Part shown: piece by piece, positions 1 to 32,000 of the stretch
Layout of the letters: each line of letters begins with the position of its first letter
How positions within the stretch are numbered: the first letter of the stretch is position 1
Assembly: GCA_003144275.1 (NCBI GenBank)
Contig: NJBF01000005.1
Span: forward strand, 30,001 to 62,000
DNA from: Candidatus Heimdallarchaeota archaeon B3_Heim
GTDB taxonomy: Archaea; Asgardarchaeota; Heimdallarchaeia; Hodarchaeales; Hodarchaeaceae
DNA: 32,000 nt
Direction: 5' to 3'
Notes under the pieces: model-generated
What the model saw: the letters and a program-made list of their open reading frames with translations, nothing else
Told to the model about the DNA's origin: nothing
Database searches by the model: none
Made by a program: the position numbers and the translations under genes

Positions 1-180
1 TGTGGAATTTATCTCTTGAATGTAGGGTCTCTGAATATAGGATTTAAATGATTGATAGCTAGGGGGAGTACTACGTAATCTAATACGCTGAATACTGAGC
101 GAGAGTTACACCTTCATTTAATTAAACGTTTATCGAATATCCGTGGTTAACGCATAACTTCCTCCTCCATTTGGAACATA

Positions 181-437
181 GTTTGAAATATCGGAAAAAC
201 TTCTGAGAGTATAGATAGATCTGCATTAATTTCCTTTTCAGTCTAAACATTGGAGAAGCTCTTTTAGTCGGAGAAGCGATTAATTTTCCAACATTTTTCC
301 AAATTCGGAACCAAAAACTTTCCATTGATGATATCAACCCTAATTTTGCAACCATGGCTGAGAAATATGCCAAGACTTGGATATCGAAAACGAATAGAAT
401 AACTAGGCTATACGTTCTTAATTTCTTTTTATTATAG
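181..437 (+). pseudogene. Degraded C-terminal fragment of a HerA/FtsK-family ATPase
   Basis: Pieces in different + frames read LKY / IGKTSESIDRSALISFS / LNIGEALLVGEAINFPTFFQIRNQK...MAEKYAKTW, ending at TAG 435-437. This resembles the HerA C-terminal 'SLNVGEALIVGEAV..P..I.IR' pattern recalled from memory. It needs frameshifts near 190 and 241 and has in-frame stops upstream. Confidence 0.4.
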
Positions 438-536
438 ATATTTTAGTGATTATTGGGGTAAAACATCTTATTTAAATATGTCCATGTAAAAAGCTTTGAA
501 CAGTCAAAATAATCAACAGTTTTTGAGATATGATTT

Positions 537-665
537 ATGGCTCTCATCAATTGGTTTTACGCAACGTTTATTGCAAGTTTTTTAGCTTTCGCTTCGGTAG
601 GACTCATCATACTATATTTACTTTTTTATCATGATGATGAGTTTGAAGAGGATGATTTAGGTTAA
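537..665 (+). CDS. Small single-pass membrane protein (42 aa) with acidic C-terminal tail
   Basis: ATG 537 to TAA 663-665 gives MALINWFYATFIASFLAFASVGLIILYLLFYHDDEFEEDDLG: one hydrophobic helix followed by a D/E-rich tail. It is below the ORF-track size cutoff. Confidence 0.55.
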   Translation: MALINWFYATFIASFLAFASVGLIILYLLFYHDDEFEEDDLG

Positions 666-727
666 TAAAAACTAGCCGTTATGATCTTTCTGATTCAATT
701 TTTCTGTTTGTACAGCACTTGAGCTAT

Positions 728-1408
728 TTAATTTTTAAGTGGTTTTACTAGGTTCACGAGAAATTCATACGGATCTTTTAATGAGACAGAAGAAATATCC
801 AAGACGAAACCATCTACTTGCAGTTCTAATGCTCTTTCAATATCCACCTTTTCATGAACTTCAAAACTAGAAAATACAGAAACTTTGGAGTTTTCGATGC
901 GTATGCGTTTGACGTGATTTTCTATCATTTCAGGAGGAATTTTAGAAAGAGGGGTCCCCGTGGGGGACATGTCAGGTAAACTGATTACAATGGCGTTGGG
1001 ATCAAACTTTGATAAGGCAGCACTAATAGCAACATTTTGAGAGTAAACAAGAGTATAGAGCCGATTAGTCCTCGAATCCCTTACATTTTTTTCCAGATCT
1101 CGCATAGGTATCGAATCATCGTTAAAGATCAGTCCTTTAATATCGAGCGATTTAAGAAATGCAATTGAGTTTTGAAAATAACTCTGTTGATTCCCTGAAT
1201 GATAATGAAATTGTGAAAAGAAAGGAATATCAAAATCGTTTTGAAATTTCGCCAAAAAAGGGAAAGGAGGACACATTCCAATTATAACCCCAAATTCCCC
1301 TGAAATTTTCTCTACAATTTTTGCTAGCTGATTCCCCTGTTCCTCAAATATCCCTTGGTAATTGGTAAAATCCAAAATAAAACTAGGCTTGTCTTCCTGT
1401 GTCATCAT
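728..1408 (-). CDS. Triosephosphate isomerase-like protein (archaeal TIM fold), catalytic residues missing
   Basis: From ATG 1408 (GGAG upstream) the 226-aa product is collinear with archaeal TpiA (DIPFFSQ, YSQNVAISAA, TGTPLSKIPPEMIEN, KDPYEFLVNLV). NFK is DFT, NHSE is NDDS, and EPPELIGTG is SLPDMSPTG. Confidence 0.8.
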   Translation of the reverse strand: MMTQEDKPSFILDFTNYQGIFEEQGNQLAKIVEKISGEFGVIIGMCPPFPFLAKFQNDFDIPFFSQFHYHSGNQQSYFQNSIAFLKSLDIKGLIFNDDSIPMRDLEKNVRDSRTNRLYTLVYSQNVAISAALSKFDPNAIVISLPDMSPTGTPLSKIPPEMIENHVKRIRIENSKVSVFSSFEVHEKVDIERALELQVDGFVLDISSVSLKDPYEFLVNLVKPLKN

Positions 1409-1771
1409 TCCAAGAGCTCCGAATGTCGTTGGATTTATAATTTCATATATTCTTATCATCGGAAAAATTCTGAGTAGTTGTTTTAAATTTTTTTGATCAT
1501 GCACAATCTTATAATTGATGACCATTGTAATCCTTATTTCTGATAAATGAAACTGAAACAACACGACAGTTTAAGTCAAATACAATGAATTTTTCATTGA
1601 ATTAAATATAAACAGGAGTCTTTTGGCTGGTGAATTATTGAATTAAAGATACACTACCCTCTAAAAATATATAGGAGTCATATCTTTGGCCTTACGTAAC
1701 TCTTAAAGATTACGCATATTCTCGTCCAAATATACTGCTTTATAGCTATAAAGACAAGGAGCTAATGTTGT

Positions 1772-2377
1772 TTGAGTCGTCGAGGTCGGACACCTAGAAG
1801 AACGGTAGACAAATGGTCTGCTAAAGAATTATATCAGATTTATAGTCCCCCAGGCTTTCTTGAAGGGGATGAAAAAATTGTTGGTGAAACTATTGCAGAT
1901 GATCCAGAAAAGATAATTGGTCGTGTTATTGAAGTTTCTCTTGCTGATATAATCAATGATTATTCAAAAATGCATATAAAATTAAATTTTCAAATTACTG
2001 AAGTAACTGGAAACGTAGCACGAACACGGTTCAAAGGTCATACTTTTGCAAGAGATTACCTTCGATTTTTAGTTAGAAGACGACGAACCAGAATTGATAG
2101 TATCAGTACAGTTAAAACTAAAGACGGTGTACCCTTTAGAATTACCGCTACAGGTTTTACATTAATTAGATCGACAACGAGTAAAAAAGATGCAATCAGA
2201 CGAGAGATGCTCGATATTGTAAAGGCAAGAGCCGAGGAACTTGACAGTTTAGAGTTTATCCGTGAAACCACTAATGGAAAATTGGGGTCACAAATTTATT
2301 TTAAATGTAAAAATATATATCCACTTAAAGGGGTCGAAGTACAAAAAAGTAGACTCTTGACACCGATTTCAGCCTAG
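1772..2377 (+). CDS. rps3ae: 30S ribosomal protein S3Ae (eS1)
   Basis: DKWSAKELYQIYSP, IGRVIEVSLADI, FKGHTFARDYLRFLVRRRRTRID and IYPLKGVEVQKS motifs. TTG start with GGAG upstream. Confidence 0.97.
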   Translation: MSRRGRTPRRTVDKWSAKELYQIYSPPGFLEGDEKIVGETIADDPEKIIGRVIEVSLADIINDYSKMHIKLNFQITEVTGNVARTRFKGHTFARDYLRFLVRRRRTRIDSISTVKTKDGVPFRITATGFTLIRSTTSKKDAIRREMLDIVKARAEELDSLEFIRETTNGKLGSQIYFKCKNIYPLKGVEVQKSRLLTPISA

Positions 2378-2632
2378 AGCGTCGCTAATTTTCCGAAGAA
2401 TTTGGTCGTTGAGATTATAAGAGTCGAGTAGGTCTACTACTGTTGCATTAGCCGTATTAATACTAGTTAAACCTTCAATATAAACTTCCAATGTATTATC
2501 ATAGTGTTGTGATGTAATTTTCATTGGTGGATTAGCCAGATTATCTGGATTTAAGGAATCATGGATTATTTGAGCTTCCTCTTTTGACTGAGTAACAAAT
2601 ACTATTTTGAGATCTATCCTATCAATTACCAG
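2369..2632 (-). CDS. pcc1: KEOPS complex subunit Pcc1
   Basis: Open frame missed by the ORF track: (L)VIDRIDLKIVFVTQSKEEAQIIHDSLNPDNLANPPMKITSQHYDNTLEVYIEGLTSINTANATVVDLLDSYNLNDQILRKISDALG. It has the Pcc1-like SL.PDN and T..A...DLL pattern and lies directly after the DHH gene, the usual archaeal position. There is no in-frame ATG/GTG/TTG, so the start is probably CTG 2632 or ATT 2626. Confidence 0.8.
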   Translation of the reverse strand: MVIDRIDLKIVFVTQSKEEAQIIHDSLNPDNLANPPMKITSQHYDNTLEVYIEGLTSINTANATVVDLLDSYNLNDQILRKISDALG

Positions 2633-4040
2633 TTTCTTGACTCTCCAGTAGCATGTTATTGAGATGATTTTTAAATGAACTCAGCTCTTTCTCAATAAGA
2701 ATTGCGCCTGCTGCGGAAGAATGCCCTCCTACTTCCGTGTCAAGGTTTAATTTCTTAATTCCTCGCTGTAAAAGCTTATCAAGTTCGGTTTCATTGTCTG
2801 AAGAATGTGCTTTTCGGATACTAATTTTTACTCTAGTCTCGTCAATTTTCGCGCAGCTTAGAATTGGCTTCGCGCTATACTCTTCCATGGAGGATAAAAT
2901 TGATGTGATTGGTCCAATAATATTTTCTTCTATTCTACTCCTTCCATCTATAAAGTAAAGAGCTGATAACTCTTCAAGATTATTGTCTGATAAAACCCAT
3001 TTTATTCCCTCGCCAATTTGCTTTGAATATGCCTTTAATATTGGTTTTAACTCTGTAAGAGCTTGATTACGATCTCCCATACACAGTGCGATTCCAACAT
3101 CGGGACGGTTCATCCGTCCACAAGCGTTTAGTCGATTAGCAAATACTCGAGCATCTTGTATCTGGACTACTTGCTCCTTCAATAACTGGTAATCATGCTT
3201 GTATATTACTTTTGGATCCACCAGATTTCTAACGATTAATTCTGAAGCTAATTTTTTCTTCTCTTCCTCGTTTAATTCCAATACAGTCCTTCGTCCAGTC
3301 TTTCCGGTGAATGGTATTCCTATCTCATTGAGGAAATAGTGAATCGCAATTTCTTCATTAAATTCCTCGATGTTTAACCGTTTTAAACAGCTGATTAAAT
3401 CTCGAGTTCTGTCGTAGAACCAAACAGAAACAAAATCTGTACATAACTGGTTATCAATGGCATCTTTTACGATTTTCTGATTTAATCCGATTAATGAAGA
3501 ATGTTCTCCCTGATCCTGACGGTCTCCCAATGCACCAATAATTGCTAAATGAGCTAAATTAGTATTTGATGAATTTATATAAATAGCTACGAAATAGGAG
3601 ACTCCAGAACCACTTACCTTGTTTGATCCATCAATAGAATAACAATGTGGATTTATTAGATGAACATTCTCTTGTAATTTGCATTCACTTACTAAAGAAT
3701 GATGATCTAGTATGTAGATCTGTATCGATGGATCCCATGTTTTAAAAGCTTCAATTACACCTGACCCCAAATCGCAAAATATAACTAGTGCGTTCTTAGG
3801 TAATGATGCACCAATCACGTTTAATTGTTTGATTTCCAATCTTTTTAGAATTTTAAGCTGAAACGGTATCTTTTCTCGTTTGAATGCTATTGCTAATATT
3901 GATGCTGCTGTAAGTCCATCTGGATCAAAATGTGAAAATATATACAAAGGAGACTTGATTTCTCTTTTACAAATTTCTTCTGCCGCTTCTTTACATGCAA
4001 TCAAGAATTCTTTAATTTCCTCCTTCATAATTGGATCCAC
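2622..4040 (-). CDS. recJ: DHH-family phosphoesterase, archaeal RecJ/Cdc45 (GAN-like)
   Basis: Intact motifs SHFDPDG, FCDLGSG, LDHH, GALGDRQD and DHHA1 GGHSSAAGA. It lies in the conserved S15-RecJ-Pcc1-S3Ae neighbourhood. Confidence 0.92.
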   Translation of the reverse strand: MDPIMKEEIKEFLIACKEAAEEICKREIKSPLYIFSHFDPDGLTAASILAIAFKREKIPFQLKILKRLEIKQLNVIGASLPKNALVIFCDLGSGVIEAFKTWDPSIQIYILDHHSLVSECKLQENVHLINPHCYSIDGSNKVSGSGVSYFVAIYINSSNTNLAHLAIIGALGDRQDQGEHSSLIGLNQKIVKDAIDNQLCTDFVSVWFYDRTRDLISCLKRLNIEEFNEEIAIHYFLNEIGIPFTGKTGRRTVLELNEEEKKKLASELIVRNLVDPKVIYKHDYQLLKEQVVQIQDARVFANRLNACGRMNRPDVGIALCMGDRNQALTELKPILKAYSKQIGEGIKWVLSDNNLEELSALYFIDGRSRIEENIIGPITSILSSMEEYSAKPILSCAKIDETRVKISIRKAHSSDNETELDKLLQRGIKKLNLDTEVGGHSSAAGAILIEKELSSFKNHLNNMLLESQETGN

Positions 4041-4126
4041 TCCTAGTGGATAAAGAATACAAACAATTGATTATGTCGTTACAGATTTTTTTGAGGTGTT
4101 AAATCGTTCAATCTTCTTTTATCAGT

Positions 4127-5050
4127 TTAAATCATTCCTTTATCTATAAGCGTCCGGAATTCTTCAAATGATAACTTTCTCCCCTCATCAAATTTCTTTT
4201 TGGCGTCCTCAGTTTTTTCCTTTATTTTTTCTCGTCTCTCGGCATTTTGCTGTTGACGCATATTTTGCTTATTCTTACTAATGCTATGTCTAGTTTTATT
4301 AATCTCACGAATATGGGTAAGATATTCATTATGTATTAAGTTTGCTTGTTCTTTTGCATCTAAAAATTGAGCATGTAATTCATCTGCTTGTTTCCTTAGT
4401 ACATCAGCATTTTTAAATGCTTGAATCATAGTTTTGTGATGAAATCGACTTTCATGTGCATGTGTCCGAAGATCTCTGTCTAAACCTCTTAATTTCCCTT
4501 TTAGTCCTCTTATTCTATTTGAGATTGTATGTAAATCTCGTGATAATACATCTGATTCACGAACTTCTCTGAATCTAGATTCTAAGCGTTCAATCTGACC
4601 AACGATATCTCTTTCATCGTTAATTGCTAAATTTGAGGTTGTTTGAAGCTTCCATTCGAGATCCTGAATCTGATTTCGGATTCTTTTTGCAGAAAAATTA
4701 GATTGACGTCTTGTTTGTGTCTTTTTTTCTTGAGCGTTGTTGAATTGCTCCTCTAGTCTTTGTATTTGTTCAGTGAACCCTTCAATTTCTTTTAATAGGG
4801 CATTTTTCTTTTCTTTAATTTCTGAGATTGTTTGATTACACTGATCACGTTTCTCCCTCTCATCCTTTGCTGTTTGAATCAATTCTTTGACTTGCTCATT
4901 CATCTGATTCCTTTTATTCGCAATAGTCGTTACATTTCTATTTAGTTCTTCTCGTTGTTGCTTAATATCACGAGCATTTGATTCAATGTTCGATATTTTA
5001 AGGAGTAACGATTCTATATCCTGTTTTTCCAAGGGAGAACCTTCGATCAA
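4127..5050 (-). CDS. Uncharacterised archaeal coiled-coil protein (COG1340-like)
   Basis: 307 aa of E/K/R/Q-rich heptads with LEWKLQTTSNL..DERDIV and a C-terminal GRKLSFEEFRTL, both typical of this family. Confidence 0.8.
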   Translation of the reverse strand: MIEGSPLEKQDIESLLLKISNIESNARDIKQQREELNRNVTTIANKRNQMNEQVKELIQTAKDEREKRDQCNQTISEIKEKKNALLKEIEGFTEQIQRLEEQFNNAQEKKTQTRRQSNFSAKRIRNQIQDLEWKLQTTSNLAINDERDIVGQIERLESRFREVRESDVLSRDLHTISNRIRGLKGKLRGLDRDLRTHAHESRFHHKTMIQAFKNADVLRKQADELHAQFLDAKEQANLIHNEYLTHIREINKTRHSISKNKQNMRQQQNAERREKIKEKTEDAKKKFDEGRKLSFEEFRTLIDKGMI

Positions 5051-5144
5051 TTTGGGTACGCTTAGTAATTGAAAATTTGTGTTTTAATTTTGATAATAAG
5101 ATTCAATTAGGAATTTTCCTAATTTAAGCAATATATACTCGTTT

Positions 5145-5603
5145 CTAGCGTAGATATAACGTTGCTTGAGAAGGTTCGTATTTGAATTCTGTTTCAAAAA
5201 TCCCAGTATTTTGATAATACTTTACTAACCTTCTTATTTTTGATTCAAGTAATTGTAAGCCTCGTCGTGAACTCTTATCTTTCTTATTTCCACCTTCCAA
5301 ATGTTTACGAAGGTTTAATGCACGACGAACTAGATTTAAGAAATCTTCAGGCATCTTCGGTCCTAAATTATTCTCTTTCATGATTGATGTAATTGATTTA
5401 GAACAGATTTTTTTTACGCTTGGAATTGCATACTCATCCCTTAGAATCAACCCGATCAGAGCAGAACTCAATCCCTCTTTAGCTTTCTCAAGAACAAGGT
5501 CTTCGATCTCTTCAGCCGAATAGGGAACCCACTCGGGTGTTTTTCTCCATATAGGTCTGGTAGATCCGCTTTTACCTTTTCTCCTTGCGTGCATTCTAGC
5601 CAT
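5145..5603 (-). CDS. rps15: 30S ribosomal protein S15 (uS15/S13e type)
   Basis: [50 protein letters not shown]. Confidence 0.98.
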
Positions 5604-5850
5604 TTAAATCTCCACTAGATGATTATATTGATAATTTAACTTCAAAGACGTTCTAATCGTTTAATGTTGATTAGCAGTCAATCTGAGGAGATTTGAATTA
5701 ATTGATAAACCTTCTTTCTTAGACTAAATTCTCTTGACGAATTCTGAGGGTGTACAGAAACTAGATAAATCCTATCTGCTCATCTAATTCTTATAGAAAA
5801 TCAACAAATCATTTTTATTTTAATTCTCCAGCTCATTGCTTTAGACGAAG

Positions 5851-6540
5851 ATGATAAATTTCTCTAATATTACACTTGCTTCCTATGAAGAATTGTGTTT
5901 TCTACTGGATAACGGGTATCCCAAGAAAAGTGCTTTAACATTTGTCGCAAATCATTATAACTATGATGAAAACGAGAGATTTATATTAAATCGCGTTGCA
6001 GTTCCCCGTCATTTGGTTGAGAAAATCAAACGTAACAAGATTGCAGAGCCAAGCAAATTAGCTAATCAGGTTTTCACTATTGATATTTATAATCAATTTA
6101 CGACGTTCCAAACGTTATTCAATAATGAACCCATAATTCTCTGTCGTGATGGGGTATTTCGAGATATATTTTCGCTTTTGCATTCAAAGAAGGAATTACT
6201 TTTCCGAAAAGAAATGATAAAGAAGTTTCTGTTTAATGTCTTTAAACTAAAGCCCCATTATATCTATCTATATTTTGATAAACAAAGGAGTAAGAGTGGA
6301 GTTCATTCTACTAAATTTCAAAATATTCTAGACAAATTCGAATTACCAGGAAGATGTATTGTTACGAAATCGGTCGATCACTGTTTGAAGGTTCAAACCG
6401 ATGTTATTACATTTACACATGATTCAATAATCTTAAACGAAGTTCAGGCAGGTTTTGATTTTATTAGATGGTATATTGAGAATAACACCGTGAAAACCCA
6501 GCTAATTGATAGGTTTTTCAATTATCACTTCGGTGAATAA
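5851..6540 (+). CDS. DUF434 domain protein
   Basis: LLDNGYPKKSALTFVANHYNY...ERFILNR matches the DUF434 N-terminal signature. It is followed by an acidic PIN-like region (IDIYNQ, CRDGVFRDI, THDSIIL). Confidence 0.8.
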   Translation: MINFSNITLASYEELCFLLDNGYPKKSALTFVANHYNYDENERFILNRVAVPRHLVEKIKRNKIAEPSKLANQVFTIDIYNQFTTFQTLFNNEPIILCRDGVFRDIFSLLHSKKELLFRKEMIKKFLFNVFKLKPHYIYLYFDKQRSKSGVHSTKFQNILDKFELPGRCIVTKSVDHCLKVQTDVITFTHDSIILNEVQAGFDFIRWYIENNTVKTQLIDRFFNYHFGE

Positions 6541-6619
6541 AAAATCTCAGTTAGAAAATTATTAAAAGATCTAATGTATTTTGATAAAATGAAACACTAA
6601 AGAATAACCCCCCTTTAAA

Positions 6620-6818
6620 GGGAACGTAGCGAAGCTAGTGGACTCGCTAGTTTCTAGCGAGACCGGACAAGTATCGCGCCGGGCTCCAGAACCCCCTGTG
6701 AACTCCACTGGGTTGACTGAAACTCATGATGAAGTTCTGGAAAAATGAGGAAACTCGGTGTCATTCTTGCATGTCGCAAGGTGAACGAAAATCGCCAGTT
6801 CAAATCTGGCCGTTCCCA
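6620..6818 (+). tRNA. trnW: tRNA-Trp(CCA) with three introns (18/19: 6639-6670; 37/38: 6690-6752; 45/46: 6761-6790)
   Basis: Acceptor GGGAACG/CGTTCCC-A, D stem GCGA/TCGC, anticodon stem CCGGG/CTCGG with CT-CCA-G, T arm GCCAG-TTCAAAT-CTGGC. Removing the three inserts gives a canonical D loop AGCTAGGTA and variable loop TGATC. The D-loop splice sites are the least certain (imperfect central helix). Confidence 0.92.
6690..6752 (+). ncRNA. Box C/D guide RNA inside the tRNA-Trp anticodon intron
   Basis: Order is C-like CTGTGA, guide CTGGGTT, D' CTGA, C' ATGATGA, guide GTTCTGGA, D-like ATGA. By the N+5 rule the guides target C39 and C34 of the host pre-tRNA, as known for euryarchaeal tRNA-Trp introns. 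Confidence 0.8.
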
Positions 6819-7156
6819 CTTCCTTTTTTAATGAGATTAAATCTCTCTCGAAAGACTTTCTAATACTTCTACCATAATGTCCAATAGAGACATTGTGCAA
6901 ATGGAGAGATATCCGAAACTGAGCAATTAATCGATTTTAATTTGTTTAAAAACGATTTGATTATTGAGGAGGTAGTTTTAGAGAAAGAAAGCCAATAATG
7001 AGAGATTCGATATTTTAAGTCTTTTTTCTAAAATCAGGAGTTTATAAAAGATGCCCCCAGATGATGGTCCAATCGGTCTTTAGGAATCCACAGGTCGAAT
7101 TACCTGGTTCCCTTCCTTTTTTTTTAGAATGAATCTACAAATAAAAAGAAATATTA

Positions 7157-8666
7157 TTAACTCGCCAATATCGATGGGGATCTCCATTGAAGGTTTTCAC
7201 TGTCGAACCATTGATATCTTAACCTTTGGGGATATAAATACCCCATAACAGGCCAAATAGTCCATTTCATTTCCTTTTCAATCCATTGTACCCATTCTGG
7301 CCACAGTCGTACGTAAAGATATAGATTTTGATCACTAGTAAACAATTGACCAAAGGGAAGCCACTGTATCATTCGTAAAAGCTGTTTGTTAGGTAGTACC
7401 GGTAGTTTAACGAAATATGTATCCAAACTCCATTCATTAAGAAGCCTATGAGACCTGAAACTAACATTCAACACCATTTTACTTTGTAGATCCCTAATTA
7501 AAGATAAATACTTTGGAGTTAGTAGGAATGAAGATTGTAGGTTTGAAAAATTAAGAGGTAAATTCTCTTGAAACCTCACAAAATAGTTTGATTAATTCCT
7601 CTGGTTGATCATGTTGTTTAAAGTTCCAAGTAGAATCAGAGGAGGGAGAGAGAAAAAACTGGGGTAAGTTATTTTTTCGCTTTTTCCTTGGATTTTTTGT
7701 TAGTAATCGCTTAGTTAATACCTTGCGTTGCGTTTTATTTAAATCTCTCCAACCTTTGTCAGGTCTATAAAGAGCTAGAGAATGATGAAGATGAGTTAAG
7801 TTAAGATTCATCATTTCATGTATGATTATCTTTCCCTGTCTATCTTTTTTTTTAAAATAAGCTTTTAGCGAATCATGACATGTAATAGGGGAAGTTAAAA
7901 GCCCGATAAATGAGTTAGAAGTTTCTCTTATATGTAACACATTGCTATTGCAAAGGAGAGTATTTGCACTGTCATGCAAATCTACTACCTCTTTGAGAGA
8001 GATATTCTCTGTTAGTTGAAAATTGATGTAAAAATGCTCTAGATCAAAAGCGTGTCTATAAAAGAAAAGAATAATTCTTATGTCAAGAAGTTTGAAGAAT
8101 GTAGAAACGTCAGGAGCAATTTTTGTCCTATCCCTATTCTTACAATAAACAGTTTTAACGTGTAGAGGATCTAATGCTAAATATCCACTGTTATTAATCT
8201 CAAAAAATAACAATTCCACATTTTGAAGCTGTTCACGTGAAAGAGGAACTTTGAATCTATTATATCTATATTGTAAGGATTCAAAAGCATCTATATCCAG
8301 TAAGGAGGTATAATTATGCACTAATTTGAAAATGGCTCTTAAATTATTAATAATATACGTGTAAAAGTCCTCAGCATGGTATTTAGCTTCCTTCAATATC
8401 AAATTGGCTTTTGTACAGAATTCCCGAGAAAAACATAGGAATGGAGTCTGTAGGTATAGATTTGTTCCTGTATTTTCTTCAATATAATCGTCGAGTCGAG
8501 TTATAAGTTTTTCACGTTGGAATTCGGCTTCTTGGTAATGCATAAGAACTGATGTAAATTTAAATAGAATTTCTTTTTCAATTTTTGTATAATTTTTTGC
8601 GTATAAAGAGATCCTACTTAGTATTGTGTGAATATTATTCCTTAGGATCTCATAGCGTCGAACCAC
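7157..8666 (-). pseudogene. Probable single hypothetical gene split by a frameshift (ORFs 7551-8666 and 7157-7579)
   Basis: Two same-strand ORFs overlap by 29 nt in different frames. The second has only a GTG inside the end of the first, and the junction is next to a T5 run on the coding strand. No function could be assigned. Confidence 0.5.
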
Positions 8667-9160
8667 TCCAGAACCTGTCTTAAAGTTATAAAAGAGATTT
8701 TTCTACCCTTATTAACGAGTTTATTCTGGATATATTTAAACTTTTCATATATTTATATAGGGCTTATAAAATATAGAGAATCGTTACTGAAATAAATATG
8801 GACATTTGAATTAAACCAGCCTCTACTACTATTCTTATTCTTAAGGATAGTATTACATTTTTATCTTGTCTCTATTAACGAAAAACAACTAAGTGAAGAA
8901 GTATATAAACCAAGAATTAGGAATTTATCCAATTCAATCTATTTGCTTCAATTTTGATCTGTGAAATGCGCCCTAGGAATTGGTGAGTACTACAGTAAAC
9001 AGATAAACATCATTAGGAAAAAGCATAAAACAGAAGAAAAGCAGTTCTAGTAGATAGAAAGGCTTCTTTGAAGGCAGAGAAGAAATTCTTGAGCTGCTAC
9101 CAACTAATAAATCTGAACACATTAGTAAATTCATAAGAACGCACTTGGAAGTGACAATTG

Positions 9161-9469
9161 ATGCAATATTTACACGCTGCACTAGTATTACACTCATCAG
9201 GAAAAGGAGTTTCTGAAAAAGGAATAACAGCAATTATTAAAGCGGCTGGTGACAAACCAGACGAAGCTAAGATTAAGGCTTTGGTTTCAACACTTGAATC
9301 ATTAGACATTGATGAAGCCATTAAAGGGGCAAGTTTCATGACAGCAGCTTCACCTGGAACCACAGGCGCAGCAGATACTGGCAAGGAAACTGTCGCTAGT
9401 ACAACAGAACCTGAAGAAGAAGAGGAAGAAGCTGGGGACGATCTCGGTTTATCTTCATTATTCGGTTGA
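9161..9469 (+). CDS. rpl12: 50S ribosomal stalk protein P1 (aP1/L12p)
   Basis: MQYLHAALVLHSSGK, DEAKIKALV..LE..DIDEAI, acidic hinge and C-terminal GLSSLFG. ATG at 9161. Confidence 0.97.
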   Translation: MQYLHAALVLHSSGKGVSEKGITAIIKAAGDKPDEAKIKALVSTLESLDIDEAIKGASFMTAASPGTTGAADTGKETVASTTEPEEEEEEAGDDLGLSSLFG

Positions 9470-9781
9470 AAACTTTCTTTTAACTCCTTTATATTCCCTA
9501 CATGGGCATTGAGTGGCTCATATTCCATAATAGAGCCATTTTCTCTTTCTTTTTACTCTTTTCAATAGAATTTGACTAGCTTTATACAACTTTACAGATA
9601 TTCAGCTTGTTTAAAGTAAAAAAATTCAAATTTCATTGGGATTAAAGGAATCAGATCTAGTAAAGATAAACTAAAATCAGATAAATAAAATGAAAAATAT
9701 AGGAGTTATGAAAAGAATTTTGCATAATAAGCAATAAGTTCTTATCAAGTTATAATCATCTATGACTATAAATAATGTTAA

Positions 9782-9878
9782 GGGCCGATGGTGAAGCTGG
9801 TATCACGCCGCCTTCGCAAGGCGGAGATCGCAAAAATGCGACTGTATCCCCCGAGTTCAAATCTCGGTCGGTCCACCA
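9782..9878 (+). tRNA. trnA: tRNA-Ala(CGC) with a 21-nt variable-loop intron (45/46: 9827-9847) and encoded CCA
   Basis: Acceptor GGGCCGA/TCGGTCC with the G3:U70 Ala determinant, anticodon arm CCGCC-TT-CGC-AA-GGCGG, T arm CCGAG-TTCAAAT-CTCGG, then A-CCA. The intron has central helix GCGG/CTGT, two 3-nt bulges and a TCGCA/TGCGA hairpin. Confidence 0.94.
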
Positions 9879-9914
9879 CATTCATAGTAACAGAAAACCT
9901 TGTATGGAATGTAA

Positions 9915-11003
9915 ATGTCAGTTAAAGAAGAGACCCATAGAAATGAGCTATTAAATAGTGCCAAGCTGGAATTCCGCAATGCTGGGTATACTCTGAGTGA
10001 TAATGATATTAGCTCCTCCTCTTTTGACTTCATAGTGAAGAAGAAGAAAGAAATTCAGACACCTTTGATACCAAAAAAAATGATCATTCGTGTATTAGCT
10101 GAATTAGATTTGTTTAAAAGACACACATCCCAAGAACTTCAGTTAATTGCCAAATTAATTCAAGGAAAACCTTTACTAATAGCAAAATTTGCTACTGGAA
10201 AAAGAATTAAACCAGCCACACTTTATAGACGGCACAATGTTCCTGCTATTTCGTTACAAACTCTAAAATCTTTTCTTCAAGATGAATTATCCAAAAAATC
10301 TCCACAAATTACTAAACTCACAAAGAGAGGGGGTATCTTTGTTAATCTATCAACTTCACGCTTTGTTGAAAGAAGAAAACAGCTTGAGTTGGATATTAGT
10401 CTTTTAGCTGAAAAAATTGGGGTATCACGTCAATCCCTCTATAAATATGAGCGGGGTAAAAGCTCACCTAAATTAGATAGTTACGCTCGTATCTTAGAGA
10501 TCATGGGTATTGATCTTGAACAGCCGATTAACATATTTGAAAAACCTAAAAAATCTACAGATGACTTAGATTTTACAATCAAAGAACTTTGTAAACCTAA
10601 ATCACAACGGCAAAAAGAAATCACAGGTTACCTTCAAGAAAAAGAGATCCGGATTTTATGGTTAAGACAAGAACCAGTTGATGGCATCATTGTTAACGAA
10701 CAAAGAGAGATTATCGACAAGAGGGAAATAAATCCGGGAAACTCAATTGTCACAGGGGTTTCTTCAACAAACGAGGAAAAAGACCATGATCGTCTCCTCT
10801 TACTAAACAAACTCGCACGCTTCTTAGGAAAAAAGGCAATTTGGTTTGAGGATGAAGAGTCTGACAAAGAATCGAAATTTATTAAGACTACGGATTTTTT
10901 TACAATATTGACTATTTCTGATTTAGAACATATGGGAAATGAAGAACTATTAAAATCTTTGAAATTATCGGGCACTTCTCAACAAACTAAATCCAAACGT
11001 TGA
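9915..11003 (+). CDS. Archaeal HTH-type transcriptional regulator (COG1395-like, Xre/Cro HTH)
   Basis: N-terminal nuclease-like fold (SSFDFIVKK, LYRRHNVPAIS), RGGIFVNL, and central HTH LAEKIGVSRQSLYKYERG. Confidence 0.85.
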   Translation: MSVKEETHRNELLNSAKLEFRNAGYTLSDNDISSSSFDFIVKKKKEIQTPLIPKKMIIRVLAELDLFKRHTSQELQLIAKLIQGKPLLIAKFATGKRIKPATLYRRHNVPAISLQTLKSFLQDELSKKSPQITKLTKRGGIFVNLSTSRFVERRKQLELDISLLAEKIGVSRQSLYKYERGKSSPKLDSYARILEIMGIDLEQPINIFEKPKKSTDDLDFTIKELCKPKSQRQKEITGYLQEKEIRILWLRQEPVDGIIVNEQREIIDKREINPGNSIVTGVSSTNEEKDHDRLLLLNKLARFLGKKAIWFEDEESDKESKFIKTTDFFTILTISDLEHMGNEELLKSLKLSGTSQQTKSKR

Positions 11004-11006
11004 GAA

Positions 11007-11280
11007 GGATTCTTGAATTCATGACTATATTTGTCAGATAATGCAGTAAAACTGCGTTCTGGACAGGATGAGTCACACATCCGCTATCCGGCAGGTTAGC
11101 AACAAGAGAATTGTTGCTTTCCATTGGGACTACTTGAATCAGACCTGCTTGCGACATCCCGAACACTAGGGAATTTCGACCAGATTGGGGCATTCTTCCA
11201 TTACCTTTGACGGGTAACTCGTCTAACGAAGTTACAAGGGAATATGACCTAAGAGCTATGTGTATTTTTTTGTCATCACT
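11007..11280. ncRNA. Putative structured RNA of unknown class
   Basis: Dense set of stems in an otherwise AT-rich spacer: GCAGT/ACTGC, GGATG/CATCC, GCAGGT/ACCTGC, AGCAACAA/TTGTTGCT, TCCC/GGGA, GTAAC/GTTAC and TCTGG/CCAGA. The strand is unresolved. Confidence 0.45.
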
Positions 11281-11315
11281 TCGGGGTTGAAGAAGTAAAG
11301 GAGGGAGGCCCTTTA

Positions 11316-11527
11316 ATGATGTTAGAGAGAGAAGTCAGCAAATACGAGAAGATTTACTTTGTCAGACAAAAATGATCCTACTTATAGAAAGGAAATTAAA
11401 ACCTATTCATTTGACCCCGTATCGTACAATTACAGACATTGTCAACCCTGAATGGGAAGATATTAAGTTTCCAATAAAATTTAGGGAAAAACATCAAAAC
11501 CAACAAAGATACTTTGATAATCGGTAA
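11316..11527 (+). other. Two ATGA-overlapping small ORFs (11316-11375, 19 aa; 11372-11527, 51 aa) or one frameshifted small gene
   Basis: GGAGGGAGG at 11300-11308 precedes ATG 11316. Its TGA overlaps the next ATG after an A5 run. Confidence 0.3.
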
Positions 11528-11573
11528 AGAGATTTGAATAAATAGTCTTGGATGATTGATAGAGGAATATAAT

Positions 11574-12026
11574 ATGTCTAAAAAAGAAAATGAACAAGAA
11601 GAAACAAAAGGGTCATCAATACCGTGGATTCCAGGCTTTAAAAGGCCAACAATTGATTTTAAAAGGCCAACATTCGAACTTCCCTATGAGGCACCTCATA
11701 AATACATTATATTCATTATCGTTCTTTCTACTATATTTATATTGGCAGGAGGTATATATAATATAGCAGAAAATCCTTTACCTATGGGACAAACATCAAC
11801 TGCGCTCGTACCTGTATTCCAATCGCCGAGTGAACAATTTCTGATAGAGTCTCTGATTGCTGCTCTTTTTTTTGGCCTTGGAGCAGGTGGCCTTTTCATG
11901 ATCAGGTACTCAACACGTTTTGCATATGATGCTAGGACATCCATCACCCTCTTAATCCTTGGAATTACTCTTACCATCGTCGCTGCTGGTGGGACTGTAA
12001 TTATGTACGACTTCAAAACAAGCTAG
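11574..12026 (+). CDS. Oligosaccharyltransferase subunit OSTC/DC2-like (OST3/OST6 family), eukaryotic signature protein
   Basis: About 150 aa with 3 TM helices. AGGIYNIAENPLPMG and EQFLIESLIAALFFGLGAGGLFMI parallel human DC2 TGGIIYDVIVEPPSVG and [24 protein letters not shown] (recalled). ATG 11574 follows GAGG. Confidence 0.85.
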   Translation: MSKKENEQEETKGSSIPWIPGFKRPTIDFKRPTFELPYEAPHKYIIFIIVLSTIFILAGGIYNIAENPLPMGQTSTALVPVFQSPSEQFLIESLIAALFFGLGAGGLFMIRYSTRFAYDARTSITLLILGITLTIVAAGGTVIMYDFKTS

Positions 12027-12047
12027 AAAATTCTAATCGTCCGTTTT

Positions 12048-12231
12048 GCCGGGGTTTCTGTCTCTAACGAGGTTCATTCAGATCCTCAACGACCCGATAG
12101 CCAAGCGGACGGGATTATAATTAATAATGCCCTGTATTACGGCGCTGGCCTTGAGACCTCAATATTCAAAAATTCAGGTTAGATAGCCAGTGTACATTAT
12201 GTACTCGAGGGTTCAAATCCCTCCCCCGGCG
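12048..12231 (+). tRNA. trnS: tRNA-Ser(TGA) with three introns (8/9: 12056-12098; 20a/20b: 12111-12137; 37/38: 12156-12184)
   Basis: Acceptor GCCGGGG/CCCCGGC-G (G73), D stem GCC/GGC, anticodon stem CTGGC/GCCAG with CT-TGA-G, long variable arm GTACA/TGTAC, T arm GAGGG-TTCAAAT-CCCTC. Each insert has BHB geometry. Confidence 0.93.
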
Positions 12232-12397
12232 TTTTAATATGAATATGGAGGGAATATTCATCCTAGCATCGATCACTCATAATTTAGATACTACTTGGAC
12301 GATAAAGGGAAGCTTCTAAGGAGGTAGAACGAAAACCAATAATCCTTTTAACCCCAAATTATTCACCCCAACTGAACATTCTAGCAACAAGAATTGC

Positions 12398-12733
12398 ATG
12401 GATATACTGGAGAAAGAAATTTTGGTATCCGTAGCGCGTATTCGGTTAATGAGCACTGATGTTGAACAATTAGACGGCATTTGTAAAGAAATGAAGAGGA
12501 TTGCAGACAAGTCTGGGGTAAAAATGAGAGGCCCAATCCCTTTACCAACAAAGAAATTACGATTGCCCGTTAGAAAATCGCCCAGTGGACAAGGAACAGC
12601 GACTTGGGAGGATTATGAACTTCGTATACATAAAAGGTTGATCGATATAGATGCCGATGACCGGACTATGAGACAGATAATCCGATTAAATGTTTCTCGC
12701 ACTATTTTTGTTGAAATTGAATTACGTACTTAA
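12398..12733 (+). CDS. rps10: 30S ribosomal protein S10 (uS10)
   Basis: ARIRLMST, GPIPLPTKKL...RKSPSGQGTATWEDYELRIHKRLID. The true start may be about 8 codons downstream. Confidence 0.97.
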   Translation: MDILEKEILVSVARIRLMSTDVEQLDGICKEMKRIADKSGVKMRGPIPLPTKKLRLPVRKSPSGQGTATWEDYELRIHKRLIDIDADDRTMRQIIRLNVSRTIFVEIELRT

Positions 12734-12749
12734 ACTGAAGGAATAGATT

Positions 12750-13325
12750 ATGACTGCTTCAGATACCATGAAAATATTCGGACTATGGGATTCCCAAGAT
12801 ATTGAAGTTGCCGACATCAGTCTAAAACGTTATATTAATCTTGAAGAACGACTTTTGCCACATAGTTCAGGGCGACATGAGCACAAACGATTTCATAAGT
12901 CATACGTCCATGTTGTTGAACGTCTTGCAAATAAGCTTATGAGTCCAGGTAAAAATACGGGGAAGAAAATTTTAGCTCTAAATATTGTTAAAACCGCCAT
13001 GCAAATAATTGAATTGAAAACTAATAAAAATCCAATTCAAGTTATTGTTGATGCTATTGTAAACTGTGCCCCTAGAGAGGAAACAACTCGAATATCCTAT
13101 GGAGGAATTGTCTATCACACTGCGGTAGATAGTGCACCGCAGAGAAGGGTAGATGTGGCACTTCGATTACTTGCTAATGCAGTAAGAAGAGCCTCATTCA
13201 ATAATGTCCGTGCAGTTGACGAAATATTAGCCGAGCAATTGATTCTCGCTGGTACAAACAATACCAACTCAAGCGCGATAAAAAGAAAACAGGATATCGA
13301 ACGTGTAGCCTTAAGTGCGCGGTAA
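12750..13325 (+). CDS. rps7: 30S ribosomal protein S7 (uS7)
   Basis: LPHSSGRHEHKRFHKS, VERLANKLM, NCAPREETTRI, DSAPQRRVDVALR, ERVALSAR. Confidence 0.98.
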   Translation: MTASDTMKIFGLWDSQDIEVADISLKRYINLEERLLPHSSGRHEHKRFHKSYVHVVERLANKLMSPGKNTGKKILALNIVKTAMQIIELKTNKNPIQVIVDAIVNCAPREETTRISYGGIVYHTAVDSAPQRRVDVALRLLANAVRRASFNNVRAVDEILAEQLILAGTNNTNSSAIKRKQDIERVALSAR

Positions 13326-13424
13326 AAAATTTACATCCGTTTTCTTTTTTATAACACACATATTCGTGTAAGTTTTACTGAATATCCGCTTAAGCCTTTT
13401 TAATCAAAATGGTCATTGGAAATT

Positions 13425-14762
13425 CTAATTAGAAAATAATTCGTGTACTATTCCCACAGCGATTGTACTTCCAGAATGCCGTAAGATTATCCGTCCTAAT
13501 TCGGCATAGTCTGTGAATTTTTCTACTACAAGCGGAGTATTAATAAGTAAATCCACTTCTACTAACTCCCCCTCGAACGCTATAGTTATCCGTCCCTCAA
13601 ATTCTCTCTGTAATTTTTTATATTTGGGACTCTTATTCAGAATTTTCGTAATTTGCTCAATCTGAGCAGTAGAATAGGACGCACCACAATGGAAGACTAC
13701 TGAAGATCCTGGAACAAATGTACCTTCTAGAATTAAAAGGCGAGAGCGAATTTTAACGCCGAATTGATATTCTGTATTTTTCGGAGCTAAAACTATTCCT
13801 TCTCCCAAAATATCTTTGGGTAAATTCCTTAATAATACTGATCCATGTTCTCCTGGATTTAGAGCTTCTTGTTTTTCATCCTCCACCCATAATTCTTTGA
13901 TTTCTGATTCTATCCCTTGGGGGAGAATTTTAACTTTTTCACCCGATTTAAGTTGTTGACTGAGTGCTTTTCCTAAGAGAAATGTCCCAAATCCATGTCT
14001 CTCAATAATATCGTAACCAACGAATCGCATTTCCATATTTTTCTCATACTTTACTCCTTTCAACGAATTTAAAGCTTCTAATAATGTATAACCGTCATAC
14101 CACTCCATTTGACGGGAGTGTTCTGATAAATTCTCCCCAGCTAATCCGCTAATGGGAATAAATGGAATACTTTCAATTTGTTGGGTCCAAGGAGATTGGA
14201 TCTCCCGAAAGAGTTGTTTTATTTTATCAACTGCCTCGTGATACCGATCTTGTCTATACTCGACTTGATCCATTTTATTGATAGCAATGATAACTTGATT
14301 GATTCCCAATACAGAGGCTAAAATAGCATGTTCTCTTGTCTGACCTCCAGGATCTTGGTAACCTCCTACTTTCAATCCTGATTTCAAATCATTGGGGACA
14401 GCACTAATTACCAAAACACAAGCGTCAGCTTGAGAAGCTCCTCGTATCATATTCTTTACAAAGTCCCGATGACCAGGTGAATCAATTAGCATAAATTTTC
14501 TTTGCTCTGTTTCAAAAGGATAGAAGGCAATATCAGAAGTAATACCTCGCTGCTTTTCCTCAGGTAGCGTATCAAGTACGTAAGCCCACTTCCATGATTC
14601 CATTTGATGTTCAATAGCCTCTTCCTCCAATTTTTCTATCGTACGAACATCAATAGCGCCGATCTGAGATAAAAGATGACCTAATGTTGTAGATTTGCCA
14701 TGATCCACATGGCCAATCCATATTAAAGATATAGTTGGCTTAGAATTAACCATAAGTATCAC
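13425..14762 (-). CDS. EF-1alpha-family translational GTPase, paralog 2 (eRF3/Hbs1-like domains II-III)
   Basis: G1 GHVDHGKST, G2 RGIT, G3 DSPGH, G4 NKMD, G5 ISG, and GQTREH. Domains II-III are divergent and lack the EF-1alpha SIEMHH/GDNIGF motifs. Start is GTG 14762 or ATG 14753. Confidence 0.9.
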   Translation of the reverse strand: MILMVNSKPTISLIWIGHVDHGKSTTLGHLLSQIGAIDVRTIEKLEEEAIEHQMESWKWAYVLDTLPEEKQRGITSDIAFYPFETEQRKFMLIDSPGHRDFVKNMIRGASQADACVLVISAVPNDLKSGLKVGGYQDPGGQTREHAILASVLGINQVIIAINKMDQVEYRQDRYHEAVDKIKQLFREIQSPWTQQIESIPFIPISGLAGENLSEHSRQMEWYDGYTLLEALNSLKGVKYEKNMEMRFVGYDIIERHGFGTFLLGKALSQQLKSGEKVKILPQGIESEIKELWVEDEKQEALNPGEHGSVLLRNLPKDILGEGIVLAPKNTEYQFGVKIRSRLLILEGTFVPGSSVVFHCGASYSTAQIEQITKILNKSPKYKKLQREFEGRITIAFEGELVEVDLLINTPLVVEKFTDYAELGRIILRHSGSTIAVGIVHELFSN

Positions 14763-14816
14763 TGCCTGAAATTAGGCTGAAAGGAAAAAAGAAAAAGAAA
14801 TTGAGAAAGAAAAAGT

Positions 14817-16346
14817 TTAGGAGGCGTATTTATTTCTTTCGACTTTTTGGACTACTCCAACAGCAACTGTTTTTCCTGAATCGCGGAGTGCAAATCGTCC
14901 AAGAGCTGGAGTTTTGGTGATTGGCTCCACCACTAAAGGTGTTAAAGGAGTCATCCAAACCATACCCCTCTCACCTTGACCCAGATTATCCTGTTCTTGA
15001 ACCGCAGTCACACGGCATGCAACTTGTGCAGTTCCACAGTGAACCACAGGAGAGTAGTTTTCATGAATTCCCCAGGCTTCGTCTTTCTTCTTAGCTTTTT
15101 TACCTAGTCCTCTGACCACGAGTACCAATGATAAAAATCCGTCCACATTTGGTTTTAAAGCTTCTGCTGGATCCGCCGGATCACTCACGACAGCACCGCG
15201 TATAATATCATTCGCACCTATATTTTTTGTTTTAATGTTGAAACCGATATTGTCTCCTGGCATTGCTTGCGGAATATCTTTGTGAAATTCTTGAATTGAC
15301 TTCACAGTAATTGGTACTGGTGCAATATCTTGTTTTGTAGGGGAAATTACCATCTCTGAATTCGGTTTTAGTACTCCAGTAGAAAGTCTTCCAGTTAGGA
15401 CTGTCCCTACGCCACTTATATTGAGTGTTTGTTGAATTGGTAATCGGATTGCTTGTTTTGCCAACGCGTCTTTACGAATGGCTGGTGATTCCAAAACATC
15501 AAGCGAATCAACGAGGGATGGTCCATCATACCATGATAAACCTTCAAAACCTGCTTTTATGTCCTCAATCTCTTTTTGTAACGATTCAATGAATTCAGGA
15601 TCTGCATTTCCAGCTTTTGCTGCAGATACATGTCCTTCTAAGTTTTTCACTGAATTTTCTTTAGAGAGAAGATTCACACCTACTAATCCACTAGTGGGAA
15701 CATATTTAATTGCTTCTAAACGGGCCTCTTTGTTCTCTATTTGTAATGCGGACATTAATTGAGTAAAGATAGTATGAATTGCAGTTTTGATTTGCTCATA
15801 TCTTTCCTTACCCCAGTCAACAACGTCCATTTTATTGATAGCTACAACAATATTTGTAACTCCAAGTGAAGTTAGGAGAAGCATATGCTCTGTTGTCATA
15901 CCTATAACGTTAGCATATTTTCCAGAAGCGGTTCCAGCGACTTTGGTTCCGTCTTCGAATTCTCCTTTTCTTGCAGATACAACTAAAATAGCGGCATCTG
16001 CTTGAGAAGCGCCGGTAATCATATTTTTTATAAAATCACTATGGCCTGGAGCATCGATTAAGTTATAGATGAATTTCTTGGTCTTAAATTCTTGGAAAGA
16101 TATGTTAATTGTGAGACCTCGTTCTCTTTCATCCATCAGAGGATCCAAAATCCAGGCGTACGACCAGCTACCCATGCCCGTAGCTTTGCTTTCTTTATAG
16201 TATTTTTCAGCAATTCGCCAAGGTTGTCGTTTCTTTTTAGGATCATGTATCTGACCTAGTAAGAACAACATGTGGCCAAGACCGGTAGATTTTCCGTGAT
16301 CAACGTGTCCTGTGACCACTAAATTCATTCTTTCGAGATCTGCCAT
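14817..16346 (-). CDS. tuf: Elongation factor 1-alpha, divergent, with insertions (paralog 1)
   Basis: GHVDHGKST, ERERGLTI, DAPGHSDFIKNMITGASQAD, NKMD, RLPIQ...GVGTVLTGR..TGVLKP, PGDNIGFN, LGRFALRDSGKTVAVG. At 509 aa it is longer than typical aEF1A because of three insertions. Confidence 0.88.
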   Translation of the reverse strand: MADLERMNLVVTGHVDHGKSTGLGHMLFLLGQIHDPKKKRQPWRIAEKYYKESKATGMGSWSYAWILDPLMDERERGLTINISFQEFKTKKFIYNLIDAPGHSDFIKNMITGASQADAAILVVSARKGEFEDGTKVAGTASGKYANVIGMTTEHMLLLTSLGVTNIVVAINKMDVVDWGKERYEQIKTAIHTIFTQLMSALQIENKEARLEAIKYVPTSGLVGVNLLSKENSVKNLEGHVSAAKAGNADPEFIESLQKEIEDIKAGFEGLSWYDGPSLVDSLDVLESPAIRKDALAKQAIRLPIQQTLNISGVGTVLTGRLSTGVLKPNSEMVISPTKQDIAPVPITVKSIQEFHKDIPQAMPGDNIGFNIKTKNIGANDIIRGAVVSDPADPAEALKPNVDGFLSLVLVVRGLGKKAKKKDEAWGIHENYSPVVHCGTAQVACRVTAVQEQDNLGQGERGMVWMTPLTPLVVEPITKTPALGRFALRDSGKTVAVGVVQKVERNKYAS

Positions 16347-16924
16347 TATTATTCACCAGAATATTATTTATTTACTTTTGTATAGGATTAATTAAACACA
16401 AAATATCATTAAAATTGGTTTTAATCCTAAGAAACAGCGAAACAAAAAACTATTTATCTCATTTTGCTTTAGTTTGCTAGCAAATATTCGTACTAAAATA
16501 AGAAGATAATTGAATTCTATTTTACAAACAGCTAACTTCTCTAAAAATCGATAATTCGAACTCTAATCTTTGATAAAGCATCATTCGGCTCATTTTTTTA
16601 TAGTCTTCCGAGCAAAGATGTCCTCCATATTTACCAGAGACGGAAAATATTCAAGTTATACTTTTACAATATGATTCTTGTACTCTTGAGTATTTTTTCA
16701 CAGAAACTGGGAGAGAAGTCTGACTTCAGCTTTTTTTGGGATTCTATAAAGATGGGGCAAGTTTGGGGGATGAGGTTATATAAGATGAGCCCCCCGCAAG
16801 ATCACCCACCAGGATTTTAATTGAAAAAACTTTACTAATTTTGAGTAACTCTCTTTTCCTCCTCTTTTTTTATTCTTAGATGTAAATTTTCAGATAAACA
16901 GATTGTATACAGAGCTTTTTTCGA

Positions 16925-17926
16925 CTAGTATAACTGGACTAATGGTTTTGCTAATAATAGATAATGTTCTCTCAGGGTAAATTCAGCAATTTCTAAGATT
17001 TCTGATAATTTCTTTTGGGTCAGTACACCACGTCTACTTTGCCTTAAGTAGCACTCAGGAAAGACCTTATGCCTTGCTAATAGAATATCTGCTGCATTTA
17101 TCATTGCAGCAGCCAATATGAATGGATTCCGTCCACCTCGTTTTGTTAACGGGAAACGATTCAGCAATTGTTTTGCCACAACTTTTAGATACTGAAAAAA
17201 TTCCTCACGATTACTGGTCCTTTTTAGTATAGCACTTCTAAGAAGATAGTCTTTCTGAATTCTTCCTATTATCGCATCAAGGTATTCTTCAGACTTCACA
17301 TGCCTGACTCTAATCTTAACATATTGTCGTATTAAAGATGCTGATCTTATAATGTCTTTACCTGCTATTGAGTACCCGTTGATTTGTACTGCTTTTACTA
17401 GTCTATTTAACTCAATATTTTCTTTTCTTGTTCGTACCGCTAAATATAACGCTCCCATTATTAGGCAAGATAGCTTCATTTTCTTTTTTAACTGGAGGTG
17501 AACTTTTTGGAATAGAAAGAGGGTATCTGCTTTTGTAGCGTCGGTTAATTCAAGATTACTACAAACTCGGGATAATAAACTGAATCCTCTATATTCTCGC
17601 TGACGGCCATTGAAATGTAAGTAGATGTCATTTATTGACTTTAATCTCCGATATTGAAGTTTCTTTGCAAGCGCCAATTGGGTACCAGAGGAGTCCACAA
17701 AATTTTTTTTTTGAAAAGATCCAATAAATGTTCCTAGGGTTTTCATTCTGCTAGGTTGTTCGCTTATTGAGGCATACTGACTTCCATAGCTACCTTCGGA
17801 ACTTATTAGTTGAATAGGCGGTTTTTCATAGATTTGCTGGGCAATTAATCCACAATTTACACATACAACGTCCGAATCTGTTTGTATTAAATTTCCATTG
17901 CACTCTAGGCACTTATACTTCATCAT
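16925..17926 (-). CDS. Transcription initiation factor IIB (TFB) family paralog
   Basis: Zn ribbon CLECNG...VCVNCGLI at ATG 17926, two cyclin-like repeats (GRNPFILAAA) and a C-terminal HTH TQKKLSEILEIAEFTLREHY. Confidence 0.85.
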   Translation of the reverse strand: MMKYKCLECNGNLIQTDSDVVCVNCGLIAQQIYEKPPIQLISSEGSYGSQYASISEQPSRMKTLGTFIGSFQKKNFVDSSGTQLALAKKLQYRRLKSINDIYLHFNGRQREYRGFSLLSRVCSNLELTDATKADTLFLFQKVHLQLKKKMKLSCLIMGALYLAVRTRKENIELNRLVKAVQINGYSIAGKDIIRSASLIRQYVKIRVRHVKSEEYLDAIIGRIQKDYLLRSAILKRTSNREEFFQYLKVVAKQLLNRFPLTKRGGRNPFILAAAMINAADILLARHKVFPECYLRQSRRGVLTQKKLSEILEIAEFTLREHYLLLAKPLVQLY

Positions 17927-18173
17927 ATTCACAGGTAGAATACGATATATACTAATATCTAAACTAAATATAGAATGAGAGACATATATGAAAATGAAGC
18001 TCTTTGATTTTACCAATCAACAGGGCAAGCGTGCTAGTATACAGTTTCATTTATATTCAAACGAGAAGATGGGGGAGAATTATTATGAAAATATAAAAGG
18101 CAAACACCCCCCAAAAAAAAATAACTTAAAATGAATTATTTCCGCAAATGATAATGCTAGAGGAATAAAACTG

Positions 18174-18776
18174 ATGAAAAGACAAGTGGAAGGATCAAAA
18201 AAAGGAAAAAGATTTCCACCCAGAAATAAACAGGGAATAGGTAAAGTTCTTGTCTTAGATTATTACCCTCAGGGTAAATCATTAAGTCGGAGATCTGCTG
18301 AAGCTTATAATCCGTTGGCAGTTGTAATTTCGATCAATCGTTTGGCGTTTTTTGATATAATTCTTTCCAGAGGAAAAAATATTCAAGCAGGTCAAACGTT
18401 AGATGTTTCTGCAATAAAATCAGATTTATTAAAAATAAATAGAATAGGATTTAATGAATTATCAGATTCTGCTGTGGATATTCTTCCTGAAATGATTAAA
18501 AAAATCGTAATACTATCAGAATCCAGATTCATCAATTTTTTAAATCATGCTCGTCCATTAACTACTCAAATGCATCAACTTCAACTATTACCAGGCATAG
18601 GAAATAAACGTCTTTGGCAAATTCTTGAAGCACGAAGAAAAATAGAATTCAAAGATCTCGATGATTTCACAGAAAGAACTGGGATCTCGGATCCAATTGG
18701 CTTATTTTCAAATCGAATCCTACAAGAGATCCAGGGAAAAGAAAAATATCAGCTTTTTATCCAAAAACAGAAATGA
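18174..18776 (+). CDS. DUF655 family nucleic-acid-binding protein (COG1491)
   Basis: VLDYYPQG, FINFLNHARPLTTQMHQLQLLPGIGNKRLWQILEAR. It lies upstream of ksgA, the usual archaeal context. Confidence 0.92.
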   Translation: MKRQVEGSKKGKRFPPRNKQGIGKVLVLDYYPQGKSLSRRSAEAYNPLAVVISINRLAFFDIILSRGKNIQAGQTLDVSAIKSDLLKINRIGFNELSDSAVDILPEMIKKIVILSESRFINFLNHARPLTTQMHQLQLLPGIGNKRLWQILEARRKIEFKDLDDFTERTGISDPIGLFSNRILQEIQGKEKYQLFIQKQK

Positions 18777-18782
18777 TTTAGT

Positions 18783-19682
18783 TTGAACCGCTTCCACTTT
18801 CTAAACGAGGGTGACTTGAAGAATTACACTCAATCAATACTCACCGATTACGCTATCACTCCCCATAAACCACATGGTCAAAATTTTGTTGTTAAAAAAG
18901 AACTAGTTGAAAAGATCCTTTCATCTGCACAGATTAAAGATAATGAGACAATCGTAGAGATTGGGGGAGGTATTGGAACTTTGACCTACTATTTATTACA
19001 AAATGCAAAAAATGTTATAACTTATGAAATCGATCCGATATTGGCTTCTGTGCTTAAAAAAGAATTTTTTTCTTATAATAAGCGATTAAAGGTTATTTCA
19101 GGTGATTTTCTCAAAAAAAAAGATATTCCCAAAGGAAAAATCGTTTCTAATCTTCCATATTCAATTTCCTCCCCCGTAATATGGAAGATTTCAAATTTAC
19201 TTGATCCTCCCAAGGTAGTAGTACTTACCCTTCAGGAAGAATTCGCTAATCATCTGTGTGCAGAAGTAAGTACGAAGCAGTATAGCAGATTATCTGTCTT
19301 CTCATCTTATTTCTATAAATTTGAGAAAATTACTACTCTTTCATCTGATTATTTCTTTCCTAAACCTCAAGTATCTTCATGCCTTGTGCGAGGAGTACTC
19401 ATTGAATCATCAGATATCGTTAGAGAAAAATCATTTTTTGTTTTTTTAACGGCACTTTTCTGTCGAAAAAATAAGAAAGCACGTAATAATTTGATGGTCT
19501 ATCAAAAAAAGCTGGATTCTAGATTCAGAGTTAAATATCGAAATCTTCTCGATTCCCTAGAATTATCTCAAAAAAAGCCGATTCATATTTCACCTGATGA
19601 AATCGTAGCATTTTACTTAGATTACCGTCAGATGATTGAGGAGAATTTTGAAATTAAGAATTTCAGCGATTTTATTGAATAA
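18783..19682 (+). CDS. rsmA: 16S rRNA m6,2A dimethyltransferase KsgA/Dim1
   Basis: GQNF, VEIGGGIGTLT, YEID, VSNLPYSISSP, QEEFA, YSRLSV, PKPQVSS. Confidence 0.96.
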   Translation: MNRFHFLNEGDLKNYTQSILTDYAITPHKPHGQNFVVKKELVEKILSSAQIKDNETIVEIGGGIGTLTYYLLQNAKNVITYEIDPILASVLKKEFFSYNKRLKVISGDFLKKKDIPKGKIVSNLPYSISSPVIWKISNLLDPPKVVVLTLQEEFANHLCAEVSTKQYSRLSVFSSYFYKFEKITTLSSDYFFPKPQVSSCLVRGVLIESSDIVREKSFFVFLTALFCRKNKKARNNLMVYQKKLDSRFRVKYRNLLDSLELSQKKPIHISPDEIVAFYLDYRQMIEENFEIKNFSDFIE

Positions 19683-19950
19683 AAGGATAAATTAAGGGAA
19701 GTCCCGCAAAAAAAAATGGAACTGTAACAATCATAAATGTAATTCCTGTAGCTACAATATTTAACTCAATTTCTTTTTTATTCCGAACCATCCTATCCCC
19801 AAGACGAATTAATAACATTATAAGTGAAATCGCTCGGACTAACCAAGCGATTAAGACTAGCAAAGTCCATAAGATCTGATCTCCAGATTCGATAAGAAGT
19901 TGCCACCCTCTTATATAGTCGTCCCACTGGCTTAAATAGTAAATAAGCAT
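19672..19950 (-). CDS. Small hypothetical membrane protein (2 TM)
   Basis: 92 aa with two hydrophobic helices separated by RLGDRMVRNKK. Its stop overlaps the end of ksgA convergently. Confidence 0.6.
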   Translation of the reverse strand: MLIYYLSQWDDYIRGWQLLIESGDQILWTLLVLIAWLVRAISLIMLLIRLGDRMVRNKKEIELNIVATGITFMIVTVPFFFAGLPLIYPFIQ

Positions 19951-20535
19951 CTAAAACACCATGAACAAACCAATATAGTGTGTACAGTCTTACTTATAAT
20001 CTCCCAAATTCATTGAATAAAAACAAATAGTGGATTAAAAATCCCTTAAAAGATTTCATCTTGATGGATATGAAGTAGTTCTTTTAGATCAATCTTATCC
20101 TTTCTTTATCGATACAGAAAAGATGTTAAATGGATGGATTTGTGAAAAATAGTTGGGGTTGGTTTAGATGAAATCAATCACAAATCTCCCCTTTTCAGAC
20201 TACGTGTATTCTAGATGTACAAAGCTGCTTGAATTCTCTAACATTTGGAATTCAATTAAGAGATTATTAATTATGGTGTTCCGATATTATATTAATTAGC
20301 GAATGTTTCCATTAAATCGTCTTTAATTCATTTTAAACAGATAAAACACCAATTCACTCAAAAAGAAACCAGATACAGAAAAAAACATTTAAAGATAACT
20401 CAAGTGTTGCCAAACTGGACATAATAACGTAATTTTACCCTCATGACGGATAAAGAAGAATTATCCTCGTGTAATTTTACGTTCAACCTTAATAGATTAT
20501 ATTAAATTAACTAATTAAGCAGCAGGTGGACAATA

Positions 20536-21336
20536 ATGGAACTAGAGATAATAGAACAGCATGAGAATTATGTGAAGTTTGTTCTCTCTGGTATTACTCC
20601 TACTTTCGCAAATACCTTACGTCGACTTATAATAAGTGAGGTACCGACTATGGCGATCGATGAGGTAATTATCATTGAAAATACAACCCCTCTTTACGAC
20701 GAAATTGTAGCACATCGTCTTGGTCTCCTACCTCTTAAAACAGATCTAGCTAGTTACGATTTACCTACAGAATGTGAATGTGGGGGACAAGGCTGTACTT
20801 CATGTGAAGTATCGTTAACTCTAGAGGTATTAGGAGAAAAGGATATTGAAATTGTATATTCAAATAGCCTATTATCGCAAGATCCAAAAATTGCACCAGT
20901 TTTCCTGAACATCCCGATTTTGAAAATGGCAAAGAATCAAAAAATCTTTCTCGAAGCAATAGCAAGATTAGGGCGTGGAATGGAACATGCAAAATGGCAA
21001 CCAACATCTACAGTTTCATATAAATACTACCCAATTGTCAAATTCAATGAAAAAAACTGCACTTACTGCGGGGAATGCGTGGAAGTATGTCCTCGTGATA
21101 TAATTAAAATTGAAAATGGAAAAATTTACGCAGAAAATGTTATCAACTGCAGTCTCTGCAATCAATGTGTAGATATCTGTGAAACCGATGCTGTTTTTGT
21201 CTCAACAACAGGAACAGACTTTATTTTCACCGTGGAAAGCACAGGTGCTCTCAGTACGAAAGATATATTACTTAAGGCTCTCAAAATATTAAATGAGAAA
21301 GCAAACGAATTTAAAGTTTATGTTGAAGAATTTTAG
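20536..21336 (+). CDS. rpo3: DNA-directed RNA polymerase subunit Rpo3 (D)
   Basis: ANTLRR..ISEVPTMAID, ENTTPLYDEIVAHRLGLLP, EHAKWQP, and a ferredoxin-like insertion with two CxxCxxCxxxC motifs. Confidence 0.97.
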   Translation: MELEIIEQHENYVKFVLSGITPTFANTLRRLIISEVPTMAIDEVIIIENTTPLYDEIVAHRLGLLPLKTDLASYDLPTECECGGQGCTSCEVSLTLEVLGEKDIEIVYSNSLLSQDPKIAPVFLNIPILKMAKNQKIFLEAIARLGRGMEHAKWQPTSTVSYKYYPIVKFNEKNCTYCGECVEVCPRDIIKIENGKIYAENVINCSLCNQCVDICETDAVFVSTTGTDFIFTVESTGALSTKDILLKALKILNEKANEFKVYVEEF

Positions 21337-21344
21337 AAGGGATA

Positions 21345-21710
21345 TTGTTGAAAACAGGTACAAGAACTGACCCAAACAAAACTTCATTAATTAGATCAAT
21401 TAATCAGGTAGGGATACAGAACAAGGCGAATATTTGGAGAAGATTAAGTAAAGAACTCTCATCTGCTAACAGAAATCGCATTGCAATTAACCTATCTCAT
21501 ATTAATAGAGTGTCCTCTCCCGGGGATGTAATAGTCGTTCCAGGAAAAATCCTAGGAGCAGGAATATTAAGGCATAAATTGAGTATAGCCGCAGAAAGTT
21601 TCTCTGAATCTGCAAAAGAAAAGATTCTTTCAATAGGTGGTCAATGTCTATCGTTTGAAGAACTTATTAAGACCAATCCAAAAGGTACCAATGTTCGACT
21701 ACTGAAATAA
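21345..21710 (+). CDS. rpl18e: 50S ribosomal protein L18e (eL18)
   Basis: ANIWRRLSKELS, INLSHINR, VVPGKILGAG, NPKGTNVRLL. Confidence 0.96.
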   Translation: MLKTGTRTDPNKTSLIRSINQVGIQNKANIWRRLSKELSSANRNRIAINLSHINRVSSPGDVIVVPGKILGAGILRHKLSIAAESFSESAKEKILSIGGQCLSFEELIKTNPKGTNVRLLK

Positions 21711-21718
21711 CAAATGGA

Positions 21719-22165
21719 ATGAGGAAAATGAACGATATTACAATTGATGACTCAAAAATCATAAATGCTGAAGATACAATTATCGGACGATTAGCTAGTA
21801 TAGTAGCTAAACGATTATTATCTGGGGAAAAAATCATAATAGTAAATGCAGAGAAAGCCTTAATTTCAGGCAATCCTGGTTCAGTTGCTAAAAAATATCT
21901 CGATCGGTATCATATTAAAACGAAATCAAATCCTTTGCAAGGTCCCTTCAATCCTAGAAAACCTGACCAGATATTAAAAAGGACCGTAAGAGGGATGCTT
22001 CCATACAAAAAAAGCAGAGGTAAAGAGGCATACAAGCGGTTAAAGGTATTTAACAGCTTACCAGGATTATTTAAAGATCAAGAACTTGAAGTTCCAAGTG
22101 GTACTCTGCTTAACAACCCAAAATCCTCCTATATATCATTAGGAGAATTGAATAAAAAGATATGA
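21719..22165 (+). CDS. rpl13: 50S ribosomal protein L13 (uL13)
   Basis: INAEDTIIGRLASIVAKRLL, GPFNPRKPDQILKRTVRGMLP. Confidence 0.97.
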   Translation: MRKMNDITIDDSKIINAEDTIIGRLASIVAKRLLSGEKIIIVNAEKALISGNPGSVAKKYLDRYHIKTKSNPLQGPFNPRKPDQILKRTVRGMLPYKKSRGKEAYKRLKVFNSLPGLFKDQELEVPSGTLLNNPKSSYISLGELNKKI

Positions 22166-22175
22166 AGGGATTATT

Positions 22176-22577
22176 TTGAAAAGTCTACTACGAAGTGGAA
22201 AACGAAGAACGGCAATTGCTCGTGCAATAATCAAAGAAGGAAAGGGTAGAGTATTAATTAATGGTAAACCTATAGAGATTATTGAACCAGAATTTGTGAG
22301 AATGAAGTTACTTGAACCACTATATTTTCTGGATAAGAAAATCAAAAATAAAATTGAAATAAAGGTTAAAGTTAAAGGTGGTGGGTTTATGGGTCAGGCT
22401 GATGCCGCTAGAACTGCAATCGCTAGAGCAATTTTAGCTTGGACTGATTCGGAAGCATTACGTGTAAAATTCATGAATTATGACAGACATATGATTGTTG
22501 GTGATCCAAGAAGAAGAGAGCCAAAGCATTTCGGAGGCCCTGGAGCACGTGCAAAATATACAAAGAGTTATCGATAA
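22176..22577 (+). CDS. rps9: 30S ribosomal protein S9 (uS9)
   Basis: GKRRTAIARA, VKGGGFMGQADAARTAIARA, DPRRREPKHFGGPGARAKYTKSYR. Confidence 0.98.
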   Translation: MKSLLRSGKRRTAIARAIIKEGKGRVLINGKPIEIIEPEFVRMKLLEPLYFLDKKIKNKIEIKVKVKGGGFMGQADAARTAIARAILAWTDSEALRVKFMNYDRHMIVGDPRRREPKHFGGPGARAKYTKSYR

Positions 22578-22638
22578 TCCATAACCTTTATTTAATCAAG
22601 TATAACGAAGATAGATGTCATTTTAGTGGAATATTGTT

Positions 22639-22773
22639 GGGCCCATGGCTTAGCCTGGTTAAAGCGCTCGGCGTTCAGAAGTTTTTCTGGACGGGTGATG
22701 CTGATAACGCAACTGGTTTCCCAGGCTGCCGATAGAAACCGAGAGATCCCCGGTTCAAATCCGGGTGGGCCCA
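22639..22773 (+). tRNA. trnI: tRNA-Ile(GAT) with two introns (30/31: 22671-22699; 37/38: 22707-22737)
   Basis: Acceptor GGGCCCA/TGGGCCC-A, D arm GCTT-AGCCTGGTTA-AAGC, spliced anticodon arm CTCGG-CT-GAT-AA-CCGAG, variable loop AGATC, T arm CCCGG-TTCAAAT-CCGGG. The first intron forms a strict BHB (CGCT/GGTG). Confidence 0.94.
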
Positions 22774-22872
22774 CTTCCAACTTATTTGTTGAATAAGAGT
22801 CACTTTTTACCAATAATGTCCAAAAATTTCATTTTAGACTGTGACATTCCTTAATAACGTAATGACAATCCG

Positions 22873-24288
22873 TCACGCAATGTTTGTCCCGTGATTCAGT
22901 CTTTGATGAAGAGATTCTACAACTGAAAAGTGATTTCTCCCCGAATCTCCTTCAAAGCTATTAATTTCGAGTTGTTTTTGTATTAAAACATGCAATAATT
23001 TAATAATTTGCTTATCGAGATTATCAGAGTTGTAAGAAGCAATGAACTGTGCTAATAAACAATGGATTTGATGAAAAGACAGATGTCTTAGAAGATCAGA
23101 TAATATAGTGTCTTTTCTTTGATCGTCTTCACCATCAACAAGTTCACTAAGAAAAGTTGCGAAATTCTGATTGACTAAAAGTTTTTTACAAAAGCTTGCC
23201 CTATCAACGCAATTCTTTGTTTTAATTGCCTCATCCACTGAACTCCGAGAAATGTTACATAATTCCCTGCAAATTTGATTAAATTCCTGGTTAATTGAAA
23301 CAAAATTTGGTGAATCAGGATTATGTTCGCTCAGAGCGGCTAGAGGTGGTATGAATTTGTCAGAATATTCTACAGCATTATTTCCCACATTTATGGTATT
23401 TAATTTTTGTTGCAAGTTTGTAATTCCCTCATTATCCGAAATAGAGTTAAAACCAACAAGTTTATACCGAATTATTGCGCGTAAAAGAAGATTTTCTTCA
23501 ATTATGTCAGTAAAAAACATATTTCTATCGGTAAAACACATTCTCCCGAAAAAATCGAAAAATGATCCTTCTTCAAATCTAATGAAAGAATAGAGCTGGA
23601 TGGACTCAAATTTATTTGATTTTTCCTCAGAACTTGCTTGAGAATTATAATTTATGACATGTGTATAATTTTTCGGACTTTTTAAGGGAATGTTTTGTTC
23701 TTTTTCTGGAATGATCAAATAACGCCCTTGTTTTATCGTACGATAATCCCCCATCCTCTTAAGCGAATAATTTAGAAATCCTTCTTTTAGAGAAGAGGCA
23801 GTGAGTAGCAGTAAATTGGGAAAGATTGTATCAAGTAATGGTTTGGCCTCCTCTATGTACCTAGATAATTCAATTTTTGAATTTGAATAAAAAAACAATC
23901 TTAATCTATTATTAATTCCATCTATTTCAATTGAATACCTATTCAACCCATTTAATAAATCTACCCCCTCAACAAAAACATCTGATACTGAACTACACTC
24001 AAATATACTTAAGTACAAGTTGAATCGGGGAATGAATAGCACTTGCCCTTCTTTAATTGTCATTAGAGTTTTTTTTTTAGATGAAAATATATTCAGTTCA
24101 TAGAAAATCAACAGACATGCGATTGCAATGGGAATTATGTTTCCAATTATCAATGTGAACATGTAATTTGAGGAATATTGAGTTTCTTCAGAAAAAAAAA
24201 AGGTGAACATACTAATAATGAAAAGACATCCAATAAAAAAACTGAATAAAAATACTCTCCAGATTTGATTTTTTTCTCTCAAGATCAT
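22873..24288 (-). CDS. Hypothetical protein with two N-terminal TM helices
   Basis: 471-aa ORF, 10 nt downstream of the large surface-protein gene on the same strand. No recognisable motif. Confidence 0.75.
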   Translation of the reverse strand: MILREKNQIWRVFLFSFFIGCLFIISMFTFFFSEETQYSSNYMFTLIIGNIIPIAIACLLIFYELNIFSSKKKTLMTIKEGQVLFIPRFNLYLSIFECSSVSDVFVEGVDLLNGLNRYSIEIDGINNRLRLFFYSNSKIELSRYIEEAKPLLDTIFPNLLLLTASSLKEGFLNYSLKRMGDYRTIKQGRYLIIPEKEQNIPLKSPKNYTHVINYNSQASSEEKSNKFESIQLYSFIRFEEGSFFDFFGRMCFTDRNMFFTDIIEENLLLRAIIRYKLVGFNSISDNEGITNLQQKLNTINVGNNAVEYSDKFIPPLAALSEHNPDSPNFVSINQEFNQICRELCNISRSSVDEAIKTKNCVDRASFCKKLLVNQNFATFLSELVDGEDDQRKDTILSDLLRHLSFHQIHCLLAQFIASYNSDNLDKQIIKLLHVLIQKQLEINSFEGDSGRNHFSVVESLHQRLNHGTNIA

Positions 24289-24298
24289 TATAGTTAGC

Positions 24299-27200
24299 TC
24301 ACAGAATAGAAGATTGTCTTTTTCTTATGAACTTAAAAGCCAAAATTGCACAAATTGACATTAGAGAGAATAACGATGGGAGGAATAACGAAGGATCTAG
24401 TTTCTCTCTCATAGGTTGGGATTCCAATTCAGATTTCAAATCAATATTAAAGGAATTTTCATTCCCAGCCCAATCTGATATTATAACTTTAATCACCCCA
24501 AATTGAGAATTATTTCTTGGAAGTTCAATCAGATGATGATTTGTGTTTAAAACCGATGAATTATACTGAATTCCGAGATATTCACCGATTATTCTTTGGA
24601 CTCCTGATCCTGACTCAGGTTCAGCTGTGATTATATGAAGATTGATAGTTTCGTCGTGGGATTCAAGATAAAAAGAATAATCAGGAGGATAGGGATCAAT
24701 GATAGTAAAGAATTGTCCAAGACTTGTAGAAATGGCTCCATTTGGGAAATTTAACTTCAAGGTTACAAAAACAGATGAATTCCATTTGAATCTTGGAAAA
24801 AAGGCTTCTACAATAAATGTGTTATTCGTAAGGGGAATTATAGTTGTATTTCGACACTCAGATCTAGATTGGTTCGAAATTGTATACGAAACCGAATAGG
24901 AAAACTCGCTGGAAGAAGTGAATCTCCATTTTCCAGTGATAAAGGCGTCATATGCATAATTCTCCTCAAAATAAGTCAGTATTTCGATATTAGGGATATC
25001 AAATTGGATCTCAAGATAGTAGTGGACAATTATCCCATTAATAATATTTAAGAATTTTAAGTGAATATGTGTGTCTATTAGTTCGACTTCAAACTTATTT
25101 GTAATATCTCTTTTAAGAAAATCTCGTAAAATGATTTTACTCAAAGGAAAATCGAGGAAATCCAAATCCAATACTATTGTATAATTAGAAATTGTAGAAC
25201 TCGAGAAACTTTCAATATGTAAATCATAACTCGAAACGCCTTGCGAGACTGAAAAAGTAACAGACGGCCCCAGAAATTCCACGATTAAAGTATCATTATT
25301 CGTCGGAGAACTGACAAGATCCCAAGTAATTAATTGATCTGTGACTTCAATCTCTAAAACAATATTATTTCTCATTAAAAAGGCAGAAATTGGAGTACCT
25401 TGATAATTATCATGGGAAACAAACCATTGAGAACCATTAGTAGGATACATAACTTGGTAAATATAAAAAAAACTCTTATTACTGACTATCGAAGTTTTCA
25501 TAATTTCATCGAGATATGGATGAATTCTGTCAGTCTCGGTAGAATCATTAGATATTGAGATTGTAAAGGTATTCATCTTAAGTATGATATTTTCTAATTT
25601 CGCAATGATTATTAGATTTAAAAGGTTTGATGTATGGTAATTTCTAGATGATATAATGACGTCAGCATACCCAAAATCATTAGTTGGACACTGATGAATC
25701 AAGGTACTGTTAACCCAGATCGTCAAATCCACCCCGGATAAGGGCCAATTCGTACCGCCCTCTTGTGGACTTATAAATACATTTACTCGCAAAGAAAGAT
25801 TACTATCAGGATTTTGTACATCTGGAATCCCTTGAATATCCCAATCAACAACTATGGGGTAAATCGTTATATTCATGTATTTTGATGCAAAAAAATCTCC
25901 ACCATTTGACGCAATAATAGTGAGATTGCTCTGTTGTGGTGGCCAAACGACATGGTTTAATGTGAGATGGAAAAATCCATTGATAGATTGACTTAATTGA
26001 TGGATAAACTCTCCCATTACTAGAATAACCATTGTTGACTCTTCTAAATATTTTAGTCCATTCTTTTCCAGTGAGAGGTTCAGAAAGATAGGATCGTATT
26101 GGTATACCTCAAGAGCTTCAGGTGTGAAGAGATTGATACGGGCGGAGGTTTCCTCCCCCGAGTGAATGTGAAGTATTTGCTGATATATTCCAAACTGATA
26201 ATTAGAAGACAGATTGATTAGTAGAGTAATGACTCCTAATGGATAAATATCATCAATACTTATCATGGAAAATATGAAACTACCATTCAACAAACAGATC
26301 GTAGTATCATGATGAAAAACTGTATTATTCATTAAATAGAGATGCAAGACTCCTGTAGTTGGCTGTAATAAACTTCCTAGAATTTGAATCTTCTCATAAT
26401 ATGAGACAATGGTTGGACCTTCAATATTTTTTATATAGTTTGGAACCCAGCTTTGTAATAAAAAAGTCTCAAGATTTTGAATCGAAAAACAATATAATTG
26501 ACCAGTCAAATTATCAGAGGGGATTTCTAAAAGTCCTAATGTTTCAAAAGGTATTGAACTGTTTCTACCATTGAGGAGGATCCAATCCAAGGGAAGAGTT
26601 ATGAATAATCGACTAGAAAGAGTCTGAGAAAAAAGTTGGGGAATAGATAGATTCAAATTGACTCGCATAAAAGTGTTATTCCAACTAATCAGTTGGGGTC
26701 TAGTAAAAACTTCAATACTTCGTGTTATAACAATATTGAACATCGTTATCTGGTAATTATACCACAAAGTATTTTCTCTGGCTTGAAGTGAGATATTACT
26801 ACCAAGAAATTCATATTTCAGACTTCCATTTTCACTCTGAATTTCTGTTTCGTCAATAGTGTATATTACTGCACTTTCATTAGGAGACAATATAGTAGTA
26901 TAATTAATCACCTTAAGGTCTAAACTAATGTGAAATTTAGGAACAAATGCAAACATATAGCAAAACACGGTTTCTAACCGAGAGAACAAAGAATATTCGG
27001 AGGGGAGGAAATATTGCGTAATTAAATGTGTAATATTATAATTTTTGAAAATCCAATCAGATTGGTCCGTTTCATTACACAGAATATATAATGAATTGGT
27101 ACCAGGTTTGTAAACATTCTCCTCAACAGGAGTTCCGAAATAACTACCTTTGTCAGCAATTATGAAATTTAAAGAGGCATCATTGAACCTTAGTTCCAAA

Positions 27201-27823
27201 ACTAAGGAATGAATTTCATTAATCAACGTACTATCTATGAAAGGAATTCTATATTCGAATAATAATTCTGTTGAGAAATTACATGGTGATGGGTTAGCTG
27301 TTACATTAAAATCAGTATTTGTTACTCCTGACACTGGAGTAACATTATTTTCTGAAAAATTCAGACGATAATACGGAAAAAATGCAGAGAGATTTTTAAA
27401 GATTTCTACATCTCCATAATTAGGCTCAATATCGTTTTGCCAAGAAATTCTCTCTTCTGAGACTCCAGAATGAATGAGGAACGATGATGATAGCGGGGTT
27501 GATTCTACAAGAATGTTACTAGTTTCCGATGTATTAATCGAAAAGATTTTTTTACTAGTAAGATCAACACTGGTATTTTGTTCACAGGAATATGGGATTC
27601 GATTATTGTTTGTAGAACTGGATTGAATGCTTGGTTGAATGTCAGGTAACTCATCTTGAATGTTGGTACTTGAAGCCAACGACATTAACCTATTATCAGG
27701 ATCGGTCATTCTTATTAATGAGGATATAGGTGAATTATTTGTGGTTACAAGTATGGGTGATACAAACAAAAATAATATCACGATAGAAAGACCCTTATCA
27801 AGAACAAAATGACCAGCTCTCAT
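24299..27823 (-). CDS. Large exported, membrane-anchored surface (glyco)protein
   Basis: 1174 aa with an N-terminal hydrophobic signal segment, S/T/N-rich beta-type repeats with many N-x-S/T sequons, and a C-terminal TM helix plus basic tail (SICAILAFKFIRKRQSSIL). Confidence 0.85.
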   Translation of the reverse strand: MRAGHFVLDKGLSIVILFLFVSPILVTTNNSPISSLIRMTDPDNRLMSLASSTNIQDELPDIQPSIQSSSTNNNRIPYSCEQNTSVDLTSKKIFSINTSETSNILVESTPLSSSFLIHSGVSEERISWQNDIEPNYGDVEIFKNLSAFFPYYRLNFSENNVTPVSGVTNTDFNVTANPSPCNFSTELLFEYRIPFIDSTLINEIHSLVLELRFNDASLNFIIADKGSYFGTPVEENVYKPGTNSLYILCNETDQSDWIFKNYNITHLITQYFLPSEYSLFSRLETVFCYMFAFVPKFHISLDLKVINYTTILSPNESAVIYTIDETEIQSENGSLKYEFLGSNISLQARENTLWYNYQITMFNIVITRSIEVFTRPQLISWNNTFMRVNLNLSIPQLFSQTLSSRLFITLPLDWILLNGRNSSIPFETLGLLEIPSDNLTGQLYCFSIQNLETFLLQSWVPNYIKNIEGPTIVSYYEKIQILGSLLQPTTGVLHLYLMNNTVFHHDTTICLLNGSFIFSMISIDDIYPLGVITLLINLSSNYQFGIYQQILHIHSGEETSARINLFTPEALEVYQYDPIFLNLSLEKNGLKYLEESTMVILVMGEFIHQLSQSINGFFHLTLNHVVWPPQQSNLTIIASNGGDFFASKYMNITIYPIVVDWDIQGIPDVQNPDSNLSLRVNVFISPQEGGTNWPLSGVDLTIWVNSTLIHQCPTNDFGYADVIISSRNYHTSNLLNLIIIAKLENIILKMNTFTISISNDSTETDRIHPYLDEIMKTSIVSNKSFFYIYQVMYPTNGSQWFVSHDNYQGTPISAFLMRNNIVLEIEVTDQLITWDLVSSPTNNDTLIVEFLGPSVTFSVSQGVSSYDLHIESFSSSTISNYTIVLDLDFLDFPLSKIILRDFLKRDITNKFEVELIDTHIHLKFLNIINGIIVHYYLEIQFDIPNIEILTYFEENYAYDAFITGKWRFTSSSEFSYSVSYTISNQSRSECRNTTIIPLTNNTFIVEAFFPRFKWNSSVFVTLKLNFPNGAISTSLGQFFTIIDPYPPDYSFYLESHDETINLHIITAEPESGSGVQRIIGEYLGIQYNSSVLNTNHHLIELPRNNSQFGVIKVIISDWAGNENSFNIDLKSELESQPMREKLDPSLFLPSLFSLMSICAILAFKFIRKRQSSIL

Positions 27824-27914
27824 TTAAAATAGAATCCTACCTGAAATCTTATTTCTACTTAAGGATCACAAACTAGATTTAAAACAACCCAAGAATTTAT
27901 GAAATTTATTTTCT

Positions 27915-29390
27915 TTAGAAAGACACCGTCAGGATTTCTCTAGCAAGAATAAATACAATCAAGAACAGCATAAATCGTGAAATACGAAAGATGACGCCTT
28001 GTGTTGACTTTATTTTGTATTTAGAGCTGAAATTAAAGTATATAGGTAATATACTCATTAAAAATCCAAGGGAAATGAAAATAGGGTCAAAATTTGTAAC
28101 TATACGATTCTTGAGATCAAATCTTCCAACAGAATAGGATATCAATTGAAAGAAAGGACTGGCTCCAGCTATAAATCCTAAAGAAATAAGTGAAAATGTT
28201 TGTATGATTGTAGTCTGAAATGATGTTGCTTTTACTCTAGCGTTTCCAGTGCGAAGTAAGTTCCCAGTTTTACTCATTTCTTCTGTTATCATCATTAGCT
28301 TCGAACCTGCTAGTTTTGTGTTAACATAACTAAATTTTTCAATCAAAGTAAGGATTTGAATTGTTCTAGATGAAAAAAATTTCCTAAGAATCTCAAGCTC
28401 AGTAAAAGAAGTGCGTTCTATACCTAGACGAAAAGGAATAAGAGAGTCTTTCATTGAGGAAGTGAGGTCCGCAGTCGAATTTGTGATATAAATATTTAAA
28501 GCTTTATTCAAGCTTTTTGTATAGGACACTCCTGATGATAAATTTTCAGCATGGATCATTAAAAATTCAATCGTCTTATTGTCAGTAAAGGGTAAGATCA
28601 GTGAATGACTGGTAAATATTGATAGATGTTTATCAGGTCGAAATATAAATGAACCAAAAAAAACCGTTGCTATTAAAAAGATTCCAATAATATAGCTTAT
28701 CTGGCCTGAAAGCAAGAGGAAGCATAAGATCACTGGAGGACTTAAGAAAATTAATCCTGAGAAAAGGGAACCCCACGTATCCACTTTATCAGTTTCTTCC
28801 GTAATATATTCGGAAAGATGATTTAGAATCATATTTGTTGATAGCTGTGCGACCTCAATCCCAGTTTCCCAAGTATCAATAACGTTGAGAAAAATACGTC
28901 TTAACTCTCCAGAAATCTGACTATTAATTTGAGATCTAAGAGCATCATTGAGTTGTTCCCCAAAATGCGATCTAATCAGGCTTTCACTAAATATATCCGA
29001 GAATATTAAATATTTACCTGTTATAATAAACTTAGTCGCCTCTTTCAGTGATTTTGATGTTTCCAGAATTATTAATAACTCATGTAGTACAAAATATCCT
29101 ATAATTTCAGCTTTAATCATATAATTTTTGAAATCTTGATGTATGAAAAGAAAAAAGAGACGTAAACACACGAAAAAGAAGAGGTATTCTAGGATCAGGT
29201 ACTCGATTCTAATAAGATCCGTCATTATTTGAATAAACGTAAATCCTATAAACATTACACTAAGAATGGGGATTAATGTTTCTATCTGACTTCTAGTAAT
29301 CAGATATTTAGATTTCCAGTAATGAGAGTAATTTAGTTTCTCAAAAAAATCTAATTTCCCGAATACATGATTAGTTATGACATCCATCAA
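27915..29390 (-). CDS. TadC/FlaJ-like (T2SS F family) membrane platform protein
   Basis: Polytopic, with two repeats of the T2SSF-like cytoplasmic helix pattern (LHELLIILETSKSLKEA; AENLSSGVSYTKSL). It is divergently paired with a secretion ATPase. Confidence 0.7.
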   Translation of the reverse strand: MMDVITNHVFGKLDFFEKLNYSHYWKSKYLITRSQIETLIPILSVMFIGFTFIQIMTDLIRIEYLILEYLFFFVCLRLFFLFIHQDFKNYMIKAEIIGYFVLHELLIILETSKSLKEATKFIITGKYLIFSDIFSESLIRSHFGEQLNDALRSQINSQISGELRRIFLNVIDTWETGIEVAQLSTNMILNHLSEYITEETDKVDTWGSLFSGLIFLSPPVILCFLLLSGQISYIIGIFLIATVFFGSFIFRPDKHLSIFTSHSLILPFTDNKTIEFLMIHAENLSSGVSYTKSLNKALNIYITNSTADLTSSMKDSLIPFRLGIERTSFTELEILRKFFSSRTIQILTLIEKFSYVNTKLAGSKLMMITEEMSKTGNLLRTGNARVKATSFQTTIIQTFSLISLGFIAGASPFFQLISYSVGRFDLKNRIVTNFDPIFISLGFLMSILPIYFNFSSKYKIKSTQGVIFRISRFMLFLIVFILAREILTVSF

Positions 29391-29727
29391 CTGGAATTCC
29401 TCAAAAATTCTTGGTTATTCAGTAAAGTATTATTAAAAGTTAATATATAAGGGATCATTGGATTTAACTCGCTTTTATCTCGTTTGTTCTATACAGAAAT
29501 TTCATAATGCGTAACAAAACCTTAGCTATATTCCTTTTCAATTTACAAATGCTATCTGATTATTGATTCATAAGAACCTAAGAATGCATAATCTAAATCA
29601 AGAAAAATAAAGGTAAGAAAAGAAAAAAACTCCAATATTATCGAGGTGAAAATCAGGAGAAAGATCTATCGGAAAATTTTGATCATATTTGGGTGTTATT
29701 AATTGTATCTTCTCGATAAGAATATTG

Positions 29728-30048
29728 ATGGAAGTGCCCGTTTTAGAAGAGCAGACAAAGCATATTACCACTACGTGTCCTATTTGTGGAAAATATGAAT
29801 CTATAACCATAAATCTCACAGAATTGGAACAAGCGAGAAACGATCACTCTCTTCTGACGAAAGCAATTTCTCACGCCAAAAATGGCCATGTATTAACCTT
29901 ATATATAGATGGGGATGGTCTTGTCAGAAGAAAATATTGTTTTGATTTAGTTCGTAAGAATCTCATTAAAATGGATAAATTTGCTCCTGGAAAACTTGAT
30001 AATTTATTTGAGAAAATGATTAAAGACTCAATGAGACAGAAGAAGTAA
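29728..30048 (+). CDS. Small hypothetical protein with CPICG putative Zn motif
   Basis: TTCPICGKY...GHVLTLYIDGDGLVRR. ATG 29728 is preferred over TTG 29689. It lies 30 nt upstream of the ATPase. Confidence 0.65.
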   Translation: MEVPVLEEQTKHITTTCPICGKYESITINLTELEQARNDHSLLTKAISHAKNGHVLTLYIDGDGLVRRKYCFDLVRKNLIKMDKFAPGKLDNLFEKMIKDSMRQKK

Positions 30049-30078
30049 TCTTTTGTAAAATATTGGAGGAAATACTGG

Positions 30079-31404
30079 TTGGTATTAGTTGATTTAGTTA
30101 TAAATCAAAAATCTAGCATGTTGATTGATTCTTACGAATTTTGGTGTTATAAAGCATCGATAAAGAAGAACAAAATTACGTCGAAGATTGAATATCAAGT
30201 TGTTTATGATGAGAAAGTAATGACGGAACTGAAAAAGTTTAATTTGTATGAAAAGGTGATGAAAGACACCATAAAAGAATTAATTGTGGATAAACAAGAT
30301 TTCATAACCCTAGATGAACTACTTTCCTTTGTATCAGAGCTAGGAGGAAAGACTTTTGGTTTTTCAAAGCATTTAATTATTCCTGTTCTTTTCAGAATTC
30401 TAAACATGGAGAGAATTGGATCCTTGCTAGTAGATAACCAAATTGATGAAATATACCTGGACTCTAGTAAATCTTATTTATACATTGATCATGCTCAGTA
30501 TGGTAGGTGTTCTTCCCAAATTCGGTTATCCAAAAAAGAAATTGACTCTTTTATACATAGGGTAGCTCTTGAGAACGATTTTAATTTAAATCGAGAAAAT
30601 CCAACAATGAAGGGGGATTTTGTGACTAAGCTATTTCATACACGAATAACAGTTGATATACCACCTTTACTGATAGATGATATTCATTTAGATATACGGA
30701 AATTTCGTCATCACAATTTTCATCTTAAGGATCTGATTGATATCGGGAGTATCACGAAATCTCAAGGAATTTTTCTAAGTATTATAATGAGTAATTTAGT
30801 ATCCCTCTCCATTATCGGTCCTCCAAACTCGGGAAAGACAACTCTGCAAAATGCTCTATTAGAATTTATTCCTTCTCATTTCAGAGTTTTATCTGTAGAG
30901 GATGTACTAGAAACTTCAAGTTTGAGGCGTGGTAATCAAGTAAGATTTAGGCTTGGTTATGATCCTCATGAAAGCAATATCTATACAAAAGCAATGGAAA
31001 TTCAAAAATTATTGCATAGAAGCCCTGATTATGTCAACTTAGGAGAACTTTCTACAAAAGATAATTTTATAGCATTCTTGAATGTTCTTTCGGTTGGTAT
31101 ACCCTCGATCCAGACAATTCACGGAAAAGACCCTAATTATCTGCTCTTACGATTACAAGATATATATAAAATTCCTATAAATCTTATTAAAACGTCATTC
31201 CCTCATGTGTTTGTTGAGATGGATACAGTTTGGAGAGAAAACATCCGTAAGAGATTTATTATTAGAATTGCAGAGCTAACTCCAGAAGGAGATATCTTAA
31301 CAATTTCTGATAGGCAAAATGATCGATTTAGCGACTCACAGATTAATACGCATTCTTCTTTTACCATTAATTATCTCGAAACAAGAAATTTGGACATGAT
31401 TTGA
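30079..31404 (+). CDS. VirB11/TadA/FlaI-family secretion or pilus ATPase
   Basis: IRKF, Walker A GPPNSGKTT, Asp box VEDVLE, LHRSPD, Walker B YVNLGE, His box QTIHG. Confidence 0.88.
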   Translation: MVLVDLVINQKSSMLIDSYEFWCYKASIKKNKITSKIEYQVVYDEKVMTELKKFNLYEKVMKDTIKELIVDKQDFITLDELLSFVSELGGKTFGFSKHLIIPVLFRILNMERIGSLLVDNQIDEIYLDSSKSYLYIDHAQYGRCSSQIRLSKKEIDSFIHRVALENDFNLNRENPTMKGDFVTKLFHTRITVDIPPLLIDDIHLDIRKFRHHNFHLKDLIDIGSITKSQGIFLSIIMSNLVSLSIIGPPNSGKTTLQNALLEFIPSHFRVLSVEDVLETSSLRRGNQVRFRLGYDPHESNIYTKAMEIQKLLHRSPDYVNLGELSTKDNFIAFLNVLSVGIPSIQTIHGKDPNYLLLRLQDIYKIPINLIKTSFPHVFVEMDTVWRENIRKRFIIRIAELTPEGDILTISDRQNDRFSDSQINTHSSFTINYLETRNLDMI

Positions 31405-31514
31405 AGGATAAATCCTTCACCTCAGATAAGGGGGTATTTGGTTTAGGAAGTACTACTTACGGATATAGAATATTTTATGGTTCTTATATACAAGTGAAAC
31501 AATAATTTTTGAAC

Positions 31515-32000
31515 ATGTATCGATTAAGTCATAAAGACGAATTAAATTCTTATTTAATACTCTTAGGGAGGCAAAAAATTCTAATTAATGACATTTTAGA
31601 TGTTAATCAAATTGAGGGGATTTCTTCATCGATTATTGGCTTATTCGTTGAAGTTGTACCCTTTCTTCATGTGATTGCACTTCTAATATCATACGTATCT
31701 TTGATATTAGGAGGAATAACATATTTACTAGATGAAAGGGAAGAAAATGGGAAGAAAATGATCATCCGTGCACTTAGTGTAATTATATTATTCATTTTCA
31801 TATTTAATGATTTTTCTCCTAAGAATAATATGAATTCGCCAAATCTTGAGCAGCTTGAATCTTTTACATCATTCGTTAGTATGTATCTCGTATTTATTCT
31901 TGCTACACTATCTCTAATTTTTCTCATTGGCAACTGTGGGTTATATATTATTAATCCAGAAAAAAATTTTGTGAAAAATATAAGGAAAAGTATAATTTGT
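31515..32000 (+). CDS. Partial polytopic membrane protein with VirB2/TrbC pilin-like repeats (runs off the window)
   Basis: Stop-free frame from ATG 31515 to the window end, absent from the ORF track. It reads ...LLISYVSLILGGITYLLDEREENGKKMIIRALSVIILFIFIF...ATLSLIFLIGNCGLYIINPEKNFVKNIRKSIIC, i.e. TM-'GG..Y'-charged turn-'GKKMI'-TM, partly repeated. Confidence 0.6.
   Translation, partial: MYRLSHKDELNSYLILLGRQKILINDILDVNQIEGISSSIIGLFVEVVPFLHVIALLISYVSLILGGITYLLDEREENGKKMIIRALSVIILFIFIFNDFSPKNNMNSPNLEQLESFTSFVSMYLVFILATLSLIFLIGNCGLYIINPEKNFVKNIRKSIIC

Follow-up and report, generated by a model that had tools for sequence, protein, structure and literature searches.

Nine introns in four tRNA genes of a Hodarchaeales archaeon, including a box C/D guide predicted to target C34 of tRNA-Trp

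Four tRNA-like loci in the window, the 32,000-nt stretch of DNA that was analysed, are broken up by nine short inserts, and this raises the question of whether they are working genes whose inserts are spliced from the transcripts. The reading favored here, with a probability of roughly 0.93, is that they are four functional, single-copy Hodarchaeales tRNA genes with bulge-helix-bulge (BHB) introns, spliced by the pathway proposed below. The source is a metagenome-assembled genome of 103 contigs (94% complete, 3.9% contamination) that the first-pass annotation had taken for a probable Asgard archaeon and that is assigned, more specifically, to the Hodarchaeales. All nine intron positions named in that annotation were confirmed, six of them at non-canonical sites, for a load of 2.25 introns per gene across the Trp, Ala, Ser and Ile genes. 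Its claim that removal restores a canonical cloverleaf held as well: following in-silico splicing, ARAGORN read intron-free Trp(cca) of 74 nt, Ala(cgc) of 73 nt, Ser(tga) of 85 nt and Ile(gat) of 75 nt, all of which fold as canonical cloverleaves and have the right identity elements, among them the Ala G3:U70 pair and, in Ser, a long variable arm. No further tRNA gene was found in the window by a scan for T-arms and acceptor stems. Across the genome about 27 of about 42 tRNA genes are interrupted, a figure that is a rough lower bound.

The tRNA-Trp(CCA) gene (6620-6818, 199 nt; all features described here lie on the forward strand) is the sole Trp tRNA gene found in the genome, and conservation of the locus extends to at least 17 sister genomes. 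Its exons (6620-6638, 6671-6689, 6753-6760 and 6791-6818) are separated by intron 1 (6639-6670, 32 nt), which divides G18 from G19 in the D loop (18/19), intron 2 (6690-6752, 63 nt) at the canonical 37/38 site, and intron 3 (6761-6790, 30 nt) at 45/46 in the variable loop. In an alignment of 15 species pairing reaches 100% in the intron-spanning stems of the cloverleaf, 96.9% of cells pair (34-43% in slid controls), and both-side changes occur in 13 pairs, a number matched by none of 500 shuffles. Intron 1 forms a long hairpin with both-side changes in 7 of its 10 pairs across species, and its variable nucleotides start and stop precisely at both junctions when sister species are compared. The hairpin of intron 3 also co-varies, and its central helix with exon positions 40-43 carries two compensatory changes, with co-variation at 40-41; this helix has three of four pairs in the present genome and all four in most sister species. 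Intron 2 is almost invariant in the 15 species, in contrast to introns 1 and 3. Among the sister species no intron-less orthologue was found for any of the three Trp introns.

The tRNA-Ala(CGC) gene (9782-9875; exons 9782-9826 and 9848-9875), recognized unspliced by both ARAGORN and Rfam and in spliced form by ARAGORN, holds a single 21-nt intron at 45/46 (9827-9847) with a 5-bp hairpin and a full central helix (4/4) that includes two G-U pairs. CCA is encoded directly after this gene. The tRNA-Ser(UGA) gene (12048-12231, 184 nt; exons 12048-12055, 12099-12110, 12138-12155 and 12185-12231), which has orthologues in sister species, contains three introns. The first (12056-12098, 43 nt) lies at 8/9 and has a strict BHB (4/4) in which the acceptor-stem CGGG pairs with CCCG; the second (12111-12137, 27 nt) lies at 20a/20b in the D loop, with GCGG/CUGU as its central helix (4/4); the third (12156-12184, 29 nt), at the canonical 37/38 site, has a central helix of 3/4 and the anticodon stem as outer helix. 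The tRNA-Ile(GAU) gene (22639-22773; exons 22639-22670, 22700-22706 and 22738-22773), found unspliced by Rfam and in spliced form by ARAGORN, is interrupted inside the anticodon stem at 30/31 (22671-22699, 29 nt; central helix 4/4, 9-bp hairpin) and at the canonical 37/38 site (22707-22737, 31 nt; central helix 3/4).

Intron boundaries and BHB geometry are directly observed. Four introns have 4/4 pairs in the central helix and another four have 3/4; the remaining one, the relaxed motif of Trp intron 1, has 2/4. At boundaries displaced by as many as 8 nt, the average is 1.47 pairs and the probability of three or more is 0.145. The strict or relaxed geometry proposed at first pass is borne out by this comparison, with at least three of four pairs in 8 of 9 introns versus 14.5% of shifted boundaries. 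The 3' bulge reads A-[A/U]|N in all nine. Trp intron 1 forms only two of the four pairs and four other introns carry one mismatch; cleavage therefore relies on the broad specificity predicted for the splicing endonuclease.

The genes for the splicing enzymes are present. The genome encodes two EndA paralogues, an alpha subunit with the Y/H/K triad and a beta subunit in which Ala replaces the catalytic His, as well as RtcB. The alpha subunit can be aligned over its full length, gap-free, with that of Aeropyrum pernix (3P1Z_B; 8.5e-43), and its K39 falls on K44 of the latter, the conserved lysine of the Crenarchaea-specific loop (L1) defined in PMC5829648. By these alignments the enzyme is of crenarchaeal type, probably an (alpha-beta)2 heterotetramer. 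The beta subunit is nearer to the EndA units of M. kandleri and M. jannaschii (8e-24) than to A. pernix beta (2e-3). The broad-specificity architecture anticipated by the first-pass annotation is encoded, with the loop lysine in alpha and a His-less beta. Its further suggestion that EndA lies near the TSEN lineage is not supported by the scores of alpha, which are 150 bits to A. pernix alpha versus 49 bits to human Sen34 and 32 bits to Sen2.

Comparison with about 20 sister species, in which exons are almost invariant and introns diverge with hairpins retained through compensatory changes, also reveals natural intron-less alleles that fit the predicted junctions to the base at Ala 45/46, Ser 8/9, Ile 30/31 and Ile 37/38. 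More specifically, Ala 45/46 is uninterrupted in two sister genomes (L075 and L088), with exon ends in exact agreement with the predicted junction, and in other sister species the identical site holds a 32-nt intron. The Ser 8/9 intron is absent from four sister species, which have an uninterrupted GCCGGGG-U-A-GCC; the 20a/20b intron is present in every Ser orthologue, with conserved flanks and a variable hairpin, and no intron-less orthologue was found among the sister species for either Ser 20a/20b or Ser 37/38. Among 13 orthologues the Ile exons show 100% identity. Four sister species lack the 30/31 intron and have a continuous anticodon stem, and the 37/38 intron is limited to this genome and two close relatives, the ten other orthologues being intron-free with the sequence CUGAUAA-CCGAG.

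Within one genus, Ile introns are located at 13/14, 30/31, 37/38 or in the variable region and Ala introns in the D arm, at 37/38 or at 45/46; over the sister species about 15 different intron positions are used in the four genes, whose exons stay identical. This variation within a genus does not support the single lineage-wide intron burst that had been suggested, and the distribution looks like continuing gain and loss. Introns at different sites showed no similarity of transposition type, their likeness being confined to the exon-pairing part. The genus offers many natural pairs of intron presence and absence in identical exon contexts, and is suited to the study of gain and loss of BHB introns.

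Transcript data bear on the Trp locus, contigs of which occur in four metatranscriptomes from four studies. These contigs are mostly unspliced, with precursor and contaminating DNA both possible as sources, and no exon-exon joint was seen among them. One starts exactly at 6671 and one ends exactly at 6790; ends lie at 6760 and 6790, and three ends are at or within one base of predicted cut sites. Such ends are only hints of cleavage. One further contig, of 151 nt, runs from 6732 to 6760, then from 6639 to 6760, then ends in T, which amounts to a 121-nt cycle plus k-1 letters. It is a circular permutation in which the 5' cut of intron 3 is joined to the first base of intron 1. Its short side has 28-29 letters, under the tool's own threshold of 31, and its junction has a 2-nt GT overlap, at which template switching is an alternative source. 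The contig may represent a 121-nt circle in which intron 1 of pre-tRNA-Trp is followed by exon 2, the C/D intron and exon 3. The contig ends and this permuted contig are the only support for the inferred cleavage and ligation in vivo. A bolder proposal, that tRNA introns are still mobile in this genus and that multi-intron precursors yield exon-containing circular RNAs when non-adjacent EndA cuts are ligated, is doubtful and is put forward tentatively. If true, it would include the first evidence at the transcript level that an Asgard archaeon cleaves at 18/19 and 45/46, and the circles would be an archaeal counterpart of back-splicing.

RNA contigs that span unspliced sequence, with joints absent, could also be taken to mean that the inserts are transcribed and remain part of the mature RNA, as expansion segments and not introns. 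This is very improbable, because the inserts at Ile 30/31, Ser 8/9 and every 37/38 site interrupt stems or the anticodon loop, and a kept insert would destroy decoding. Moreover, four of the inserts are each missing from sister species with identical exons, and the contig ends and permuted contig match predicted cut sites.

A second alternative is that the loci are decaying pseudogenes split by insertions, with working tRNAs encoded elsewhere, and the behavior of standard gene finders might seem to favor it. In the unspliced window default ARAGORN reports Ala only, the Rfam tRNA model Ala and Ile only, and ARAGORN -i mistypes Ile as Ser(aga); the Trp and Ser genes are found by none of the three. 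The first-pass expectation that standard annotators miss such genes is thereby upheld, since three of the four are missed or mistyped by ARAGORN and Rfam. For the genome as a whole common tools count 16, 26 or 34 tRNA genes versus at least 42, and tRNA inventories of such genomes are badly under-called. The assembly is, moreover, only 94% complete. Nevertheless, intact intron-free copies, which together with silent loci the first-pass annotation had regarded as fatal to its own reading, are missing: no second copy of Trp(CCA), Ala(CGC), Ser(UGA) or Ile(GAU) was found in this 94%-complete assembly. Exons are invariant and stems change in compensatory fashion over at least 15 species, closed genomes included, BHB motifs are far commoner at the insert boundaries than at shifted ones, and the loci are present in RNA libraries. 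Pseudogene decay is already largely refuted and very unlikely. Least probable of all are assembly artefacts or chimeric joins, which a 103-contig genome with 3.9% contamination might invite, since identical architecture with graded divergence recurs in many independent assemblies, among them the single-contig G009 (4.9 Mb) and G006.

Under the preferred reading of four functional, intron-bearing genes, a long precursor would be transcribed from each gene and would fold locally into strict or relaxed BHB motifs at the nine sites. The predicted (alpha-beta)2 endonuclease would then cleave within every 3-nt bulge, with the loop lysine of alpha, as in Aeropyrum EndA, permitting cleavage at non-canonical sites, and RtcB would ligate the exons and circularize the excised pieces. 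Before or during splicing, a box C/D RNP assembled on the 63-nt Trp intron would methylate the C34 ribose.

This last step draws on the content of Trp intron 2. The intron contains a degenerate box C (CUGUGA, 6696-6701), a box D' (CUGA, 6717-6720; C, U and G invariant and A nearly so in 15 species), a box C' (AUGAUGA, 6726-6732; unchanged in 15 of 15 species), a 12-nt guide (6733-6744; core invariant in 15 species) and a box D variant (AUGA, 6745-6748; ACGA in one species), of which box C, the guide and box D were identified by reading the sequence. Conserved canonical motifs occupy the internal positions, C' and D', and degenerate ones the terminal positions, C and D; the C'-to-D spacer is exactly 12 nt. 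Box D is followed by GG, which could pair with a CC that precedes box C. Guide positions 6734-6741 form an 8-bp duplex with 6685-6692 (U33 to intron nucleotide 3), in which C34 (6686) faces G6740, the fifth nucleotide upstream of box D. Judged by this pairing and by its conservation, the 37/38 intron probably acts as a box C/D guide directed at C34, and Cm34 is its predicted product. The D' guide shows no complementarity near position 39, and no conserved target was found for it in four genomes. Fibrillarin, the methyltransferase of C/D RNPs, is encoded in the genome (271 bits).

The novelty that had been claimed for dense non-canonical introns and for the EndA type does not stand, by a condition that the first-pass annotation had itself set, namely that equally dense introns of this kind were already on record. 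Multi-intron tRNA genes were described for Atabeyarchaeia and Freyarchaeia by Valentin-Alvarado et al. 2024 (PMC11291895) and, in the available text of a 2026 preprint, in a 90-genome census of Asgard archaea (bioRxiv 10.64898/2026.10.13.758758); an (alpha-beta)2 EndA bearing the L1 loop was reported for Asgard in 2018 (PMC5829648). Since the kind of system, the type of enzyme and the difficulty of annotation are all in the literature, the present finding adds a lineage and detail but no new principle.

The closest counterpart of the guide is that of Haloferax volcanii, studied by Clouet d'Orval 2001 and Singh 2004. As those studies are described in PMC7714728 and PMC3326292, it too is a C/D guide encoded in the canonical 37/38 tRNA-Trp intron and targets C34 by the fifth-nucleotide rule with a duplex that includes intron bases; the excised tRNA-Trp intron is a stable circle in other archaea, according to the same sources. 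Unlike the Haloferax intron (about 105 nt), the intron described here has 63 nt, degenerate terminal C and D boxes with canonical C'/D', and a conserved D' guide for which no target was found in place of a position-39 guide. The predicted endonuclease resembles that of Aeropyrum pernix (PDB 3P1Z, 3AJV) in the catalytic Y/H/K and loop lysine of alpha and in its separate non-catalytic beta; it differs in a beta closer to the M. kandleri and M. jannaschii units. Thermoproteales (Sugahara 2008 and Fujishima 2010, cited by PMC11291895 and bioRxiv 10.64898/2026.10.13.758758) likewise have up to three introns per tRNA gene at varied positions, which depend on an (alpha-beta)2 EndA that bears the Crenarchaea-specific loop, but belong to another phylum; a further point of difference is that no transposition-type similarity between intron sites was seen in the present genes. 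Known Asgard multi-intron genes, as these sources describe them, are the nearest match, with several short BHB-type introns per gene, many non-canonical and prominent in the D arm, under-calling by annotators, repeated gains and not one burst, and two EndA paralogues in most genomes. The Hodarchaeales are not named in the available text of the 2026 census, which gives several Heimdallarchaeia lineages less than one insert per gene, versus 2.25 in the four genes described here. Heavy, position-variable interruption of tRNA genes now extends to this lineage, which papers cited in the same text place closest to eukaryotes.

The four tRNA genes of the window, all on the plus strand, are split by introns, as the first-pass annotation had correctly described. 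With the coordinates fixed, all nine introns match their claimed positions exactly: those of Trp (6620-6818) lie at 18/19, 37/38 and 45/46, that of Ala (9782-9875) at 45/46, those of Ser (12048-12231) at 8/9, 20a/20b and 37/38, and those of Ile (22639-22773) at 30/31 and 37/38. Their removal had been said to yield canonical tRNAs, and after in-silico splicing all four are called intron-free by ARAGORN: Trp(CCA) with a product of 74 nt, Ala(CGC) with 73 nt and the G3:U70 identity pair, Ser(UGA) with 85 nt and a long variable arm, and Ile(GAU) with 75 nt. The expectation that standard annotators would miss such genes also holds. Given the unspliced window, ARAGORN at default settings calls a single tRNA, Ala(CGC) at 9782-9878, and the Rfam tRNA model finds two of the four, Ala, whose variable region holds 24 inserted nt, and a second match at 22639-22773 with 66 surplus bases within the anticodon arm. 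The Trp and Ser genes appear there only as G+C-rich islands in a background of 33% G+C, with acceptor and T arms that are clean on inspection by eye. No further tRNA gene was found in the window by a genome-wide scan for T arm plus acceptor. An ab initio solver combining bulge-helix-bulge (BHB) candidates with a cloverleaf score was correct only for Ala and failed on relaxed motifs; it was excluded from the tRNA gene census.

Three lines of evidence agree that the inserts are introns: their geometry, comparative sequence and natural intron-less alleles. Under the BHB rule used (central helix of 4 bp, bulges of 3 nt, cut following the second bulge base), all four pairs of the central helix form in four introns (Ala, Ser 8/9, Ser 20a/20b and Ile 30/31), three of four in four more and two of four in Trp 18/19. 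The claim of strict or relaxed BHB geometry is thus upheld at three or more pairs in eight of the nine, Trp 18/19 having two. Control boundaries moved by up to 8 nt give a mean of 1.47 pairs, with at least three pairs in 14.5%. The 3' bulges read A-(A/U)/cut/N in all nine introns, and this uniformity at the 3' splice site may be a recognition preference of the tRNA splicing endonuclease (EndA) of this organism. The A-then-A/U bulge stands at intron ends 6670, 6752, 6790, 9847, 12098, 12137, 12184, 22699 and 22737; the 5' bulges are without comparable regularity. Minimum free energy folds of the precursors make the intron hairpins visible and leave the BHB geometry undecided.

Whole-genome searches for the four loci among about 20 congeneric species found them syntenic in most, with near-invariant exons in contrast to diverging introns. 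In a 15-species alignment of Trp, the four cloverleaf stems that span introns are 100% paired. The structure tested has 39 pairs, counting those of the two intron hairpins; both partners change in 13 of them, a number reached by 0 of 500 shuffles, and slid controls are paired in just 34-43% of cells. Compensatory changes occur at seven of the ten pairs of the D-loop intron hairpin, and the 45/46 intron shows covariation between its central helix and exon positions 40 and 41. Intron-less alleles cross the predicted junction directly at Ala 45/46 (absent in two sister species, where the gene is 76 nt versus 97 nt here), Ile 37/38 (absent in 10 of 13 orthologues), Ile 30/31 (absent in four) and Ser 8/9 (absent in four sister species). 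The three Trp introns, Ser 20a/20b and Ser 37/38 are conserved throughout the genus, across which no intron-less alleles of them were found. The exact mature Trp patterns E1-E2 and E2-E3-E4 have 0 matches each in metagenome contigs; thus neither an intron-less Trp allele nor an assembled mature tRNA was found there.

Intron-free copies elsewhere, an objection raised by the first-pass annotation, were not found: BLAST searches with the four mature tRNAs hit these loci only in the genome (3.95 Mb, 94% complete), and neither ARAGORN, Rfam nor the scan for T arm plus acceptor reveals a second Trp tRNA in the genome. Because these loci are the only copies found and no other Trp tRNA is detected, it is very unlikely that the inserts are retained in RNA, that the loci are pseudogenes or that the inserts are assembly artefacts. 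Across the genome, default ARAGORN lists 16 tRNA genes, ARAGORN -i 34 (several mistyped) and Rfam 26. Combining these lists with the scan, which misses genes with T-loop introns, gives about 42 genes, of which about 27 exceed compact tRNA length by some 1,300 nt altogether, all of these figures being rough lower bounds. The Trp and Ser genes of the window are the longest tRNA genes found.

Public RNA data add a hint of processing. Sequence words from the Trp locus are present in twelve runs on record as RNA, and contigs were examined in four runs from four studies (k=31 graph). The majority of the Trp-locus RNA contigs carry unspliced sequence, and no exon-exon joints were seen in the contigs of these four metatranscriptomes, where short, modified tRNAs are not expected as contigs. 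A 151-nt contig from one metatranscriptome run (X29) runs in the order 6732-6760, 6639-6760 and one further T, its first 30 letters being identical to its last 30. It is a circular permutation of a 121-nt segment comprising intron 1 (6639-6670), exon 2, intron 2 (6690-6752, 63 nt) and exon 3. Such identical ends are expected from a 121-nt cycle in a k=31 graph and also from rolling-circle cDNA of a circle. At the junction, 6760, which immediately precedes the 5' cut of intron 3 (6761-6790), is followed by 6639, where intron 1 begins, with a one-base ambiguity of placement. A second contig begins precisely at 6671, the 3' cut site of intron 1, and extends into the 3' trailer, and a third has 6790, the final base of intron 3, as its exact end. 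The permuted contig would represent an exon-containing circle, made by ligating cut sites that are not neighbours. A BHB between the two joined sites themselves was rejected, since the tetramers flanking them do not pair. Because contig ends are weak evidence and the permuted contig's short side falls slightly below the 31-letter rule, junction and ends together are only suggestive of cutting at the non-canonical sites in vivo.

A lineage-wide intron burst, as initially proposed, is not borne out, since intron positions differ between species of one genus and, on sequence comparison, appear to reflect repeated gain and loss. In Ile(GAU) the intron lies at 13/14 in one species, at 30/31 in nine and in the variable region in three; the combination of 30/31 and 37/38 is shared by this genome with two close relatives. 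Ala(CGC) carries at 45/46 an intron of 21 nt, one of 32 nt or none, and has a D-arm intron in three species and a 37/38 intron in one. Ser(UGA) has gained a T-loop intron in some species. At the orthologous Ile(GAU) loci L056 (sister-species genome G001) and L057-L059 (G010, G005, G011), the exons are identical and the single intron occupies either 13/14 or the variable region rather than 30/31 or 37/38. Two sister species have four introns within one tRNA-Trp gene (L018 and L019, in G004 and G005), the fourth, of about 31-33 nt, lying in the T loop downstream of UUCAAA. Ala 45/46 and Ser 20a/20b have in common the exon GCGG-A and the intron 3' end CUGUAU; transposition between them was rejected, the likeness being confined to bases obliged to pair with the exon.

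The Trp 37/38 intron is, unlike the other introns, almost invariant in sequence genus-wide, and is a predicted box C/D guide. A degenerate box C (CUGUGA, 6696-6701) and box D' (CUGA, 6717-6720) are separated by 15 nt; box C' (AUGAUGA, 6726-6732) comes after a further 5 nt, and the guide (6733-6744) fills the space of exactly 12 nt between it and a variant box D (AUGA, 6745-6748). Guide bases 6734-6741 pair with the stretch from U33 to the third intron base, so placed that C34 is faced by the fifth nucleotide upstream of box D. A matching arrangement is on record for the tRNA-Trp intron of Haloferax volcanii, where it directs 2'-O-methylation at both C34 and U39; in Sulfolobus the Trp intron is known as a stable circle (PMC7714728, PMC3326292). 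The position-39 guide of Haloferax volcanii is, however, absent here. The D' guide (6702-6716) is near-invariant across the genus; neither the pre-tRNA nor four genomes yielded a target for it, genome matches not exceeding the frequency of a reversed-pattern control, and two perfect extra matches were discarded as lying in non-homologous DNA outside RNA families. A helix in which CUCAU, preceding box C', would pair with AUGAG at box D was likewise rejected, variants in three species being uncompensated.

The genome encodes two EndA paralogues, on a contig other than that of the window, together with RtcB ligase and fibrillarin. The 182-aa protein aligns without gaps, end to end, with the catalytic alpha subunit of Aeropyrum pernix (3P1Z_B, E = 8.5e-43) and keeps the Tyr/His/Lys triad. 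Its Lys39 aligns with Lys44 of the Crenarchaea-specific loop; loop and lysine have been linked to broad substrate specificity, and the loop is already known in Asgard EndAs (Kaneta et al., PMC5829648). The 215-aa paralogue has Ala at the catalytic His position, which would fit a structural beta subunit. An alpha with the loop lysine beside a beta lacking the catalytic His points to the broad-specificity type of EndA that had been anticipated. The suggested closeness to the eukaryotic TSEN lineage finds no such backing: the alpha scores 49 bits with human Sen34 and 32 with Sen2, versus 150 with the crenarchaeal alpha. Its relatives in Candidatus Hodarchaeota / Heimdallarchaeota, at identities up to 98%, place the supposed Asgard genome in Hodarchaeales.

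The window also holds a non-coding repeat of about 360 bp (11019-11377) with at least 20 copies in the genome at 74-85% identity, many of which terminate in GGATGAGTCACACAT; it has no match in Rfam and looks like a MITE or other small mobile element. On the minus strand, 13425-14762 and 14817-16346 encode adjacent paralogous GTPases of the EF-Tu/EF1A family (445 and 509 aa), and 24299-27823 and 27915-29390 are large ORFs (1174 and 491 aa) with no Pfam match at E <= 0.001.

No paper on tRNA introns in Hodarchaeales came up in a literature search. Introns have been reported in 92-95% of the tRNA genes of Atabeyarchaeia and Freyarchaeia, many of them non-canonical or multiple and some seen only on manual inspection (Valentin-Alvarado et al. 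2024, PMC11291895). A motif-free census of 90 Asgard genomes (preprint, October 2026, 10.64898/2026.10.13.758758), as far as its accessible text goes, gives the share of inserts missed by tRNAscan-SE as 25-30%, mostly in the D arm, and describes repeated gains with enrichment at BHB motifs, two EndA paralogues in 44 of 60 genomes and less than one insert per gene in several Heimdallarchaeia lineages; Hodarchaeales are absent by name from that portion of its main text. The present finding is thus a new lineage-level example, both the phenomenon and the enzyme type being already published. Its modest additions are the within-genus presence/absence pairs of introns, a conserved, putative C/D guide in the Trp intron of an Asgard lineage and a first hint, from public RNA data, of cutting at non-canonical sites. 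The repeated gain and loss suggested here agrees with the conclusion of that census, as stated in its accessible text.

Follow-up and report, generated by a model that had tools for sequence, protein, structure and literature searches.

The intron of tRNA-Trp is the textbook archaeal case of a tRNA intron that carries a guide RNA; in Haloferax and Pyrococcus it directs Cm34 and Um39, acting in trans (PMC4090602, PMC7994747), and the Trp guide intron has also been found as a circle (PMC7714728). Archaeal tRNAs with several introns are a second known kind. As far as the accessible parts of two papers go, the Thermoproteales and Cyanidioschyzon merolae carry several bulge-helix-bulge (BHB)-type introns at non-canonical positions in a single tRNA, these introns are removed sequentially, in C. 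merolae by motif stability, and no intron-encoded guide is described (PMC3978253, PMC3728597). Among Asgard archaea, introns occur in 92-95% of the tRNA genes of three genomes (PMC11291895), and a census of 90 genomes found up to five introns per gene, with 2.2 introns per gene in its focal families and a D-arm bias among missed introns (10.64898/2026.10.13.758758). Of the 40 tRNA genes listed for Atabeyarchaeia-1, 14 have three introns, tRNA-Trp among them, and the tRNA-Trp of Atabeyarchaeia-2 has four (PMC11291895 Supp. Data 4).

Here we describe a tRNA-Trp gene (trnW) from an Asgard archaeon of the genus Hodarchaeum which, by its testable sequence features, belongs to both kinds at once, being an archaeal tRNA with several introns and the carrier of a tRNA-Trp C/D guide within one of them. 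It resembles the two Atabeyarchaeia tRNA-Trp genes, of 206 and 231 nt (PMC11291895), and in our own reading of the coordinates the introns of the Atabeyarchaeia-1 gene include one of 69 nt at 37/38 and, beginning 8 nt after its end, one of 31 nt at 45/46; Atabeyarchaeia, however, belong to a different Asgard class from the host. The first-pass annotation, made from the letters of the stretch, had called triple-intron tRNAs rare, a claim that does not hold within Asgard archaea, given the three and four introns of these genes and the four of two congeners of the host. The finding is well supported, yet ordinary among Asgard archaea. No publication was found on a Trp guide intron in Asgard archaea, nor on tRNA introns in Hodarchaeales specifically, and these are its sole unreported aspect; the main texts of PMC11291895 and 10.64898/2026.10.13.758758 leave the Trp guide unmentioned, and that of the latter, a preprint, does not mention Hodarchaeales.

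A tRNA-Trp gene in four exons

The locus occupies positions 6620-6818, on the plus strand, of the window (the whole 32,000-nucleotide stretch analysed, on contig C88), in an assembly of 3.95 Mb with 36% GC, 94% completeness and 4% contamination. The ribosomal protein S15 of the host shares 90-98% identity with records under the names Ca. Heimdallarchaeota or Hodarchaeota, and 80% with Ca. Hodarchaeum mangrovi. The locus is very probably the working tRNA-Trp(CCA) gene of the host and contains three introns of the archaeal endonuclease type, at 18/19 (6639-6670), 37/38 (6690-6752), and 45/46 (6761-6790). Exon 1 (6620-6638) supplies tRNA positions 1-18, that is, the 5' strands of the acceptor and D stems and the D loop up to G18; exon 2 (6671-6689) supplies positions 19-37, with the CCA anticodon at 6686-6688; exon 3 (6753-6760) consists of only the 8 nt of positions 38-45; and exon 4 (6791-6818) supplies positions 46-73, comprising the T arm, the 3' strand of the acceptor stem and the discriminator A73, the CCA end being unencoded. 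Joined, the exons give 74 nt, which ARAGORN accepts as a tRNA-Trp(CCA) with a full cloverleaf and stems of 7, 4, 5, and 5 bp, and the features of a class I tRNA are present after splicing (U8, A14, G18G19, U33, the CCA anticodon, R37, and the T loop). The tRNA of about 74 nt spread over 199 nt that had been proposed from the letters alone is thus exact in its coordinates. The unspliced locus gave no tRNA with ARAGORN and none with Rfam at the gathering score, only a weak score for the 3' end alone, and we attribute this to the inserts rather than to absence of the gene. Folding of the whole precursor gave a z score of -4.4 against shuffles.

A BRE-like purine run and a TATA-like box, TATTAAAA (6560-6567), together spanning 6553-6567, lie about 55 nt 5' of the tRNA start and form a putative promoter; the TATA-like 8-mer is found at -60 to -53 in 16/16 copies with upstream sequence. 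The gene is followed by a pyrimidine/T tract (6819-6829), a candidate terminator, with similar tracts after most homologues. The leader at 6607-6625 (a C run and TTTAAA) can form a hairpin with the first tRNA bases, and most relatives do not have it.

The trnW locus is matched in 19 of 21 congeners and adjoins DUF434 and rpS15 genes, a synteny that is kept. All 17 full-length copies of the genus, host included, have three inserts in the same places, with intron 2 at 62-65 nt. Across 15 species every pair of the exon stems is kept (100%), with 15 two-sided changes, and none of 500 shuffles was as good, a control whose significance is overstated because the compared genomes are kin. This pattern of conservation fits a working trnW gene. 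An additional trnW elsewhere in the genome, named by the first-pass annotation as contrary evidence if coupled with an untranscribed locus here, was sought in the 94%-complete assembly by BLAST with the spliced sequence and the exons and by an anticodon/T-loop scan, which could miss tRNAs carrying T-arm introns; none was found, and the locus is apparently the sole tryptophan tRNA gene of the host. That it is instead a pseudogene, an integration scar or an assembly artefact, with the working trnW elsewhere, has in its favor that the assembly is incomplete, that tRNA scanners miss the locus, and that one congener (G001) has partial trnW duplicates around a 22-kb island. We regard this as extremely improbable, in view of the purifying and compensatory conservation across 17 species, the conserved promoter spacing and synteny beside the DUF434 and rpS15 genes, and the outcome of the search for another candidate.

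Other genes of the window and of the host's relatives were noted in passing. About 26 of 40 tRNA-like loci in the host genome carry inserts (that is, are longer than a compact tRNA), whereas several Heimdallarchaeia lineages are intron-poor according to the preprint (10.64898/2026.10.13.758758). Within the window lie tRNA-Ser(TGA) at 12048-12231 (plus strand; 184 nt, three apparent inserts, detected by neither ARAGORN nor Rfam), tRNA-Ala(CGC) at 9782-9875 (plus strand; a variable-loop insert), and tRNA-Ile(GAT) at 22639-22773 (plus strand; two anticodon-arm inserts). Intron-less tRNAs (Glu, Leu) in genome G000, on contigs C5 (4246-4318) and C57 (192643-192729), look bacterial by eye and are possibly contamination or transfer. 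Between trnW and an acidic ribosomal protein gene (9158-9469), two ORFs of 140 and 371 aa without a Pfam match lie on the minus strand at 7157-8666; that ribosomal protein gene is 2.3 kb from trnW here, versus about 0.3-0.9 kb in most congeners. A GC-richer patch at 7050-7115 matched the nearest relative only and was set aside. Tandem genes for EF-Tu/EF-1alpha-family GTPases (445 and 509 aa) at 13425-16346, minus strand, are convergent with rpS10 and rpS7.

Splice motifs and processing enzymes

Intron 1 (6639-6670, 32 nt) lies in the D loop and forms a hairpin at 6640-6664 with 10 of 11 pairs, within which a perfect 8-bp hairpin, CTCGCTAG-TTT-CTAGCGAG, is found at 6643-6661, just as had been noticed at the outset. 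Its fold energy is -14.6 kcal/mol, against -5.4 kcal/mol for shuffles, 0.15% of which were equally good. The proposed cuts, AG|T and AA|G, do regenerate G18G19, giving the D loop AGCTAGGTA, and the central helix (6633-6636 with 6665-6668, AGCT/GGAC) is as imperfect as the first-pass annotation had said, with two of four pairs formed. Judged by motif score alone, this register ranks third of 169; the higher-scoring registers, (+2,-2) and (+3,-3), are mere shifts within the hairpin that would keep 4-6 surplus bases in the D loop, and were rejected.

Intron 3 (6761-6790, 30 nt), in the variable loop, forms an 8-bp bulged hairpin whose fold is better than 97.75% of shuffles; its central helix (6755-6758 with 6785-6788) has three of four pairs in the host and all four in 12/17 copies, and its register is the best of 169. 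Excision restores the TGATC that had been predicted for the variable loop. The intron is 30 nt long across the 17 copies, once 32. Covariance of the intron stems in relatives, which had been suggested as a check, was found for the hairpins of introns 1 and 3 and for the 45/46 central helix. The intron 1 hairpin shows two-sided changes at 8 of 11 pairs with 89.6% of cells paired, the intron 3 hairpin is 95.8% paired with two-sided changes, and the intron 3 bases opposite tRNA positions 40 and 41 co-vary with them.

Intron 2 (6690-6752, 63 nt) sits at the canonical 37/38 site, uses the anticodon stem as its outer helix, and has a central helix, CTCC/GAGG, with three of four pairs. Higher-scoring alternative registers for this intron break the anticodon loop and were discarded. 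All three central helices of the host gene are thus imperfect (2/4, 3/4, and 3/4 for introns 1, 2, and 3), unlike those of the Thermoproteales and C. merolae genes, and none reaches the strict hBHBh' motif; the first-pass annotation had remarked on this for intron 1 alone. Introns 2 and 3 fall in the relaxed BHB class, with 3/4 pairs plus an outer helix and 3/4 pairs plus an inner helix, respectively; intron 1, with 2/4, is below the 3/4 rule for that class (10.64898/2026.10.13.758758). In nearest-neighbor folding the central helices have near-zero probability, forcing them costs 5.0-7.4 kcal/mol, and in folded intermediates the splice motifs do not form spontaneously; since the near-zero value holds also for the 37/38 intron, which is of an established type, the folding model cannot decide the matter.

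The host genome encodes two EndA paralogues, alpha and beta, and RtcB. The best match of EndA alpha is the EndA of Aeropyrum pernix (E value of 8.5e-43), an (alpha-beta)2 enzyme that is its closest solved relative (PDB 3P1Z/3AJV; PMC3241643). The catalytic Y120, H128, and K159 are aligned, and K39, in a loop of crenarchaeal type, aligns with K44 of A. pernix EndA; the crenarchaeal loop and its Lys44 permit cleavage in the D loop and of bulge-helix-loop motifs (PMC3241643). As in A. pernix, the second paralogue does not have the catalytic His. R46, by contrast, is replaced by Lys in the host alpha subunit.

The D-loop insert might alternatively stay unspliced and enlarge the D arm by one more hairpin, leaving two true introns. 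Its central helix is at 2/4 in 12 of the 17 copies, the minimum-energy fold places the intron 1 hairpin on a formed D stem, and the Asgard census allows that D-arm insertions lacking the motif may sometimes be non-introns, none having been shown to be spliced (10.64898/2026.10.13.758758). On the other hand, the insert is 32 nt long in every copy but one, which has 29 nt, and the two 3-nt bulge positions keep their register. The central helix has all four pairs in two species and three of four in three others, five orthologues that share the register and in which the inner helix covaries. The D loop is unbroken in outgroups, and the host EndA has a loop of the kind that permits such cleavage. 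G18 and G19 pair with the T loop in tRNA, and retention of the insert would separate one from the other. We consider retention very unlikely, and treat the 18/19 insert as an intron in what follows. An EndA that did cut at a site with two central pairs would accept less pairing than the usual definition of the relaxed motif requires.

A predicted C/D guide and a possible order of processing

Intron 2 is also a predicted box C/D guide RNA. Its boxes C, D', C', and D occur in that order with guides of about 12 nt. The box C-like GTGAACT (6698-6704) matches RUGA in its first four positions and is off consensus at positions 5-7; RTGAACT is found there in all aligned copies. The D' guide CACTGGGTT (6706-6714), followed by box D' CTGA (6717-6720), pairs with 6752-6760 in a 9-bp duplex that takes in the last intron base and positions 38-45, with 100% of cells paired and, in two species, a compensatory replacement of the G-C pair at tRNA position 41 by A-U; the fifth base 5' of box D' (6712) is opposite C39 (6754). 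Box C' ATGATGA (6726-6732) precedes the D guide GTTCTGGA (6734-6741) and box D ATGA (6745-6748). This second guide pairs over 8 bp with 6685-6692, spanning the 5' splice site (U33-G37 and the first three intron bases), and the fifth base 5' of box D (6740) is opposite C34 (6686). Boxes C and D are off consensus, with the G-A/A-G positions kept in all copies. None of 5,000 shuffles gave both duplexes, no Rfam family matched intron 2, and the genome encodes fibrillarin, Nop5, and L7Ae-family genes.

The arrangement is that of the Haloferax volcanii/Pyrococcus (sR50) guide, namely, a 37/38 intron of tRNA-Trp(CCA) with the four boxes and with guide fifth bases that face positions 34 and 39, and the host intron is predicted to yield Cm34 and Cm39. 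It differs in length (63 nt, versus 103 nt in Haloferax), in box C (GTGAACT here) and in target 39, which is C rather than U; furthermore, the host tRNA has two additional non-canonical introns, one of which starts where the D' duplex ends. The first-pass annotation had placed the targets of the guide next to two splice sites, and this is borne out, as the D duplex spans the 5' site and the D' duplex takes in the last intron base at the 3' site and stops at the 45/46 boundary; C34 and N39, the targets of a Trp guide, are necessarily beside the 37/38 splice sites. In a covariance-model search, Trp introns bearing a homologous guide turned up in six further families of Asgard archaea, three of which have at least three inserts.

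By analogy with the biochemistry of Haloferax and Aeropyrum, a single precursor would be made from the TATA promoter, each relaxed bulge-helix-bulge or bulge-helix-loop motif would be cut by EndA, an enzyme of two subunits with the crenarchaeal specificity loop on alpha, and RtcB would ligate the exons and circularize the introns. The 63-nt intron would load L7Ae, Nop5, and fibrillarin and then methylate C34 and C39, most likely in trans, on precursors that still hold the 37/38 intron. Because its duplex spans U33-G37 plus three intron bases, the D guide favors the unspliced precursor. Since box D shares bases with the splice helix of the intron that carries it, a given molecule could either assemble the guide complex or be spliced, but not both at once.

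Three structures draw on exon 3, namely, the anticodon stem, the duplex with the D' guide, and the central helix at 45/46; positions 39-45 cannot serve all three at the same time, which hints at sequential steps. Folding of intermediates gives a weak signal as to their order. The 45/46 motif was the cheapest to form, and intron 1 was indifferent to the other introns. With intron 1 retained, the 45/46 motif cost a mean of 2.2 kcal/mol in the presence of intron 2 versus 3.5 kcal/mol in its absence (5.0 versus 7.1 kcal/mol in the host), and the gap of about 1.3 kcal/mol fell to 0.4 kcal/mol once intron 1 was out. The 45/46 intron may thus be removed early and the 18/19 intron independently, with methylation possibly before removal of the 37/38 intron.

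A stronger proposal makes the 45/46 intron a timer, which holds positions 40-45 off the anticodon stem such that methylation precedes splicing in an obligatory, selected order. The three exclusive pairings of positions 39-45, a D' duplex that ends exactly at G45, and the lower cost of the 45/46 motif while intron 2 is present and intron 1 retained all agree with it, and ordered intron removal is documented in C. merolae (PMC3728597). However, the energy gap is small, at 0.4 kcal/mol after intron 1 is removed, intron 3 adds no pair to the D' duplex, the guide intron occurs in many Asgard Trp genes that have no intron at 45/46 (L063, L065, L064 group), and the Haloferax tRNA-Trp has the guide intron alone. 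We therefore consider a timer unlikely. Equally doubtful is the full combination of an obligatory, selected assembly line, in which exon 38-45 is passed from the 45/46 helix to the D' duplex and on to the anticodon stem with a flanking intron gating methylation of the anticodon arm, and an EndA that cuts the D-loop site with two central pairs. The looser sequence, with early removal of the 45/46 intron and methylation ahead of 37/38 splicing, is the one that we would favor.

Intron gain and significance

Outgroup genes point to the order in which the introns may have been gained. In a genome of the same order and another family (G022), the D stem of trnW is the same and its D loop, AGCCAGGTA, is uninterrupted, while the guide intron measures 65 nt and a 45/46 intron of 47 nt has a perfect central helix, and in a distant Asgard gene (L063) the AGCCAGGTA D loop and the TGATC variable loop are both unbroken; the proposed junctions are therefore those of intron-less orthologues. 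The 18/19 insert is absent from both same-order outgroups. Two congeners carry a fourth intron in the T loop, at 59/60 (L016:1681-1717 in G004; L017:1470-1510, minus strand, in G005, Ca. Hodarchaeum mangrovi), with a perfect TTCA/TGAA central helix in each and unrelated sequences; the tRNA-Trp of H. mangrovi is identical to that of the same-genus genome G005. The guide intron would accordingly be old, the 45/46 intron is common to the host's genus and one same-order outgroup, the 18/19 intron would have been gained on the stem of the genus or family, and the 59/60 intron would have been added in two congeners. In other families of the class, pattern and model searches identified no convincing tRNA-Trp; the matches lay outside tRNA genes and are uninformative on those families.

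The other same-order outgroup, G023 (80% complete), has a different layout at L023:1024-1311. Its tRNA-Trp (1024-1140) has a 46-nt intron without boxes, and a C/D guide homologue stands apart from it, about 55 nt downstream (1196-1303), within an hBHBh' motif of its own, which is perfect, with 4/4 central pairs and inner and outer helices. The guides still fit C34 and C39 of this tRNA-Trp. The cassette is from one genome here, and a search of 400 genomes and of metagenome contigs gave no further copy of the free-standing guide. With two introns in G022, three in the genus, four in two congeners, and a guide outside the tRNA in G023, these genes offer a compact example of stepwise intron gain.

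Partial duplicates of trnW were observed on contig C16 of G001 (10631-10757, 32754-32968, and 33075-33140; L026, L020, L027, L054, and L055). Ahead of the full three-intron gene there is a detached 5' half, whose D-loop intron differs, and 22 kb beyond the gene a 3' half starts within the guide intron, with a 45/46 intron that also differs. It is this 3' half that the usual downstream genes follow, so a 22-kb island seems to have been inserted at trnW. The island contains TnpB-like, helicase, and ABC transporter genes, and no tyrosine integrase was found in it. Such an insertion is a possible route for swapping introns.

Knowledge of the intron and guide classes is unchanged by this gene. Its description recovers an essential gene that escapes both ARAGORN and Rfam. 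The precursor would also be a handy three-site substrate for gauging the looseness of Asgard EndA, since no tRNA intron of the Asgard census has yet been shown experimentally to be spliced (10.64898/2026.10.13.758758). For Hodarchaeales, proposed as the order closest to eukaryotes in the abstract of 10.1101/2024.07.04.601786, it means that at least one genus is rich in introns and has retained the guide in its Trp intron.

What the first reader, a model, noticed from the sequence alone, without database searches (positions are those of the whole stretch)
12048..12101. tRNA-Ser intron at position 8/9 with a textbook BHB built from acceptor-stem and D-stem bases
The 43-nt insert 12056-12098 forms a strict BHB. 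The outer helix is G1C2/G10C11, the central helix is C3G4G5G6/CCCG, the bulges are G7-T8|t and a-t|A9, and the inner helix is TC/GA. The precursor must unfold the acceptor stem to be spliced. I do not recall 8/9 among reported archaeal intron positions, so it may be a new site.
Basis: partly seen in the sequence, partly recalled or inferred. Interest (0 to 1): 0.78.

Follow-up and report, generated by a model that had tools for sequence, protein, structure and literature searches.

The report
Leader-assisted 8/9 intron in tRNA-Ser
The serine tRNA gene of this Asgard (Hodarchaeales) archaeon really is cut right after its eighth base by a short protein-spliced intron, conserved across its genus; the RNA just upstream of the gene seems to help it fold for splicing, but it is a new example of a known kind of intron, not a new kind.

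Summary
Observation confirmed. Window 12048-12231 (+) encodes the only recognisable tRNA-Ser(UGA) of a Hodarchaeales (Asgard) MAG. It has three inserts: 8/9, D-loop 20a/20b and 37/38. Removing them gives an 85-nt tRNA-Ser that ARAGORN accepts.

Random inserts do so at this boundary about 0.4% of the time. Fourteen congeners carry a 36-49 nt insert at the same point, with compensatory changes in the inner helix and G-C/G-U changes in the central helix. Seven gene copies lack the insert and read GGGGU-AGCC straight through, which fixes the junction.

New here: leader bases -2 to -10 pair with exon 2 (A13-C20a) and extend the 2-bp outer helix to about 11 bp. All 15 intron-bearing copies have this block, against 3 of 7 intron-less copies. 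It narrows the energy gap to the acceptor-stem fold by about 8 kcal/mol. This suggests splicing of a self-contained 5' domain before RNase P acts.

The novelty claim is weakened. A published table (Valentin-Alvarado 2024, Suppl. Data 4) already lists a Freyarchaeia tRNA-Thr intron starting at nucleotide 9. This scan has also noted leader-built BHBs for 3/4, 4/5 and 7/8 introns on other DNA. No RNA evidence for the junction was obtained.

The parts
12037..12046 (+). 5' leader strand (-11 to -2) that pairs with exon 2 and the first two bases of intron 2 (12103-12112). It extends the outer helix of the intron-1 BHB across a single U(-1).C12 mismatch.
   Evidence: The block is conserved in all 15 intron-bearing copies. 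The -5/16 pair changes G-C to A-U, with a G.U intermediate. 9 of 9 pairs occur in 6e-5 of window 12-mers.
12048..12055 (+). Exon 1: G1-U8. G1C2 form the outer helix h, C3-G6 the 5' strand of central helix H, and G7 U8 the first two bases of the 5' bulge.
12056..12098 (+). Intron 1 (43 nt) at position 8/9. U56 completes the 5' bulge; U57C58/G91A92 form inner helix h'; an internal hairpin lies at 12069-12087; C93-G96 form the 3' strand of H; A97 U98 begin the 3' bulge.
   Evidence: It is absent from seven orthologous copies that read GGGGU-AGCC.
12099..12110 (+). Exon 2: A9-C20a (12 nt). A9 is the third base of the 3' bulge, G10C11 pair with C2G1, and A13-C20a pair with the leader.
12111..12137 (+). 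Intron 2 (27 nt) in the D-loop (20a/20b). The motif is relaxed HBh': the central helix has two G.U pairs and there is no outer helix. Its central helix uses G15-G18, which are also claimed by the leader helix.
   Evidence: Present in every orthologue examined.
12138..12155 (+). Exon 3: U20b to G37 (rest of the D-arm, 5' anticodon stem, anticodon UGA at 12152-12154).
12156..12184 (+). Intron 3 (29 nt) at the canonical 37/38 position. The central helix has one U.U mismatch; the outer helix is the 5-bp anticodon stem; the inner helix is 3 bp.
   Evidence: Sequence. Present in every orthologue.
12185..12231 (+). Exon 4: A38 to G73 (3' anticodon stem, long variable arm, T-arm, 3' acceptor strand, discriminator G73).
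12232..12235 (+). T4 run directly after G73, a likely archaeal transcription stop. CCA is not encoded.
   Evidence: Sequence. Its role as a stop is an inference.

Best explanation
This is a functional tRNA-Ser(UGA) gene of a Hodarchaeales (Asgard) archaeon, with three protein-spliced introns. The first, between U8 and A9, is a genuine bulge-helix-bulge intron. In the precursor the 5' acceptor strand (G1-G6) does not pair with the 3' acceptor strand. Instead G1C2 pair with G10C11, C3-G6 pair with the 3' end of the intron, and the two splice sites lie in 3-nt bulges four base pairs apart. The weak 2-bp outer helix is lengthened to about 11 bp because the 5' leader (-2 to -10) is complementary to exon 2. 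So leader, exon 1, intron 1 and exon 2 (about 76 nt) form a self-contained hairpin-like splicing domain. This domain can fold as soon as it is transcribed, roughly 120 nt before the competing 3' acceptor strand is made. The genome's EndA, which has two paralogous subunits and is probably the broad-specificity (alpha-beta)2 type, cuts after the second base of each bulge, and RtcB joins U8 to A9. The leader helix must then open so the acceptor and D stems can form and RNase P can remove the leader. It follows that intron-1 splicing precedes 5' maturation, and probably precedes intron-2 splicing, whose central helix needs the same G15-G18. Shown: the motif, its conservation and covariation, the intron-less alleles, the presence of the enzymes, and the energetics. 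Inferred: actual cleavage and ligation, the order of events, and the helper role of the leader (I put that role at about 0.6). The confidence given here is for the core claim, a real EndA-spliced intron at 8/9.
For: The spliced product is a canonical tRNA-Ser(tga). A strict hBHBh' sits exactly at the exon boundary, with a chance rate of 0.4%. Fourteen congeners plus the window carry a 36-49 nt insert at the same point, and H is intact in 14 of the 15 copies. On alignment A1, 91.2% of cells pair, against 28-40% when partners are slid. There are 19 doubly-changed cells, 4 of 5 h' pairs show compensatory change, and 0 of 500 shuffles reach the score. Seven copies with no insert read GCCGGGGU-AGCC. 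The leader is complementary in 15 of 15 intron-bearing copies and 3 of 7 intron-less copies (Fisher p=0.005, not corrected for relatedness). The BHB fold lies on average 3.7 kcal/mol above the acceptor-stem fold with the leader and 11.8 kcal/mol above it without, over 13 orthologues (window values). There are two EndA paralogs, the 182-aa one closest to crenarchaeal catalytic alpha subunits (3P1Z_B, E=8.5e-43), and RtcB is present. BLAST of the locus against its own genome finds no second tRNA-Ser(UGA).
Against: There is no RNA evidence. No read or contig from this organism spans the spliced junction, and the one RNA-library record on the locus (run X4, 12110-12260) is unspliced for introns 2 and 3. 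In the window itself h and h' are only 2 bp each. With the transcript ending at the T4 run, the thermodynamic minimum is the acceptor-stem fold, by 0-4 kcal/mol, so the BHB fold depends on kinetics or on the enzyme. The leader block persists in three intron-less copies (G009, G014, G017), so it may have another role or simply be inherited. The -5/16 compensatory change may trace to a single event in one clade. The assembly is 94% complete, so a second tRNA-Ser(UGA) cannot be excluded.
Confidence: 0.85

Rival explanations
1. The 8/9 intron is real and EndA-spliced, but the leader-exon 2 complementarity is not a splicing aid. It would instead be a conserved promoter-proximal or initiation element, or a relic kept by descent. 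In that case the 2-bp outer helix plus the enzyme would be enough for splicing.
For: Three intron-less copies (G009, G014, G017) keep the block. The tRNA starts only 21 nt after the upstream stop codon, so transcription signals must lie close by. The covariation in this helix amounts to few independent events. Strict BHBs with 2-bp flanking helices are accepted substrates according to the literature (PMC4090602).
Against: The block is complementary to exon 2 in the exact register that continues helix h. The double change at -5/16 keeps pairing. 9 of 9 pairs occur in 6e-5 of window 12-mers. Four intron-less copies have lost the block altogether. It supplies about 8 kcal/mol, which is close to what is needed to offset the acceptor stem.
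Confidence: 0.25
2. The splice is not at 8/9 but at 7/8 or 9/10, because the boundary bases repeat (U8|U...U|A9).
For: In the window, an intron drawn as 12055-12097 gives the same mature sequence. In G005 the intron begins with A, so a 9/10 placement would give the same product there.
Against: In nine orthologues the intron ends in A or G, so a 7/8 cut would replace the universally conserved U8 with a purine. A 9/10 cut would give U9 in 14 of the 15 copies, whereas every intron-less allele has A9. The BHB geometry, with a cut after the second base of each 3-nt bulge, gives 8/9 in every copy.
Confidence: 0.04
3. The gene is a decaying pseudogene and the insert is never removed.
For: One tandem copy in G012 that carries the 8/9 insert has lost its 3' acceptor strand and looks dead. 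No spliced RNA was seen.
Against: The cloverleaf, G73, the anticodon loop and all three BHBs are kept over 14 species, with compensatory change. It is the only tRNA-Ser(UGA) found in the genome.
Confidence: 0.03

Closest known systems
Non-canonical BHB introns of archaeal tRNA genes (Thermoproteales and others; positions 3/4, 20/21, 22/23, 25/26, 29/30, 45/46, 53/54, 56/57, 59/60 as listed in PMC4090602)
   Same: Short protein-spliced insert bounded by an hBHBh' motif. It co-occurs with a canonical 37/38 intron and another non-canonical one. The host encodes a two-subunit EndA with a crenarchaeal-type catalytic subunit, plus RtcB.
   Different: The position lies between U8 and A9, which the reviews I could read do not name. 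The lineage is Hodarchaeales (Asgard). The outer helix is continued by the leader pairing with D-arm and D-loop bases.
[quoted passage not shown] 2024, PMC11291895; preprint 10.64898/2026.10.13.758758)
   Same: Multi-intron Asgard tRNA genes that annotators miss, with presence/absence variation between relatives. Supplementary Data 4 of the 2024 paper lists a Freyarchaeia tRNA-Thr(CGT) intron starting at nucleotide 9, the same 8/9 site.
   Different: [quoted passage not shown] They do not discuss 8/9 or any role of the leader. I could not check the Freyarchaeia case at sequence level.
Split and permuted tRNA genes (Nanoarchaeum equitans, Caldivirga, Thermofilum, Cyanidioschyzon)
   Same: Sequence outside the mature tRNA (leader or trailer) supplies a long helix next to the BHB, so that EndA sees a stable substrate.
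   Different: Here all exons lie on one 184-nt stretch and the intron is continuous (cis). The leader pairs with an exon, not with another leader or trailer.
Leader-built BHBs of 3/4, 4/5 and 7/8 introns noted earlier in this scan (DPANN and Asgard genomes; unchecked AI notes)
   Same: The first intron is so close to the 5' end that the splice motif needs help from the leader, which implies splicing before RNase P.
   Different: Some of those notes describe a spare copy of the 5' acceptor strand in the leader. I found no such copy here. Instead the leader is complementary to exon 2.

Membership tests
Archaeal BHB (EndA/RtcB-spliced) tRNA intron | Two 3-nt bulges on opposite strands separated by a 4-bp helix, with the splice sites after the second bulge base | tested here: met
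   H is 4/4 in the window and intact in 14 of 15 copies. The bulges are GU|u and au|A.
Archaeal BHB (EndA/RtcB-spliced) tRNA intron | Flanking helices h and h' of at least 2 bp (strict hBHBh') | tested here: met
   h = G1-C11 and C2-G10, invariant, continued by 9-10 leader pairs. h' is 2 bp in the window and 2-8 bp in orthologues, with compensatory changes.
Archaeal BHB (EndA/RtcB-spliced) tRNA intron | Removal restores a canonical tRNA | tested here: met
   ARAGORN calls tRNA-Ser(tga) on the spliced 85-mer. Natural intron-less alleles show the same junction.
Archaeal BHB (EndA/RtcB-spliced) tRNA intron | Host encodes the splicing endonuclease and RtcB ligase | tested here: met
   Two PF01974/PF02778 proteins and RtcB at 560 bits.
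Archaeal BHB (EndA/RtcB-spliced) tRNA intron | Cleavage and ligation actually occur (spliced RNA, circular intron) | tested here: inconclusive
   Four metatranscriptome runs were laid on the locus. No contig from this organism covers intron 1 and no joint was reported.
Split (trans-spliced) tRNA gene | Exons on separate transcription units that pair through leader and trailer | tested here: not met
   All four exons lie in order on one strand within 184 nt.
Self-splicing group I or group II intron | Ribozyme core of hundreds of nucleotides | tested here: not met
   The insert is 43 nt. Rfam finds nothing at the locus at gathering thresholds.
   PMC11291895 Supplementary Data 4: Freyarchaeia tRNA 32, Thr CGT, begins at 1545409 (minus strand) and its intron 1 runs 1545401-1545376, an offset of 8. 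This was read from the table only and not checked on sequence.

The most novel reading that the evidence does not exclude
Leader, exon 1, intron 1 and exon 2 form an autonomous, co-transcriptionally folding splicing domain. The 5' leader acts as a built-in chaperone strand: it pairs with the D-arm exon, offsets the loss of the acceptor stem, and enforces a processing order of intron 1, then RNase P, then intron 2. If this holds generally for introns next to the 5' end in Asgard and DPANN archaea, it would be an undescribed rule explaining how introns can persist at sites that destroy the tRNA core fold.
Probability: 0.45. Interest if true: 0.55.

Novelty: new member of a known kind. Interest (0 to 1): 0.4.

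Why it matters
U8 and A9 lie at the hinge between the acceptor and D stems, and they make tertiary contacts that hold the L-shape together. An intron there means the precursor cannot look like a tRNA at all, so recognition must rest entirely on the BHB. The locus gives a clean natural experiment. Within one genus the same gene occurs with two, three or four introns, and the 8/9 intron correlates with a complementary leader. That makes two open questions directly testable: how archaeal pre-tRNAs with core-disrupting introns fold, and in what order end-trimming and splicing occur. It also adds a well-supported example showing that Hodarchaeales, the Asgard group placed closest to eukaryotes, carry multi-intron tRNA genes that standard tRNA finders miss.

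Tried and rejected
1. The first collection scan used a 19-base gapped pattern. It returned only chance hits in GC-rich bacteria and was discarded. A tighter pattern gave the 19 named Hodarchaeota/Heimdallarchaeota records.

2. RNA evidence. Only small-share metatranscriptome holders were found. No contig of this organism covers intron 1 and no joint was reported, so nothing can be concluded about splicing. A 1,398-nt contig from a relative in run X2 (flagged 'probably DNA') reads leader-GCCGGGG-U-AGCC without intron 1 but with intron 2. I take it as another intron-less allele, not a splicing intermediate.

3. I looked for a spare copy of the 5' acceptor strand in the leader, as earlier scan notes describe for 7/8 introns. 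None is visible in the upstream sequence read.

4. My first reading, that the minimum-energy fold of the precursor is the BHB fold, did not hold when the transcript was ended at the T4 run. The two folds are about isoenergetic.

5. Sugahara 2008, Fujishima 2010, Marck & Grosjean 2003 and Tocchini-Valentini 2011 are not held, so the classic position catalogues could not be read.

6. The covariance model of the 5' domain found nothing in 61 genomes from 17 other genera of the class. That model is specific to this tRNA-Ser sequence and the search ran with strict filters, so this means only 'not found in those searched'.

7. The upstream-ORF tree is too weakly supported to count gains and losses. 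The well-supported branches force only one change.

Full report
THE OBSERVATION. The window lies on contig C88 of a 3.95-Mb, 103-contig assembly with 36% G+C. At 12048-12231 (+) a G+C-rich tRNA-like sequence is broken by A+T-rich inserts. ARAGORN and Rfam (gathering thresholds) find the neighbouring intron-bearing tRNAs but miss this gene. Removing 12056-12098, 12111-12137 and 12156-12184 leaves 85 nt. ARAGORN folds this as tRNA-Ser(tga), with a 7-bp G-C-rich acceptor stem, a 3-bp class II D-stem, anticodon loop CUUGAGA, a long variable arm and G73.

The same unconstrained scan also returns four other 'strict' motifs in 200 nt. So the motif alone proves little. The informative point is that it falls exactly on the boundary required by the tRNA. 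Only about 0.4% of shuffled introns or window 43-mers do so there.

WHO CARRIES IT. Twenty congeners have a homologue. A specific pattern scan gives their public names: Candidatus Hodarchaeota and Heimdallarchaeota MAGs, including Ca. Hodarchaeum mangrovi FT_5_011 and the closed genomes CP070665 and CP070695. The organism is therefore an Asgard archaeon of the Hodarchaeales.

Fifteen gene copies (the window plus 14 congeners) have GCCGGGGU, then 36-49 nt, then AGCCAAG. The central helix is intact in 14 of the 15; the exception is G005, with one G.A. Seven copies read straight through as GCCGGGGU-AGCC. These natural intron-less alleles fix the mature junction. In nine orthologues the intron ends in A or G, so a 7/8 placement would destroy U8. 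A 9/10 placement would give U9 where all intron-less alleles have A9. So 8/9 is the only consistent reading.

On a 15-sequence alignment, 91.2% of cells pair in the proposed register, against 28-40% when partners are slid by 1-3 columns. There are 19 doubly-changed cells, four of the five inner-helix pairs show compensatory change, the four central pairs vary only G-C to G-U on the intron side, and 0 of 500 shuffles reach the observed covariation score.

Earlier notes of this scan on other genomes prompted me to look at the leader. In every intron-bearing copy the bases -2 to -10 (consensus CCAUCCGUUUU before G1) are complementary to exon 2, that is A13 to C20a. After a single U(-1).C12 mismatch, the 2-bp outer helix therefore continues for 8-10 more pairs. 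The pair -5/16 is G-C in twelve copies, A-U in two and G.U in one. The pair -4/15 is U.G or C-G. The pair -9/20a is G-C in the window and A-U in two copies. Nine of nine pairs occur in 6e-5 of window 12-mers.

Four intron-less copies have unrelated leaders, while three (G009, G014, G017) keep the block. That makes 15 of 15 against 3 of 7 (Fisher p=0.005, not corrected for relatedness). I saw no spare copy of the 5' acceptor strand of the kind earlier notes describe.

ENERGETICS. The 78-nt 5' domain folds at -27.2 kcal/mol. The fold contains the leader helix, h, H and the A-U-A 3' bulge. For the whole precursor the result depends on the 3' end chosen. With 9 nt of trailer the minimum is the leader/BHB fold at -63.1. 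Ending at the T4 run, the minimum is the acceptor-stem fold at -62.9, with the BHB fold at -59.1. Without the leader the BHB fold costs 12.7 kcal/mol more than the acceptor-stem fold.

Over 13 orthologues the BHB fold lies on average 3.7 kcal/mol above the acceptor-stem fold with an 18-nt leader, and 11.8 above it without. The leader therefore contributes about 8 kcal/mol, with a range of 4.9-12.1. The leader nearly cancels the cost of not forming the acceptor stem. Since the 5' domain is complete about 120 nt before the 3' acceptor strand is transcribed, kinetic folding should favour it.

MACHINERY. The genome encodes two EndA-family proteins. The 182-aa one is closest to the catalytic alpha subunits of the crenarchaeal (alpha-beta)2 enzymes (A. 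pernix 3P1Z_B, E=8.5e-43). The 215-aa one is more divergent. This agrees with the report that Asgard archaea have the (alpha-beta)2 type with the L1 loop (PMC5829648). RtcB is present.

MOST LIKELY MECHANISM. The nascent transcript folds leader, exon 1, intron 1 and exon 2 into a BHB-bearing hairpin. EndA cuts at 12055/12056 and 12098/12099, and RtcB joins U8 to A9. The leader helix then gives way to the acceptor and D stems, and RNase P trims the leader. The central helix of intron 2 uses G15-G18, which the leader helix also claims, so intron 2 is probably cut later. Cleavage, ligation and the order of events are inferences.

EVOLUTION WITHIN THE GENUS. The gene exists in several forms:
- twelve genes have the 8/9, D-loop and 37/38 introns;
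- two (G006 = CP070665, and G002) have those three plus a 29-nt T-loop intron, making four in all;
- six lack the 8/9 intron but have the T-loop intron;
- one (G010) has only the two core introns;
- one tandem copy in G012 carries the 8/9 intron but has lost its 3' acceptor strand.

A weakly supported tree of the syntenic upstream ORF places the intron-less copies in three positions. G009 and G017 are nested among the 49-nt-intron genes and still carry the leader block, which suggests a recent precise loss. A covariance model of the 5' domain finds it only in this genus among 83 genomes of the class. This means 'not found in those searched', not 'absent'. In the window's own genome no other T-arm-anchored tRNA gene has an insert right after nucleotide 8.

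WHAT IS ALREADY KNOWN. Reviews list many non-canonical positions and, 4 the extreme case, but 8/9 is not among those named (PMC4090602). Multi-intron Asgard tRNA genes were reported in 2024 (PMC11291895). A motif-free census appeared in October 2026 (10.64898/2026.10.13.758758). [quoted passage not shown]

In Supplementary Data 4 of the 2024 paper, Freyarchaeia tRNA 32 (Thr CGT) begins at 1545409 on the minus strand, and its first intron runs 1545401-1545376. That is an offset of 8, so the intron lies between nucleotides 8 and 9. All other first introns in the parts of the table I read start at nucleotide 14 or later. I could not inspect that sequence. So 8/9 has been tabulated once, without comment. 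In the papers I could read, leader or trailer pairing next to a BHB is described for split and permuted tRNAs but not for cis-introns. This scan has, however, noted leader-built BHBs for 3/4, 4/5 and 7/8 introns on other DNA (unchecked AI notes).

RNA DATA. One search found only small-share metatranscriptome holders. When laid on 11700-12500, they gave no joint and no cover of intron 1 from this organism. This says nothing either way about splicing.

VERDICT. It is a new, well-documented member of the known class of non-canonical BHB introns, at a rarely recorded site. Its accessory leader helix is the most interesting part and deserves a bench test. Interest is moderate.

Noticed in passing
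L016 (G006 = CP070665.1) and L015 (G002); also L014, L017, L019, L021, L175 and the second copy in L020: The same tRNA-Ser(UGA) gene carries a 29-32 nt intron inside the T-loop in eight copies. Two of them (G006, G002) also keep the 8/9 intron and therefore have four introns. The six others lack the 8/9 intron.
   Followed up: partly
L020 (G012, JAEOTY010000322.1), reverse strand, two copies about 190 nt apart: There is a tandem pair of tRNA-Ser(UGA) genes. The upstream copy has the 8/9 intron, an altered exon 1 (GCUGGGAU) and no matching 3' acceptor strand, so it looks like a pseudogene. The downstream copy lacks the 8/9 intron, has the T-loop intron and looks intact.
   Followed up: partly
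window 12098-12156, contig of run X2: A 1,398-nt contig from a relative, in a library labelled metatranscriptomic but flagged 'probably DNA', joins the leader plus GCCGGGG directly to U-AGCC. It has no intron 1 but keeps intron 2. It is most likely another intron-less allele, though a partly spliced, leader-bearing precursor cannot be excluded.
   Followed up: no
window 11556-12047: The tRNA starts only 21 nt after the stop codon of a syntenic 156-aa ORF with a hydrophobic C-terminus (...MYDFKTS). The tRNA promoter must therefore overlap the end of that coding sequence, or the tRNA is co-transcribed with it.
   Followed up: no
window 9782-9878 and 22639-22773: Two further intron-bearing tRNA genes. 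tRNA-Ala(CGC) has an insert in the variable region. A second tRNA has a 66-nt insert in the anticodon arm, which ARAGORN miscalls as Ser(aga).
   Followed up: no
G000 contigs C10:37765-37873 and C80:40049-40151 (outside the window): ARAGORN labels these intron-bearing genes tRNA-Pyl(cta) and tRNA-Stop(tta). Given how often it misplaces introns in this genome, these are probably artefacts, but I did not check them.
   Followed up: no

What the first reader, a model, noticed from the sequence alone, without database searches (positions are those of the whole stretch)
13425..16346. Tandem divergent EF-1alpha paralogs: possible Asgard subfunctionalisation paralleling eEF1A versus eRF3/Hbs1
In studied archaea one aEF1A serves elongation, termination (aRF1) and rescue (aPelota), while eukaryotes split these jobs among eEF1A, eRF3 and Hbs1. 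Here two complete G-II-III GTPases are 54 nt apart on one strand. The 509-aa copy keeps EF1A domain II/III signatures. The 445-aa copy has a near-canonical G domain (GQTREH), but its domain II (GEKVKILP, EIKELWVEDEKQEALNPGEHGSVLL) has lost the aminoacyl-end pocket motifs and reads more like eRF3/Hbs1. The two are very different from each other, so the duplication is old.
Basis: partly seen in the sequence, partly recalled or inferred. Interest (0 to 1): 0.8.

Follow-up and report, generated by a model that had tools for sequence, protein, structure and literature searches.

The report
Tandem divergent EF1A paralogs in Hodarchaeales
This Hodarchaeales archaeon has no ordinary elongation factor 1-alpha; it carries two old, very different copies side by side, and the second has lost the tRNA-end-binding residues much as eukaryotic eRF3/Hbs1 have, so it may be a separate carrier for release and rescue factors.

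Summary
Two complete EF1A-type GTPases lie in tandem on the minus strand: 14817-16346 (509 aa) and 13425-14762 (445 aa, more likely 442 aa from the ATG at 14753). They are 29% identical.

The genome is a Hodarchaeales MAG, 94% complete. It has no canonical aEF1A, one aRF1, one aPelota, an aEF1-beta, no SelB and no CysD. The pair is found in nearly all Hodarchaeales genomes searched. The 445-aa family ('PAR') also occurs, unlinked, in one other Heimdallarchaeia family, and was not found elsewhere among 301 Asgard genomes.

The 509-aa copy is the positional tuf and keeps most EF1A-conserved residues, though its pocket is remodelled and it has four insertions. PAR keeps all GTPase motifs, but its domain II/III retention of EF1A-conserved residues falls to the eRF3/Hbs1 level. 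A predicted PAR-aPelota complex passes its controls, though similar complexes have been solved.

Phylogeny cannot say whether PAR is sister to eRF3/Hbs1 (AU p about 0.5). Two shared insertions and exclusive residues link PAR to the 509-aa/f7 EF1A, which favours an independent, parallel duplication. The function is inferred, not shown. The scan had noted this same stretch once before (e1-5447902).

The parts
14817..16346 (-). 509-aa divergent EF1A ('Hod509'), the probable working elongation factor of this organism
   Evidence: ORF. It has the G, II and III domains. It is the best EF-1alpha match in the genome but falls below the cut-off. Identity within Hodarchaeales is 62-97%. It lies 16 kb from rpoA1, as tuf does in the f7 family. 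It retains 77% of a/eEF1A-conserved columns. The AF2 model has pLDDT 85.
15537..15674 (-). Insertion in Hod509 (about residues 225-270) predicted to form a two-helix hairpin between the G domain and domain II
   Evidence: It is absent from every other group in the alignment. AF2 predicts helices at 229-245 and 250-269 with block pLDDT 94-96.
13425..14753 (-). 442-aa paralogue ('PAR'; 445 aa if the GTG at 14762 is used): an intact translational GTPase with a degenerate aminoacyl-end pocket
   Evidence: ORF and start region. The G1-G5 motifs and the catalytic His are invariant in 57 family members. Domain II retention of EF1A-conserved residues is 0.44-0.51, against 0.45-0.46 for Hbs1/eRF3. The AF2 model has pLDDT 86.5. 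The predicted complex with aPelota scores 0.63 against 0.00 for controls.
14754..14816 (-). 63-nt pyrimidine-rich spacer between the two genes, with runs of T5-T6 and no clear promoter or hairpin terminator
   Evidence: Sequence read. The consensus scan found nothing above shuffles. Whether the two genes are co-transcribed is not known.
16347..16924 (-). 578-nt AT-rich region upstream of the 509-aa gene. An A/T-rich box lies about 20-30 nt before the ATG and may be an archaeal promoter (inferred).
   Evidence: Sequence read. The role is inferred only.
12398..13325 (+). Ribosomal protein genes S10 (12398-12733) and S7 (12750-13325), convergent with the pair; a remnant of the str/tuf gene cluster context
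   Evidence: Pfam Ribosomal_S10 at 1.2e-28 and Ribosomal_S7 at 3e-40.

Best explanation
The locus holds an ancient duplication of the elongation factor 1-alpha gene, conserved as a tandem pair across Hodarchaeales.

The upstream 509-aa gene is the organism's working aa-tRNA carrier. It sits in the tuf position and is the slower-evolving copy. It keeps most EF1A-conserved residues and has an aEF1-beta exchange factor available in the genome. It also carries four insertions and a remodelled amino-acid pocket.

The downstream 442-aa gene (PAR) is a catalytically intact, ribosome-dependent GTPase that no longer has the canonical aminoacyl-CCA pocket or the EF1A domain III signature. I infer that PAR has taken over delivery of the tRNA-shaped protein factors aPelota and/or aRF1 to the ribosomal A site, and so acts as an archaeal analogue of Hbs1/eRF3.

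Shared insertions indicate that this split arose within Heimdallarchaeia from an insertion-bearing EF1A. That makes it parallel to the eukaryotic eEF1A versus eRF3/Hbs1 split rather than ancestral to it.

Shown: the gene anatomy, the distribution, the residue loss and the absence of a canonical tuf. Inferred: which copy binds what.
For: Distribution
- There is no canonical aEF1A in the own genome or in any Hodarchaeales genome searched. Nearly all carry the adjacent pair. Other Heimdallarchaeia families have one canonical aEF1A at 620-712 bits.
- The PAR family (over 350 bits) is found only in Hodarchaeales and family f7 among 301 Asgard genomes.

Residue retention
- Across 130 columns that are at least 90% conserved in a/eEF1A, retention is f7EF 0.88, Hod509 0.77, PAR 0.61-0.63, Hbs1 0.66 and eRF3 0.63.
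- In domain II alone the values are 0.86, 0.69, 0.44-0.51, 0.45 and 0.46.
- Of 20 EF1A-specific columns lost in both Hbs1 and eRF3, f7EF keeps 0.92, Hod509 0.54 and PAR 0.22-0.25.
- The pocket motifs are degenerate in PAR: SIEMHH becomes K-E-L/I-W, and GDN becomes GEH.
- All GTPase motifs are invariant in 57 PAR sequences.

Evolutionary rate
- On shared contigs PAR is always the more divergent copy, for example 66% against 87% and 45% against 66% identity to the window's copies.

Genome inventory
- The genome has one aRF1 and one aPelota, an aEF1-beta, no CysD and no SelB (the third EF-Tu-class ORF is aIF2-gamma).

Predicted complex
- PAR with aPelota, GTP and Mg scores 0.63; the best of 3 controls scores 0.00. 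That mark was reached by 58 of 80 solved complexes and 2 of 110 mismatched pairs. The runs agree in at least 92% of contacts, and the partner pLDDT is at least 86.
- Similar complexes have been solved (3WXM, 5LZW), so the pass may come from memory.

Independent origin
- PAR, f7 PAR, Hod509 and f7EF share two insertions absent from aEF1A, eEF1A, Hbs1 and eRF3.
- Under strict thresholds, exclusive residue states are 2 (plus 2 partial) for PAR with Hod509/f7EF, against 0 for PAR with Hbs1+eRF3.
- PAR keeps the EF state at the eRF3/Hbs1 signatures I93 and K103.
Against: - No binding or activity data exist.
- Hod509 itself has lost the D and Y of QDVY and the E of IEMHH, so the assignment of aa-tRNA carriage rests on elimination and conservation, not on an intact pocket.
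- Sequence trees lean the other way on origin. FastTree, the quick C20-PMSF tree and both single-domain trees place PAR sister to eRF3+Hbs1 (support 93, 90, 71 and 96). The tree constrained that way has a log-likelihood 3.5 higher than the free careful tree.
- In an RpoA1 tree, Hodarchaeales and f7 are not sisters. A single origin of the pair therefore requires loss, or replacement by an insertion-free EF1A, in the other Heimdallarchaeia families.
Confidence: 0.45

Rival explanations
1. PAR is the archaeal sister or orthologue of the eukaryotic eRF3/Hbs1 lineage. Under this reading the EF1A versus eRF3/Hbs1 duplication predates eukaryotes and survives in Hodarchaeales and one other Heimdallarchaeia family. 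The function would be the same as in the best explanation; only the origin differs.
For: - PAR is sister to eRF3+Hbs1 in FastTree (SH-like 93), in the quick LG+C20 PMSF tree (SH-aLRT 90), in the G-domain tree (71) and in the domain II+III tree (96).
- The tree constrained to this grouping is 3.5 log-likelihood units better than the free careful tree.
- Hodarchaeales and f7 branch separately at the base of Heimdallarchaeia in the RpoA1 tree, which allows an old origin.
- At the A76-stacking position, PAR has Trp and eRF3 has Phe/Tyr.
Against: - The AU tests reject nothing: p is 0.56 for this grouping and 0.52 for eEF1A+Hbs1+eRF3 as one clade.
- The careful free tree puts PAR with Hod509 and f7EF (UFBoot 79 and 69).
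- Both insertions are shared with Hod509/f7EF and absent from all three eukaryotic families.
- PAR shares 1 of 5 eRF3+Hbs1 signature residues and no exclusive state with them.
- All the branches involved are long, and both groups have lost the same constraints, so attraction between them is expected.
Confidence: 0.25
2. PAR is a second tRNA carrier or an alternative elongation factor. It might serve a subset of aminoacyl-tRNAs or a non-canonical tRNA, or act as a stress isoform or a GTPBP1-like factor, rather than carrying aRF1 or aPelota.
For: - PAR has the full EF1A architecture and a closed GTP-like model (TM 0.86-0.87 to aEF1A).
- It keeps the Asp of the QDVY motif, and most family members keep the Tyr.
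- Hod509's own pocket is remodelled, so the load might be shared between the two.
- GTPBP1 is a precedent for an EF1A relative that still delivers aa-tRNA (PMC12775451 abstract).
Against: - PAR retains only 22-25% of the EF1A-specific columns that eRF3/Hbs1 also lost.
- The GDN Asn and the EMHH motif are gone.
- In f7 a fully canonical EF1A coexists with PAR, so PAR is not needed there for bulk elongation.
- The genome has no SelB, and no Sec-type role is suggested.
Confidence: 0.2
3. PAR has left translation altogether. It could be a CysN-like regulatory GTPase of a metabolic enzyme, or a decaying redundant copy.
For: PAR scores somewhat higher on the CysN models than Hod509 does (218-222 against 150-157 bits).
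Against: - The CysN scores are below cut-off (336 bits), and the genome has no CysD.
- The EF-1alpha models score higher (341 bits).
- All GTPase motifs are invariant across 57 sequences spanning 40-92% identity, so the gene is not decaying.
- The gene context is translational in both lineages.
Confidence: 0.05

Closest known systems
Archaeal aEF1A (e.g. Aeropyrum pernix aEF1A in complex with aRF1 or aPelota, PDB 3VMF, 3WXM)
   Same: Both copies share its three-domain architecture and all GTPase motifs. It is the best PDB sequence match for both (273-275 bits) and the best fold match for PAR (TM 0.86-0.87). The predicted PAR-aPelota interface uses switch II and domain III, as expected for this family.
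   Different: Canonical aEF1A does all three jobs as a single gene. Here both copies fall below the family cut-offs. Both carry two extra G-domain insertions. The aminoacyl pocket motifs are altered: strongly in PAR, partly in Hod509.
Eukaryotic eRF3 and Hbs1 (e.g. PDB 5LZT, 5LZW)
   Same: PAR is an EF1A-derived GTPase that coexists with a bona fide elongation factor. It evolves faster than that factor. It has lost EF1A-conserved domain II/III residues to the same extent as eRF3/Hbs1. Some trees place it as their sister.
   Different: PAR has no N-terminal extension. It lacks their signature residues (K103 rather than P, I93 rather than L) and shares no indel with them. Its two insertions are shared instead with the archaeal partner copy. 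Monophyly with eRF3/Hbs1 is not resolved.
Marseilleviridae eEF1A/Hbs1/eRF3-like GTPases with eRF3 activity (Zinoviev et al. 2019, PMC6582330)
   Same: They are a precedent for an EF1A-family GTPase close to eEF1A/Hbs1/eRF3 that stimulates eRF1. That such proteins can lack the N-terminal extension is my reading of the unnamed 415-455-aa eRF3-like metagenome proteins.
   Different: The viral proteins sit with eukaryotic eRF3 in my trees. PAR is archaeal and far more distant, at 33% identity to an eRF3 core.
Asgard EF-2 paralogues (Narrowe et al. 2018, PMC6143161)
   Same: This is another case of a core translational GTPase duplicated in Asgard archaea, with one canonical and one divergent copy. 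The LC3 (Hodarchaeales) lineage stands out in that study too.
   Different: It concerns a different factor family (EF-2). The LC3 clade has no EF-2 paralogue, and that paper does not treat EF1A.

Membership tests
Translation elongation factor EF-1 alpha (NCBIfam TIGR00483 / PRK12317) | Whole-protein score above the curated cut-off | tested here: not met
   Hod509 scores 338 and 364 bits; PAR scores 318 and 341 bits. The cut-offs are 540 and 502. The f7 EF1A (P0191) passes PRK12317 with 554 bits.
Translation elongation factor EF-1 alpha (NCBIfam TIGR00483 / PRK12317) | G domain plus domain II plus domain III, with intact G1-G5 motifs and the catalytic His | tested here: met
   Pfam domains are present in both copies. 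GHVDHGKS, DxPGH, NKMD and SG(L) are present and invariant in both families.
Translation elongation factor EF-1 alpha (NCBIfam TIGR00483 / PRK12317) | Conserved aminoacyl-CCA pocket motifs of domain II (QDVY, SIEMHH, PGDNVGFN) | tested here: not met
   PAR reads (Y/Q)D(A/I)(Y/I), K(E/D)(L/I)W and GEH. Hod509 reads QQTL, SIQEFH and PGDNIGFN, so it partly meets the feature. f7EF is fully canonical.
eRF3/Hbs1 subfamily | Residues shared by eRF3 and Hbs1 but not by a/eEF1A (e.g. DF(I/V)PNMI Pro, and Leu before DxPGH) | tested here: not met
   PAR shares 1 of 5 such columns and keeps K103 and I93. No state is exclusive to PAR with Hbs1+eRF3.
eRF3/Hbs1 subfamily | Forms one clade with eRF3 and Hbs1 | tested here: inconclusive
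   PAR is their sister in the FastTree, quick and per-domain trees, but not in the careful tree. The AU test gives p 0.56.
eRF3/Hbs1 subfamily | N-terminal extension (PAM2 or HBS1_N region) | tested here: not met
   PAR starts 12 residues before the P-loop, and Pfam finds no extra domain.
eRF3/Hbs1 subfamily | Binds eRF1 or Pelota and delivers it to the ribosome | not testable with these tools
   There is only a model: PAR with aPelota scores 0.63 against 0.00 for controls. Similar complexes have been solved, so this shows likeness, not binding.
CysN (sulfate adenylyltransferase large subunit) | Score above cut-off and a CysD partner in the genome | tested here: not met
   TIGR02034 scores 218 bits against a cut-off of 336. 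CysD was not found; the best hit is 37 bits against a cut-off of 397.
SelB | Score above cut-off and C-terminal winged-helix extension | tested here: not met
   TIGR00475 scores 104 bits against a cut-off of 242. PAR ends with domain III.

The most novel reading that the evidence does not exclude
PAR is the surviving archaeal member of the lineage that gave rise to eukaryotic eRF3 and Hbs1. If so, the separation of elongation from termination and rescue GTPases began in Heimdallarchaeia before eukaryogenesis. The insertions PAR shares with the neighbouring EF1A would then reflect gene conversion between tandem copies.
Probability: 0.25. Interest if true: 0.9.

Novelty: new variant of a known kind. 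Interest (0 to 1): 0.62.

Why it matters
In the archaea studied so far, one aEF1A carries aa-tRNA, aRF1 and aPelota. Dedicated eRF3/Hbs1 GTPases are treated as a eukaryotic invention.

Here the archaeal order most often placed next to eukaryotes has given up the canonical single aEF1A. It has fixed two specialised copies instead, and one of them has shed tRNA-pocket constraints in the eRF3/Hbs1 manner. Whether this is parallel evolution or shared ancestry, it gives a natural system for testing how one decoding GTPase splits into an elongation factor and a factor carrier.

There is also a practical point. Both genes are annotated only as 'GTP-binding protein', so Hodarchaeales genomes appear to lack EF1A. 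EF1A markers from this order carry insertions and long branches that can disturb phylogenomic analyses of eukaryote origins.

I found no paper on this in six full-text searches.

Tried and rejected
- P0094, a nematode protein high in the PAR hit list, looked like an eRF3/Hbs1 link. It is a fused tandem eEF1A gene model.
- Several plant proteins annotated as 'release factor-like' or 'HBS1-like' are eEF1A fusions.
- The short eRF3-like metagenome proteins (P0408, P0411, P0412) were checked as possible archaeal eRF3. Their contigs are AT-rich, rich in ORFans, and one carries a D5_N primase-helicase gene. They are not in GTDB genomes, so they are probably giant-virus genes. The Atlas look-up added nothing.
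- PDB sequence ranks, group-HMM scores and Foldseek do not separate aEF1A-like from eRF3/Hbs1-like for PAR.
- The bacterial-type promoter and terminator scan found nothing above shuffles.
- RNA-library contigs from four studies cover most of the 509-aa gene at 85-99% identity, and only short conserved patches of PAR. These are contigs of relatives, DNA carry-over is possible, and lack of cover says nothing, so I draw no conclusion about expression or co-transcription.
- aRF1 was not used for the complex job because its reading frame has no ATG, GTG or TTG near the conserved N-terminus.
- EFL, Ski7 and GTPBP1/2 sequences could not be obtained with names, so they are missing from the trees.
Full report
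**1. What is there**

The minus strand carries two complete open reading frames. One runs 14817-16346 (509 aa, here Hod509). The other runs 13425-14762 (445 aa from a GTG start, here PAR). An ATG at 14753 gives a 442-aa protein beginning MVNSKPT, which matches the 442-443 aa of homologues, and a 63-nt pyrimidine-rich spacer.

Both proteins have the EF-Tu-type G domain, domain II and the eEF1A-type C-terminal domain. They are 29% identical to each other. Ribosomal protein genes S10 and S7 lie convergently just downstream.

**2. Organism and gene inventory**

Close homologues are named Candidatus Hodarchaeales or Heimdallarchaeota LC_3. The window lies in a 3.95-Mb assembly that is 94% complete.

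- Both copies score far below the curated EF-1alpha cut-offs: 364 and 341 bits against 502.
- The genome holds no other EF1A. The only further EF-Tu-class hits are aIF2-gamma and an 813-aa factor.
- It has one aRF1 and one aPelota and an aEF1-beta.
- It has no CysD and no SelB.

**3. Distribution**

I searched 83 genomes of the class.

- Every Hodarchaeales genome with a hit carries only these two types. With few exceptions, such as G069, they are adjacent on the same strand in the order 509 then PAR. None has a canonical aEF1A.
- Four other Heimdallarchaeia families have a single canonical aEF1A at 620-712 bits and no paralogue.
- One further family (f7, unnamed) has a 465-aa EF1A at 495-520 bits (here f7EF) plus an unlinked PAR orthologue.

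Among 301 Asgard genomes, PAR-type matches above 350 bits occur only in Hodarchaeales and f7.

Hod509 and f7EF both lie 12-16 kb from rpoA1, the usual tuf neighbourhood. In f7, PAR sits in a conserved cluster with a DEAD-box helicase carrying DUF5814, two small ORFs and a PHP-domain protein, close to aIF2-gamma and S6e.

In an RpoA1 tree, f7 groups with the other Heimdallarchaeia families (98/98) rather than with Hodarchaeales.

**4. Residue evidence on function**

I aligned 95 sequences: 22 aEF1A, 8 eEF1A cores, 14 Hbs1 cores, 20 eRF3 cores, the two Hodarchaeales families, the two f7 families and EF-Tu. Sequences came, and names.

Retention of the 130 columns that are at least 90% conserved in a/eEF1A:

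| Group | All columns | Domain II |
|---|---|---|
| f7EF | 0.88 | 0.86 |
| Hod509 | 0.77 | 0.69 |
| PAR | 0.61-0.63 | 0.44-0.51 |
| Hbs1 | 0.66 | 0.45 |
| eRF3 | 0.63 | 0.46 |

Twenty columns are conserved in EF1A but lost in both Hbs1 and eRF3. Of these, f7EF keeps 0.92, Hod509 0.54 and PAR 0.22-0.25.

The motifs known from EF-Tu/EF1A ternary complexes to line the aminoacyl-A76 pocket are QDVY, SIEMHH and GDN. Their role is established knowledge of 1TTT-type structures and rests on my memory. They read as follows:

| Group | QDVY | SIEMHH | GDN |
|---|---|---|---|
| f7EF | canonical | canonical | canonical |
| Hod509 | QQTL | SIQEFH | PGDNIGFN |
| PAR | (Y/Q)D(A/I)(Y/I) | K(E/D)(L/I)W | GEH |

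All GTPase motifs are invariant in 57 PAR sequences that span 40-92% identity to the window's copy.

On shared contigs PAR is always the more divergent copy, for example 66% against 87% identity.

This pattern gives three readings:
- f7EF is a normal elongation factor.
- Hod509 is a modified one, and is the only candidate for bulk aa-tRNA delivery in Hodarchaeales.
- PAR is an active translational GTPase that has dropped the constraints of tRNA-end binding, as eRF3 and Hbs1 have.

**5. Structure and complex models**

- The AF2 model of PAR has mean pLDDT 86.5 and adopts the closed, GTP-type arrangement.
- Foldseek matches it about equally well to aEF1A bound to aRF1 or aPelota (3VMF, 3WXM; TM 0.86-0.87), to eRF3 (5LZT; 0.87) and to Hbs1L (5LZW; 0.86).
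- The Hod509 model has pLDDT 85. Its large insertion forms a confident two-helix hairpin at residues 229-269.
- The complex job used PAR with the genome's aPelota, GTP and Mg. It scored 0.63, and the best of 3 controls scored 0.00. That mark was reached by 58 of 80 solved complexes and 2 of 110 mismatched pairs. The runs agree in at least 92% of contacts, and the partner pLDDT is at least 86.
- The contacts run from the Pelota central and C-terminal domains to PAR switch II and domain III. They include the PAR-specific basic loop at residues 381-393.
- aEF1A-aPelota and Hbs1-Pelota complexes have been solved, so this pass shows likeness and not that PAR binds. Hod509 could not be run for comparison.

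**6. Origin**

*Trees disagree.*
- FastTree places PAR as sister of eRF3+Hbs1 (SH-like 93).
- The quick LG+C20 PMSF tree does the same (90), as do the per-domain trees (71 and 96).
- The careful search gives (f7EF,(Hod509,PAR)) with UFBoot 69 and 79.

*AU tests reject nothing.*
- Forcing PAR+Hbs1+eRF3 together gives a log-likelihood 3.5 higher than the free tree (p 0.56).
- Forcing the classical eEF1A+Hbs1+eRF3 clade gives 1.6 higher (p 0.52).

The backbone is therefore unresolved.

*Rare changes point one way.*
- PAR, f7 PAR, Hod509 and f7EF all carry an insertion of 6-14 residues between GEFEAG and GQTREH.
- All four carry an extra 4-9 residues, modelled as a short helix, after the helix that follows NKMD.
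- Both insertions are absent from every aEF1A, eEF1A, Hbs1 and eRF3 sequence in the alignment.
- Under strict thresholds, PAR shares 2 exclusive states with Hod509 and f7EF together, plus one with each alone. It shares none with Hbs1+eRF3.
- PAR keeps the EF state at three eRF3/Hbs1 signature columns.

I therefore favour a duplication of an insertion-bearing EF1A inside Heimdallarchaeia, parallel to the eukaryotic split, at about 0.65-0.7. The alternative, that PAR is the archaeal sister of eRF3/Hbs1 with the insertions shared through gene conversion or later lost in eukaryotes, stays open at about 0.25.

The RpoA1 topology complicates a single origin. It would require loss of the pair, or replacement by an insertion-free EF1A, in four families. 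It could also reflect an error in a single-gene species tree.

**7. Comparison with the literature**

Six full-text searches found no description of EF1A paralogues in Hodarchaeales or other Asgard archaea.

- Narrowe et al. 2018 treat EF-2 paralogues and note eukaryote-like EF-2 indels in the LC3 clade, but they do not treat EF1A.
- Zinoviev et al. 2019 showed that Marseilleviridae EF1A/Hbs1/eRF3-like GTPases act as eRF3. This is a useful precedent for PAR. That such proteins can lack an N-terminal extension is my own reading of the short eRF3-like metagenome proteins.

**8. Verdict**

The functional split and the relationship to eRF3/Hbs1 remain untested.

I class this as a new variant of a known kind of protein. 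It is of real interest because it occurs in the archaeal order closest to eukaryotes and makes an old question testable at the bench.

Noticed in passing
window 15537-15674 (-), residues about 225-270 of the 509-aa protein: A 45-residue insertion is predicted with high confidence as a two-helix hairpin between the G domain and domain II. Three further insertions lie at residues about 33-43, 136-147 and 412-425. Their function is unknown.
   Followed up: partly
G000:C80:24292-25512 (-), locus L005:1480-2790: The aRF1 reading frame has no ATG, GTG or TTG between the upstream stop and the conserved N-terminal region (…ISYRAYKYERELKEL…). It may use a non-standard start codon, or the assembly may have a local error.
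   Followed up: no
L091-L093 (family f7 genomes G072, G075, G081), e.g. L092:2520-8440: In f7 the PAR orthologue sits in a conserved same-strand cluster: an 871-aa DEAD-box helicase with DUF5814, two small ORFs with no family, PAR, and a PHP-domain protein. aIF2-gamma and S6e lie nearby. A helicase next to an Hbs1/Ski7-like GTPase is suggestive of RNA surveillance, but this was not tested.
   Followed up: partly
L125 (52.5-kb Logan contig), L126, L127: Metagenomic proteins of 415-455 aa with no N-terminal extension are 42-49% identical to a plant eRF3 core. They sit on AT-rich (28-30% GC), ORFan-rich contigs, one next to a D5_N primase-helicase gene. They are probably giant-virus eRF3-like genes of the kind studied in PMC6582330.
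   Followed up: partly
RpoA1 loci L208-L234: In an RpoA1 tree (LG+C20, 867 columns), family f7 groups with the other non-Hodarchaeales families of the class (98/98). The two lineages that carry the EF1A pair are therefore not sisters in this gene tree.
   Followed up: partly
set1 alignment; G-domain tree: Eukaryotic eEF1A groups with canonical, insertion-free aEF1A sequences of unnamed origin that resemble the Heimdallarchaeaceae-type consensus (P0193; SH-aLRT 94 in the G-domain tree). It does not group with the Hodarchaeales 509-aa copy. This matters when EF1A is used as a marker for eukaryote origins.
   Followed up: no
window 16925-18016 (-): A 363-aa ORF has only a sub-threshold TFIIB-repeat match (22 bits) and a Zn-ribbon-like CxxC…CxxC N-terminus. 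It may be a divergent TFB paralogue upstream of the EF1A pair.
   Followed up: no
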